From Tubulanus polymorphus (taxonomy: Eukaryota > Animalia > Nemertea), in the NCBI RefSeq assembly GCF_964204645.1, contig NC_134033.1:11664655-11728654 (forward strand): a DNA stretch of 64,000 nt. Reading direction: 5' to 3'. The notes beneath the pieces were generated by a model, which worked only from the letters and a program-made list of their open reading frames with translations, was not told the origin of the DNA and made no database searches. A program made the position numbers and the translations under genes. This document shows, in pieces, positions 1 to 64,000 of the stretch. Numbering within the stretch: position 1 is the first letter of the stretch; each line of letters starts with the position of its first letter.

Positions 1-3000
1 ACTGGTTTGTGATACGGAATATCTTCAGTCCCTATTTGTCTTAGTCTCCCCGGCAATTTCAGTTAGCTTGTAGACAAAAAATTGACGCCGCCGTTCAAGT
101 CATAAACTTTAATTTTTGAGATAGTTGTTCCTGTATTAGTCGGTAATCGGTGTAACGCGCGACGTTTAGGGTCGATGCCACGGGTTAATAAGTAAGTTCT
201 CGGAAATAAATGAATTTTCTCCGTCGACTGTTCGATAAATTAGACTTAGGTAACGCGTATGCGTGTTAATGCCAGGTTTATGACCGGATCTGAGTATTTT
301 TGGCGTGGCTTCAGACGTGACTGAGTTTAAGTCGTGTAAATATACAGTACGGTGTCGTATATGCGCACCGATATCATCGCGGAATGGCTTCGTGTGTCAT
401 GTCGTTCCAATCCTAGCAACATCGACGCTAATTTTAAGAGTGCACCTGGTCCAGGGAAATGTCTCTCCATTGAAACTTAATATATACAACTAGAAATTTA
501 CCGACCTCAATTAGCTTATTAAGATTACCTACTTCTGTGTCACGCGTAATTGCTGATTATCTATTTTTACTTTCTAGATATTGTAAGGTTTTAACCGTAT
601 TTAATTCCATGTCGATGGAACAGGTACGTTGATCGACTTCTTATTCAGTAATATACTAGTATTAATTGTAGGTGCCTACGTAGCTTGACTTGAGAAGAAG
701 TTGTTCAAGTTTTGTGAAACGAATTTCGACGAAATTTAATCAAATCAAAGACGTCTCAGGTTTTGTTGTCAGTGAAGTATACAAAAACGTATATCAAACG
801 GTACAATTTACAACGAAAAGCCGAAGAAAAGTTTCGAGTCATGAAAGGATTATCTTATTATCTTGACGACCACGCAACGTAGCGGCTTTTGTTGGATGGC
901 GGACGAACAAAGTTCGGTAGAAATCGCAGTTTCACGGATGACCGCACTTTGACGACATTCAATTGGAAAATGAAATGATTTCAGACGGTTGGTCATTTTT
1001 GACACCGATTGATGTTTAACGACGTCGTTGTTCAAAGGCTGCAGACGTCACGATTACTCGTTGAAACTCTAACTCACTTGATGTCGGTAGAATTATGAAA
1101 TTGAATCTTAAACTTTCAAGGAAGTTTTAACGTGAGTAAAGACTTTCAGCGAGCGAGTTAATGAATATTTGAATAGCGGATCCACGGGTCGCCTAGCTTC
1201 CTCTCCACACGAACCGGACCCAGGGCACCAGTTGCCAATTTCTGGTTAACGTTCCCTGGATCAGAATCTAACTCACAACTGGAAAACTGTGCGTTATCCA
1301 CAGCGATAGCTTGTTGACACATCTGTAAACAGCTTTATCAAAATTGTAAATAGTTGAGATTATCGAAAATAGTATACAGTGAAAATTGAACTAAATTTTC
1401 ACTCGATTATTATTTTACGATTATCAATATTGAGTGGAACTCAGTCCTGCTATCAGTTTCGTGGTGAATCTAGATGCGCCGAAGGTATAGACTACTATTT
1501 GTATCAAAATTATCAAAATATATCTCTAAAAACTCTTTTTGAATTCCAATGAATACAGCACATGCATTGACCGCCGATGACATCACCGAATATATCTGTA
1601 CTGCAATTTCCGATTAAAACCCCCTGTTTCGCTCCCGGCAGGTGTGGTGGGTTTGCAAGGGACACCGATTCAAATCCAAAATCAAACGAAATCTACCAAT
1701 TGAATAAATAACAGGGTCAATCCTCAATTTTAAGATAGGATGGTTACCAAAATACAGAATTCCCAGTTTCTGATGCGTATATATTCTACTTCAGAATTGG
1801 GTATCTAACCTCGAAATTGGATTAAGTTTGTTCGCGAATTGAGTAGAAACCCTGTGCGACCGATACAGTTAGAAGATAACTTATATCCGCAAGGCCGCAA
1901 GCTCACACTCTCGCATTCATGCACATTCTTAGTCCGTTCACACATACATGTTAGGTCTACTTTTACCTAAATGGTTTCACCTAACCGACCCTGAAAAACA
2001 TTCATTTGTATTCGGCGTTTGATGCCCGCAGAACACGAAATGACCTTTTCGATCTGTTCGTGGAAACCTTGTAGTCACTGTCGGCAATCAAACGTTTCTT
2101 ATCACACCACACTCTTGACATAAACAACGAAGAATTTCATACTCAAAACATGAATATATGCGTTGAATGCAAAAAGAAACAATTTGCGAATATAATATAA
2201 ATTTTACCTTTGAAATGCCCGTCTCAAAAACAGTTCTTATCAGTTCTTTCTATCCGGTTCGTCGATAGGATAGCATTCTGAAACGTAAACAAGCGTAATC
2301 TTCCGTCGGTCGAGACTTAAGTTCTGCTAGTGGCTACTAGGTGACTAAATGCGATGGCCAAAAGAAAGCTCATCTGAAATTGAAGCCACTTTATATAAAT
2401 GATAAGTGTCACTACGCGGCGCCATCCAGTACTGGTAAAAATCCATGACGTCATTATAACTCGTGTCACCACCGTTTTTCAAAATTGTTGTCTCATCCCA
2501 ATTGTGCAAAGCCCTAATGCTAAAAACAGTCCGTATCCGATAAGAGCTTATGAAATTATGCGTATATCAATGATAAATAGTTCATTCACTAATATACATG
2601 GTACGAGACGTTTGTAGATATGCCCATTTTTATCATCGGGGGTGTGCAGGGAATTGTACAACGCGACAATTCCTTTAACAACTGGGTAAAAGCAGTATTT
2701 CTAAAAAATAAACTGGTATTATCTCTATCCATCTGATCTGAGCCGTGATTTAAAAATCTTAAGCCGATTTTGAAGGAAGGTTATGCTATGATACAAAAAT
2801 ACACGCGAGAAAAGAAGACAAGATCTTTCGTTAAAAAAGCCTTCAAGACATAAGATTATCTATTTAGCTCGAAATACGTGGTAATTCCTGAAGCTTGTTT
2901 CTTTTTTTGGTGTAGGTGTTGGGATCATCGCTCCCGACCTTTACAGGTAGTATTTCAATTCACCCTCAAACACCTAGTATTCCATCTGATGTGTCCGAGA

Positions 3001-6000
3001 ACTGGAGACTTATATATATCACTTTGACTAGAATCTATTACCGAAACCGAAATCGAAAGAATGTATTGTAAGAAATGTTTCCTATTTACGGACAGCGTTA
3101 CGATTTGAACTCCAACGTGAATAAATCTTAGAATCTATGAAAAGATTTTTTTCTCGCTCAAAAATACTGGTCGAGTTTGACGATATTATCTCAGCGCTTC
3201 AAATCTAATAATTTGCTTCTAGAATATTAAATAAAATGTTTCAAAATCTTTCTTCGATAGAAATGAAATATCAATCGATGAAACGTAAATATTCGTTACA
3301 AAATGAGTTGAAATAGATGTTTTCCATTCCGGTAGATTAAGCCAGTGTTGTGTTACCTACCCATTTATCTTAACCTAAGCATAGTGCACTTTCCACGACT
3401 GGCCACGATTCGCTGGTATCGTGATTTTATTCCTACCAACCACGACCGCGACCTGCTGCGACAGTTTGTCCGGTTTTAGTTGATCGGCTGCTTGGCAAAA
3501 CATTTACATATAGTCATTTTGTATGAAAAACCCGTAAGAAATAAAAACATGAAAAATCTATTGTCCTATATTCGCGTTGACTACATGGTTGAAGGCACCT
3601 TCCACAGGACGGTAGATATTGCAGTCGAACACTAGAAAAGGAACATTTTACATCCATTTCTGAACGTTTGTTCGAAAAGCGAAGCAAAAATGACGTAGAT
3701 CCCTCAATTCGAGGTCGGATTTTTTTTCTTAAACATTTATTTGTATTTTCCGTCATTGCCACAAAACAATCTATTCTTCAGCTGTGTATCTAACTTGGAG
3801 GGGCGGAAAACAGTCAACAATATCATAGTATAGTTTTTGTTTTCATTTTCTCTTTATTTCCACGAATGCCCGATCGTAAATACCGGAAAAACACCTACGC
3901 TATTCGACTGGGAGCTATTTCATTACCGACATGCGATGGTTTATTGTCTGGTTCGTATCTAGTCGACAAAGAAGTATGTTCGGCAAGACTAAATGTAATC
4001 TACTAAGTTGTGGTGTCTCAGGGAGTGTGCGCATACCATGATTTTGGAAACATTCCTTTTTGCTTCCTAATTACACCCGGACTTACCATGCACATCTCTA
4101 ATCGTTTAAAAACCTATTCTAGTATGTGATTGTTGAATATGGGACCAAAATGGCTAGAGAAAATTCCTTTTGAATTCTGCTAATAGGACTTGTTCGGTCA
4201 TGCGCTTTTTCATGTTACTGTGCCACATTAGTGTTCGAACACAATATGCACTTTGTATAACAGACTCTCGGAGTTTGTTAATCCTCCGTTTAGTCTCCGG
4301 CACTGGTTGACAAACTAACTACGACATCACGTCTATTTAAGACTTCTACAAATCATTAATTTGCACGTAAATTTATCTCTTCAAAATAGATACACGTGAC
4401 TTTTAAATAAATAAACATGTCAAATTTTGTATATCCCATAGTCGAGATGTAGAGTTTATGAAAAGGCGGGGTATAGACTAAAAAAGATAATCTTACCTTG
4501 TTTCTCATTTTCCATGCTCCACATCCTCAACGTCCGTTCGGGATTCTTTTATACAATTAATACTCTTAAGTTTGTTACCATAAACAAGGTTGTTGATATA
4601 ATATTTCTTTCCTTTTTTATTACGGAAATTGGTTCATTCGTTCATATTCTTACTTTCAATTTATCTCAAGATAGACATAGTCTCCATTTCGTCTGCGATG
4701 CAAGCAACGAGATAACGAACGTTTTAAGTCGATTAATCTTATTAATTGATTATGAAACTGTTTCATAAAAATGGCAGAATGTAATGAAACATGCGAAAAC
4801 CGTTTCGTTTTGCAGGAGCGGATCAGCAGGATTACTGGATTCATCCACCTCCTGGGGGACACTGCACTGAAAAAAGGGCGCAGGTATGATGATTGAAGAC
4901 TCTCAAAGTTCTTTTGATAACTTGGTAACGATTTATGACATTTTTCAGCTACTTCAGCGGTTACTTCAAATGCAGCATATTTACGGATTGTCCAACGCTT
5001 TTGCATACATTACAATAGGCTGGGCGAAGTTAAAGAAGAAAGGTCACCACTATAGTGATATCAATCTCAGTGTAGAGTTAACGAATAAAAACCCACAGTA
5101 GATATGTAGAAAAACTCTAATCCCTATCATCAGAGAAAGTAAAAACTAAGCTTCTCTGTATCTGCTGTTATGCGACCCGAAGAAGGAACCGAAATATCGT
5201 GGCAGAGCGTACCCTTCCTCAGCTCCGCACAACGACACAAATTGAATTTTGACCCGAGACCAAAAATAAATAAACAACTCATGTGTATATATTCCGAAAT
5301 CTAGATACTCGTCACAACTATTTTATTAGACTCGTGTCTCCGAAGTATCGATATCTTTTACAATTTTTGTTTCCTACTTTCTTGAGTGTGTTCTTCCCCG
5401 TTGTTCTTCCGGGTGCTCTCCCGGAGCTACCCCGTTGCTCTCCCGAGTACTCTCCGACTAGTCCAGCTATGTCTCTTATTTTTATACTATCAAAATTTGG
5501 TTTCCAGGGAACTATTCTCGTGACCAACGCCACCACATTTTGGGAGGGCCGACGACCAACCTCGGGACCTGATTCGCCCACCAGGCCCCCAAGAATTAAT
5601 GTTCTTAGCAACCTGGTTACGAAACAAGCCCGGAGTTGTCTCGGTTTCCAAACATGTAGACGTTGACACTTGACTAATCCCCTAGGATTTCTACTATTGT
5701 CTTGAAAACTAAATCCAAAATATTTCTTATTAATCCGACAATACACTCAACCAGTAACAAAAGCAAATGAGCATTAAACAATCATTAAGCCAGAACTTGC
5801 CCGTTTGTGAATTTCTAGCGAACAAAAGCAAATAGACATCGAAGAACCATAAGTCAAAACATGCCCGTTTAGGAATTCCCAGTGAATTGAGTTGTATGTA
5901 TTATGAACATACAACTGCTATCGATTTACGCATGTTTGATAAAAATCAAAAATTGCCTATCATAACACTACTGTGGGTTTCTATTTGTTAAGAAGGGCCA

Positions 6001-6454
6001 CCATCACGAACATTCTCATTGCACTGGTTACCCATATAGGGCTTTATGTGTCAAAACTCTTCAATGAATTCACGCAAAACCAAAGTGATCAACCACGGTG
6101 CTATACCCTATTTCAGTCGGGCCCTCGCTGTCTCGTTGAGATGCTGGAGCTATCGTCTACAACCACGTCGTAACGATGTTGAGAATGAGCGATGCTAAAA
6201 AACTATGACAAACAAGACAAATAATATATATAGATATATTTCAACAGTGCAAACAGAAAATTGTTATGAATTCAATTAACCGCTCGCATATAGTTATAGT
6301 TGTGTAAATAAGAAAAAAATAATTATCCAATTCAATTTGATACTAAACAAAATAATAGTTATGGATATTTTGTACAGAATTGAAAAACGTATATAAATAT
6401 GTAAGGAAAAACAGCGCCGCAGCCTCGACGCTTAGGTGAAATTTGAGTCAACGG

Positions 6455-7865
6455 TCACAGGCTATTCACACATTCTTGGGCCCCTGCTTTTCCCTGGACA
6501 CCATCCTTTAAACTATCCACTAGTTGTTGTAGCGTATCCCTCAAACTATCCATCTTTCTGTAACCTACAACAAACATACATATACATTGAATTGAAGCAA
6601 CAGATATTCAACGAGATGGCGTGTCAGTAAATATTTTTCCAATAAACTTTGAAATTGAATTTATACCACTGAGTCGAAATTGCTCAGGGTAGATCGCGTT
6701 GTCAACTGCTCAAATGCTCGGAATTGAATATCCGAAAGAATTTCATACGAATAGATCTAGTCAGCTGGGGTTCTTTAAATGAAAGTCTTTATTCTTACCT
6801 AAACTACTGAATTCTCTGTGCGTAAAATCGTTGTACTGGCAAACCATAAATTTACAGCCGTCTTGACCACTCTGTTTTTCGCACTGTTGATATTTCGGTT
6901 CCAAGTCGATTTCAATTCGAAGGCACTTGTCCAGTCTTGCTCCCGTCAGTGGATTTTGTCTCCTAGTGCTGCACTGATTTATAGCCATTCCACACATGTT
7001 TTCGCACTGATCGACTGAGTATGTTTTCTGACAGTACGAATGACACAGACTGCCTGACGATGAAGACGGCACAACGGCCACGAAGAGAATGACTATAAAA
7101 ACAATACCGAACACTATAGTAAGAATGTAATGAATTGATCGTGAGCGTGCAAAAAGTTACCCGTCGAAAATATTCCGTAGCATTAATTCACGTTTCCTTC
7201 CAGTCATGGTCAAATGGGTCTCGAGCGCTTAGTACATTTATCGAGTCTGTGATGGCAGTAATTTAGCCGTATCAATTTATGCAGAGCATATGAATGAACT
7301 CTTAATCATGATGCTTGCACTATCAATATTTATTGTAACTCATGAAATTAGATAATTATACATTTGTAGTATAGATTTATTTACACATCACAGCGCTTTA
7401 CAAACTGGCAAGAAGGGAAATAGTATACGAATTTCACAGAGTTTACCGGCGGTCTAATAAAGATATTATACGTATATTGCTTATATTGTCAAAAACGAAT
7501 GATATAATTACAAAATAAGCATCGATTAGTTCATAGTTCATTAAAATTTCAATACTTCGACACTTGAATTGATTTGAATTGACCCGCAACCAGTCCAGCC
7601 CAATATCGATGACGTATTGCGCATCCATAGTACCTTATAAATAACTTTTAGTAGTTGATTATTGATGGCCAGAACAGAACAGAACAGATCAGAACTACGC
7701 TCGTTAATAAAAGTATGTAATCTGAAGATCTATTCAGAATATTTCCCAAATCGTGGCGGGAACGATTCGGAACATTAAGCAAATGAATTTAAAAAATAAA
7801 AAATAAAAAACTGTAATACTAGTTATGCATATGCTTTTTTTACCTGCGGAAATAGCGAAGATCAT
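6455..7865 (-). CDS. Small secreted cysteine-rich protein (148 aa, 10 Cys), 3 exons, family not recognised
   Basis: Exons 7865-7844 (ATG ATC TTC GCT ATT TCC GCA G|gtaa), 7113-6799 (tag|...TTA G|gtaag) and 6564-6455 (tag|...TGA). Both introns are phase 1 and the CDS is 447 nt. Protein: MIFAISAVFGIVFIVILFVAVVPSSSSGSLCHSYCQKTYSVDQCENMCGMAINQC...CKFMVCQYNDFTHREFSSLGYRKMDSLRDTLQQLVDSLKDGVQGKAGAQECVNSL. It has a hydrophobic signal peptide and an even Cys count. Confidence 0.8.
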
Positions 7866-7968
7866 ATTGCGAAGTGTGTGTGTGTTTTCGTGCTAGTGTT
7901 CCACGTTCTACTGATAGTGTGTGAAGTAATTGAATATAATTATACAGTACAGAGCACAATTAAGTGAA

Positions 7969-7976
7969 TATATATA
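7969..7976 (-). promoter_or_regulatory. Possible TATA box of the Cys-rich protein gene
   Basis: TATATATA about 100 nt upstream of the ATG at 7865. The AT-rich background makes this weak. Confidence 0.3.
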
Positions 7977-8799
7977 GGACATAGGAATCATATTTATTAC
8001 TAATATCAATACATATCATATATACTCACATGCATTATATGCACATATTTTTGCTAACGCGTTTCGAATTCATCTGATCATGGTTTCATTCTTTTAATCG
8101 CTTTCGGGCTGTTACAAAAATTGCATTTTTCGTTCGAAACAGAAGCATGTTTTTTTCATATTCATATTTTGTATGGCGAAGAGATCTATTTAAATTTTTG
8201 ACGCCCATTTCGATACAGTACATTTCTTATATATCGTACATGATTTTATGTTGAGATAATTACTCGACGTTAGATGCGACGTGTGAATATATTCAATTGC
8301 TGCGTTTATGAAATCGTATCTACATTTGATGACTAATTATGTCGTAATAACGTTTTATTGCTGTTGAACTTGCTAACGCATTTCAGGACACGATTACCAG
8401 GAAATCCCCTATTACTGAATCATTCCTACCGATAATAAATAGTAATTAAAAACTATTATTGTCAGGGTTTCGAGCCTGATATGACTGGTTACATCTACGT
8501 CAATGTTTCGTATCACTACAAATTACTTTCCAATTAAAGTTAACTTGAATCGACGTTTACTGTAATTGGTGTAAATTGATTGATTGATTTTTCTTGTTAT
8601 TTCACGGCTACATTGAACAAATAAAACTAACGAAGGAATTGAATTTGAAATGAATTTATTCAAGGGAAATAGGAAAAAAGTATTATACTTTGAAGAGGGA
8701 AATCTTAATCATGTACATGTATATTTTACTAATGCAGAATGTTCTTACGACGAGTTTTAACGCGTTAAGTTAAGATTGATTAATAGTCGGGTCCAGATA

Positions 8800-11700
8800 T
8801 CAACATGTATTACAGGCTTTAGCGCAATTCGGTAACATCCAGCCGGGATTAGCGATACATTCTCCTCTCCGTGCCCACGCTGTACATTGTCCGTCACTGT
8901 GTTTATTCTTACAATCTATGAAAAAATATAATTTCGTATTAGGTCGCTGTGATCTATTGTCCTTTGTGTGACGTATATGAAAATATTAGGTATAAATCAA
9001 TCAAAATGTGGCTAAAGTAGATCTTTCGGTTTCCTGTCCAAGTAGTCGGTCGGGAATGTAATGCAGGGCGCCGTTTTATTGAGCAGCTAAACTTTTACCC
9101 GGGTCCCAGCCATTTGTCAATTGAGTGAATGGTCAAATATGGTATTTGCGGCCCGGATAGAATGATGATGGCTTATCCTGCTGAGCTACTACTGTGGTCG
9201 ATTGTGAATGAACAACAAGTTCATGTGATTTAATTACCCGACTGAGAATCATTATCACAAGCGTCGCACGATTTCTGACAATTTTTCAACATCCAGCCTG
9301 GATTCGCAACGCATTCCCCTCTCTTCGCCCAACTATCGCATTGTCTGTTGTCGTGTGTATTCTTACACGAGCTTCCTCCATTTCCACCGTTGTTACTGGA
9401 CGACGAGTCGCACATTCGACACGCTTTAGCGCAGTTGATTTTCATCCAGCGCGGATTTCTCTCGCATTCTCCTGATCGTTTCCACGTGGCGCAAGATATA
9501 TCGCCGTAAACGTTTTTACAGCTATTATCGCCAGCCCCATTTCCACCTCCAGATGCTCCATTTCCACCTCCGGATGCTCCATTTCCACCTCCAGATGCCC
9601 CATTACCAACATCCCCATCTGTTTGTCCAGCCTGGCCGGTACCGATACGGGCAACCTTCTTTACATTAGTTTTCAAATTAGCCCGGTTTGCCTCACCCGA
9701 ATCTTTCAATACACCTGATTATCAAAGATCGAAATCATTTAAATTTTCTGAGTGAGAAATATCATTAAAAATTTAGGAACGGGTATATATTTACCGCAAT
9801 TGTGACAAGATTTCTTGCAAACTTTCCCCATCCACATCCACATCGAGAAGTCCCACTTACAGCCACCCTGGTCGACGTACGATTTACAGAAATGTATCTC
9901 GTCTTTGCATTTATCTAGAAGATCAATCATATTCTTCATAATGTATCACTGCGCAGTTATCAAATCTTCATAACGCAAACGAATTTCATAAACTTATGAA
10001 CACGTATTATTCAATGTATCAAAATACGATGAAGATGTTCGATACTCTTATCACAGTGGACACTTATTGATAGAACACTTACTGCGGCAGTCGAGTCCTG
10101 TATAACCGGACTTGCACTTGCACGAACAGGATGACTTGTCGAAAATACCGCCATTCTGACAGCGATTAATTGTACATTCTGTGAATGAAAAAAAGGGTTG
10201 ACGATAGATTCGTGTGGGATATTTTATCTTTACTTTGAGTCAGCCAAATTACTAACTCAATAAAACCATGGACTCTAAAAAAGCGTAAAACCTAATTTAA
10301 TATGAAATTTACTATAAATCCCGCAGAAAGATGACCGACTTGGTGAAATCTTCCATTGGGCCAATCAAATTTCTATAATGCAGTTAGTACTAAAACGGCA
10401 CACGACTCTATAGTACAAGGGGCAATATTTCGTGGATGACTTTTTCTTGATGAAAACTTACTACATTTTGAATCTGAATTCGAGCACATTTTCTGTGAGC
10501 CTATAAAAGATAAATCAATCATAATTAAAGCTGATGATACTGAATACGATAAGCCGGTGATAAGCATTGATAAATCGATCAGTAATTAGTAACTCACTGC
10601 ATAGTTTAGAGTTCATACAGAACCCATACCCGACTGGGCAGTTTGAGCAAGGTCTGCCCTTTTTGTATGGTATCCGTTTTTCATTATTCAATGCCGTATT
10701 ACCTCTAGAAATCAAAAATGAACATTTTTGATGGTACATAATTCAAAATTGAGAAAAGATGAGTTCGGAAGTAAATGGCAACACCAAGAACTCAACATCG
10801 ATAAAACAGCTTAGCTTCGTAGAGCTGAGACTTGAGTATCTATGATGGATTTGAATATTCACGGTATCTAACAGTATATAATTATTCCATGATTAAGATC
10901 TTTCATATGAATGAGAAAAAAATTCAATCTCAAATCTATGTGTATGTGGATACGGGTTAAAAACCTTCTTTCACGTGTTGTACGGAGATTGGAGGATTCC
11001 ATATATAATGACACCGTACTTGCAGTGACCATGGAGGTCTAAGCTGCTGCAACAGGACACTTACCCGGGAGCGTAGTCACAATACAGGACGAATTTACCG
11101 AGTTGCGGACATCTATTCCAGCCGCACCCAACCTTTATAGTCTTAGACCACGCTATCTGTATAATTTATCAAGTAGAAATATACGTAGTGAATGGCTCCG
11201 GGATCTGGTGCCACTAAAGGAAACTCAAAACTTGAAATATTGGAAACTGGAAAGATGGCTGCACCAAAAGACAATTTCAAAGTAATCATAGATAGAAAAC
11301 TCTGTCGGTGTTTCTGGATTTTAATTACTTTTCAGAATTTAGTCTGAAGATAACTATTAGAACAGTCGGAACATCGAAAATGAATCATAAACTGAAGGAA
11401 CCCTTTTCGTTCCTATCTCAGAGTGTGTGATTTTCTATATTACACTTTATAGTTAATTGTCGTTTACCTGAGTATAATGACCACACATTTTACCGGGTTT
11501 ACAATGATCATTTTGCATCGAATAATCTACATATTCGTCAAACCAAACCTGAAACGACCTGTAACAAAATCTCATTGTTCAATAGTTTTTATTTTGGTTA
11601 TCTATTCAGTACAAGGAATATCGATTTTGAATTTGAAAATCCAATAAAACGGCCGAGGCCGATTAAGAGCCCAATAACCAAGTTTTGATTGTTGCATTCA

Positions 11701-13395
11701 GCGAAACGTTCAGATTATATGTATTCGACATTTTATACTTAGGCCTATTCATTGAAATGTTTGGTCCTGGGAGCTAAATTCTCAATTAATAATTTAAGGC
11801 TAACTCCATTAATGGATCGCTAGGAGTCACTTCAATGAAGATCACTCTAGACTCTTGCCCTAATTGCAGACTTTCTGTCCTATTATCGTATCGTATCGTA
11901 TCGTATCGTATCGTATCGTATCGTATCGTATCGTATCGTATCGTATCGCATCGCATCGCATCGCATCGCATCGCATCGCATCGCATCGCATCGCATCGCA
12001 TCGCATCGCATCGCATCGCATCGCATCGCATCGCATCGCATCGCATCGCATCGCATCGCATCGCATCGCATCGCATCGCATCGCATCGCATCGCATCGCA
12101 TCGCATCGCATCGCATCGCATCGCATCGCATCGCATCGCATCGCATCGCATCGCATCGCATCGCATCGCATCGCATCGCATCGCATCGCATCGCATCGCA
12201 TCGCATCGCATCGCATCGCATCGCATCGCATCGCATCGCATCGCATCGCATCGCATCGCATCGCATCGCATCGTATCGTATCGTATCGTAACGTATCGTA
12301 TTGTTTTCGCAGTCATTGAAGATGGCGATATTTCTATATAATGTATTCAGATGATCTACATGATATCAACCAACTTAAGGACGATAATTAAAATTGTCTA
12401 CTCACTTCTCGATGCCGTAGTTGCCGGCATAATTCTGACCTACGTTCGGATAGGGTTCGAATTTTCGATCGTCTGCGGAATTGTGCCAACCTTGACATTG
12501 GTCAGCCCATTTCTGTGACGTTTGTTGCAAACGATCGTCCCATTCCTTTAGAAAGCGGAAAGAATCAGGTGACATTTAATGATAATGTTTAATTGATTTA
12601 ATGGTAATGTTTTATTAATGTATGGAAGATATTGCAGATATTTTAGACAAAACAAGGCATCATTTTGATCGATCCCGTATTATACAATACGGCAACAGTT
12701 GAGGCGAATTTATCTTGTCACTGAGATTTGATTTTCCTAATTATAATTTGCTAGTTACGTATAATCTAATCAAATAAGATTTGCACAACAGGATGAATTT
12801 GACGCCTTGTTCCAAACGGTTGACAAGAAATACTGTCCCACTTTCTAAATATTTCCTATTGAATGAGTTTCAGGTTTCTCTTTCAGTTTTGACATTTAAT
12901 ATCAGTATTTCGAAAAAAATTTGTGAATCTACCATCTTCAAATCGTATCAAATCACCTCCGGGGGTGATTTGATGATTTGACAAATCGATTTGAATTTGA
13001 TGCCGTGTTAAATTCAAAAATTAGACCAAATCAAATTTGATTACGACAAGATAAAAACGATTTTACTTAAAATCAAATTTAATTTGACGTGATAAATTCG
13101 CCTTTAATCAACAGTTTTGTCAGCAAAAACGGAGCCAGTAGGAAACTGCAACTACTATCATTCTTTCCACGTAACATTATGCCTAAAATTTTTTTAAAGA
13201 TCAATCAATGAAATATACCATAGCGACCATATCGGAGGCAGCAGGCTGACCATTTAATTCACCATTTGCCAACATAGCTCGCCCCTCGTTGTGCAGGTCC
13301 AACAGTTTTTGCTTTTCAGCTTTGGTGAAACCTCTGTTCAGTATCTGAGCGTTTAACATCCCACACAAGGAAAATATGACCAGTGAAGACCACAT
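8800..13395 (-). CDS. Secreted CAP/SCP (CRISP/venom allergen-like) protein with EGF and four ShKT domains, 471 aa, 9 exons
   Basis: Exons 13395-13219, 12545-12406, 11558-11468, 11156-11065, 10704-10598, 10178-10083, 9914-9795, 9714-9238, 8915-8800; phases are consistent and the CDS is 1416 nt. CAP motifs: [55 protein letters not shown], hinge [14 protein letters not shown]: [10 protein letters not shown]...[12 protein letters not shown]. Four ShKT modules (e.g. [28 protein letters not shown]) with a GNGASGG linker. Minus-strand AATAAA near 8655. Confidence 0.93.
11885..12300. repeat. Compound pentanucleotide microsatellite (ATCGT)12(ATCGC)65(ATCGT)~6 in intron 2 of the CAP gene
   Basis: Read directly. 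It produces the spurious MRCDA and HRIAS ORFs. Confidence 0.98.
12701..13104. mobile_element. MITE-like element (~400 bp) in intron 1 of the CAP gene
   Basis: Imperfect terminal inverted repeats: GAGGCGAATTTATCTTGTCA...ATTTGATTTT on the left, and the reverse complement of AAAATCAAATTTAATTTGACGTGATAAATTCGCCTT on the right. Internal ATTTGA/TCAAAT sub-repeats; no ORF. Confidence 0.65.
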
Positions 13396-15462
13396 GACTG
13401 CTACACGATCTCATTCAGTCGCGGAGGAATCAAACCGGATATCTACTATATATCAATATCACATGCTTATCAAACAGATTTCGAATGTAATTGAGTCATG
13501 TCGTCGGTTTGTGACCCCGGAAACAACGAACCCGCGAGATAACTGTTACAGACTCGGTTGTCATTAGTCGCCGGTGATAGGAATCATATCGTGATTTCTC
13601 ATTGTGTTTTACCATCAAATATCTTATTCGAAAATGCGTGGAAAGCCCGTTCATTCTCTCATCGGGTTCGAATCCTACAACCGAGTTATACCCATTGTGA
13701 ATGGTGTACCCGCAAAACCAGCTATCTCGTTAGATGTGTGACGAGTAGTAGGTTGCTCGTTTTCAAAATTAGTTCATTTTCAATGAACTTTGAGCTGGAT
13801 TTTTAGACTCCTGAATCCATATACTATCACAGGACTCACCAAATATGAAATACTTTCATTTTTCTAATCAGATATCGATATATTTTTCGTAGATAATTGA
13901 TTCATTTAAGAGAAAAGTTCATTCATATTTAATTGAAATGTAGAAGGAAATCGAACACGGACGACCAACTATCTACTAGCGAATCTGGCGGATCCTCGCC
14001 TGCCATGAGTGGAATCCTCGATTGCCACAGTAGCACTGCGGGTACCCCATTCGACCCAAAACGTCCGCTGGCTTTCGCCGATTACATTTTCAAGCCCACC
14101 TATCATAGCGAAACCACTTCGTACGTCTGACGACTATTAACCATCATCAGACGCCTGATGATGGCTAATAGTCTTTAGCCGAAAGGTTGCGCAAATATAT
14201 ATTCTCATCTATTCAAGTTTCTCGTTTTGGCTGAATTTATTGTGGGATTCCTCTCGTTATCATCTTACACGGATATTGTGTATATTCTCGTCTCAGTGCA
14301 AATAATAATATCTACAGCTTTATGATATGTGCTTCACTCGCATGTTGATAGACATTCACTGCTACCTTTATTTGCTGGTACATTCTATTTCATTATCATA
14401 TCTTGTACATGTCTTTCCTTATAGTTAAATGAAAAATAAATCATTATCATTATAATCGAAGGTTAGAGTCTGTAATAATCAATAGCTGTAACAATAAAGA
14501 GTTAGATTACAGATAGAAGTATCCTCAGTTTTATGTATCTACTTTATTCCAATCGCATGACGAAAGACCCCCGGGAATAAATCGAAGTCTTAAAACTTCT
14601 AAAATACCACAATACTTGTTTCCAACTTCTTCTGATAGACATTGGTAACAGGTTTTAACTTGTCCTGGTTGGTCTTGTATATGTGGAAATGTTGGGAAAT
14701 TCTATAAACCAACTTTCATTGGTAAGCGTAGTGAAAACTCGTTGTTTCTCGTTGACTGATTCGCTCAATGAAGAACAATAGACGAATGAACCAATGACTT
14801 ATTTAGACGATGATGCTGTACTCATTATCACACATCATGTTTTACTTGGGTCGAGTCTTAACTTGATCGTCTTCGATGTATTATTTTGTCATTTCTTTTA
14901 TTTTATCCTTATCCTCATTTGTGGATATTTTATCCTTATCCATCTTCTGTGTACTTGATTTCACACTCAAATATTTTTTTTAATGTAAAATCTTAAATTA
15001 TATTGTATTATATTATATTGTATTGTAGTGTATTTTATTGTATTGTAATGACTGAACTTTCGCGCAGGTTTCACATCAAACATCGGCGAGATAGTTCACC
15101 GTTTCATCGAAATTGTGGCCGAGTTTTCCATTTATACTGCTCAATTGCACATGTGGCCTCTCAGGGCAGGTCTGCGGATTCTTAAGATTGACCTTCTCGA
15201 AACCTGTCTCGAATAGAGGTCTTGCACGTGACATCACCTTCTGTTTACGACTACGGACTCCATATCGATTGGCATTTGTACTAATGAATGAACAACGATT
15301 ATATATTTTCAAGAGAAAAATTTATTTGCGTTTGAAACTTGATGCATCGAATACATACATCGAATACGATTGGTCAGATTTAAACTGCGAAGAAATGTAT
15401 TGCGAATAGGTTTTTACGAATCTGGCGTTGAAGATACGTCAGGTACAACAACTCAAAAATTC

Positions 15463-18011
15463 TTACGCTAAATCGACGTTAAAGGCGTATCGTCGATACT
15501 TGTTTCGTTTTATCAGTCTTGTCGTAAATTCTGTACCAGCCGCAAGATCGTATTGTGTGGCGTATTTACTGTATCTGATATATTCAACCGCCGTGTATCC
15601 TGGTGGTTTCACGTCGAGTGATATATCATAAGTTAAAACACTAGAATTTTCGACCGTTGTGAATATACCCAGGAAATCTCCGCTCTTGACGGCAATGCGC
15701 TGATCAACCGGTACATCAACCTGTTACAATGAGTAAATTCATTTGCAACATAACAAGCTAGAACATATTCTAAGAATATTAACGAAATACATCACCAACT
15801 GACATTAAATTTACAAGCGAAGTCAAACTAATCTAGCTCTTTATCTCTGTTAAGAAACTTACCGAAACGATTCCTGCTTGCGTACCGCTAAGAGTTTGGA
15901 ACCCGATAAGTTTGAAAGTGTGGTTACCGGTCTGTCTGAAGACTGCGCCGTTCACATCATTGCCGTTGCCTCGCGAATAGTAGTTCCAACGAATTATAGA
16001 CGCATTGCACGGCATTTTGTAATCGAGAAGAACTACTAATGAGTTCTTGTGTTTGCTAGTGATGCTCGACATGTTGGTTCCTCCAACCTTTGTATCACAG
16101 GCGGGTGGAGTTACCGGAAGTGGGGTGCTAGTCGGTGCAGGTGGTTGCGCTACCTCTACGCGAAACAAAAAGAAAAAACACAAAGGAAAAATATAATTGT
16201 TGTCAAACATGTTTTAACTTCCATAAATGAAGGTAATATTGAATCTAGGGTGATCGTTTGGAATCAGGAAAGTCGATGTTGATAACTTACCGAAATTGCA
16301 GAGTGGTCCCGAGAATGAACCGGTGCAGGCGCAGTCGGCTTCTCCTAACTCGTTCTTGGAGCAAGTTCCTCCATTCTGACATGGATTCGGATCACACGGG
16401 TCACCGACTGAAATGAGAAATGCAGAACGCCATTATAACTCAGAGACTCGCAATATGCGATTTACGATAAACAATATGCGATTGATGATAAACAATATGC
16501 GATACTTGAGACCCGATATCACTTACCTATTTCACAAAGATCCCCTGAGAAATTAGGAGGGCAGTCACACACAGGTTTACCGTCAACAGAGTAACATTCA
16601 CCACCGTTTGAACAGTTCGTATTGGCGCAAATATCTACAACAAAATATGATTAATGTTAAAAACTGGAGAAATGAACTTGAGATTACAATTGAGGAGATT
16701 TAAATAACGGTTCAACCTACCGCAATCAGCCACAGGGATGCATTTCGACGCGGTGTAAATAAAACCGGCATCGCATTCACATCCGGCAACGGTCGGTAAA
16801 TCACAATTTGCCGCATCGACGGTTCGTTGTTCACATGTTGGTTGACAACCGGACATTTTTCTGTTGAAGGCACTGTTTGCGGGACAATTCGGCACTAAAA
16901 AGAATGATAATAATAATGCCAGAATCAAAAATCAAAAGTGCCACCATTACAGTAATACCGATATCGGATAACCCGATATCGGGGTTCGCACTCAAGACCT
17001 GGTTTTGCCGGAGTTCAACGCTTTAACCACTCGCCCACGTTGCAACCACAGCCACTTACAATGAATTTAGCACTATGAGTGTCCTACAGCGGCGGATCCC
17101 GCACTGCCCCATGAAAATCGTGAGCCCCTGCTACTTATTTCTTAATAGTAATGGCCACACGCATTGTATCTGCAGATGGACACTCATCAACGAAATTGTA
17201 TTTTAAACCCATTTTTGGAATCATATCATAAACCGAAAATTTCTCTTACGGCACAAATCCACCGTTCTCCACGTGGTCACTGTATGTCCAGCCTCTTCGC
17301 ACGCGGTCTCCGCCTCAGAAAGCGACGAACAAATGGTTTCCATATCACCTCTCATCGCCGCTCCGTCAAATACACAGTTGTCGAAAGTCGTGGTAATAGT
17401 GGTATCATTAGCACCGATACATTCACCGAATGGACCGTCAGCTTTATTCAACAGACCGCAGAAATTATCAGCACCGTATTTCGTCTTATCAGCTTCCGTT
17501 AGTACGAATGGCTCACTTGAAACAGACGAAAATATCAACTTCAGATCGGAATTAAAAATGAAAAATAATTTACTTATTGGTTGCATCATCGATATGTTTC
17601 CCTTTGCGTTTCTCATCAATTCATTAACGTTTGTTAATCCCACCGTAATACGTAACTTAAACTCAAACAATAGCAATTAACTAAAACTCACGGCTGTGCT
17701 TCACGCTTACGTCTTCCGGCATAATATGGACAACTATAAAAACAAAAAGATTTCAATTTTGTGGAAACGAAAAACATTTTTACCGGACACACTGTGATAC
17801 GAAGAGTTCCACAACACTAATTAGATGCGTACGTATGTGATATCTATTACGCCACAAAATCAATTCAGTCCAAAACTGGCGAGAGGGACTGAAATTCATT
17901 TAAGTAAGCAAGAGTAAAGACAAAAGAGAGGTATATGTACGTATTGCAGATGGGCTAGGTGCATAGTCACAGAACAATGTGGCTACTAGCTGCTAGCTGA
18001 TAGCTTATGAC

Positions 18012-18084
<73 letters not shown>

Positions 18085-21000
18085 TTTTCAGTTACCTTCC
18101 CGGCACGACGCACTGGTTATCACTACCGAGTAAGCAACTTGACGTCAACGGATCATCGTCGCCGTACACCCCATTACAGTTGCCACAAGCTCCGGTCAAT
18201 CTACCGCCGTAATTATTCGGGCCAAGTATTCCGCCGTACTGTATATACATTCTGTAACCGTAAATGTACTGCACTACGACCCCACAGTTCAACAACTGTA
18301 CGAATAGCCTTCCGTAGCATCGCGTGATCTTTACTCCAGGTACGGTGACGCAGCCGCATTGACGAACTCCGTTTATCTGAAAACGAAAAAGCCTCTTTAT
18401 AGGTAGCCTCGGGAGTGAATGCACAGGAACTTTCAACTGAATGATTACCCGCAGTGTAAGCGTATATACGTCTGACAAATTGCTAATGCTAATAACGTCT
18501 TTCCAAAAGAAGGAAAATACAAATTGCTATTAAATGTCTTTCCAAAAGGCTTAGGCATACTTACATATTGTAAATTGTTCCTGGGTTAATAATGCTACTT
18601 ATAACAAAAAAAATCCGACAAAAAATAATATCCCTTCGATGAAATACACGTAACAGCCCCTCAATCTCCCCACAACCATGACGAAAAACATTCGAGAAAA
18701 AAAGAATTTTACTGTACCCAGAGATATTTGTAATTGAAGGCAATCTGATATCCATTATATTCAACTATTCCATATCTGACGTACGAAACGCGTCCGTATG
18801 GAACGTTTCTGGAAGATATACGATATTTGCAGGTTTCGTCGGCGTAACCGGCGTGCTCCGACAAAATATATTCACAATGATAGCCTTGGAAGTCGAATGG
18901 ACGCAGATCTAACGTTATGTAATGAGGATCGCCATAAACTGAACAGACACTATTGCACGGCCATACGACGGGTACTGAAAAAGGTTAACGATATCTCTTT
19001 ACTCATTTCCTCTGATAATAGAATTCGACTACTTTAACGAAATGAACCTTTATTCATAATTTGAGACGACTGACCTTCACAGTGGGGGCCTTGGAATCCG
19101 GTTGGGCACTGGCACACTGGTTGATTGTTAACCGCTTGACAGGTTGCATTATTTTTGCACGGGTTTGGACTGCACGGGTTTCCTGTAAGCATTGCATTTT
19201 TATAGAATAAGATGCACTGAAGGCTACTGTGGCATGTGTAGCAATCGATATCTCATGTTCAAGTATAGAACAAAATATATGAATATTCGTTTGGGGTAAA
19301 ACGAAATGAAAAGCTTAATTTCGCTTACCGCAAATCGATGAGCAAGTATACGTCGTTCTATCATCAGACGCGGTACAGGTTTCTCCAGACGCACACGGAT
19401 TCGCAAGACAAGGATCCGGAGGTGGCGTCCAAGCGGTGCAAGTACGTGATGAACCATCAGCAGATGCGGTACAGGTTTCTCCAGACGCACACGGATTCGC
19501 AAGACAAGGATCCGGAGGCTGCGTCCAAGCAGTGCAAGTATATGTTGAACCATCAGCAGATGCGGTACAATCGTGTCGATCTGGACACGGTTTCACAGCG
19601 CAAGGATCTGGTGGTTGCGTCACCGCTGTCGATAAAGATTCAAAACTCTTTCAAGAAGAGTTAATGCATTCACGGGAATGACAGTACTATTCACAAAATA
19701 TACACTATGAACCGAGGAAACCAAGCTAGAAAAGTGACATTTTCTAGTTGTCGTCAATCGTAGCCTAGGCCTTTGCACCGTATTCTTATACGCGTCCATC
19801 AAATTATCCATAATGAATCGTTGGGTTTGCGATATTGAATGTAAACAAACACCTACCTTGAGTGCATGTCGTCCCGGTCCATTCACTGGTACACGTGCAT
19901 TCAGGAACTCTCTGGCTATTATTCCACGCGCACGTACCCCCATTTTGACAATAGTTTGAACAATTTCCTGCAAAAATCATTTTCAAATAGCCATCAAAAA
20001 TTATATACTATGCTTGGGTGATTGAAAAGTGATAATTAAACTATTCAAATAGCATCACGGAGGTAGGAAACAAGCGCCGAATTTGTGAAAACTTCGAAAC
20101 GCTCTCTACGACATGGTGCGCCACCTCGCGCCCTTTACACAAACTCCTCACGCTCGGTCCAGAGGAATTTCATCGCTGGCAAGTTTCAAGGTACCTTCAG
20201 ACACCTCTGTCGTATCTATTTGTCAAATATATGTTTAGAAGCGTATCTACCCACATTATCTATCTCCATGAAATATGTTAAGTTATGAAAAGAGCATCGA
20301 TACCCTTGTGTGATTTTGTTTTAGCTGTACATACTGTACTCGCAGAGCGATCCTGTATATCCATAGAAACATTCACAAGCAATTATCTGGCCTTGTATGA
20401 ATTCACATCCATTTTGACAACTTCCTTTGAACGCGCAAATTGGTGGTGACTCTACAAATATATATTTATATATCAGTGGATAATTGATTATTACCAATTT
20501 TGGTTTATCCTCCATCCGACAATTTTTGTTGCGTCATTTTTCTGGCAAATTTATCTCTCAATCTAGTTGTGCATAAATTGCTACTTACCACTTCTTACAC
20601 CTGACACCACAAAACATAAGACAATGAAAGTGTAACCTGAGATGATAAAGAATATAGATATCGTTGAATCTTTAGATGTCTTCGTCATTTCTAGGTGAGC
20701 ATTGCCATGATGGGATTCGAACCTGATTGCACCGGAACTGGATGCGCCGCAATAACGCTGAGGATAGGCAGACCCAATCAAAATTTGTTCATTGGCCATC
20801 AATGAAACGTAAATCTTTATTGTATCTATCGATCATAACACGCTGATACTATATATCTGAATATGACCTAAACCCTCTAAAACAATATGTTTTATCATCA
20901 CAATTATCATTATCTTAATCAGTATGATAATTATCATTTATTACGCATCATTTTGGTCAAACGGACTTTTGCATTCAGAAATAATACATTGTTTCGTATT

Positions 21001-21316
21001 AATCAGCGCTTGTTTACTCGGCATGCGCTCGCGTCATTCCAGAGAACCTACTCGACGGACGCTCGGGGACATGGATATGACGTCAATGCCTATTCATTTG
21101 CATAACGGAACACAGTAAGCAGCCCCACATTCTAGCCCGCGGAGGCAGTTTTTCATCATCTATTTCTGAATGCAAAGTCTTTACTGAACAAACTAATACA
21201 TGACGTAGGTTAAGCATCTGATTATCAGCGAGAGAAACTGCGTAACCCTTGGACAATAAAGGTCGCCTCTGTCACACAGCGGACAGTAGAGAAAATACAT
21301 TTGACTTACCTAACAT
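15463..21316 (-). CDS. Mucin/zonadhesin-like secreted protein, copy A (827 aa): SP-EGF2-3x half-EGF-EGF-VWD-RRKR-C8-TIL-EGF2-short PT-C-terminal domain
   Basis: 15 exons: 21316-21310, 20636-20589, 20451-20335, 19967-19857, 19625-19329, 19182-19075, 18974-18718, 18376-18096, 17733-17692, 17515-17250, 16894-16721, 16634-16527, 16407-16291, 16155-15863, 15720-15463. GT-AG introns, consistent phases, 2484 nt. Signal MLGYTFIVLCFVVSGVRS; VWD CSVYGDPHY..FQGYHCEYILS..GACGNCNG; C8 CGLL..GPFGEC..FDNCVFD..WRT..C; TIL CPANSAF..GCQPTC..GCECDAGF. This is the most divergent copy. Confidence 0.9.
16975..17045 (-). mobile_element. Probable tRNA-derived SINE head in intron 10 of copy A
   Basis: Minus strand GCAACGTGGGCGAGTGGTTAAAGCGTTGAACTCCGGCAAAACCAGGTCTTGAGTGCGAACCCCG has an A-box-like TGGGCGAGTGG and a degenerate B box. 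It is absent from the matching intron of copies B-E, and there is no intact cloverleaf. Confidence 0.5.
18012..18083. repeat. (GAT)24 microsatellite in intron 8 of copy A
   Basis: Read directly; source of the poly-Met ORF at 18007. Confidence 0.97.
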
Positions 21317-23109
21317 CGCGGTGCCAAAGTCTCGTTTGCGTTCTCTTTGCTATTAAGCTAAGTGAAATTTTCCGTTATATTTAAAGGTATATCATCAACC
21401 GGAAAAATTGGTAACCGAAGTATTAAGAGTGTTCTTCAAATCTAATAAAAGTCTACATGTAGTGCTCCCAATTCCGCTATTTGCAGTAGAATCAATAATC
21501 ACAAGCACTTGCAGCGAAATCGTAAATCTATCAATCTAATTTCACCAGAAAACAAATCGAGTGTCACTCCAATTGGATATATCAATCATAGAATAGAATT
21601 TTCCTATTCCACGATTTCCATTCAGTTCTTAATCATCAAAAATTATTCGCGTTATGCTCCAATCATTACAGTTAAACCTCGTTATAGCGAACTCGCATTA
21701 AATGATTCATGTAATGACTCATGATCGGATTTAACAAGTAAAAATTATCAATTTCAAATAAAAAAGTGTAAACGGTATAACATACGGTATAACAATAAAC
21801 AAACAGTCGCAGTAGATTGATAGTCTTAGTGCCCTTAAGTCCATTGTAACGACGTGTTGAATCAAACAGGCGTCTTGGTGTGTTTTGAAGCTCCATTAGC
21901 TAGGGCAGGTAAAGAATAGGTTTACCGTAAGCAAGAACTTACGGACTTGAAAGTTAATTGACAACTTGAAGAAAAATAACACGTATTGTCTTATATTCAT
22001 TGGCAATGAATAATGTGAATTTAATATCAAGGATCAATAAAATTATTTTTAATTTGAACCGGCAACCAGTCTGTACCCAATATTAATGACGTATGGCACA
22101 TCCACTCAAATATCATTATTTTTAGATACGGAAATTTATTGAATAGAAAATATGAGTCAAAGAAAGTATTGAATTACGAAATGAACGCCAAAATTCACAA
22201 TTTTAAAACGCTAATATTGATGACGTAGTGCACATCGACTCACTCACACAGTACCCCTTAAATAACGCATTATAATAGTATATAAAAGTTATCAATGTAT
22301 AAAAACATTTCTGTAACGGTTTTTACGGCATGAAAGATATGGCAATGAGTAGGAAAGGTGACGCATCCATACGACAGCATTGTGATAGAGATTGGTCCAA
22401 AGATAGCCATAACTTGGAGTGTTTGTTCCTTAACTTAAGTTTGTACTTTCACGCTGATTATAGTCCAGTAAAGCACTCTTATCCGAGTCAACTATAAATT
22501 AATTAAATCATCAGAATTTTCTGAAAGGGAATTAAAAGGAGACTACAACGTTTCGGCAGTTGACGAACACTTATCTTCATCAGCCATCATCTGATTCTGA
22601 TTTCTATTTGATATACTTAATCCTGCATAAACGCATTTCCAACGCAATGAAAATATTAATGATTTACTTGCTAGCTCTCGTGCAAGCTATCATGGGCAAG
22701 GGTCTTTAGATTTCTAAACGTACGTCATGCATATATCTGATATCGTGAAGCAAATTAACTATAAGTATCGCCCTCTTGCCAGAGTGAATCGCAATATCGA
22801 ATGATTGGTGATTGAGAAGCCTAGGTTAATAAAACAGCAGGTGTTTAACGGGAGAAACTAATGAAAACTGTTTCATCCGAAGTATACTTGTCTATAAAGC
22901 GTTTCTGAACTTGGATATTGTTTGTGATATCACGAGGCATCGATGAAAGCGAATGCGTGGATGTGTCGTATGAGAAAAACCTGGTAAATTATCTCCGACC
23001 GACCTCCCCTATAGGTATCTATGCCTTCATTCATTCATTTTACTACTATAACTGGTACTTCCAACAAATGCTGTAGATACGATTGCGTACGGCTTTGCGA
23101 CGTTGTTGC

Positions 23110-23151
23110 TTAGTTGTTCGCCATATTGTCCTTTATCCATTCTACGAATTG
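23110..23151 (-). pseudogene. Minimal remnant of the trypsin-like protease C-terminus
   Basis: Translates as QFVEWIKDNMANN*, matching [13 protein letters not shown] of the remnant at 31342-31575. Flanking sequence near 22700-22950 also resembles 30940-31190. Confidence 0.7.
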
Positions 23152-23734
23152 CCATGATTTATAATATTGCAGAATATTTGGACTGAGAACGCCATTGAAT
23201 AAGATGATTTTCTGCAAGCTTTGAAGTTTGACAATATTGATTAACAATATGGCCATCTGTAACGCATTACGCATTTTCCTAGTAATATCTCGTGCACGTT
23301 ACCAGTAATTTCCTATAGTTTCTAGATGTGTATCGTCAGTAGTTTGATATCAAGCGACGAATAGGACAATCGAAAACATGTGACAACCAACAATATCTTA
23401 TTTAGCAGAAACAGAATTTTATTTGAACCTCTGTTTCACAGGTTTTAGAACTTGCAGGATTCGAAATAAAGCTTGACATTATCGGAATACAGCTGTTATA
23501 TAATATATGTATGAAGGAAACATTTAGAACGAAACGATATTTGATATTCATTTCGATGAAACTTATTCCCGTGTTGAAGATTTCAATTTCCGACTTCGTG
23601 TCATCGACACTTACTAAAATAAGACGTAAGATTCCTTTACAAGGGAAGCGAACTTCGCCTGGGATGATTAAACAAATCGATTAACTTTGTTGGCCTGTAG
23701 TTCGCGAATAATTTGGAAGATAGAGCTCACATTT

Positions 23735-26700
23735 TTACCCTAAATCGACGTTTAAGGCGTATCGTCGATACTTGTTTCGTTTTTTCAGTCTTGTCGTAAA
23801 TTCTGTACCAGTCGCAAGATCGTATTGAGTGGCGTATTTCCCGTATCTGATATATTCGAAGGCCGTGTATCCTGGTGGTTTTTCGCTGCGTGATAGATCG
23901 AAAGTTAAAACTTTCGACCTACGGACTGTTGTGAATATACCCAGGAAATCTCTTTTCTTGACTGCAATGCGCTGATCTACCGGTACATCAACCTGTTACA
24001 ATGAGTAAATTCATTTGCTATGATAAGGTCTATTTCAAACACATCGTGGTCGTGAAGTCACGTATATTACTAATCAGGCTCAATTACTTCATTCAATGAA
24101 TGTCTCAAAACAAGTGAATACACAGACCTATGATAGATATCATCAGTTTATCCCGATCTTAATGATTGGTTCAAAAGACTGCCGTGTCAACGCATATTTA
24201 GTCGGAAGCCGAGCTAAATAGATTGAAATTAACAATAAACAAGCTTACCGAAACGTCTCCTCTTTTCGCGCCGCTCAGAACCTGGAACCCGATAAGTTTG
24301 AAAGTGTGGCTACCAGTTTTTCTGAAAACTGCGCCGTTCACTTCCTTGCCGTTGCCCGTCGAATAGTAGTTCCAACGAATAATGGAGGAATCACACGATA
24401 TTTTGTAATCGAGAAGAACTACTAATGAACCCATGTGTTTCCAACTGCCTTTAGTCATGCTCTTTCCTCCAACTTTTACATTACACGTTGTTGGTGGTGG
24501 TGTCGGTGCAGGTGTCGGTGCAGGTGTTAGTGGTGTGGTCGTTGGCGCTTGTGGTGAGGTCGTTGACGATTGTGGTGTGGTTTCTGACGATTGAGGTGCT
24601 GTCGTTGACGATTGCCGTGTGGTCTCTGACGATAGAGGTGCTGTCGTTGACGATTGAGGTGTGGTCTCTGACGATTGTGGTGTGGTCTCTGACGATTGAG
24701 GTGTGGTCTCTGACGATTGAGGAGTGGTCTCTGACGATTGTGGTGTGGTCTCTGACGATTGTGGTGTGGTCTCTGACGATTGAGGTGTGGTCTCTGACGA
24801 TTGTGGTGTGGTCTCTGACGATTGAGGTGTGGTCTCTGACGATTGAGGAGTGGTCTCTGACGATTGTGGTGTGGTCTCTGACGATTGTGGTGTGGTCTCT
24901 GACGATTGTGGTGTGGTCTCTGACGATTGTGGTGTGGTCGTTGACGATTGGGGTGTGGTAGCCGTTGCATCTATCGCTAAGCCAACGAAAAATACAGAAT
25001 ACAATTCAATTAGTCTGAGTGTGTTGCACTGACGTCACGGCCAGTGGCTAGAGCTGTATTGTATCATTAAATGTACTTCGTTTAGCCGCTTGTGCTTGGT
25101 GTCAAATACGGAAACTGCGTAAACGCTCTACCCATAATAGAAAATAGTCACACGATTGTAGATGACGGGTAGTTTGAATAAGATACAAAATACATGCGTT
25201 TGAAATTCCATGTCCACTACATTCGGTGGTTCAGGTTCAGATTTAGTGAAAATACATGACTTCTCGTGGCCCAGGTTGACTTTCTTACCGAATTTGCAGA
25301 GTGGTCCCGAGAATGAATCAGTGCAGGCGCAGTCGGTTTCTCCTAACTCGTTCTTAGAGCACGTTCCTCCATTCTGACATGGATTCGGGTCACACGGGTC
25401 ACCGACTGAAATGAGAAATGCAGAACGCTATCATAACTCAGAGACTCGCCATATGCGATTTACGATTATTAACATGCGATATTTTAGACCCGATATCACT
25501 TACCTATTTCACAGAGATCCCCTGAGAAATTAGGAGGGCAGTCACACACAGGTTTACCATCAACAGAGTAACATTCACCACCGTTTGAACAGTTCGTATT
25601 GGCGCAAATATCTACAACAAATTGTAAATCACTGCAAGAATTGATTCTTCATGAATTTGATTGGAAATTAGCACAGAGCTGAAATGATAGTGAAATAACG
25701 GTTCAACCTACCGCAATCAGCCACCGGGATGCATCTCGACGCGGTGTAAATAAAACCGGCATCGCATTCACATCCGGCAGAGTTTGGTAAATCACAATTT
25801 GCTGCATCGACGGTTCGTTGTTCACATGTCGGTTGACAACCGGACATTTTTCTGTTAAAGGCACTGTTCTCGGGACAATTCGGTACTAAAACAAAGGTAT
25901 GTCAGCGCTGCTCCATGATTGTGCATTATATACAGTGCTAATTAAAAGGGATTCCAGTTTTCATTTTGGTTTTTAATTTATCTATATAGGCTACATAACA
26001 TAATTTCTCTTACGGCACAAATCCGCCGTTCTCCACGCGGTCACTGTATGTCCAGCCTCTTCGCATTCAGTTTCAGCCTCAGAAAGTGACGAACAAATGG
26101 TTTCCATATCACCTCTCATCGCCGCTCCGTCAAATACACAGTTGTCAAAAGTCGTGGTTACAGTGGTATCATTAGCACCGATACATTCACCGAATGGACC
26201 GTCAGCTTTATTCAACAGACCGCAGAAATTATCAGCACCGTATTTCGTCTTATCGGCTTCCGTTAGTACGAATGGCTCACTTGAAACAGACGAAAATATC
26301 AACTTCATTGGAAAATACATGCGGCAACTTAACAAGATACTAGATCAGAATTATAGTCAATATAAACATGAAATCTAAAACAGCATGTACACGGTACGAA
26401 ATGCAAGATGATCAAATAGAAATTTCCGTTAAATAACCTTCGACAAAATTCACATCAGGCGCGTGGGATTTGAATTATGATCGTAGACGTTGAGTGAATG
26501 TGGTTTCTTTTGCCCCTGATGTATTTTGACGTATTTGTTCTAGTGTTTGTTTATACTTACGCTGGAGCTTGTCGCTTACGTCTTCCGGCCCTCGCTCCGC
26601 AACTGTAACAAGATTCAATAAAATCGATCATTAAACAAAATGATTTACTTCACCTATTCTGGAAATGTTTCTCTGTATCTCAGAAATAATATTGTATACA

Positions 26701-29700
26701 TTTTTGATATCCGAATTTGGCCTCGAGTGACAGAAATCTGGAAAGATCGGTGTAATAGTACTACTAAGCCAGTGTTCAATACGTGAGGCTAATTCTAGGT
26801 GTTCAACTCATCCATTCAAGAACGTAGGTGTTAGGTACGGAAATACGATTAACTTACCTTCCCGGCACGACGCACTGGTTATCAGTGCCACGTAAGCAAC
26901 TCGCCGTCATCGGGTTGTCGTCAGGATAAAGTCCATTACAATTTCCACATAACCCGGTCAATCTACCGCCCAAATTGTTTGAACCTGATCTTCCACCGTA
27001 TCTTACATAGGCTCTGTACCCGCGGTAGAACTGCACTAAAACTCGACACTCCGACAGCAGCACGCTATAGCTTCCATAACATTTCGTGATCTTCATACCC
27101 GGGAGTGTGACGCAGCCGCATTGACGAACTCCGTTTATCTAAATGAAGGAATGACGACGATTAGTAGCCATTATACAAGACCAGATGTACATAGAGGAAA
27201 AAACTAGAAATACTGCAGCAAGTTCTGCAGATGTCACTTAAGATTTGACTCCAAAACATTGGAAAATCGTCAGTTTCTAATTAGAATAAAACCGAGAATT
27301 GAAGGATCGTTATAGCACCTTTACTTGCAATCGAAAAGCAAAATTTCATCAACAGAAAACTATGACTATTTGTTGTAAATTATAGATAGTAATAAAACCT
27401 CAAAAGTTCCTCAAGACCGATTGCAGAATATACATATATATCTTACCCAAAGATATTGGTGATTGAACTGAAGTTTGTATCCGTTGTATTCAACAATCGC
27501 ATATTTGACGTAAGCAATACGATAATACGGAAGGTTGCGGGAAGATATACGATATTTACAGGTTCCGTCAGCGTAACCGGCGTGCTCCGACAAAATATAT
27601 TCACAAGAAGAGCCTTGGAAACTGAATGGACGCCGATCCAACGATTTGTAATGAGGATCGCCGTAAACCGAACAGACACTATTGCACGGTCGTATAATAG
27701 GCACTGAAATAGAAAGACAATATTGTTTCATTTAGATTGGAAAGTGCTTTTAGGTTTATGAAACAATTTGGCTATGAAGTTCCAACATCCAGCCTCGGAA
27801 TAATTAGAGTCCTTAACTATTTATAAGTGAATGTTGATAATCAGCCCTTTCAACTTTTTACTAACCTTCGCAGCGATAGCCTCGAAATCGGGTTGGGCAC
27901 TGGCACACTGGTTGATCATTAACCGCTTGACAGATTCCATCATTTTTGCACGGATTTGGACTGCACGGGTTCACTGTAATTGTGGTGATGTTTAAGGTCA
28001 GTATTTGATAGTTTGATACGTACTACTTGAAGGTGAACATAAAGTTGTGCTTACCACAAATCGATGCGCAGGTACGAGACCTCCTATCAGTGGACACGGT
28101 ACACGTTTGTCGAGGTGGACACGGATTCTTAACGCATGGATCGGGTGGAAGAGTCACTGGTTGCATCACCGCTGTCGAAAGAAAATGTTTTCAAAATTTG
28201 TTCAGGTGGTTTTAGTGCATCCATGTCAAAAATGGAAAGTGCACTATTTACAAATAATGTACATTAGTGAACGACAATTAAGTATTTTCAAAGTAGAAAA
28301 GTGACAGTCTGTTTGTTGCTTACCATTCCGAAACAAGCCCGAACATGATTTAGTCATACACCTACCTTGAGTGCATGTCGTCCCGGTCCATTCAATGGTA
28401 CACGTGCATTCAGGAACTCTCTGCCTATTCCATGCGCACGTACCCCCATTTTGACAATAGTTTAAACAAGTTCCTGCAAACATTATTTAAATAGCCATTT
28501 TTACAATTAATCGTGTTTGGATAATTGAACAGTAATGGTTAAGAAACTTCAAATTGCTTCGCGGAGGTACAAAATAATTTCATGCTTTAGATACTTTAGT
28601 CATATCTATTTGCGTGTTTTTGAAGCATCTATCCACAATATTTTTTGATTCAGGCAATTGCCTCTTCTTTTGGAAAATTTGGTAAAAACATTGATGGCCA
28701 ATGTAATTGCCTACTTAAATCTACATACTGAACTCGCATATCGATCCTGTATAACCAGGAAAACATTCACAAGCAATTTGCTGGCCTCTTATGACTTCAC
28801 ATCCATTTTCACAATTCCCTTTGAACTCGCAAACTCGTGGTTTCACCGCTGTCGAAAGAAAATGTTTACAAAATTTATGCAAGTGGTTTTAGTGCGTCCA
28901 TCGGATAAAGTTAAAAGTGTGTACTATTTACAAGATATACATTAAAGGTGGGTCCGCTAGACTTTTCGAGTCCCATGGCCACAACTTTTCCAAAGGGAAA
29001 TTTCACGCGAGGGAAACAGTACAAATAGTACAAATGAGCAAAAAATGCACTGAATTCATTGTGTGTCAGTGCCTTCGTTGACCAAAATGGCAAACGTGCT
29101 CTCGACGAAAAAGCTAGGCGTTTTCGAAAAAATTAACGACAATTAAACATTTTCAAACTAGAGAGGTGACAATTCTGTTTGTCACTTACCATTCCGCAAC
29201 GAACACGAACGTGATTTACAAAAAATCCAATATTTGTCGTTAGTATGGTGTAGCCAAGGCCTATTCTACCGTAATTCTAATACGAGTCCATCAAATCCCC
29301 GAGAAAAACTTAGGGTTGCAGAGAGTATATGCAGTCAGTAATACACATACCTTGAGTGCATGTCGTCCCAGTCCATTCACTGGTACATGAGCATTCAGGA
29401 ACTCTCTTGTTATTCCATGCGCACGTACCCCCATTTTGACAATAGTTTAAACAAGTTTCTGCAAAAATTATTCAAAAAGCAGATTTAGCAATTAATCATT
29501 GGATAATTGAACAGTAAGGGTTAAGAACATTCAAATAGCGTTGCGGGGGAACAACACAAGTTTATTCTTTAGATACATTAGTCATATCTATTTGCACAAT
29601 ATTTTTTGATTTAGGAAATTCCCTCTTCTTTTGGAATATCTTGTAAAGATCGTTGATGGCCTTTCCTTCTTAACTATACATACTGTACTCGCATATCGAT

Positions 29701-30316
29701 CCTGTATAACCAGGAAAACATTCACAAGCAATTTGCTGGCCTTGTATGACTTCACAACCATTTTCACAATTGCCTTTGAACTTGCAATCTGGAGCTGCTA
29801 CGAAAATACATTTACATATCGTTATCATTTAATGTATCATCCGTTCAACCATTTATCTTATAAAATGTATACTAACCGCTCATTGCGCATGTCACAGCAA
29901 AACACAGAATAATGAAAACGTAACCTGCAATAATAAAGATGTTTTCCAATAAAGCATTGCCGTGCTGGGATCGAAACCTGATTGCATCGAGATGGGACAC
30001 ACGGCTCTAACGGGCACACCCAATCAGATTTTATATTTGAGAAGTTATTTCTAACCGTTTTATCGTGAAATATCATATTCGAATATCCTATGGGATAACT
30101 TGGTGATCGTTCAGTCTGTCATCGGGTTCCAATGTTACAAACAAAATAACCCGATGCGAGAACCGATGATATATTCACATCATTATCTATCCTAGCAAAA
30201 CACTTCGAACTATCTTTTAGTTCGAACTGCAAAGCCATATATTCGATGAAAGAGATTATTCCGAATACGGATTTCTTCGTCGTTCCTGTTACATAACTGA
30301 ACTTACCTAACATCAT
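23735..30316 (-). CDS. Mucin/zonadhesin-like secreted protein, copy B (987 aa; extra EGF pair; 20 PTS heptads, mostly PQSSETT)
   Basis: 17 exons: 30316-30307, 29924-29877, 29797-29684, 29458-29351, 28848-28729, 28473-28366, 28171-28055, 27973-27866, 27703-27447, 27138-26858, 26602-26561, 26279-26014, 25885-25712, 25611-25504, 25405-25289, 24976-24249, 23992-23735. Phases match copy A. A minus-strand AATAAA at 23418-23423 is conserved downstream of copies C, D and E. Confidence 0.9.
24520..24960 (-). repeat. Coding 21-bp tandem repeat (PQSSETT) in the PTS exon of copy B
   Basis: Plus-strand unit TGTGGTGTGGTCTCTGACGAT, about 20 copies. Confidence 0.95.
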
Positions 30317-31341
30317 GTTGGCCGATTCAGTCGTCTGTGGTTTCTATGCTATAAGCATAGTGAGATATTTGGTCATATTTAAAGGGACATTACTTACGTG
30401 AGGCACGCCTTCTAATTGGTTATGCAGTAAATTGAGTATCCTTCAAATCTAATAAAATTCTCCGAAGTGCTTCGAACAAGGTCGAATAAATCGTACAGGA
30501 TCTACAATCACAAGCACATGTTACGAGATCGAAGATTTATTAATCTCTTTTTACAATTGTAATTGAAAATCGTGAGTATCACTTCCATTTAATATATTGA
30601 ATGTAAATTAGAATTCTCGTCTTCCAGACTTGTTGAGGATTGTGTCGATAAATTGATTTCAATTTCAATTCAGTTTGAAACACAAACTCCGTATATCTTT
30701 CATGCATTAGAGCGCCTTCGTTATGAACTCAATAGTTTTAGGTTCCTCTTGTCTTTCAAAGTCGGTATTGCCGCAATGATAACACGTGACGCAGTCATTT
30801 CAACGCGATACAAATATAAACGAGTTTTTAGTTTTGCTGATTTGCAACGACTGATTCATCGTTGGCTAAAGCTTAATCAATCGCTGATCTATCTTCGATG
30901 GCTTTTAGATTGATAAAAATCGTTTCTCATGTATGTACATATATTCATATCATGAAGCGAATTGTCCAATAATACCCTCTTACCGAAGTGATACGTATGT
31001 CGACCGCTTGAAAATTAAATATATTTCGTTCAGATAAGGTTGGTAATGTTTAGTTAATCAAACAGCTGGATGTTGAAAGGAGAAACTAATGAAATGAAAA
31101 ATATTTCATTTGAATAAGATATTAATATTTCAATCGCTTTTAAACTTGAATATTGATATATGCGATATTACGAGGCGTATGTTTGACAGTGAATGTAAGT
31201 GAAATGCGGAGATGAGAGAAAGCCCGATCCCAACCGACCTACTCTGTTGATCTGACTGAATAGTATACAAATCATAAGAAAAATAATAAGCCATTCGATA
31301 GGGTTAGGGTTTTGTTTATAGGAATTTCATTTATTTGACAA

Positions 31342-31575
31342 CTATGACTGGTATATTCCCGACAAAATCATGTACGATACGAAATTATGTACGGCTGGGT
31401 CGAAATTCTTTGCTAAGTTGTTCGCCATCCTATCTTTAATCCAGTCTACGAATTGAATGACATCGGTGAAGACGCCCGGGCTTCTAGCTTGAGCACATCC
31501 GTATCCCCATGACACGATTCCATTGAGTTGATAACGTCCGTTCACTTCGCAGACGAACGGTCCACCGCTGTCACC
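31342..31575 (-). pseudogene. Orphan terminal exon of a trypsin-family (S1) serine protease
   Basis: acag|[53 protein letters not shown]. The stop seen at 23110 (TAA) is TTA here. I found no upstream protease exons before the stop of copy C at 33319. Confidence 0.85.
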
Positions 31576-33318
31576 CTGTCAGTTACAAATACACAAACAA
31601 ATACGTTGTAATCTACTAAATGCAGCGAGGGTACAGTTAGTTTTATCGACTGCATAAATTCTAAGCCAATGGACGAATGTGAACAAAGATTTGTTCATCT
31701 GCCATATTATTTCATGAAATTATCAGACAGTGAGATCAGAATATGTTTTCCCCTGCTGAGAAGTGAGTGCTATTCTATACGGCAATTGAGGACCCGTTAC
31801 GAACACCTGACTGTGTGAATTCAGTCTGCCATACCTAATTTGACATAGGATTAATATATGGCCAGGCGTGAATAATTGTTGATTTGATCGTAGATTAATA
31901 CATTGATTGAATTCTAGTGTTGCCTGTGACCCTACCATACATAAATCGTGATGGTCACTCTTGAAGTGATCGCATAGGAGTCGGACAACCCCGTAATAAT
32001 AACGAATGGCACGAATGCACTTTCAGTCGTTATCTGTCAAGAATCGTGGCCTCCAAGACCTTTTTCTAATAACTTGGTTCACGGGAACAGCATCGAGGAA
32101 AAGTAAAAAAAAAAACGTTTTTTTATGCCATATTCCCGTCCGTAAATTCAGTGAAAAAATCAGGAAAAAAAATTCTCCTCCTCCGCTGAATGAGAATCCT
32201 GGTTTGAATGATGAATAAATTGAAAACGTAAGGTTCGTTTTTGATCGCAGTGTGCAGAACTAGAAATTTCAAAGAATCTTTTGTTTGGGCATATGAATAT
32301 TGCCCTATCGACAGTTTCCTCTTCCTTCAAAACGTGATTAAATCTCACTGAGGGAATTTAATTTCCTCCTCCGAAATGATATTTCAATATGTCTACAAAA
32401 CTATTAAAAAGGCCCTTTGTCGTACCCAGCCCAAATCATGTACTGAGTAATCCTGTCCCTGATTTCTTTTCAATCTCTGGACTTGTCAATGTGAACGGAA
32501 CAGGAAGCAGAAAACCCGTTATCGCTGCTATTTCGCAGTTGTATTTTGTTGTTATGTTTCCATCACTGTCGGTCAAATAGACAAGATCGACTCTCAAACT
32601 TCTCTTCGATAATCCTAACTGTTATAATTGTTCCTAAATCCCTCGCATTGCTTTTTTCTTCTGGCTTTTGCGTTGCCCCGAATATCTCTTAACCTATAAA
32701 TCTAATCGCCTACCTCAAACGTGTGTATTATTCTATGCAAATGAAACCATACGGCATCAGGGGGGGGGGCATTATTTATTCCTCAATTACTTCCGCAAGT
32801 TAATAATATTGCAGAATATTTGGATTGGGAACGCCATAAGATAAGATAATTTTCAGCACGCTTTGAATTGTGTCATAAATAGAGTATATATTGCAACGCA
32901 TTACTTTTGTGTCTCGCGCGCGATACCAGTAATTTCCTTCGGTTTCTAGATGTGGGTCGTCAATAGTTTGATATCAAACGAGGAATAGAACAATCGAAAA
33001 CACAGGACAAGAAACAATATTGGCAGAAACAGAATTTTATTGGTGATTTGAACCTCGGGTAAATGATTCTTAAATCTTGCAGGATTCGAAATAAAGTTTA
33101 ACGTTATCAGAATACAGCTTAAATTCCCGTGTTGAAGATTTCAATTTTCTACTTCGTGTCACCGACACTTACTAAATGAGAAAGGAGATTCCTTTACAAT
33201 AAAGGCAAATAATATATATATACACTTCGTCTGGGATGATTCAGACAAATCGATTAACTTTGACCGATCGTTTGCGGATAGATTTGTTGGATTCCTTGAA
33301 GATGAACAGCTCACCTGT

Positions 33319-36300
33319 TTACCCCAAGTCGACGTTAAAGGCGTATCGTCGATACTTGCGTGTCTTAGTTTTTGTCCTCAGTTCTGTACCAGCGACAAGA
33401 TTGTATTTAGTGGCGTATTTCCCGTATCTGATATATTCGAAGGCCGTGTACCCTGGTGGTTTCTTGTTGACTGATAGATCATAAGTTAAAACCTTCGAAT
33501 TATCGACTGTTGTGAATACACCCAGGAAATCTCCTTTCTTGACTGCAATGCGCTGATCTACCGGTACATCAACCTGTTACAATGAGTAAATTCATCTGCT
33601 ATGATAAAGTTTAATTCAAACACATCGTGACCGTGAAGTCCGTGACCGGGTATTACTTATTTAATCACCATGATAGATATGATCAGTCTCTCTCGATTTT
33701 AATGATTGGTTCAAAAAACTGAGAGCTGAGAAAACTGTCGTGTCAACGCATATTTAGGTGAAATGGACTAGAATTAAAAAGAACAAACAAAATTACCGAA
33801 ACGTTTCCTGTTTTCGCGCCGCTTAGAACCTGGAACCCGATAATTTTGAAAGTGTGGCTACCAGTTTTTCTGAAAACTGCGCCGTTCACATCCCTGCCGT
33901 TGCCGGTCGAATAGTAGTTCCAACGAATAATGGACGAATCACACGGTATTTTGTTATCGAGAAGAACCACTAATGAGTTCTTGTGTTTCCGACTGCCTCT
34001 AGTCATGCTCTTTCCTCCAACTTTTACATTACACGTTGATGGTGGTGGTGTCGGTGCAGGTGTCGGTGCAGGTGTTGGTGGTGTGGTCGTTGACGCTTTT
34101 GGTGTGGTCGTTGAAGCATGTGGTGTGGTCGTTGAAGCATGTGGTGTGGTCGTTGAAGCATGTGGTGTGGTCGTTGACGATGGTGGTGTGGTCGTTGACG
34201 ATGGTGGCGTGGTCGTTGACGATTGTGGCGTGGTCGTTGACGATTGCGGCGTGGTCGTTGACGATTGCGGCGTGGTCGTTGACGCTTGTGGTGTGGTCGT
34301 TGACGCTTTTGGTGTGGTCGTTGAAGCATGTGGTGTGGTCGTTGAAGCATGTGGTGTGGTCGTTGACGATGGTGGTGTGGTCGTTGACGATTGTGGCGTG
34401 GTCGTTGACGATGGTGGTGTGGTCGTTGACGATTGTGGCGTGGTCGTTGACGATTGCGGCGTGGTCGATGACGCTTGTGGTGAGGTCGTTGACGATTGCG
34501 GTGTGGTCGTTGACGATTGTGGTGAGGTCGTTGAGGGTTGTGGTGTGGTCGTTGACGATTGTGGTGAGGTCGTTGACGATTGTGGTGAGGTCGTTGACGA
34601 TTGTGGTGTGGTCGTTAACGATTGTGGTGAGGTCGTTGACGATTGTGGTGTGGTCGTTGACGCTTGTGGTGAGGTCGTAGACGATTGTGGTGTGGTCGTT
34701 GACGCTTGTGGTGAGGTCGTTGACGATTGTGGTGAGGTCGTTGACGATTGTGGTGTGGTCGTTAACGATTGTGGTGAGGTCGTTGACGATGGTGGTTTGG
34801 TCGTTGACGCTTGTGGTGAGGTCGTTGACGATTGTGGTGAGGTCGTTGACGATTGTGGTGAGGTCGTTGACGATTGTGGTGTGGTCGTTGACGCTTGTGG
34901 TGAGGTCGATGACGGTTGTGGTGTGGTCGTTGACGATGGTGGTGAGGTCGTTGACGCTTTTAATGAGGTCGTTGACGATTGTGGTGTGGTCGTTGACGCC
35001 TTTGGCGTGGTCGTTGACGATGGTGGTGTGGTTGTTGACAATTGTGGTGTGGTCGTTGAGGATTGTGGTGTCTTAGCCGATGCATCCATCGCTAACCCAA
35101 CGAAAACAATAGAATTAAATTCAATTGACAAATTTTTTTTATCAATAACAAATTTTGTGATCATCAATGATGGTGGTGTGGTCGCTAACGCTTGAGGTTT
35201 GGTCTCAAACAATTGAGGTGTGGTCTCTGACGATTGTGGTGTGGTCGTTGACGATTGTTGTGTGGTCGTTGATGATTGTGGTGTGGAAGTTGACGATTGT
35301 GGAGTAGTCATTGGCGATTGTGGAGTGGTCGTTGACGATTGTGGTGTGGTCGTTGTTGATTGGGGTGTGGTCCTTGACGATTGGGGTGTGGTCGTTGACG
35401 ATTGTGGTGAGGTCGTTGACGATGGTGGTGTGGTCTTTGAGGATTGCGGCGTGGTCCTTGACGATTCGGGTGTGGTCGTTGACGATTGGGGTGTGGTCGT
35501 TGACGATTGTGGTGTAGTCGTTGACGATTGTGGCGTGGTCGTTGACGATTGTGGCGTGGTCGTTGACGATTGTGGTGTAGTCGTTGACGATTGGGGTGTG
35601 GTCGTTGACGATTGTGGTGTAGTCGTTGACGATTGTGGCGTGGTCCTTGACGATTGGGGTGTGGTCGTTGACGATTGTGGTGTAGTCGTTGACGATTGTG
35701 GTGTGGTTGTTGACGATTGTGGTGTGGTCTCTGACGATTTTGGTGTGGTCGTTGACGATTGGGGTGTGGTCGTTGACGATTGTGGTGTGGTCTCTGATGA
35801 TTGCGGTGTGGTAGTTGACGATTGTGGCGTGGTCGTTGACGATTGTGGTGTAGTCGTTGACGATTTTGGTGTGGTCTCTGATGATTGTGGAGTAGTCGTT
35901 GACGATTTTGGTGTGGTAGCCGTTGCATCTATCGCTAAGACAACGAAAAATACAGAATATAATTCAATTAGTCTCAATGAGTGTTTTGCACTGACGTCAC
36001 GGCCCGTGGCTGCAGCTGTAAGTTATTATTAAATGTACTTCATTTAGCCGCTTGTGCTTGGTGTCAAATGCGGATACTGCGACATCTCACGCAAGATCTA
36101 CCCAAGACAGACAACAGTCAAACGATGGAAGATGACGGGTAGTTTGAATTAGATATTAAAATTCATGCGTTCGAAATTCCCTACATTCAATGGTTCAGAA
36201 AAGACTTAGACAAAATACATGACTTCTCGTGGCCAACGATGACTTTCTTACCGAATTTGCAGATCGGTCCAGAGAATGAATCGGTGCAGGCGCAGTCGGC

Positions 36301-39300
36301 TTCTCCTAACTCGTTCTTGGAGCACGTTCCTCCATTTTGACATGGATTCGGGTCACACGGGTCACCGACTGAAATGATAAATGCAGGACGCCATTATAAC
36401 TCAGAGACTCGCAATATGCGATTTACGATAAGCAATATGCGATATTTGAGACCTGACATCACTTACCTATTTCACAAAGATCCCCTGAGAAATTAGGAGG
36501 GCAGTCACACACAGGTTTACCGTAAACAGAGTAACATTCACCACCGTTTGAACAGTTCGTATTGGCGCAAATATCTACAACGAAATGTAATCAACTGCAA
36601 CAATTGATTCTTCATGAATTTGATTGGAAATTAGCACAGAGCTGAAATGATAGTAAAATAAAGGTTCAACCTACCGCAATCAGCCACCGGGATGCATCTC
36701 GACGCGGTGTAAATAAAACCGGCATCGCATTCACATCCGGCAGAGTTTGGTAAATCACAATTTGCTGCATCGACGGTTCGTTGTTCACATGTTGGTTGAC
36801 AACCGGACATTTTTCTGTTAAAAGCACTGTTTGCGGGACAATTTGGCACTAAAACGAAGGTATATCAGCGCTACTTAGATATTATCCATGATTGTGCATT
36901 ATATTCAATGCTACTGAAAAGGGATTTCACTTTTCATTTGGTTTTCAATTTATCCATATAAGCTACATAACATAACTTATCTTACAGCACAAATCCGCCG
37001 TTCTCCACGCGGTCACTGTATGTCCAGCCTCTTCGCACGCGGTCTCTGCCTCAGAAAGCGACGAACAAATGGTTTCCATGTCACCTCTCATCGCCGCTCC
37101 GTCAAATACACAGTTGTCGAAAGTCGTGGTTATAGTGGTATCATTAGCACCTATACATTCACTGAATGGACCGTCAGCTTTATTCAACAGACCGCAGAAA
37201 TTATCAGCACCGTATTTCGTCTTATCGGCTTCCGTTGGTACGAATGGCTCACTTGAAACAGACGAAAATATCAACTTCAATGGAAAATATTTACGGCAAC
37301 TTTACTAGAAACTCGATCAGAATTACTCGATACAAACGTGAAATCTAAGACAGTATGTACAAGGTACGAAATGCAAGATGATCAAATAGAAATTTCCGTT
37401 AACCTCCGGCAAAATTCACATCCTTGGCGCGTGGGATTTGAATAATGATCGTAGACGTTCAGTGAATGTGGTTTCTTTTGCCCTTGATGTATTTTGACAT
37501 AATTTGTTCTAGTTTTTGTATGATACTTACGCTGGAGCTTGTCGCTTACGTCTTCCGGCCCTCCCAACACAGCTGTAAAAAGATCAAATATTTCAAAGAA
37601 ACCGAGCATGGAACTTACTGATTTACTTCACCTAATCTGGACATGATTCTCTATTTCTCGGAAAAGACATTGCATACATTTTTGATAAACCTACCTTCCC
37701 GGTACGACGCACTGGTTATCGATGCCAAGTAAGCAACTCGCCGTCGCTGGATTGTCGTCAGCATAATTTCCATTACAATTTCCGCATAACCCGGTCAATC
37801 TACCGCCCAAATTGTTTGAACCTGATCTTCCACCGTATCTTACATAGAGCTTGTACCCGTAGACGTATTGCACTAAGACTCCACAGTTTAACAACTGCAC
37901 GCTATAGCTTCCATAACATTTCGTGATCATTATTCCCGGGAGTGTGACGCAGCCGCATTGACGAACTCCGTTTATCTAAATGATGGAATGACGACGATCT
38001 GTAGCCATTATACCAGACCAGATGTACATAGAGGAAAAAACTAGAAACACTGCAGCAAGTTCTGCAGATGTCACTTAAGATTTGACTCCAAAACATTGGC
38101 AAATCGTCAATTTCTAATTAGAATAAAACCAAGAATTGAAGGATCGTTATAGCACCTTTACTTGCAATCGAAAAGCAAAATTTCATCAACAGAAAATTAT
38201 AACTATTTGTTGTAAATTATAGATAATAATAAAACCTCAAAAGTTCCTCAAGACCGATTGCAGAATATACATATATATCTTACCCACAGATATTGGTGAT
38301 TGAACTGAAGTTTGTATCCGTTGTATTCAACAATCGCATATTTGACGTAAGCAATACGATAATACGGAAGGTTGCGGGAAGATATACGATATTTACAGGT
38401 TCCGTCAGCGTAACCGGCGTGCTCCGACAAAATGTATTTACAAGAAGATCCTTGGAAACTGAATGGACGCTGATCCAAAGATTTGTAATGAGGATCGCCA
38501 TAAACCGAACAGACACTATTGCACGGCCGTATAATAGGCACTGAAAGACGATATTGTTTCATTCAGATTGAAAAGTACATTTATGTTTGTGAAACAATTT
38601 GGCTGGGTACCAAAGTCCCAACCTCCAGCCTCGGAATAAATTAAAGTCATTATTTGTTTATAAGTGAACGGTAGATAATCAGCCCTTTCAACTTTTTAAC
38701 TAACCTTCGCAGCGATACCCTCGAAATCTGGTTGGGCACTGGCACACTGGTTGATCATTAACCACTTGACAAATTGCATCGTTTTTGCACGGATTTGGAC
38801 TGCACGGGTTCACTGTAATTGTGGTGATGTTTAAGGTCAGTATTTGATAGTTTGATACGTACTACTTGAAGGTGAACATAAAGTTGTTCTTACCACAAAT
38901 CGACGCGCAGGTACGAGACCTCCTATCAGTGGACACGGTACACTTTTTTCCAGGTGGACACGGATTCTTAACACATGGATCTGGTGGAAGAGTCACTGGT
39001 TGCATCACCGCTGTCGAAAGAAAATGTTTACAAAATATGTTCAGGTGGTTTAAGTGCATCCATGTGAAAAAATGGAAAGTGCACTATTTACAAAATGTAC
39101 ATTAAAGTGAACGACAATTAAGTATTAAGTAATCTGTTTGTTTGTCGCTTACCATTCCGAAACAAGCCCGAACATGATGTAGCTATACACCTACCTTGAG
39201 TGCATGTCGTCCCAGTCCATTCACTGGTACACGTGCATTCAGGAATTCTCTGCCTATTCCATGCGCACGTACCCCCATTTTGACAATAGTTTAAACAAGT

Positions 39301-41146
39301 TCCTGCAAAAATTATTTCAACTTCAAATTGCCTCGCAGAGGTACAAAATAAGTTTATGCTTTAGATTCTTTAGTCCTATCTATTCGCATGCTTTTGAAGC
39401 ATCTATCCGCAACATTTTTTGATTCAGGCAATTCCCTCTTCTTTCGGAAAATTTGGTAAAATCATTGATGGCAAATGTAATTAAGAATTCCGTCTTATAT
39501 CTACATACTGAACTCGCATATCGATCCTGTATAACCAGGAAAACATTCACAAGCAATTTGCTGTCCTCTTATGACTTCACATCCATTTTCGCAATTCCCT
39601 TTGAACTCGCAAACTGGTGGTTTCACTGCTGTCGAAAGAAAGTATTTTCAAAATTTGTTCAGTTGGTTTTAGTGCGTCCATGGGATTAGATAATAAGTGT
39701 GTGTACTATCTACAAAATATACATTTAAAGGCGAGTCCGCTAGACTTTTCGAGTCCCATGGCTAAAACTTGTCCAAAGGGAAATTTCACACGAGGGAAAC
39801 AGTAAAAACAGTACAAATGGGCAAAAAATACACTCAATTTCATTGTGTGTCAGTGCCTTCGTTGACCAAAATGGCAAACGTGCTCTCGACGAAAAAGCTA
39901 GGCGTTATCTAAAAATTGAACGACACTTAAACATTTTCAAACTAGAGAGGTGACAATTCTGTTTGTCACTTACCATTCCGCAACGAACACGAACATGGTG
40001 TACAAAAAAATCAAAATTCGTCGCAAACATGGAGTAGTTTAAGGGCTATTCTACCGTAATTCTAATACGAGTCCATCAAATCCCCGAGAAAAACTTAGGG
40101 TTGCCGATGGTATATGCAGTCAGTATATATGCAGTAATACACATACCTTGAGTGCAAGTCGTTCCAGTCCATTCACTGGTACATGTGCATTCAGGAACTC
40201 TCTGGCTATTCCATGCGCACGTACCCCCATTTTGACAAAAGTGTAAACAAGTTCCTGCAAAAATTATTCAAAAAGCAATTTTTAACAATTAATCATTGGA
40301 TACTTCAACAGTAATGAAACTTCAAATAGCTTCGCGGGGGAACAAAACAAGTTTATGCTTCAGATACTTAAGTCATATCTATTTGCGTAATATTTTTGCT
40401 TCAGTAAATTCCCTCTTCTTTTGGCAAATTTTGTAAAAATCGTTGATGGCATTTCCTTCTAAACTATACATACTGTACTCGCATATCGATCCTGTATAAC
40501 CAGGAAAACATTCACAAGCAATTTGCTGGCCTCTTATGACTTCACAACCATTTTCACAATTCCCTTTGAAGTCGCAAATTGGTGATGCTACAAAATATAG
40601 ATTTACATGTCAGTGCATAACTATTTATCACTAAATGTATCATCCGTTCAACCATATATCTTTTAAAATGTATACTAACCGCTTTTTGCGCCTGACACAG
40701 CAAAACACAGAATAATGAAAACGTAACCTGCAATAATAAAGATAGAGTTGAATGTTTAGATTGTTTTCAATAAGGCATTGCCGTGCTGGGACCCAAACCT
40801 GATTCCGTCGAGATGGGACACACGGCTCTAACGGGCAGACCCAATCAGATTTTATATTTGAGATGTGATTTATGATTGTTTTATCGTGAAATATCATATT
40901 CGAATATCCTATGGGATAACTTGGCGATCGTTCAATCTGTCATCGGGTTCCAATGTTATAAACAAAATTACCCGATGCAAACATCGATCATATATTCAAA
41001 TTCTATCTATCATAACAAAACACTTTTAATCTCTTTTAGCTCGGACCGCAAAGCCAGTATTCGATGAAAGAAATTATTCCGAATACGGATTTCTTCGTCG
41101 TTCCTGATACATAATTGAAGTGCTCGTGTAACTTACCTAACATCAT
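33319..41146 (-). CDS. Mucin/zonadhesin-like secreted protein, copy C (1456 aa, or 1175 aa with the internal acceptor; extra EGF pair; very long PTS)
   Basis: 17 exons: 41146-41137, 40727-40680, 40587-40474, 40254-40147, 39628-39509, 39302-39195, 39010-38894, 38812-38705, 38540-38284, 37975-37695, 37572-37531, 37251-36986, 36848-36675, 36574-36467, 36368-36252, 35934(or 35091)-33797, 33573-33319. Lengths of the non-PTS exons match copy B except the last exon (255 vs 258 nt). Confidence 0.88.
34075..35915 (-). repeat. Coding 21-bp tandem repeat (PQSSTTT and variants) in two blocks, PTS exon of copy C
   Basis: Plus-strand unit TGTGGTGTGGTCGTTGACGAT, interrupted at about 35070-35170 by intron-like sequence. 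Confidence 0.95.
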
Positions 41147-41759
41147 GTTGACCGATTCAGTTGTCTGTGGCTTCTATGCTATAAGCTTATTGAAATATTT
41201 GATCACATTTAAAGGGATATTACTTACGTGGGCCGCGCCTTCTAATTGGTTCTGTAGTGAACAGAGTGTCCTTCAAATCTAATAACATTCTCCAAAGGGC
41301 TTCGAATAACAGTATAGGGTCTACCATCACAAGCTCATGTTACGTGATCGAAGATTTATTAATCTCTTTTTACAATTGTAATTGAAAATCGCGAGTATCA
41401 CTTCCATTGAATATATTGAATGTAAATTAGAATTCTCGTCTTCCAGACTTGTTGAGGATTGTGTCGATAAATTGATTTCAATTTCAATTTCAATTTGAAA
41501 CACAAAAATATCGAAATTTTCCCATATATCTTTTGTATATTAAACCCCGTCGTTATAACGTATTCAGGTATGATAATCTATCGGACGTACAAGCCAAAAT
41601 TATAGATATAGATAAGTCAGTTATTACCGGATAAAAACAAAACTAACGATACAAACCCACTCACTGTATGCAGATTTGAAATTTAAAAATCGAAATCTAT
41701 TCAATCAAAAATTAATCAAAGAGACACGTCGACATGTCTCTTTGTAGTTTATTTTTCTC

Positions 41760-41848
41760 TCTTGAGCACATCCGTATCCTCGTGACACGATTCCATTGCG
41801 TTGATACCGTCCGTTCACTTCGCAGACGAACGGTCCACCGCTGTCACC
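41760..41848 (-). pseudogene. Truncated trypsin-like protease terminal exon
   Basis: acag|[29 protein letters not shown] followed by an abrupt loss of homology. SWG has become SRG. Confidence 0.8.
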
Positions 41849-42423
41849 CTGTCAGTTGCAAATACACAGACTAATACGCTGTAATCCGCTAAATGCAGCA
41901 AGGGTCCAGCTTTATCGACTGCATAAGTATTAAACAACTGGACACATGTGTGCATTTTTGACCAGTTTTATAAACTAGATACATTCTTAACCACTGGACG
42001 AATGGGAACAATAAACAAACATGCACGAATGCAAAGCTGCTCATCGACATTTTTGCGACTTAAAATAAAAGCGATTCCTGGTTCCCGGCTGGTGGCGCCC
42101 CTTTTGGCTTACGGGCAACAAGCCAATCAGAACCACGGAGACCCGTTCTTTCAGTTCCGGAGCTCAGGCGTAAAGTTAACATTTTATTTTTCTCCATTTA
42201 ATATCGACTTTTATGCTCATTTTAATCGCCCATCTGTAATTTATTTATTCCTTAACGTGTCTGGTAACATTGTTAGCGGTGGTCATATAGTGTATTTAAA
42301 TAGCTGCCAGGCAGAATTTTGGGTGGAGAAATTTGCTGCCTCTCCTGATCGGTCTTCATTGATCGGTCTATAGGTCAAATTTTAGAGTTTGGAATAAATG
42401 GGGCATGGAAAATCAAAATGAAT

Positions 42424-42608
42424 AGGGCTTAATTTCCCTACCGAGGTAGGTGCCCGAGGAGAGGGCTTAATTGTCCTACCGCTAAGTAGGTACCCAAGGA
42501 GAGGGCTTAATTTCCCTATCGATAGGTAGGTGCCCAAGGAGAGGGCTTAATTGTCCTACTGCTCGGTAGGTGCCCAAAGAAGGGGCTTAATTGTCCTACC
42601 GTTCGGTA
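42424..42608. repeat. ~40-bp minisatellite, about 4.7 copies
   Basis: Unit AGGGCTTAATT(T/G)(C/T)CCTACCGnnnGGTAGGT(G/A)CCCAAGGAG starting at about 42424, 42462, 42502, 42542 and 42582. Confidence 0.9.
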
Positions 42609-42689
42609 TATTATCTATATTCATATTTTATTGCTCACAAAAAGTAATTTACGTAGAGCAAAAAGTACAAATTTACAAAAATTGTTTTT

Positions 42690-43460
42690 AACAAGATGGC
42701 AAATACAACAATAGTTCAGAAGTATTTCAAGCCTTTTCTAATATAAATGACTAAGTCAAGACGAGTTCTTCCTGTAGAATTTATAAGTTGGCAGAGTTTT
42801 AAATGACTTGGTCTAATTCTGTAGTAGGGTTTTATGTGCGCTGCGCGTATGTCATTGAAAAAGGGACAAACTAACAAAAAATTATATTCGTCTCCAAGTA
42901 TGGCTGTGTTGCATTTAGGACATATTCTCTCTTCTCGCGGGGTACGATCGTAACGACCCACTTCGATCGGTAACACATGGTTTGAACAGCGAAATCGGCA
43001 AAATGAAATCCGTAGGTAAGTTTGCAAGTCAGTAAGATACCTTTCCGGACCTCAAGTTTTCTTGAATAATTTGTAGGTATCGGCAACTCGAGTTTGATTA
43101 CATAAAGCTTGCTATGCTTGTATATATTGATCTTTTGGTCGGAGGGAGAGGGTATGTGCTAAATAGTCTGGGCTTGGAGAGTTCTTTCCGAACTGTCGCG
43201 TATAAATGATAACCACTTATTTTCATTGCCATTATCATTAGATTTATACAATGCTTTGTGCTTACTTCCAATCTTCAATTTGGCCCGAAATTTAATCATT
43301 CTGCATTTTAACTAGAATTTCGATAGGGTAACGGCCTAGTTCTCCATACACAAACACTGTTGGGGTATAGTTTTCCTTAGTTTTAAAAGGTACTTGAAAA
43401 ATAATGATTGTACTTTTTCTGACATAGATAGATTTTCGTCCCACCAATTTTCACATGCAA
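42690..43460 (-). mobile_element. 5'-truncated, degenerate non-LTR retrotransposon (LINE ORF2 C-terminal region)
   Basis: Minus-strand translation shows post-RT motifs FACENW..EKVQSLFFKYLLKLRK..LYGELGRYPI..RMIKF and the C-terminal zinc-knuckle region FCRFRCSNHVLPIEVGRY..REERICPKC..DEYNFLLVCP. The frame is disrupted. Confidence 0.85.
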
Positions 43461-44135
43461 ATGAAACAATGCTGCAGCATCCGGAGGGGGGGGGCATTAT
43501 TTAGTTCTCAATTACTTCTGCTGCAAGTTTGTAATATTGCGAAATATTTGGATTGAGAACGCCTTTAAATAAGATAATTGTCTGCAAGCTTTGAATTTTG
43601 ACAATATTCCCCGAGTGCCGTCTTAACTAGAGTATATATTGCATTGCTTTACGTTTTCCATGTCTCGTGCACGATACCAGCAATCTCCCATGGTTTTAGA
43701 TGTGTATCGTCAATAGTTTGATATCAAGCGACGAATAGGACAATCGATAACACGTGACAACCAACGGTATTTCATTAAGCAGAAACAGAATTTTATTTGT
43801 AATTTGAACCACTGGTACATAGTTTTTAAATCTTGCAGGATTGAAAATAAAGTTTGACGTTATCGGAATACAGCTGTTATATATATATATATGTATGAAG
43901 GAAACATTTCGAACGAGGAAACGATATTTGATATATCTTTCGATGAAACTTATTCCCGTGTTGAAGACTTCAATTTCTTACTTCGCATCATCGACACTTA
44001 ATAAATAAGAAAAGAGATTCCTTTACAAGAAAAGCGAATAATCTATAGACCTTGTCCGAGCTGATTAGACAAATCGATTAACTTTGACCGATTGTTTGCG
44101 GATAGATTTGTTGGATTCCTTGAAGATGAACCTGT

Positions 44136-47100
44136 TTACCCCAAGTCGACGTTAAAGGCGTATCGTCGATACTTGACGGGCTTAGGTTTTGTCGTAAATT
44201 CTGTACCAGCCACAAGATCGTATTGAGTGGCGTATTTCCTGTATCCGATATATTCGAAGGCCGTGTATCCTGGTGGTTTAACGTTGACTGATAGATCATA
44301 AGTTAAAGCCTTCGAATAATGGACTGTTGTGAATATACCCAAGAAATCTCCTTTCTTGACTGCAATGCGCTGATCTACCGGTACATCAACCTGTTAAAAT
44401 GAGTAAATTCATCTGCTATGATAAGGTCGATTTCAAACACATCGTGATCGTGAAGTCACGTATATTACTAATCAGGCTCAATTACTTCATTCACTGAATG
44501 TCTAAAAACAAGTGAATACATAGACCTATGATAGATATCATCAGTTTATCCCGATCTTAATGATTGGTTCAAAAAACTGTCGTGTCAACGCATATTTAGG
44601 TAGAAGCCGAGCTAAATGGATTTAAATTAAATAGAACAAAATTACCGAAACGTTTCCTGTTTTCGCGCCGCTCAGAACCTGGAACCCGATAAGTTTGAAA
44701 GTGTGGCTACCGGTTTTTCTGAAAACTGCGCCGTTCACATCCTTGCCGTTGCCGGTCGAATAGTAGTTCCAACGAATAATGGACGAATCACACGATATTT
44801 TGTAATCGAGAAGAACTACTAATGAACCCATGTGTTTCCAACTGCCTTTAGTCATGCTCTTTCCTCCAACTTTTACATTACACGTTGTTGGTGGTGGTGT
44901 CGGTGCAGGTGTCGGTGCAGGTGTTGGTGGTGTGGTCGTTGGCGATTCTGGTGTAGTCGTTGACGATTGTGGTGTTGTAGCCGTTGCATCTATCCCTAAG
45001 CCAACAAGAAATACAGAATATAATTCAATTAGTCTCAATTAGTGTCTTGCACTGACGTCACGGCGTGTGGCTGCAGCTGTAAGTTATCACTAAATGTTCT
45101 TCGTTTAGCCGCTAATGCTTGGTGTAAAATACGGATACTGCGACATCTCAAACAAAAGCTCTACCCATAATAGACAATAGTCACAGATGACGGGTAGTTT
45201 GAATTAGATATCAAAATACATACGTTTAAAATCCCCCACCCACCACTCTCAGTAGTTCAGAAAAGATTTAGCAAAACTACATGACTTTGCAGGTAAAATC
45301 TCGTGCGCCAACGATGACTTTTATTTACCGAATTTGCAGAGTGGTCCGGCGAATGAATTGGTGCAGGCGCAGTTTGCTTCTCCTAACTCGTCCTTAGAGC
45401 ACGTTCCTCCATTCTGACATGGATTCGGATCACACGGGTCACCGACTGAAATGAGAAATGCAGAACGCCATTATAACTTAGAGACTCGCAATATGCGATT
45501 TACTATTAACAACATGCGATAAACAATATGCGATTTACGATTAACAACATGCGATAAACAATATGCGATTTTCGATTAACAATATGCGATTTTTGAGACC
45601 TGACATCACTTACCTATTTCACAAAGATCCCCTGAGAAATTAGGAGGGCAGTCACACACAGGTTTACCGTCAACTGAGTAACATTCACCACCGTTTGAGC
45701 AGTTCGTATTGGCGCAAATATCTACAACGAAATATGATTAATGTTAAAAACTGGAGAAATGAACTTGAGATTACAATTGAGGAGATTTAAATAACGGTTC
45801 AACCTACCGCAATCAGCCACCGGGATGCATCTCGATGCGGCGTAAATAAATCCGGTATCGCATTCACATCCGGCAGAGTTTGGTAAATCACAATTTGCCG
45901 CATCGACGGTTCGTTGTTCACATGTTGGTTGACAACCGGACATTTTTCTATTAAAAACACTGTTTGCGGGACAATTCGGCACTAAAATAAAATATATCAG
46001 CGCTACTATAACATTATACACGATTTAGTCTCTATGTTTCTTGTCTTTTAGTGGTTTTTATCTCTTTTGTTTGTTTTTTTAATTAATTCTATATGAGCTA
46101 CATAGCATTATGTATTTGTATTCAGTTTCACAGGAGTATCGCGATTGTATCGTGTATCTTTGAACACGTCGAGTGTAAATAATTTCAAAGACTTTTCTAT
46201 AGATTTGAAATTCGTGAATCTGCGGACCTACAAAGTGTACGGCATACTCTGCGTGACACGCACATCAGACGGAACCATTTCTGGTATTAATGAATTCATG
46301 CAATCTTTCTTTCTATATCAAAATACCTTTCTTCCATCGTTTAGTTATTTCTATAATCTATATATAACATAATTTATCTTACGGCACAAATCCGCCGTTC
46401 TCCACGCGGTCACTGTATGTCCAGCCTCTTCACACGCAGTCTCCGCCTCAAAAAGCGACGAGCAAATGGTTTCCATATCACCTCTCATCGCCGCTCCGTC
46501 AAATACACAGTTGTCGAAAGTCGTGGTTATAGTGGTATCATTAGCACCGATACATTCACCGAATGAACCGTCAGCTTTATTCAACAGACCGCAGAAATTA
46601 TCAGCACCGTATTTCGTCTTATCAGCTTCCGTTAGTACGAATGGCTCACTTGAAACAGACGAAAATATCAACTTCAATGGAAAATACAAGCGGCAACTTT
46701 ACAAGAAACTCAATCAGAATTAGTCAATACAAACGTGAAATCTAAAACAGCATGTACAAGGTGCGAAATGCAAGATGATCAAATAGAAATTTCCGTTAAG
46801 TAACCTGCGGCAAAATTCACATCCTAGGCGCGTGGGATTTGAATAATGATCGTAGACGTTGAGTGAATGTGGTTTCTTTTGCCCCTGATGTATTTTAACG
46901 TATTTGTTCTAGTTTTTGTTTGATACTTACGCTGGAGCTTGTCGCTTACGTCTTCCGGCCCTCGCAACACAGCTGCAAAAAGATCCAATATTTCAAAGAA
47001 ACCGAGTATGGAACGTACTGATTTACTTCACCTAATCTGGAATCTACTGATTCTCTATTTCTCGGAAATGACATTGTATACATTTTTGATAAACCTACCT

Positions 47101-49941
47101 TCCCGGCACGACGCACTGGTTATCGATGCCAAGTAAGCAAGTCGCCGTCGCAGGATTGTCGTCAGCATAATTTCCATTACAATTTCCACATAACCCGGTC
47201 AATCTACCGCCGAAATTGTTTGGACCTGATCTTCCACCGTATCTTACATAGAGTCTGTACCCGTAGACGTATTGCACTAAGACTCCACAGTTTAACAACT
47301 GCACGCTATAGCTTCTATAACATTTCGTGATCTTTATTCCCGGGAGTGTGACGCAGCCGCATTGACGAACTCCGTTTATCTAAATGATGGAATGATTATA
47401 TTACACCAGACTAGATGTACATTGAGAAAATTAAACTGGAAATACTGCAGCAAGTCTTTTAGTTGTCACGTAAATTTTAAGATTTGACTCTAAAACACTG
47501 GCAATTTGTCGATTTCTACTTTGAATAAAACCAAGAAAGAATTGAAGGATTGTTTAAGCTATTTTACTTGCAATCAAAAAGAAGCAAACTTTCATCAACA
47601 GATTTACATAAGACCGATTGTAGAATATATATCTTACCCACAGATATTGGTGATTGAACTCAAGTCTGTATCCGTTGTATTCAACAATCGCATATTTGAC
47701 GTAAGCCACGCGATAATACGGAAGGTTCCGAGAAGATATACGATATTTGCAGGTTCCGTCTGCGTAACCGGCGTGCTCCGACAAAATGTATGCACAAGAA
47801 GAGCCTTGGAAGTTGAATGGACGCCGATCCAACGATTTGTAATGAGGATCGCCGTAAACCGAACAGACACTATTGCACGGTCGTATAATAGGCACTGAAA
47901 TAGGAATATTGTTTCATTTAGATTAGAAAGTGCTTTTAGGTTTATGAAACAATTTGACTGGGTATCAAAGTTCCTTCCTCCAGCCTCGGAATAAGTAGAG
48001 TCCTTATTCATTTAGAAGTGAATAGTAGATAATCAGCCTTTTTAACTATTTAACTAACCTTCACAGCGGGCGCCTTGGAATCCGGTTAAACACTGGCACA
48101 CTGGTTGATTGTTAACCACTTGACAGATTGCATTGTTTTTGCACGGATTTGGACTGCACGGGTTCGCTGTAATTGTGGTGATGTTTAAGGTCAGTATTTG
48201 ATAGTTTGATACGCGCTACTTGAAGGTGAACATAAAGTTGTACTTACCACAAATCGACGCGCAGGTACGAGACCTCCTATCAGTGGACACGGTACACTTT
48301 TGTCCAGGTGGACACGGATTCTTAACACATGGATCTGGTGGAAGAGTCACTGGTTGCATCGCCGCTGTCGAAAGAAAATGTTTTCGAAATTTGTTCAGGT
48401 GGTTTTAGTGCATCCATGGGATAAAATGGAAAGTGCACTATTTACAAAATATACATTAAAGTGAACGACAATTAAGTATCTTCAAAGTAGAAAAGTGACA
48501 ATTTTGTTTGTCACTTATCATTCCACAACGAACACTACGTGATTTACAAAAAAATCTAAATCTGTCGTTACTATGACGTAGTCAAGAAAAGGGAAATAGT
48601 CCATCGAACGGTGGACAATCGTATTTGCGCGATGTGAGACTGAGGACCGCGCGCTGGTCCCATCTATCACTTAACCTTAACGTGCGCGAGCGGCTGTTCA
48701 GGTAGCCAATCGGATACCTTGCGCCTTTGTCTGTTTCTCTCTACAGTTCTGCATCACAATAAGTAGACGTGTTTGAACATCCGTTCTTGCAAAAATCCGT
48801 TATAGTCGTCGCATTTTACTCCGTTAGCTGACGAAATAAGGACCGCAATGTAGTCTTCGACTTGCTGGCATTTATAACAACATGAACCGTGATATTATGT
48901 GCGCGCAGGCTCCTTTGTCAATTAACATAGGCTCGTTAATATGGCGTAACCAAGAAAAACTTCAGGTTTCTAATATGCAAATCGAACACCTACCTTGAGT
49001 GCATTTCGTCCCGGTCCATTCACTGGTACATGTGCATTCAGGAACTCTCTGGCTATTCCATGCGCACGTACCCCCATTTTGACAATAGTCTAAACAAGTT
49101 CCTACAAGAATAATTCAAATAGCCATTTTTACAATTAATCATGTTTGGATAATGGAACAGTAACGGATAAGACAAATCAAATAGCTCCGCGGAGGTATGA
49201 AACAAGTTTATGATTTAAATGTCATATCTATTTGTGTTTTCTTGAAGCATCTATCAATATATTTTGCTTCAAGAAATTGCCTCTTCTTTTGGAAAATTTG
49301 GTAAAATTATTGATTGCCAACGAAATTAAGAATTTCCTTCTTCAATAAAACATACTGTACTCGCAGAGGGATCCTGTGTAACCAGGAAAACATTCACAAG
49401 CGATTTGCTGGCCTTTTATGACTTCACATCCATTCTTACAACTCCCTTTGAAGTCGCAAATTGGTGATGCTACAAAATATAGATTTACATATCAGTGCAT
49501 AGCTATATATCAATCACTAAATTCAACCATTTATCTTTTGTTATTGTCTGGCAAAATTCGATTGTGTATAAAATGTATACTAACCGCTCTTTGTGCCTGT
49601 CACAGCAAAGCACAGAACAATGAAAACGTAACCTGCAATAATAAAGATGTTTTTCAATAAGGCATTGCCGTGCTGGGATCCAAACCTAATTGCATCGAGA
49701 TACGCGGCTCTAAAAGGCTGGCTTTTATGTCGATAAGCGACGGGACGCCTACCGACTCCTACCGACGCAACTGAGAGCAACCGCGATCGCAGCCCAGCTT
49801 ATGTCGACTGCGCTCCGATTCCCAGTAGCTGAGGCCGACTAGCGGGATACGAGATCCTCCCAGTTGCTTCCCTGCTCATGTCGGTTACGGTTACTGGCAA
49901 ATGCACCGGCTCATATGGTCACGTTACTTACCTAACATCAT
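44136..49941 (-). CDS. Mucin/zonadhesin-like secreted protein, copy D (784 aa; 2 PTS heptads)
   Basis: 15 exons: 49941-49932, 49632-49585, 49469-49356, 49101-48994, 48364-48248, 48166-48059, 47894-47638, 47379-47099, 46972-46931, 46648-46383, 45981-45808, 45721-45614, 45445-45329, 44995-44646, 44390-44136; 2355 nt. Confidence 0.9.
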
Positions 49942-51839
49942 CTGTGGTTTTTATGCTATAAGCTTAGTGAAATATCAAATATTTGATCATATTTAAAGGA
50001 ATATTACTAATATTGGCCATGGTTATGCAGTAAACAGAGTATCCTCCAAATAAAATTCTCCAAAGTGTTCGAATAACAATGGATCTATCATCACAAGTAC
50101 ATGTTACTAGATCGAATATTTATTGATCTTATTTTACAATTGTAATTGGCAATCGTGAGTATCACTTCCATTGGATATTTGTTTTTCAACAGTAGGTTTC
50201 ATTTCAGATTAAGTCTTCTATACGTTAATAATTTCATGCCTCGCAAATCTAAAAGACATTGTATGCGAGGTACAATAGCATGTTATTAGATATACAGTTG
50301 GAGACGTCTATAGTTGAAATATATTTATACAATGATTAAGTCTTTACAAACATAACGTCATTTTGCTCGAATTTCTCCGGATAACAACGGAAAATGATAA
50401 AAAACGGCTTTTAGTTCACCATGATTTGCAGTAATAAAACTGGCAACTCGTTTTAAAAGTGCACAGTTCATCTCATAAGTAAGGTCGTTTAGTAAGAGGG
50501 AACATTTTGTCGGATTGTGTCAGTCTGTTTAACTTGCTAGTTCGCGGAAAAGACGAAGTTGGTCGATTTCTAATACATGGGATGGGTTACGGCACTGGAA
50601 GATAAAATGACGAGTAATGAGGTTTACGTTACAGTACGAACAATGAGGATATACTTTGTTGCCAAAATCATGCATGGACATATGATGTTTCAGTAAGAAG
50701 TCTGCGCGAAGTCTGTTCAGGTTAACCTCATCATGAATTCCTGGTAGATACTGTACTTAAGATGAATTTGAAATGGCCTTTCACGTAATAGGATTTGAAT
50801 TGTGACAGGGAAGAGAGATTTCTGATTTGACAATCAAGTTTATTCCCAGTAAAATATGAAATTGCCCTATTGAATGTAAATCAGAATTCTCGTCTTTTAG
50901 AATTATTGTCGTGGATTTTGTCGATACATGATTTCAATTTTAGTATACCAAAATACGACTGTACTATGATGAAGAGATCGTTCTAAAACAGCCATAACTT
51001 TTCGCTTAATTAGTTAACGAGAACTCATTAGTTTTAGGTTCCTCTTGTCTTTCAAAGTCGGTATTGCCGCAATGATAACACGTGACGCAGTCATTTCAAC
51101 GCGATACAAATATAAACGAGTTTTTAGTTTTGCTGATTTGCAACGACTGATTCATCGTTGGCTAAAGCTTAATCAATCGCTGATCTATCTTCGATGGCCG
51201 TAAGATTGACAAAATCTCATTCTTCCGTATATACATATATTCATATCATGAAGCGAATTATCCAATAATACCCTCTTGCCGAAGTGATACGTATGTCGAC
51301 CACTTGAAAATTGAAAATATTTTCGTTCCGATGAAGTCGGTAATATTTAGTTAATCAAACAGCTGGATGTCTGAAAGGAGAAACTAATGAAATGAAAAAT
51401 ATTTCATCTGAACAAGATATTAATACTTCAATCGCTTGAATATTGATATATGCGATATTATGAGGCGTATGTTATGAAAGTGAGCGTAAGTGAAAGCCAT
51501 TCACTGGTGTTGATTGGAATTTCATTTTATTTGACACAAGTCCCGACAAATCATGTACGATACGAAATTGTGTACGGCTTCGAGATGGGTGTCTTTGCGA
51601 GGGGCTTCTATCTTGAGCACATCCGTATCCCCATGACACGATTCCATTGAGTTGATACCGTCCGTTCACTTCACTAATTGAAAATGAATTTAATTACCTA
51701 CTGTCCAAAACAATGAGCGGGGCTGATAGCCCACTGTGGGTCGATCAAAGTGGCTCAACATCCTTGGAATCCGTTGTTTGTCAGACCAGCCATCCACGGC
51801 CAGCTTCCGGGACGAGCTTCTTGGCCACCGACAATTCGG

Positions 51840-51947
51840 GACCCTGTTCCACAGGTCTGAATTAAATTTGACTCTATAGTTAAAACATTGAAAATGAACT
51901 AACTTTAACTCAGCGTTAACTCTAACTCACAACTGTGGGACCGAGTC
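51840..51947. mobile_element. 108-bp MITE (PIF/Harbinger-like 3-bp TSD) inside the protease pseudogene
   Basis: Imperfect TIRs GACCCTGTTCCACAG / CTGTGGGACCGAGTC. The flanks are CGG/CTG here and CTG/CTG in the 62495 copy. A related TCTAACTCACAACTG motif occurs near 1267. Confidence 0.75.
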
Positions 51948-52145
51948 CTGAATCCGCCCAAACCATTTCCTGGTCGTTGTTGGTCTCATGGTTGATGTTG
52001 GTCTCATGGTTGTTGTTGATCTCATGGTTGTAGTCTTCGGTTTCCGCGTGGTCGATGTTAATCCCGGGATGACGGGGTCACTGTAGTGTGAATAATAACC
52101 ATATTTTGAATAAGACTGTCTTATTTTCTTAAAAAAAGTATTTCA

Positions 52146-52390
52146 GGATAGGATAGGATAGGAAATTTCTATAGCGCCTTGTAAATAGCAGGGCTTTTAT
52201 CAAAGGCGCTCTCCAGACGAAGATGATGACTTGAACAGAAATGTCTTGAGCTGTGCTTTGAATGCTGGTAGAGAGTCAATATCACGGAGAGGTTGCGGAA
52301 GGGAGTTCCACACTATAGGTGCAGATGTCTCAAATGCACGTCCGCCGAATGACTTAAGACGACATGATCTGACTAACAGAAGGTTCTGCG
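52146..52390 (-). mobile_element. 3' end of an L2/CR1-type LINE with (TCCTA)n tail
   Basis: LRNGSQNLLLVRSCRLKSFGGRAFETSAPIVWNSLPQPLRDIDSLPAFKAQLKTFLF, followed on the minus strand by GCGCTATAGAAAT and a short CCTAT microsatellite tail. Confidence 0.85.
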
Positions 52391-54623
52391 ACCCGTTACG
52401 TAATTTACTTATTTTATAGACCATTGGATGAAGGCGAAATGACAGGAAATTGCAAGATGGGAGAAATTCAAATGTAGCTGACACGATTCTGTAAAGGCTT
52501 GTTCAAAATAGATAACAGTAGTACGTCCGATCATAAACATTACATAAAACTTACCGAACGTCGGAATGAACTCATATCTGAAACCAGATTTTTGGACATT
52601 CTCGTTCGAATAAAACGCTAAGGACTCGCAGTCGCATACATGTATGATTCGATATTCGGTCCGGTATGTCCGCGATGTTATGCCCATTCGCATTAGGTTT
52701 TTTACCTTTGAGGTATATCATTTGAATGATATCTGAACATGTACATGCATAATAAGATCATTGATTATTCCTATCCTTAGATTTTGGGCAGATTGTTTTG
52801 ATTTGTCCCTGGGACTTGGTTTTATTGATGTGGAAACAAAATAGTCCCTTGGAACATTCTGACATTTATCAGTTTTAACCATGGTTCCTCATTGCATTGT
52901 AGAGGAATTCAATATTTGCCCACCTAAAATCGCGTCCGATGAACTCAACAGTATTAAAACCTGATACTCGTACCAACAATTAAAACCATTTTCGGTAGAG
53001 ACAAGTGTAGTAAAAATGAAAAAATAACACCCATATACTGAAATGCACGCAAAGAAAACAGCGCCGAATCTCGGAATGACAATACACGCGCTGCAGTTTA
53101 AGTGCCATAGGAAAAAAACTAGGCAAGATATCTTAAAGTTTTAAAGTTCACCTGAAAGGGGGCGTTTATGCGCACAGTTGAAATGTTTGGATTTTTTAGA
53201 AAATTATTTCTGAAAATAACGAACTTCAAAGTTCAGTACCCTGGATTTCTATGCGCACGGCAAAAACTGACCACCGATTTTTATATCGATCTCATGTCGC
53301 ATTGCTGCAAATTCTAAAAATGATTTTTACATAACTGAATACTAGAGATTCACGCGGTTTGAATGTTGCTGAAACTGTCAAAATCCATCCACGGACAGAT
53401 GAACTATGATACAACACACATCACGGATAGTTTTTAAAAAAGAGAAAAAAAATGACCCAACAATACGGGACGAAAGTACCCTTACAAAATGGCGGCTAGC
53501 AACTGTAAAATGGTTTATTAAGATCAGTTAGATAAACACATAGAAATCATCATGTCAAGTGAAAAAGCCGCCATTTGCTGTCCGCCATCGGTGCACCTCC
53601 ATTTTTAACTATCTCCCGTAAATAAACGCTGATTTCGTTGTGAGATATTTGTCGTTTAGTGGTGGTTCTAAGTACGCAGGAAGCGGAACGACTTCTAGTT
53701 TTTATTAGATTAGAATATTCTGAAATGCTGTCCATTGAAGTGGAGGGGTAATTTTCAGATTGACGATTAGTTGCCACCTTTGTTTTTTTATTACAGGGAT
53801 ACTGTCCTCTACCATCGGTGTAAGTTACCAATTTGGCAATCCATGGAAGCCCGTATCGACAGTGGCCTGACATCCGGGCCAATTAAATTCAATTGAGTGT
53901 GTTTTGATTTACTACTTATTGTTATCGTTGATCGATTGTCAACTTAAGAAGGTTTCAGGTTCGAATTCCTGATTTTTTCAAATCCCAATGTCATACAGAA
54001 AGCAGAAAACCCGTTATCGCTGCTATTTCGCAGTTGTATTTTGTTGTTATGTTTCCACCACTGTCGGTCAAACAAACGAGATCGACTCTAAATCAATTTC
54101 TAATCCTCAAAAAATTTGGCACAATCTACAACTTCCTTGCAATTCCTTTTCAAGCAGCTAATACTCTCTCAGATGCAAAATGAAAAAACCTCCAACGACT
54201 CAAACTCCCATCTCTGCGATAACCCCAAACAATCGAAAACATGCGACAAACAACAATATTTCATTTAGCAGAAACAGAATTTTATTGGCGATTTGAACGA
54301 CTGGTACATAATTTTTTTAAACTTGCAGGATTCGAAATATAGTTTGACACTATCGGAATACAGCTGTTGTATATATGTGCGAAGGAAAAACTTCGAACGA
54401 AACAATGTTGGATATTTATTTCGATGAAACTTATTCCCGTGTTGAAGATTTCAATTTCCGACTTCGTGTCATCGACACTTACTAAATGAGAAATGAGATT
54501 CCTTTACAAGAAAAGCGAATAATATATACACTTCGTCTGGGATGATTCAGACAAATCGTTTAACTTTAGCCGATTGTTTGCGGATAGATTTGTTGGATTC
54601 CTTGAAGTGAGCAGCTCACCTGT

Positions 54624-57600
54624 TTACTCTAAGTCGACGTTTAAGGCGTATCGTCGATACTTGCGTGTCTTAGTTTTTGTCTTAAATTCTGTACCAGCCA
54701 CAAGATCGTATTGAGTGGCGTAATTTTTGTATCTGATATATTCGTAAGTCGTGAATCCTGGTGGTTTCACGTCGACTGATAGATCACAAGTTAAAACCTT
54801 CGAATTATTGACTGTTGTGAATATACCCAAGAAATCACCTTTCTTGACTGCAATGCGCTGATCTACCGGTACATCAACCTGTTAAAATGAGTAGATATAT
54901 GTGCTAAGATAAGGTCTATTTCAAACACATCGTGATCGTGAAGTCACGCATATTACTAATCAGGCTCAATTACTTCATTCACTGGATGTCTTTAAACCAA
55001 GTAAATACATAGACCTATATGATAGATATCATCAGTATATCCCGATTTTAATGATTGGTTCAAAAAACTGTCGTGTCAACGCATATTTAGGTGAAATGGA
55101 TTAGAATTAAAAAGAAAAAAACAAAATTACCGAAACGTTTCCTGTTTTCGCGCCGCTCAGAACCTGGAACCCGATAAGTTTGAAAGTGTGGCTACCGGTT
55201 TTTCTGAAAACTGCGCCATTCACATCCCTGCCGTTGCCGGTCGAATAGTAGTTCCAACGAATAATGGAGGAATCACACGGTATTTTGTAATCGAGAAGAA
55301 CTACTAATGAGTTCACGTGTTTCCAACTGCCTCTAGTCATGTTCTTTCCTCCAACTTTTACATTACACGTTGATGGTGGTGGTGTCGGTGCAGGTGTCGG
55401 TGCAGGTGTTGGTGGTGTGGTCGGTGACGATTTCGGTGTCGTAGCAGTTGCATCTATCCCTAAGCCAACGAAAAATACAGAATATAATTCAATTAGTCTG
55501 AGTGTGTTGCACTGACGTCACGGCCAGTGGCTAGAGCTGTATTGTATCATTAAATGTACTTCGTTTATCAGCTAATGCTTGTTGTCAAATACGGATAATG
55601 CGTAAAGCTCTACCCATAATAGACAATAGTCACACGATTGTAGATGACGGGTAGTTTGAATTAGATATCAAAATACATAAAGTGACTCATAATTCTATAT
55701 TAGGGCTGGGTACCAAACCTTTATATTCTGTCTATTTTCATGTCACTATAATAAATGAAAAATAAAAAATACATGCGTTTTAAATTCCCCACCCACCACT
55801 CTCTATAGTTAAGAAAAGATTTAGCAAAAATACATGACTTTGAAGGAAAAATCTCGTGGGCCAACGATGACTTTTATTTACCGAATTTGCAGAGTGGTCC
55901 GGCGAATGAATTGGTGCAGGCGCAATTTGCTTCTCCTAACTCGTTCTTGGAGCACGTTCCTCCATTCTGACATGGATTCGGGTCACACGGGTCACCGACT
56001 GAAATGAGAAATGCAGAACGCCATTTAAACTCAGAGACTCGCAATATGCGATTTACTATTAACAACATGCGATAAACAATATGCGATTTACGATTAACGA
56101 TATGCGATAAACAATATGCGTTTTACGATTAACAATATGCGATAAACAATATGCGATTTACGATTAACAATATGCGATATTTGAGACCCGACATCACTTA
56201 CCTATTTCACAGAGATCCCCTGAGAAATTAGGAGGGCAGTCACACACAGGTTTACCGTCAACAGAGTAACATTCACCACCGTTTGAACAGTTCGTATTGG
56301 TGCAAATATCTACAACAAAATGTGATTAATGTTAACAACTGGAGAAATGAACTTGAGATTACAATTGAGGAGATTTAAATAACGGTTCAACCTACCGCAA
56401 TCAGCAACCGGGATGCATCTCGACGCGGTGTAAATAAAACCGGCATCGCATTCACATCCGGCAGAGTTTGGTAAATCACAATTTGCCGCATCGACGGTTC
56501 GTTGTTTACATGTTGGTTGACAACCGGACATTTTTCTGTTAAAAGCACTGTTTGCGGGACAATTCGGCACTAAAATAAAATATATCAGCGCTACTATAAC
56601 ATTATACACGATTAAGTCTCTATGTTTCTTGTCTTTTAGTGGTTTTTATCTCTTTTGTTTTTTTAAAATTAATTCTATATGAGCTAAATGCCATTATGTA
56701 GTCTATGCCGGTATGTTCTGAGTTTAAAACAAATTTGTATTCAGATTCACGGGAGTATCGCGATTATATCGTGTATCTTTGAACACGTCGAGTGTAAATA
56801 ATGTTAAAGACGTTTCTATAGATTTGAAAATCGTGATTCAGCGGACCTACAAAGTGTACGGCATACTCTGCGTGACAGGCACATCAGACGGAACAATTTC
56901 TGGTATTAATGAATTCATGCAATCTTTCTTTCTATATCAGAAAACCTTTCTTCCATCGCTTAGTTATTTCTATTATCTATACATCACATAATTTCTCTTA
57001 CGGCACAAATTTGCCGTTCTCCACGTGGTCACTGTATGTCCAGCCTCTTCGCACGCGGTCTCTGCCTCAGAAAGCGACGAACAAATGGTTTCCATATCAC
57101 CTCTCATCGCAGCTCCGTCAAATACACAGTTGTCGAAAGTCGTGGTTATAGTGGTATCATTAGCACCGATACATTCACCGAATGGACCGTCAGCTTTATT
57201 CAACAGACCGCAGAAATTATCAGCACCGTATTTCGTCTTATCGGCTTCCGTTACTACGAATGGCTCACTTGAAACAGACGAAAATATCAACTTCAATCGA
57301 AAATATATGCGGCAACTTTACAAGATACTAGATCAGAATTAGTCGATACAAACGTGAAATCTAAGACAGTATGTACAAGGTGCGAAATGCAAGATGATCA
57401 AATAGAAATTTCCGTTAAGTAACCTGCGGCAAAATTCACATCCTAGGCGCGTGGGATTTGAATAATGATCGTAGACGTTGAGTGAACGTGGTTTCTTTTG
57501 CCCCTGATGTATTTTAACGTATTTGTTCTAGTTTTCGTTTGATACTTACGCTGGAGCTTGTCGCTTACGTCTTCCGGCCCTCGCAACACAGCTGTAAAAA

Positions 57601-60560
57601 GATCCAATATTTCAAAGAAACCGAGTATGGAACTTACTGATTTACTTCACCTAATCTGGAATCTACTGATTCTCTATTTCTCGGAAATGACATTGTATAC
57701 ATTTTTCATAAACCTACCTTCCCGGTACGACGCACTGGTTATCGATGCCAAGTAAGCAAGTCGCCGTCGCAGGATTGTCGTCAGCATAATTTCCATTACA
57801 ATTTCCACATAACCCGGTCAATCGACCGCCGAAATTGTTTGGACCTGATCTTCCACCGTATCTTACATAGAGTCTGTACCCGTAGACGTATTGCACTAAG
57901 ACTCCACAGTTTAACAACTGCACGCTATAGCTTCTATAACATTTCGTGATCTTTATTCCCGGGAGTGTGACGCAGCCGCATTGACGAACTCCGTTTATCT
58001 AAATGATGGAATTATTATATTACACCAGACTAGATGTACATTGAGAAAATTAAACTGGAAATACTGCAGCAAGTCTTTTAGTTGTCACGTAAATTTTAAG
58101 ATTTGACTCTAAAACACTGACAATTTGTCGATTTCTACTTTGAATAAAACCAAGAAAGAATTGAAGGATTGTTTGAGCTATTTTACTTGCAATCAAAAAG
58201 AAGCAAACTTTCATCAACAGATTTACATAAGACCGATTGCAGAATATATATCTTACCCACAGATATTGGTGATTGAACTCAAGTCTGTATCCGTTGTATT
58301 CAACAATCGCATATTTGACGTAAGCCACGCGATAATACGGAAGGTTCCGAGAAGATACACGATATTTGCAGGTTCCGTCTGCGTAACCGGCGTGCTCCGA
58401 CAAAATGTATGCACAAGAAGAGCCTTGGAAGTTGAATGGACGCCGATCCAACGATTTGTAATGAGGATCGCCGTAAACCGAACAGACACTATTGCACGGT
58501 CGTATAATAGGCACTGAAATAGGAATATTGTTTCATTTAGATTAGAAAGTGCTTTTAGGTTTATGAAACAATTTGACTGGGTATCAAAGTTCCTACCTCC
58601 AGCCTCGGAATAAGTAGAGTCCTTATTTATTTAGAAGTGAATAGTAGATAATCAGCCTTTTTAACTATTTAACTAACCTTCACAGCGGGCGCCTTGGAAT
58701 CCGGTTAAACACTGGCACACTGGTTGATTGTTGACCACTTGACAGATTGCATTGTTTTTGCACGGATTTGGACTGCACGGGTTCGCTGTAATTGTGGTGA
58801 TGTTTAAGATCAGTATTTGATAGTTTGATACGCGCTACTTGAAGGTGAACATAAAGTTGTACTTACCACAAATCGACGCGCAGGTACGAGACCTCCTATC
58901 AGTGGACACGGTACACTTTTGTCCAGGTGGACACGGATTCTTAACACATGGATCTGGTGGAACAGTCACTGGTTGCATCACCGCTGTCGAAAGAAAATGT
59001 TTTCGAAATTTGTTCAGGTGGTTTTAGTGCATCCATGGGATAAAATGGAAAGTGCACTATTTACAAAATATACATTAAAGTGAACGACAATTAAGTATCT
59101 TCAAAGTAGAAAAGTGACAATTTTGTTTGTCACTTATCATTCCACAACGAACACTACGTGATTTACAAAAAAATCTAAATCTGTCGTTACTATGACGTAG
59201 TCAAGAAAAGGGAAATAGTCCATCGAACGGTGGACAATCGTATTTGCGCGATGTGAGACTGAGGACCGCGCGCTGGTCCCATCTATCACTTAACCTTAAC
59301 GTGCGCGAGCGGCTGTTCAGGTAGCCGATCGGATACCTTGCGCCTTTGTCTGTTTCTCTCTACAGTTCTGCATCACATTAAGTAGACGTGTTTGAACATC
59401 CGTTCTTGCAAAAATCCATTATAGTCGTCGCATTTTACTCTGTTAGCCGACGAAATAAGGACCGCAATGTAGTCTTCGACTTGCTGTCATTTATAACAAC
59501 ATGAACCGTGATATTATGTGCGCACAGGCTCCTTTGTCTATTAACGTAGGCTCGTTAATATGGCGTAACCAAGAAAAACTTCAGGTTTCCAATATGCCAA
59601 TCGAGCACCTACCTTGAGTGCATGTCGTCCCGGTCCATTCACTGGTACATGTGCATTCAGGAACTCTCTGGCTATTCCATGCGCACGTACCCCCATTTTG
59701 ACAATAGTCTAAACAAGTTCCTACAAGAATAATTCAAATAGCCATTTTTACAATTAATCATGTTTGGATAATGGAACAGTAACGGATGAGACAATTCAAA
59801 TAGCTCCGCGGAGGTACGAAACAAGTTTATGATTTAAATGTCATATCTATTTGCGTTTTCTTGAAGCATCTATCAATATATTTTGCTTCAAGAAATTGCC
59901 TCTTCTTTTGGAAAATTTGGTAAAATCATTGATTGCCAACGAAATTAAGAATTTCCTTCTTCAATAAAACATACTGTACTCGCAAAGGGATCCTGTGTAA
60001 CCAGGAAAACATTCACAAGCGATTTGCTGGCCTTTTATGACTTCACATCCATTCTTACAACTCCCTTTGAAGTCGCAAATTGGTGATGCTACAAAATATA
60101 GATTTACATATCAGTGCATAGCTATATATCAATCACTAAATTCAACCATTTATCTTTTGTTATTGTCTGGCAAAATTCGATTGTGTATAAAATGTATACT
60201 AACCGCTCTTTGTGCCTGTCACAGCAAAGCACAGAACAATGAAAACGTAACCTGCAATAATAAAGATGTTTTTCAATAAGGCATTGCCGTGCTGGGATCC
60301 AAACCTAATTGCATCGAGATACGCGGCTCTAAAAGGCTGGCTTTTATGTCGATAAGCGACGGGACGCCTACCGACTCCTACCGACGCAACTGAGAGCAAC
60401 CGCGATCGCAGCCCAGCTTTTGTCGACTGCGCTCCGATTCCCAGTAGCTGAGGCCGACTAGCGGGATACGAGATCCTTCCAGTTGCTTCCCTGCTCATGT
60501 CGGTTACGGTTACTGGCAAATGTACCGGCTCAGATGGTCACGTTACTTACCTAACATCAT
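54624..60560 (-). CDS. Mucin/zonadhesin-like secreted protein, copy E (777 aa; 1 PTS heptad)
   Basis: 15 exons: 60560-60551, 60251-60204, 60088-59975, 59720-59613, 58983-58867, 58785-58678, 58513-58257, 57998-57718, 57591-57550, 57267-57002, 56569-56396, 56309-56202, 55998-55882, 55459-55131, 54878-54624; 2334 nt. Confidence 0.9.
56041..56178. repeat. Intronic minisatellite AACAATATGCGAT(TTACGATT) between the two post-TIL EGF exons; copy number varies among paralogs
   Basis: Longest in E; shorter at 45490-45590 (D) and 16451-16503 (A); about two units in B and C. Confidence 0.85.
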
Positions 60561-60624
60561 GCTGACCGATTCAGTCGTCTGTGGTTTTCATGCTATGAGC
60601 TTAGTGAAATATCAAATATTTGAT

Positions 60625-60636
60625 CATATTTAAAGG
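60625..60636 (-). promoter_or_regulatory. TATA-like motif CCTTTAAATATG upstream of exon 1, conserved in position in all five paralogs
   Basis: About 45-70 nt upstream of the ATG. Equivalents at ~21376 (A), ~30375 (B), ~41205 (C) and ~49988 (D), including the divergent copy A. Confidence 0.5.
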
Positions 60637-62494
60637 AATATTACTAATATTGGCCATGGTTATGCAGTAAACAGAGTATCCTCCAAATCTAATAAAATTC
60701 TCCAAAGTGTTCGAATAACAATGGATCTATCATCACAAGTACATGTTACTAGATCGAATATTTATTGATCTTATTTTACAATTGTAATTGGCAATCGTGA
60801 GTATCACTTCCATTGGATATTTGTTTTTCAACAGTAGGTTTCATTTCAGATTAAGTCTTCTATACGTTAATAATTTCATGCCTCGCAAATCTAAAAGACA
60901 TTGTATGCGAGGTAGAATAGCATGTTATTAGATATACAGTTGGAGACGTCTATAGTTGAAATATATTTATACAATGATTAAGTCTTTACAAACATAACGT
61001 CATTTTGCATGTGCTCGAATTTCTCCGGATAACAACGGAAAATGATAAAAAACGGCTTTTAGTTCACCATGATTTGCAGTAATAAAACTGGCAACTCGTT
61101 TTAAAAGTGCACAGTTCATCTCATAAGTAAGGTCTTTATTGCCGTTTAGTAAGAGGGAACATTTTGTCGGATTGTGTCAGTCTGTTTAACTTGCTAGTTC
61201 GCGGAAAAGACGAAGTTGGTCGATTTCTAATACATGGGATGGGTTACGGCACTGGAAGATAAAATGACGAGTAATGAGGTTTACGTCACAGTACGAACAA
61301 TGAGGACATACTTTGTTGCCAAAATCATGCATGGACATATGATGTTTCAGTAAGAAGTCTGCGCGAAGTCTGTTCAGGTTAACCTCATCATGAATTCCTG
61401 GTAGATACTGTACTTAAGATGAATTTGAAATGGCCTTTCACGTAATAGGATTGGAATTGTGACAGGGAAGAGAGATTTCTGATTTGACAATCAAGTTTAT
61501 TCCCAGTAAAATATGAAATTGCCCTATTGAATGTAAATCAGAATTCTCGTCTTTTAGAATTATTGTCGTGGATTTTGTCGATACGTGATTTCAATTTTAG
61601 TATACCAAAATACGACTGTACTATGATGAAGAGATCGTTCTAAAACAGCCATAACTTTTCGCTTAATTAGTTAACGAGAACTCATTAGTTTTAGGTTCCT
61701 CTTGTCTTTCAAAGTCGGTATTGCCGCAATGATAACACGTGACGCAGTCATTTCAACGCGATACAAATATAAACGAGTTTTTAGTTTTGCTGATTTGCAA
61801 CGACTGATTCATCGTTGGCTAAAGCTTAATCAATCGCTGATCTATCTTCGATGGCTGTAAGATTGACAAAATCTCATTCTTCCGTATATACATATATTCA
61901 TATCATGAAGCGAATTATCCAATAATACCCTCTTGCCGAAGTGATACGTATGTCGACCACTTGAAAATTGAAAATATTTTCGTTCCGATAAAGTCGGTAA
62001 TATTTAGTTAATCAAACAGCTGGATGTCTGAAAGGAGAAACTAATGAAATGAAAAATATTTCATCTGAACAAGATATTAATACTTCAATCGCTTGAATAT
62101 TGATATATGCGATATTATGAGGCGTATGTTATGAAAGTGAGTGTAAGTGAAAGCCATTCACTGGTGTTGATTGGAATTTCATTTTATTTGACAAGTCCCG
62201 ACAAATCATGTACGATACGAAATTGTGTACGGCTTCGAGATGGGTGTCTTTGCGAGGGGCTTCTATCTTGAGCACATCCGTATCCCCATGACACGATTCC
62301 ATTGAGTTGATACCGTCCGTTCACTTCACTAATTGAAAATGAATTTAATTAACTACTGTCCAAAACAATGAGCGGGGCTGATAGCCCACTGTGGGTCGAT
62401 CAAAGTGGCTCAACATCCTTGGAATCCGTTGTTTGTCAGACCAGCCATCCACGGCCAGCTTCCGGGACGAGCTTCTTGGCCACCGACAATTCTG

Positions 62495-62602
62495 GACCCT
62501 GTTCCACAGGTCTGAGTTAAATTTGACTCTATAGTTAAAACATTGAAGATGAACTAACTTTAACTCAGCGTTAACTCTAACTCACAACTGTGGGACCGAG
62601 TC
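62495..62602. mobile_element. 108-bp MITE with CTG target-site duplication
   Basis: CTG|GACCCTGTTCCACAG...CTGTGGGACCGAGTC|CTG. Removing it restores GGA TTC AGA ATT GTC GGT GGC (GFRIVGG) on the minus strand. Confidence 0.8.
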
Positions 62603-62800
62603 CTGAATCCGCCCAAACCATTTCCTGGTCGTTGTTGGTCTCATGGTTGATGTTGGTCTCATGGTTGTTGTTGATCTCATGGTTGTAGTCTTCGGTTTCC
62701 GCGTGGTCGATGTTAATCCCGGGGGTGACGGGGTCACTGTAGTGTGAATAATAACCATATTTTGAATAAGACTGTCTTATTTTCTTAAAAAAAGTATTTC

Positions 62801-63050
62801 AGGATAGGATAGGATAGGAAATTTCTATAGCGCCTTGTAAATAGCAGGGCTATTATCAAAGGCGCTCTCCAGACGAAGATGATGACTTGAACAGAAATGT
62901 CTTGAGCTGTGCTTTGAATGCTGGTAGAGAGTCAATATCACGGAGAGGTTGCGGAAGGGAGTTCCACACTATAGGTGCAGATGTCTCAAATGCACGTCCG
63001 CCGAATGACTTAAGACGACATGATCTGACTAACAGAAGGTTCTGCGACCC
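62801..63050 (-). mobile_element. Duplicated 3' end of the L2/CR1-type LINE
   Basis: Near-identical to 52146-52390. Confidence 0.85.
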
Positions 63051-64000
63051 GTTACGTAATTTACTTATTTTATAGGCCATTGGATGAAGGCGAAATGACA
63101 GGAAATTGCAAGATGGGAGAAATTCAAATGTAGCTGACACGATTCATTGTCAGAGATGTAAAGGCTTGTTCAAAATAGATAACAGTAGTACGTCCGATCA
63201 TAAACATTACATAAAACTTACCGAACGTCGGAATGAACTCATATCTGAAACCAGATTTTTGGACATTCTCGTTCGAATAAAACGCTAAGGACTCGCAGTC
63301 GCATACATGTATGATTCGATATTCGGTCCGGTATGTCCGCGATGTTATGCCCATTCGCATTAGGTTTTTACCTTTGAGGTATATCATTTGAATGATATCT
63401 GAACATGTACATACATAGTAAGATCATTGATTATTCATATCCATAGATTTTGGGCAGATTGTTTTGATTTGTCCCTAGGACTTGGTTTTATTGATGTGGA
63501 AACAAAATAGTCCCTTGGAACATTCTGACATTTATCAGTTATAACCATGGTTCCTCATTGCATTGCATAGGAATTCAATATTTGCCCACCTAAAATCGCG
63601 TCCGATGAACTCAACAGTATTAAAACCTGATACTCGTACCAACAATTAAAACCATTTTCCGTAGAGACAAGTGTAGTAAAAATGAAAAAATAACACCCAT
63701 ATACTGAAATGCACGCAAAGAAAACAGCGCCGAATCTCGGAATGACAATACACGCGCTGCAGTTTAAGTGCCATAGGAAAAAAACTAGGCAAGATATCTT
63801 AAAGTTTTAAAGTTCACCTGAAAGGGGGCGTTTATGCGCACAGTTGAAATGTTTGGATTTTTTAGAAAATTATTTCTGAAAATAACGAACTTCAAAGTTC
63901 AGTACCCTGGATTTCTATGCGCACGGCAAAAACTGACCACCGATTTTTATATCGATCTCATGTCGCATTGTTGCAAATTCTAAAAATGATTTTAACATAA

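What the first reader, a model, noticed from the sequence alone, without database searches (positions are those of the whole stretch)
15463..60560. Tandem family of five modular secreted VWD-C8-TIL mini-mucins: a candidate tunable glue, mucus or tube-building system
Seen: five co-oriented genes with conserved exon lengths and phases, encoding SP-EGFn-VWD(GDPH)-RRKR-C8-TIL-EGF2-PTS-basic C-terminal domain. The core is held constant while PTS length, PTS chemistry, EGF number and the C-terminal tip vary. Established: VWD-C8-TIL assemblies drive polymerisation in gel-forming mucins and VWF, and VWD/C8/EGF combinations occur in invertebrate adhesives such as sea star Sfp1. Gel-forming mucins have several D assemblies, usually with a C-terminal cystine knot; these genes have one assembly and a different terminal domain. 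Inference: a lineage-specific toolkit of secreted material proteins whose mix sets gel or adhesive properties. I cannot confirm novelty without a search.
Basis: partly seen in the sequence, partly recalled or inferred. Interest (0 to 1): 0.85.

Follow-up and report, generated by a model that had tools for sequence, protein, structure and literature searches.

The report
Ribbon-worm tandem mucin-like gene family
A ribbon worm (Tubulanus polymorphus) carries a head-to-tail array of seven intact genes (five in this window) for secreted, cysteine-rich mucin/glue-type proteins that end in an unnamed lectin-like domain; the genes are real and public annotation almost misses them, but their role in mucus, tube or adhesive is still only inferred.

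Summary
On the minus strand lie five co-oriented paralogous genes. Two more lie just beyond the window end, so the genome has seven. Each has 12-17 coding exons with conserved lengths and phases. Every junction is GT-AG and no model has an internal stop. The architecture is signal peptide, 2-6 EGF-type modules, one VWD-C8-TIL assembly with GDPH, a 42-nt microexon encoding RRKR, two EGF, a variable PTS stretch (17-631 aa; 21-bp repeat in 0-87 copies), and a basic 165-aa C-terminal domain.

New points:
- The organism is Tubulanus polymorphus.
- RefSeq has only 155-aa tail models for genes 1 and 2. They match my splice of the last two exons exactly.
- The C-terminal domain has no Pfam family, yet about 1,400 relatives exist in marine invertebrates. 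One is a sea-star protein with an Sfp1-type domain set. The domain folds as a lectin/CBM-like beta jelly roll.
- dN/dS is 0.26 in the core and 0.60 in the tail, with signs of gene conversion.

Only genes 2 and 3 are truly mucin-like. I rate it a new variant of the known VWD-C8-TIL mucin/cohesive-protein kind, of moderate interest.

The parts
15463..20688 (-). Gene 1 (842 aa): signal peptide, EGF, EGF, triplicated 5-Cys module, EGF, VWD-RRKR-C8-TIL, 2 EGF, 17-aa Pro/Thr linker, domain X
   Evidence: Exons: 20589-20688, 20335-20451, 19857-19967, 19329-19625, 19075-19182, 18718-18974, 18096-18376, 17692-17733, 17250-17515, 16721-16894, 16527-16634, 16291-16407, 15863-16155, 15466-15720, plus stop 15463-15465. 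All junctions are GT-AG with no internal stop. RefSeq 155-aa model P0170 equals residues 688-842.
23735..30316 (-). Gene 2 (987 aa): as gene 5 plus a second EGF exon pair; Glu-rich 162-aa PTS
   Evidence: Exons: 30307-30316, 29877-29924, 29684-29797, 29351-29458, 28729-28848, 28366-28473, 28055-28171, 27866-27973, 27447-27703, 26858-27138, 26561-26602, 26014-26279, 25712-25885, 25504-25611, 25289-25405, 24249-24976, 23738-23992, plus stop. RefSeq model P0003 (XP_074657933.1) equals residues 833-987.
33319..41146 (-). Gene 3 (1456 aa): extra EGF pair and a 631-aa PTS. It is the only copy of true mucin size.
   Evidence: Exons: 41137-41146, 40680-40727, 40474-40587, 40147-40254, 39509-39628, 39195-39302, 38894-39010, 38705-38812, 38284-38540, 37695-37975, 37531-37572, 36986-37251, 36675-36848, 36467-36574, 36252-36368, 33797-35934, 33322-33573, plus stop.
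44136..49941 (-). Gene 4 (784 aa), 35-aa PTS
   Evidence: Exons: 49932-49941, 49585-49632, 49356-49469, 48994-49101, 48248-48364, 48059-48166, 47638-47894, 47099-47379, 46931-46972, 46383-46648, 45808-45981, 45614-45721, 45329-45445, 44646-44995, 44139-44390, plus stop. A block of about 8.2 kb covering most of this unit and its upstream spacer is 96.7% identical to the gene 5 unit.
54624..60560 (-). Gene 5 (777 aa), 28-aa PTS; used as the reference copy
   Evidence: Exons: E0 60551-60560 (ATG plus 7 nt, donor gtaagt), E1 60204-60251, E2 59975-60088, E3 59613-59720, E4 58867-58983, E5 58678-58785, E6 58257-58513, E7 57718-57998, E8 57550-57591, E9 57002-57267, E10 56396-56569, E11 56202-56309, E12 55882-55998, E13 55131-55459, E14 54627-54878, plus stop.
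57718..58513 (-). VWD domain of gene 5 (exons E6 and E7) with the GDPH motif near its start
   Evidence: Pfam PF00094 on each exon (E about 2e-5 each). GDPH is at residue 183.
57550..57591 (-). 42-nt microexon E8 encoding the RRKR dibasic (furin-type) site between VWD and C8. Equivalents: 17692-17733, 26561-26602, 37531-37572, 46931-46972.
   Evidence: Conserved with AG and GT in all seven genes. The flanking introns are both phase 2, so skipping the exon would keep the frame.
56396..57267 (-). C8 (E9) and TIL (E10) exons of gene 5
   Evidence: Pfam C8 1.9e-13 and TIL 2.2e-8 on the gene 3 equivalents. dN/dS is 0.27 and 0.15.
34078..35917 (-). PTS array of gene 3: 21-bp (7-aa, Thr/Pro/Gln/Ser) repeat, 87.5 copies
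   Evidence: TRF and translation. The same repeat has 20.5 copies in gene 2 (24530-24959) and 2.3 in gene 4. No such array is found in genes 1 and 5.
33322..34039 (-). C-terminal domain X of gene 3, split over the end of E13 (33797-34039) and E14 (33322-33573) by a phase-0 intron
   Evidence: Alignment with single-exon copies of the domain (A1). No Pfam family. About 1,400 relatives. Beta jelly-roll models with pLDDT 79 and 84.

Best explanation
This is a young tandem array in the ribbon worm Tubulanus polymorphus: seven genes, five of them in the window. All are intact and under purifying selection, and they encode secreted, cysteine-rich modular glycoproteins.

Shown:
- Each protein has a short signal peptide and 2-6 EGF-type modules.
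- One VWD-C8-TIL D assembly follows, most like those of FCGBP and gel-forming mucins. It has a GDPH motif, and an RRKR site sits on its own microexon.
- Then come two EGF modules, a PTS stretch whose length is set by a 21-bp repeat, and a basic C-terminal beta-sandwich (domain X).
- There is no membrane anchor.

Inferred mechanism:
- In the secretory pathway the protein is cut at Asp-Pro of GDPH and by a furin-type convertase after RRKR. The pieces stay disulfide-linked, as in FCGBP and sea-star Sfp proteins.
- The PTS is O-glycosylated.
- Outside the cell the D assembly and EGF modules provide protein-protein cohesion.
- The basic, lectin/CBM-like domain X binds glycans or polyanions, possibly the O-glycans of sister proteins.
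- The paralogue mix would then act as cross-linkers and spacers of epidermal or gland mucus, tube lining or adhesive. Short-PTS copies would cross-link and long-PTS copies would hydrate.
For: Gene models: all junctions are GT-AG, phases and lengths are conserved, and no model has a stop, in seven copies. Two RefSeq models reproduce my last splice exactly.

Domains. The best solved relatives are FCGBP (1.6e-79), MUC5B, MUC5AC, VWF and MUC2.

Secretion: the only hydrophobic segment is N-terminal.

Selection: dN/dS is 0.26 in the core, 0.15-0.16 in TIL/EGF2 and 0.60 in X.

PTS repeat number varies among the paralogues.

Domain X:
- It has no Pfam family.
- It has about 1,400 relatives, among them a Patiria protein with an Sfp1-type domain set, mollusc astacin-ApeC-CUB-kringle-lectin proteins and hemichordate polycystin-1-like proteins.
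- The fold neighbours are the Cwp84 lectin-like domain (Z 10.4 and 8.1), CBM-like domains of carbohydrate esterases, F-type lectins and CBMs.
- The nearest named Atlas cluster is PF18560 Lectin_like.
- Its pI is 9.3-10.1.

Precedents:
- GDPH cleavage with disulfide-held fragments (PMC8267560, PMC10880436).
- VWD-C8-TIL, EGF and lectin domains in cohesive proteins of temporary adhesives (PMC9382459, PMC6410801).
Against:
- RefSeq has no full-length model of 290-1302 aa for these genes. That could mean weak transcript support or merely difficult repeats.
- Five of the seven copies have only 17-35 aa of PTS, so they are not mucins in the usual sense.
- One D assembly and no cystine knot gives no known route to linear polymers.
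- The fold matches for X are in the Z 8-10 range, where only a shared arrangement may be meant. No sugar-binding residues were identified.
- GDPH and RRKR cleavage are predicted from motifs only.
Confidence: 0.6

Rival explanations
1. They are mucosal defence or recognition factors rather than structural material. In this reading they are FCGBP-like soluble proteins whose lectin-like domain X binds microbial or prey glycans. The fast-evolving tail and copy-number expansion would reflect a host-microbe arms race.
For: - FCGBP is the best solved relative.
- X is the fastest-evolving part, dN/dS 0.60 against 0.26.
- X occurs beside C-type lectin, ApeC and sushi domains in other phyla.
- The array is recently expanded with gene conversion.
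Against: - dN/dS stays below 1, and no site-level test was run.
- The PTS repeat and EGF variation fit a material role as well.
- No binding data exist.
- FCGBP has many D assemblies, not one.
Confidence: 0.2
2. They are components of an apical extracellular matrix, egg coat or gamete-adhesion layer, like alpha-tectorin or zonadhesin. RefSeq names the chromosome-7 paralogue in this way.
For: - The paralogue P0026 is named 'alpha-tectorin-like'.
- D assemblies with EGF occur in zonadhesin and tectorin (general knowledge).
Against: - No NIDO, ZP or MAM domain and no membrane or GPI signal appears in any exon.
- The name is an automatic best-hit label.
Confidence: 0.1
3. Most copies are silent or decaying duplicates, and only one or two are used.
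For: - RefSeq gives only 155-aa tail models for genes 1 and 2, and I found no models of 85-1302 aa for the others.
- Genes 4, 5 and 6 are very young copies.
Against: - All seven have complete ORFs of 702-1456 aa, every splice site is intact, and dN/dS is well below 1 even between old pairs.
- Models longer than 1302 aa, such as fused tandem models, were outside the searched length ranges.
Confidence: 0.07

Closest known systems
FCGBP (IgGFc-binding protein) and gel-forming mucins MUC2/MUC5AC/MUC5B
   Same: The VWD-C8-TIL D assembly is their closest solved relative. It has a GDPH motif at the start of VWD, as in 11 of FCGBP's 13 VWD domains (PMC10880436). Genes 2 and 3 have a PTS stretch. The products are secreted and cysteine-rich.
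   Different: There is one D assembly instead of 4-13. There is no D1-D2-D'D3 N-terminus and no cystine knot. EGF modules flank the D assembly. An RRKR microexon lies inside it. The C-terminus is the unnamed domain X.
Cohesive proteins of temporary adhesives: sea-star Sfp1/Sfp2, flatworm Mlig-ap1, limpet P-vulgata_3 (PMC9382459, PMC6410801)
   Same: They combine VWD-C8-TIL with EGF and a carbohydrate-binding module, have high Cys content, and are predicted to be cleaved into disulfide-linked subunits. Domain X itself occurs five times in a Patiria miniata protein whose domain set is that of Sfp1: F5/8C, SUEL lectin, VWD, C8, TIL, EGF.
   Different: Those proteins are 3,000-5,400 aa with discoidin, SUEL or C-type lectin and Lys/Arg-rich regions. 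These are 700-1,450 aa, have a PTS, and come as a seven-gene array. I did not test sequence orthology to Asterias Sfp1.
T. polymorphus 'alpha-tectorin-like' XP_074653932.1 (P0026) and a second paralogue on contig 7
   Same: They share the same genome and the VWD-C8-TIL core directly followed by domain X. Identity is 37% over the core.
   Different: P0026 has no EGF pair or PTS between TIL and X, and it is a single dispersed gene. In the second paralogue (L008) X is one exon.
Pfam PF18560 Lectin_like (Cwp84 lectin-like domain) and CBM-type jelly rolls
   Same: The predicted fold of X superposes on 4ci7 (Z 10.4 and 8.1; 129-144 residues) and on CBM-like domains. PF18560 is the nearest named Atlas cluster.
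   Different: There is no sequence match to any Pfam family. The Z values are borderline, and ligand binding is untested.

Membership tests
VWD-C8-TIL 'D assembly' proteins (Pfam PF00094, PF08742, PF01826) | VWD, C8 and TIL domains in that order | tested here: met
   Exon-wise Pfam hits all exceed the curated cut-offs. The order is fixed by the gene model. The profile hits FCGBP, mucins and VWF in the PDB.
Gel-forming mucins (MUC2 type) | N-terminal D1-D2-D'D3 array of several D assemblies | tested here: not met
   Each gene has only one VWD, one C8 and one TIL.
Gel-forming mucins (MUC2 type) | Long central PTS domain | tested here: inconclusive
   The PTS is 162 aa in gene 2 and 631 aa in gene 3, but only 17-35 aa in the other five copies.
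Gel-forming mucins (MUC2 type) | C-terminal cystine-knot dimerisation domain | tested here: not met
   The C-terminus is domain X, with 2-3 Cys and no Pfam match.
FCGBP | Many tandem VWD-C8-TIL repeats, most with GDPH | tested here: not met
   GDPH is present once, but there is a single D assembly.
Alpha-tectorin / zonadhesin | NIDO or MAM domains, several D assemblies, ZP domain or membrane/GPI anchor | tested here: not met
   No such Pfam hits appear on any exon. No C-terminal hydrophobic segment exists. The joined protein was not scanned as a whole.
Sea-star Sfp1-type cohesive protein | Discoidin (FA58C) and galactose-binding lectin domains with VWD/C8/EGF in a protein of more than 3,000 aa | tested here: not met
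   There is no FA58C or SUEL in the exons. The proteins are 702-1456 aa. The shared elements are VWD, C8, TIL, EGF and domain X.
Domain X family (unnamed; defined here by alignments A1 and A2) | A beta-sandwich of about 160 aa with conserved Cys-x-Gly, Trp, (V/I)(W/F)R, (L/I)(I/V)G and GD-x-x-G positions | tested here: met
   Both exon halves align in register to single-exon copies. The profile finds 1,400 proteins at E<=1e-3 and 279 at E<=1e-10. The nearly invariant columns are listed in A2.
Methyltransf_FA / 'FAMeT' domain (PF12248), reported in sea-star Sfps | Sequence match to PF12248 | tested here: not met
   No Pfam hit at E<=1 to 10. hhalign of A1 against the genome's only PF12248 domain gives probability 0.4%.
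Lectin_like PF18560 / carbohydrate-binding modules | Sequence membership and a demonstrated sugar site | tested here: inconclusive
   There is fold similarity only (Z 8-10) and an Atlas feature score of 0.89. There is no sequence match, and ligand binding is not testable here.

The most novel reading that the evidence does not exclude
Domain X is a new, widespread family of extracellular glycan- or polyanion-binding modules in marine invertebrates. It occurs in nemerteans, molluscs, echinoderms including a sea-star protein with an Sfp1-type domain set, and hemichordates. In Tubulanus it caps a self-cross-linking set of mucin-like proteins: the X tail of one molecule binds the O-glycans on the PTS of its sister paralogues. 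Copy choice, PTS repeat number and optional inclusion of the RRKR microexon would then tune the stiffness or stickiness of the worm's mucus or tube.
Probability: 0.2. Interest if true: 0.7.

Novelty: new variant of a known kind. Interest (0 to 1): 0.45.

Why it matters
Ribbon worms are known for copious mucus, yet its structural proteins are essentially undescribed. This array gives seven concrete, complete gene models that public annotation reduces to two 155-aa fragments.

It also defines an unnamed extracellular domain with more than a thousand relatives. That domain recurs in a sea-star protein with an Sfp1-type domain set and in large mollusc and hemichordate surface proteins. It is therefore a candidate missing 'binding module' in marine bioadhesives and mucus.

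The family is a compact natural series: the core stays the same while spacer length and tail differ. That makes it suitable for testing how D assemblies, PTS length and a lectin-like cap set material properties. If expression proves weak or non-secretory, it is just another lineage-specific VWD gene expansion.

Tried and rejected
- Full-length annotated proteins: three word-index searches found none for these genes, only the 155-aa tail models. The searches were the C-terminal half-domain within the 744-aa ORF, a profile of P0026 plus exon pieces and P0003. Lengths above 1302 aa were never covered.
- The look-up of encoding contigs for P0003 returned no record.
- FAMeT idea: rejected.
For the second it gave one, a plant cysteine oxidase at TM 0.17, which is meaningless. 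Only the exhaustive aligner gave usable neighbours.
- Gene 5's long upstream ATG (98-aa extension) was rejected in favour of the conserved 10-nt first coding exon with a gtaagt donor.
- Several alternative splice sites were rejected because they broke phase or were not conserved. Examples are the C8 acceptor six bases into the open frame and TIL donors at +12 and +33 nt.
I redid the step from coordinates only.
Exons were searched one by one by reference. Joining was done only inside scripts from the session's files, to check frames, compute dN/dS and compare with fetched proteins. A whole-protein domain scan and a fold of the full-length model were therefore left out.


Full report
WHAT IS THERE. 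The window is G000:C9:11,664,655-11,728,654 of a 267.8-Mb assembly. The organism is Tubulanus polymorphus, a palaeonemertean ribbon worm. Two RefSeq proteins that match my models exactly (P0003 = XP_074657933.1 and P0170) lie on a contig of 16,481,795 bases. That is the length of contig C9. Earlier scan notes had suggested the species, and this confirms it independently.

Self-comparison shows five tandem units of about 10.6 kb between 15.4 and 61.6 kb. A block of about 8.2 kb covering most of unit 4 and its upstream spacer is 96.7% identical to unit 5, and that block runs to the window's end. Genome searches with the C8 exon and with both halves of the C-terminal domain find seven close copies in a row. 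Two of them lie beyond the window at C9:11.729-11.745 Mb. I fetched these as L006 and L007.

GENE MODELS. All genes are on the minus strand. Gene 1 has diverged in its introns, so translated comparison of gene 1 with the others picks out the exons cleanly. I then aligned each exon with 70-nt flanks across all copies. I kept only AG and GT sites that were conserved and consistent in phase. The result is the same layout in all seven genes:
- E0: 10 coding nt, ATG plus 7 nt, donor gtaagt. It is found in genes 2-7.
- E1: the rest of the signal peptide.
- E2-E5: cysteine modules of 108-117 nt, all phase 1-1.
- E6 (257 nt) and E7 (281 nt): VWD.
- E8: 42 nt.
- E9 (266 nt): C8.
- E10 (174 nt): TIL.
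- E11 (108 nt) and E12 (117 nt): EGF.
- E13: PTS plus the first half of the C-terminal domain.
- E14 (252-255 nt): the second half, followed by TAA.

Every junction is GT-AG and no model has an internal stop. The proteins are 842, 987, 1456, 784, 777, 741 and 702 aa. The files saved lacked the last residue, and one search shows this.

The RefSeq 155-aa models P0170 and P0003 are identical to residues 688-842 of gene 1 and 833-987 of gene 2. They therefore reproduce my E13/E14 junction.

DOMAINS. Searched exon by exon by reference, Pfam gives:
- VWD on E6 and E7.
- C8 at 1.9e-13.
- TIL at 2.2e-8.
- EGF on E3, E5, E11 and E12 above the cut-off. E2 falls just below it (19.9 bits against a cut-off of 21.5).
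- Nothing for the 5-Cys E4 module.

A profile of the paralogue P0026 plus the exon pieces hits FCGBP best (1.6e-79), then MUC5B, MUC5AC, VWF and MUC2. Each protein has one GDPH at the start of VWD and one RRKR, encoded by the microexon E8. The only hydrophobic segment is the N-terminal signal peptide.

- Genes 2 and 3 carry a second E2/E3 pair.
- Gene 1 has its E4 module tripled by a 96-bp repeat, and it has its own ATG in E1.
- Gene 6 lacks E5, and gene 7 lacks E3 and E4.
- The PTS is a 21-bp (7-aa) repeat with 87.5 copies in gene 3, 20.5 in gene 2 and 2.3 in gene 4. No such array is seen in genes 1 and 5. This gives 17-631 aa, and gene 2's PTS is Glu-rich.

Only genes 2 and 3 deserve the word mucin.

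THE C-TERMINAL DOMAIN (X). It spans about 165 aa, has pI 9.3-10.1, and is split by a phase-0 intron. It has no Pfam family, even at lenient thresholds. The same domain occurs as a single exon at more than 20 other places in this genome, and the two exon halves align to those copies in register.

A profile search of 1.84 billion representative proteins finds 1,400 relatives at E<=1e-3 and 279 at E<=1e-10. The ones I looked up are:
- mollusc astacin-ApeC-CUB-kringle-C-lectin-sushi proteins with X at the C-terminus (Haliotis, Babylonia, Mactra);
- hemichordate proteins, including polycystin-1-like proteins with X near the N-terminus;
- a Lineus protein and an Amphiura protein;
- a 3,207-aa Patiria miniata protein with F5/8C, SUEL-lectin, VWD, C8, TIL and EGF domains. 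That is the domain set described for the sea-star adhesive Sfp1. It carries five X stretches (PMC9382459).

Within T. polymorphus, two dispersed paralogues on contig 7 also have VWD-C8-TIL followed by X. One is RefSeq 'alpha-tectorin-like' P0026.

AlphaFold models give an all-beta jelly roll. The paralogue's X scores pLDDT 79 and pTM 0.79. Gene 2's own X, taken from P0003 with a 61-row alignment, scores pLDDT 84 and pTM 0.81. Exhaustive structural comparison gives the following neighbours:
- a cyanophage capsid protein (Z 10.8 and 8.3);
- the lectin-like domain of Clostridioides Cwp84 (Z 10.4 and 8.1);
- a mycobacteriophage tail-tip protein;
- the N-terminal polymer- or carbohydrate-binding domains of esterases (Z 6-8.5);

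The Atlas searches point the same way, to PF18560 Lectin_like. These Z values are at the level where only a common arrangement may be meant. 'Lectin/CBM-like' is therefore a fold statement and a functional lead, not a finding. I tested and rejected a link to the FAMeT (PF12248) domain reported in sea-star footprint proteins.

SELECTION AND ARRAY DYNAMICS. Pooled pairwise dN/dS values are:
- VWD: 0.26
- C8: 0.27
- TIL: 0.15
- EGF pair: 0.16
- whole core: 0.26
- domain X: 0.60

The copies are therefore constrained, and the tail is the least constrained folded part. Synonymous distances are mosaic. Gene 1 differs from the rest by dS of about 0.74 in VWD but only 0.07-0.22 in C8-TIL-EGF. Genes 4 and 5 are nearly identical in VWD, while genes 5 and 6 are nearly identical in X. 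This indicates gene conversion or unequal crossing-over inside the array.

HOW IT LIKELY WORKS. Shown: these are secreted, anchorless, Cys-rich modular proteins with one D assembly, GDPH, RRKR, a variable PTS and a basic beta-sandwich tail.

Inferred from known families:
- Asp-Pro autocleavage at GDPH, with fragments held by disulfides, as in FCGBP, where cleavage stabilises the VWD domain (PMC8267560, PMC10880436).
- Convertase cleavage after RRKR.
- O-glycosylation of the PTS.
- Cohesion through D-assembly and EGF contacts, as proposed for Sfp1/Sfp2, flatworm Mlig-ap1 and a limpet protein (PMC9382459, PMC6410801).
- Binding of glycans or polyanions by X.

A mix of short cross-linkers (genes 1 and 4-7) and long hydrated spacers (genes 2 and 3) would make a tunable gel or glue. 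From general knowledge, ribbon worms secrete abundant epidermal mucus and tubulanids often line burrows or tubes with it. No tool result ties these genes to that.

LIMITS. No RNA evidence could be obtained. The three word-index searches cover lengths of 85-1302 aa and found no full-length annotation. Longer, fused models cannot be excluded. Exons were searched separately by reference, and joining was confined to scripts for frame checks, dN/dS and local comparison. A whole-protein domain scan and a full-length fold were left out.

VERDICT. It is a new variant of the known VWD-C8-TIL mucin/cohesive-protein kind. The more general by-product is an unnamed, widespread, lectin-like extracellular domain.

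Noticed in passing
window 9233-9709 (-): This ORF has a Gly/Asn/Ser/Ala repeat followed by two ShK domains (Pfam PF01549, E 3e-14). It is a separate secreted cysteine-rich gene just upstream of the array.
   Followed up: partly
window 33797-35934 (gene 3, exon E13), second acceptor near 35091: The PTS exon contains an internal duplicate of its own 5' end, including about 100 nt of former intron and the acceptor site. It is read through in frame as a 33-aa non-PTS linker. This could give two alternative acceptors and two PTS lengths.
   Followed up: partly
window 17692-17733, 26561-26602, 37531-37572, 46931-46972, 57550-57591: The 42-nt RRKR microexon lies between two phase-2 introns, so skipping it keeps the reading frame. 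The dibasic cleavage site could be an optional cassette. No transcript data were available to test this.
   Followed up: partly
window 15463-20688 against the other units: Synonymous divergence is mosaic. Gene 1's VWD has dS of about 0.74, while its C8-TIL-EGF part has 0.07-0.22. Genes 4 and 5 are closest in VWD, and genes 5 and 6 are closest in the tail. This indicates gene conversion or unequal crossing-over within the array.
   Followed up: yes
window 15466-16087 and 23738-24464 (coding tails of genes 1 and 2): RefSeq annotates these loci only as 155-aa 'uncharacterized proteins' (LOC141911349 and LOC141910944). Each starts at an internal Met and holds just the C-terminal domain. The upstream 690-830 residues are missing from the public models I could reach.
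   Followed up: yes
L008 (C7:553000-562500, +) and L005 (C7:7945000-7954999, -): These are two dispersed paralogues with VWD-C8-TIL followed by domain X. In L008, X is a single exon. L005 is RefSeq 'alpha-tectorin-like' XP_074653932.1, with no PTS.
   Followed up: partly
C6:2.92-2.94 Mb, C9:15.66-15.68 Mb, C3:7.377-7.382 Mb (L002-L004, L009-L015): These are local clusters of single-exon domain-X copies, 190-290-aa open frames in tandem. They suggest further expanded gene families built on this unnamed domain.
   Followed up: no
window 42719-43027 (-), 52203-52484 (-), 42424-42608: These intergenic ORFs look like retroelement remnants, and there is a 40-bp tandem repeat between units 3/4 and 4/5. 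Pfam gives no hit.
   Followed up: partly
window 11786-12341 and 18007-18084: A tandem repeat at 11.8-12.3 kb reads open in several frames (self-matches offset by 100 bp). An (ATG)26 microsatellite sits in the intron between exons E7 and E8 of gene 1.
   Followed up: no
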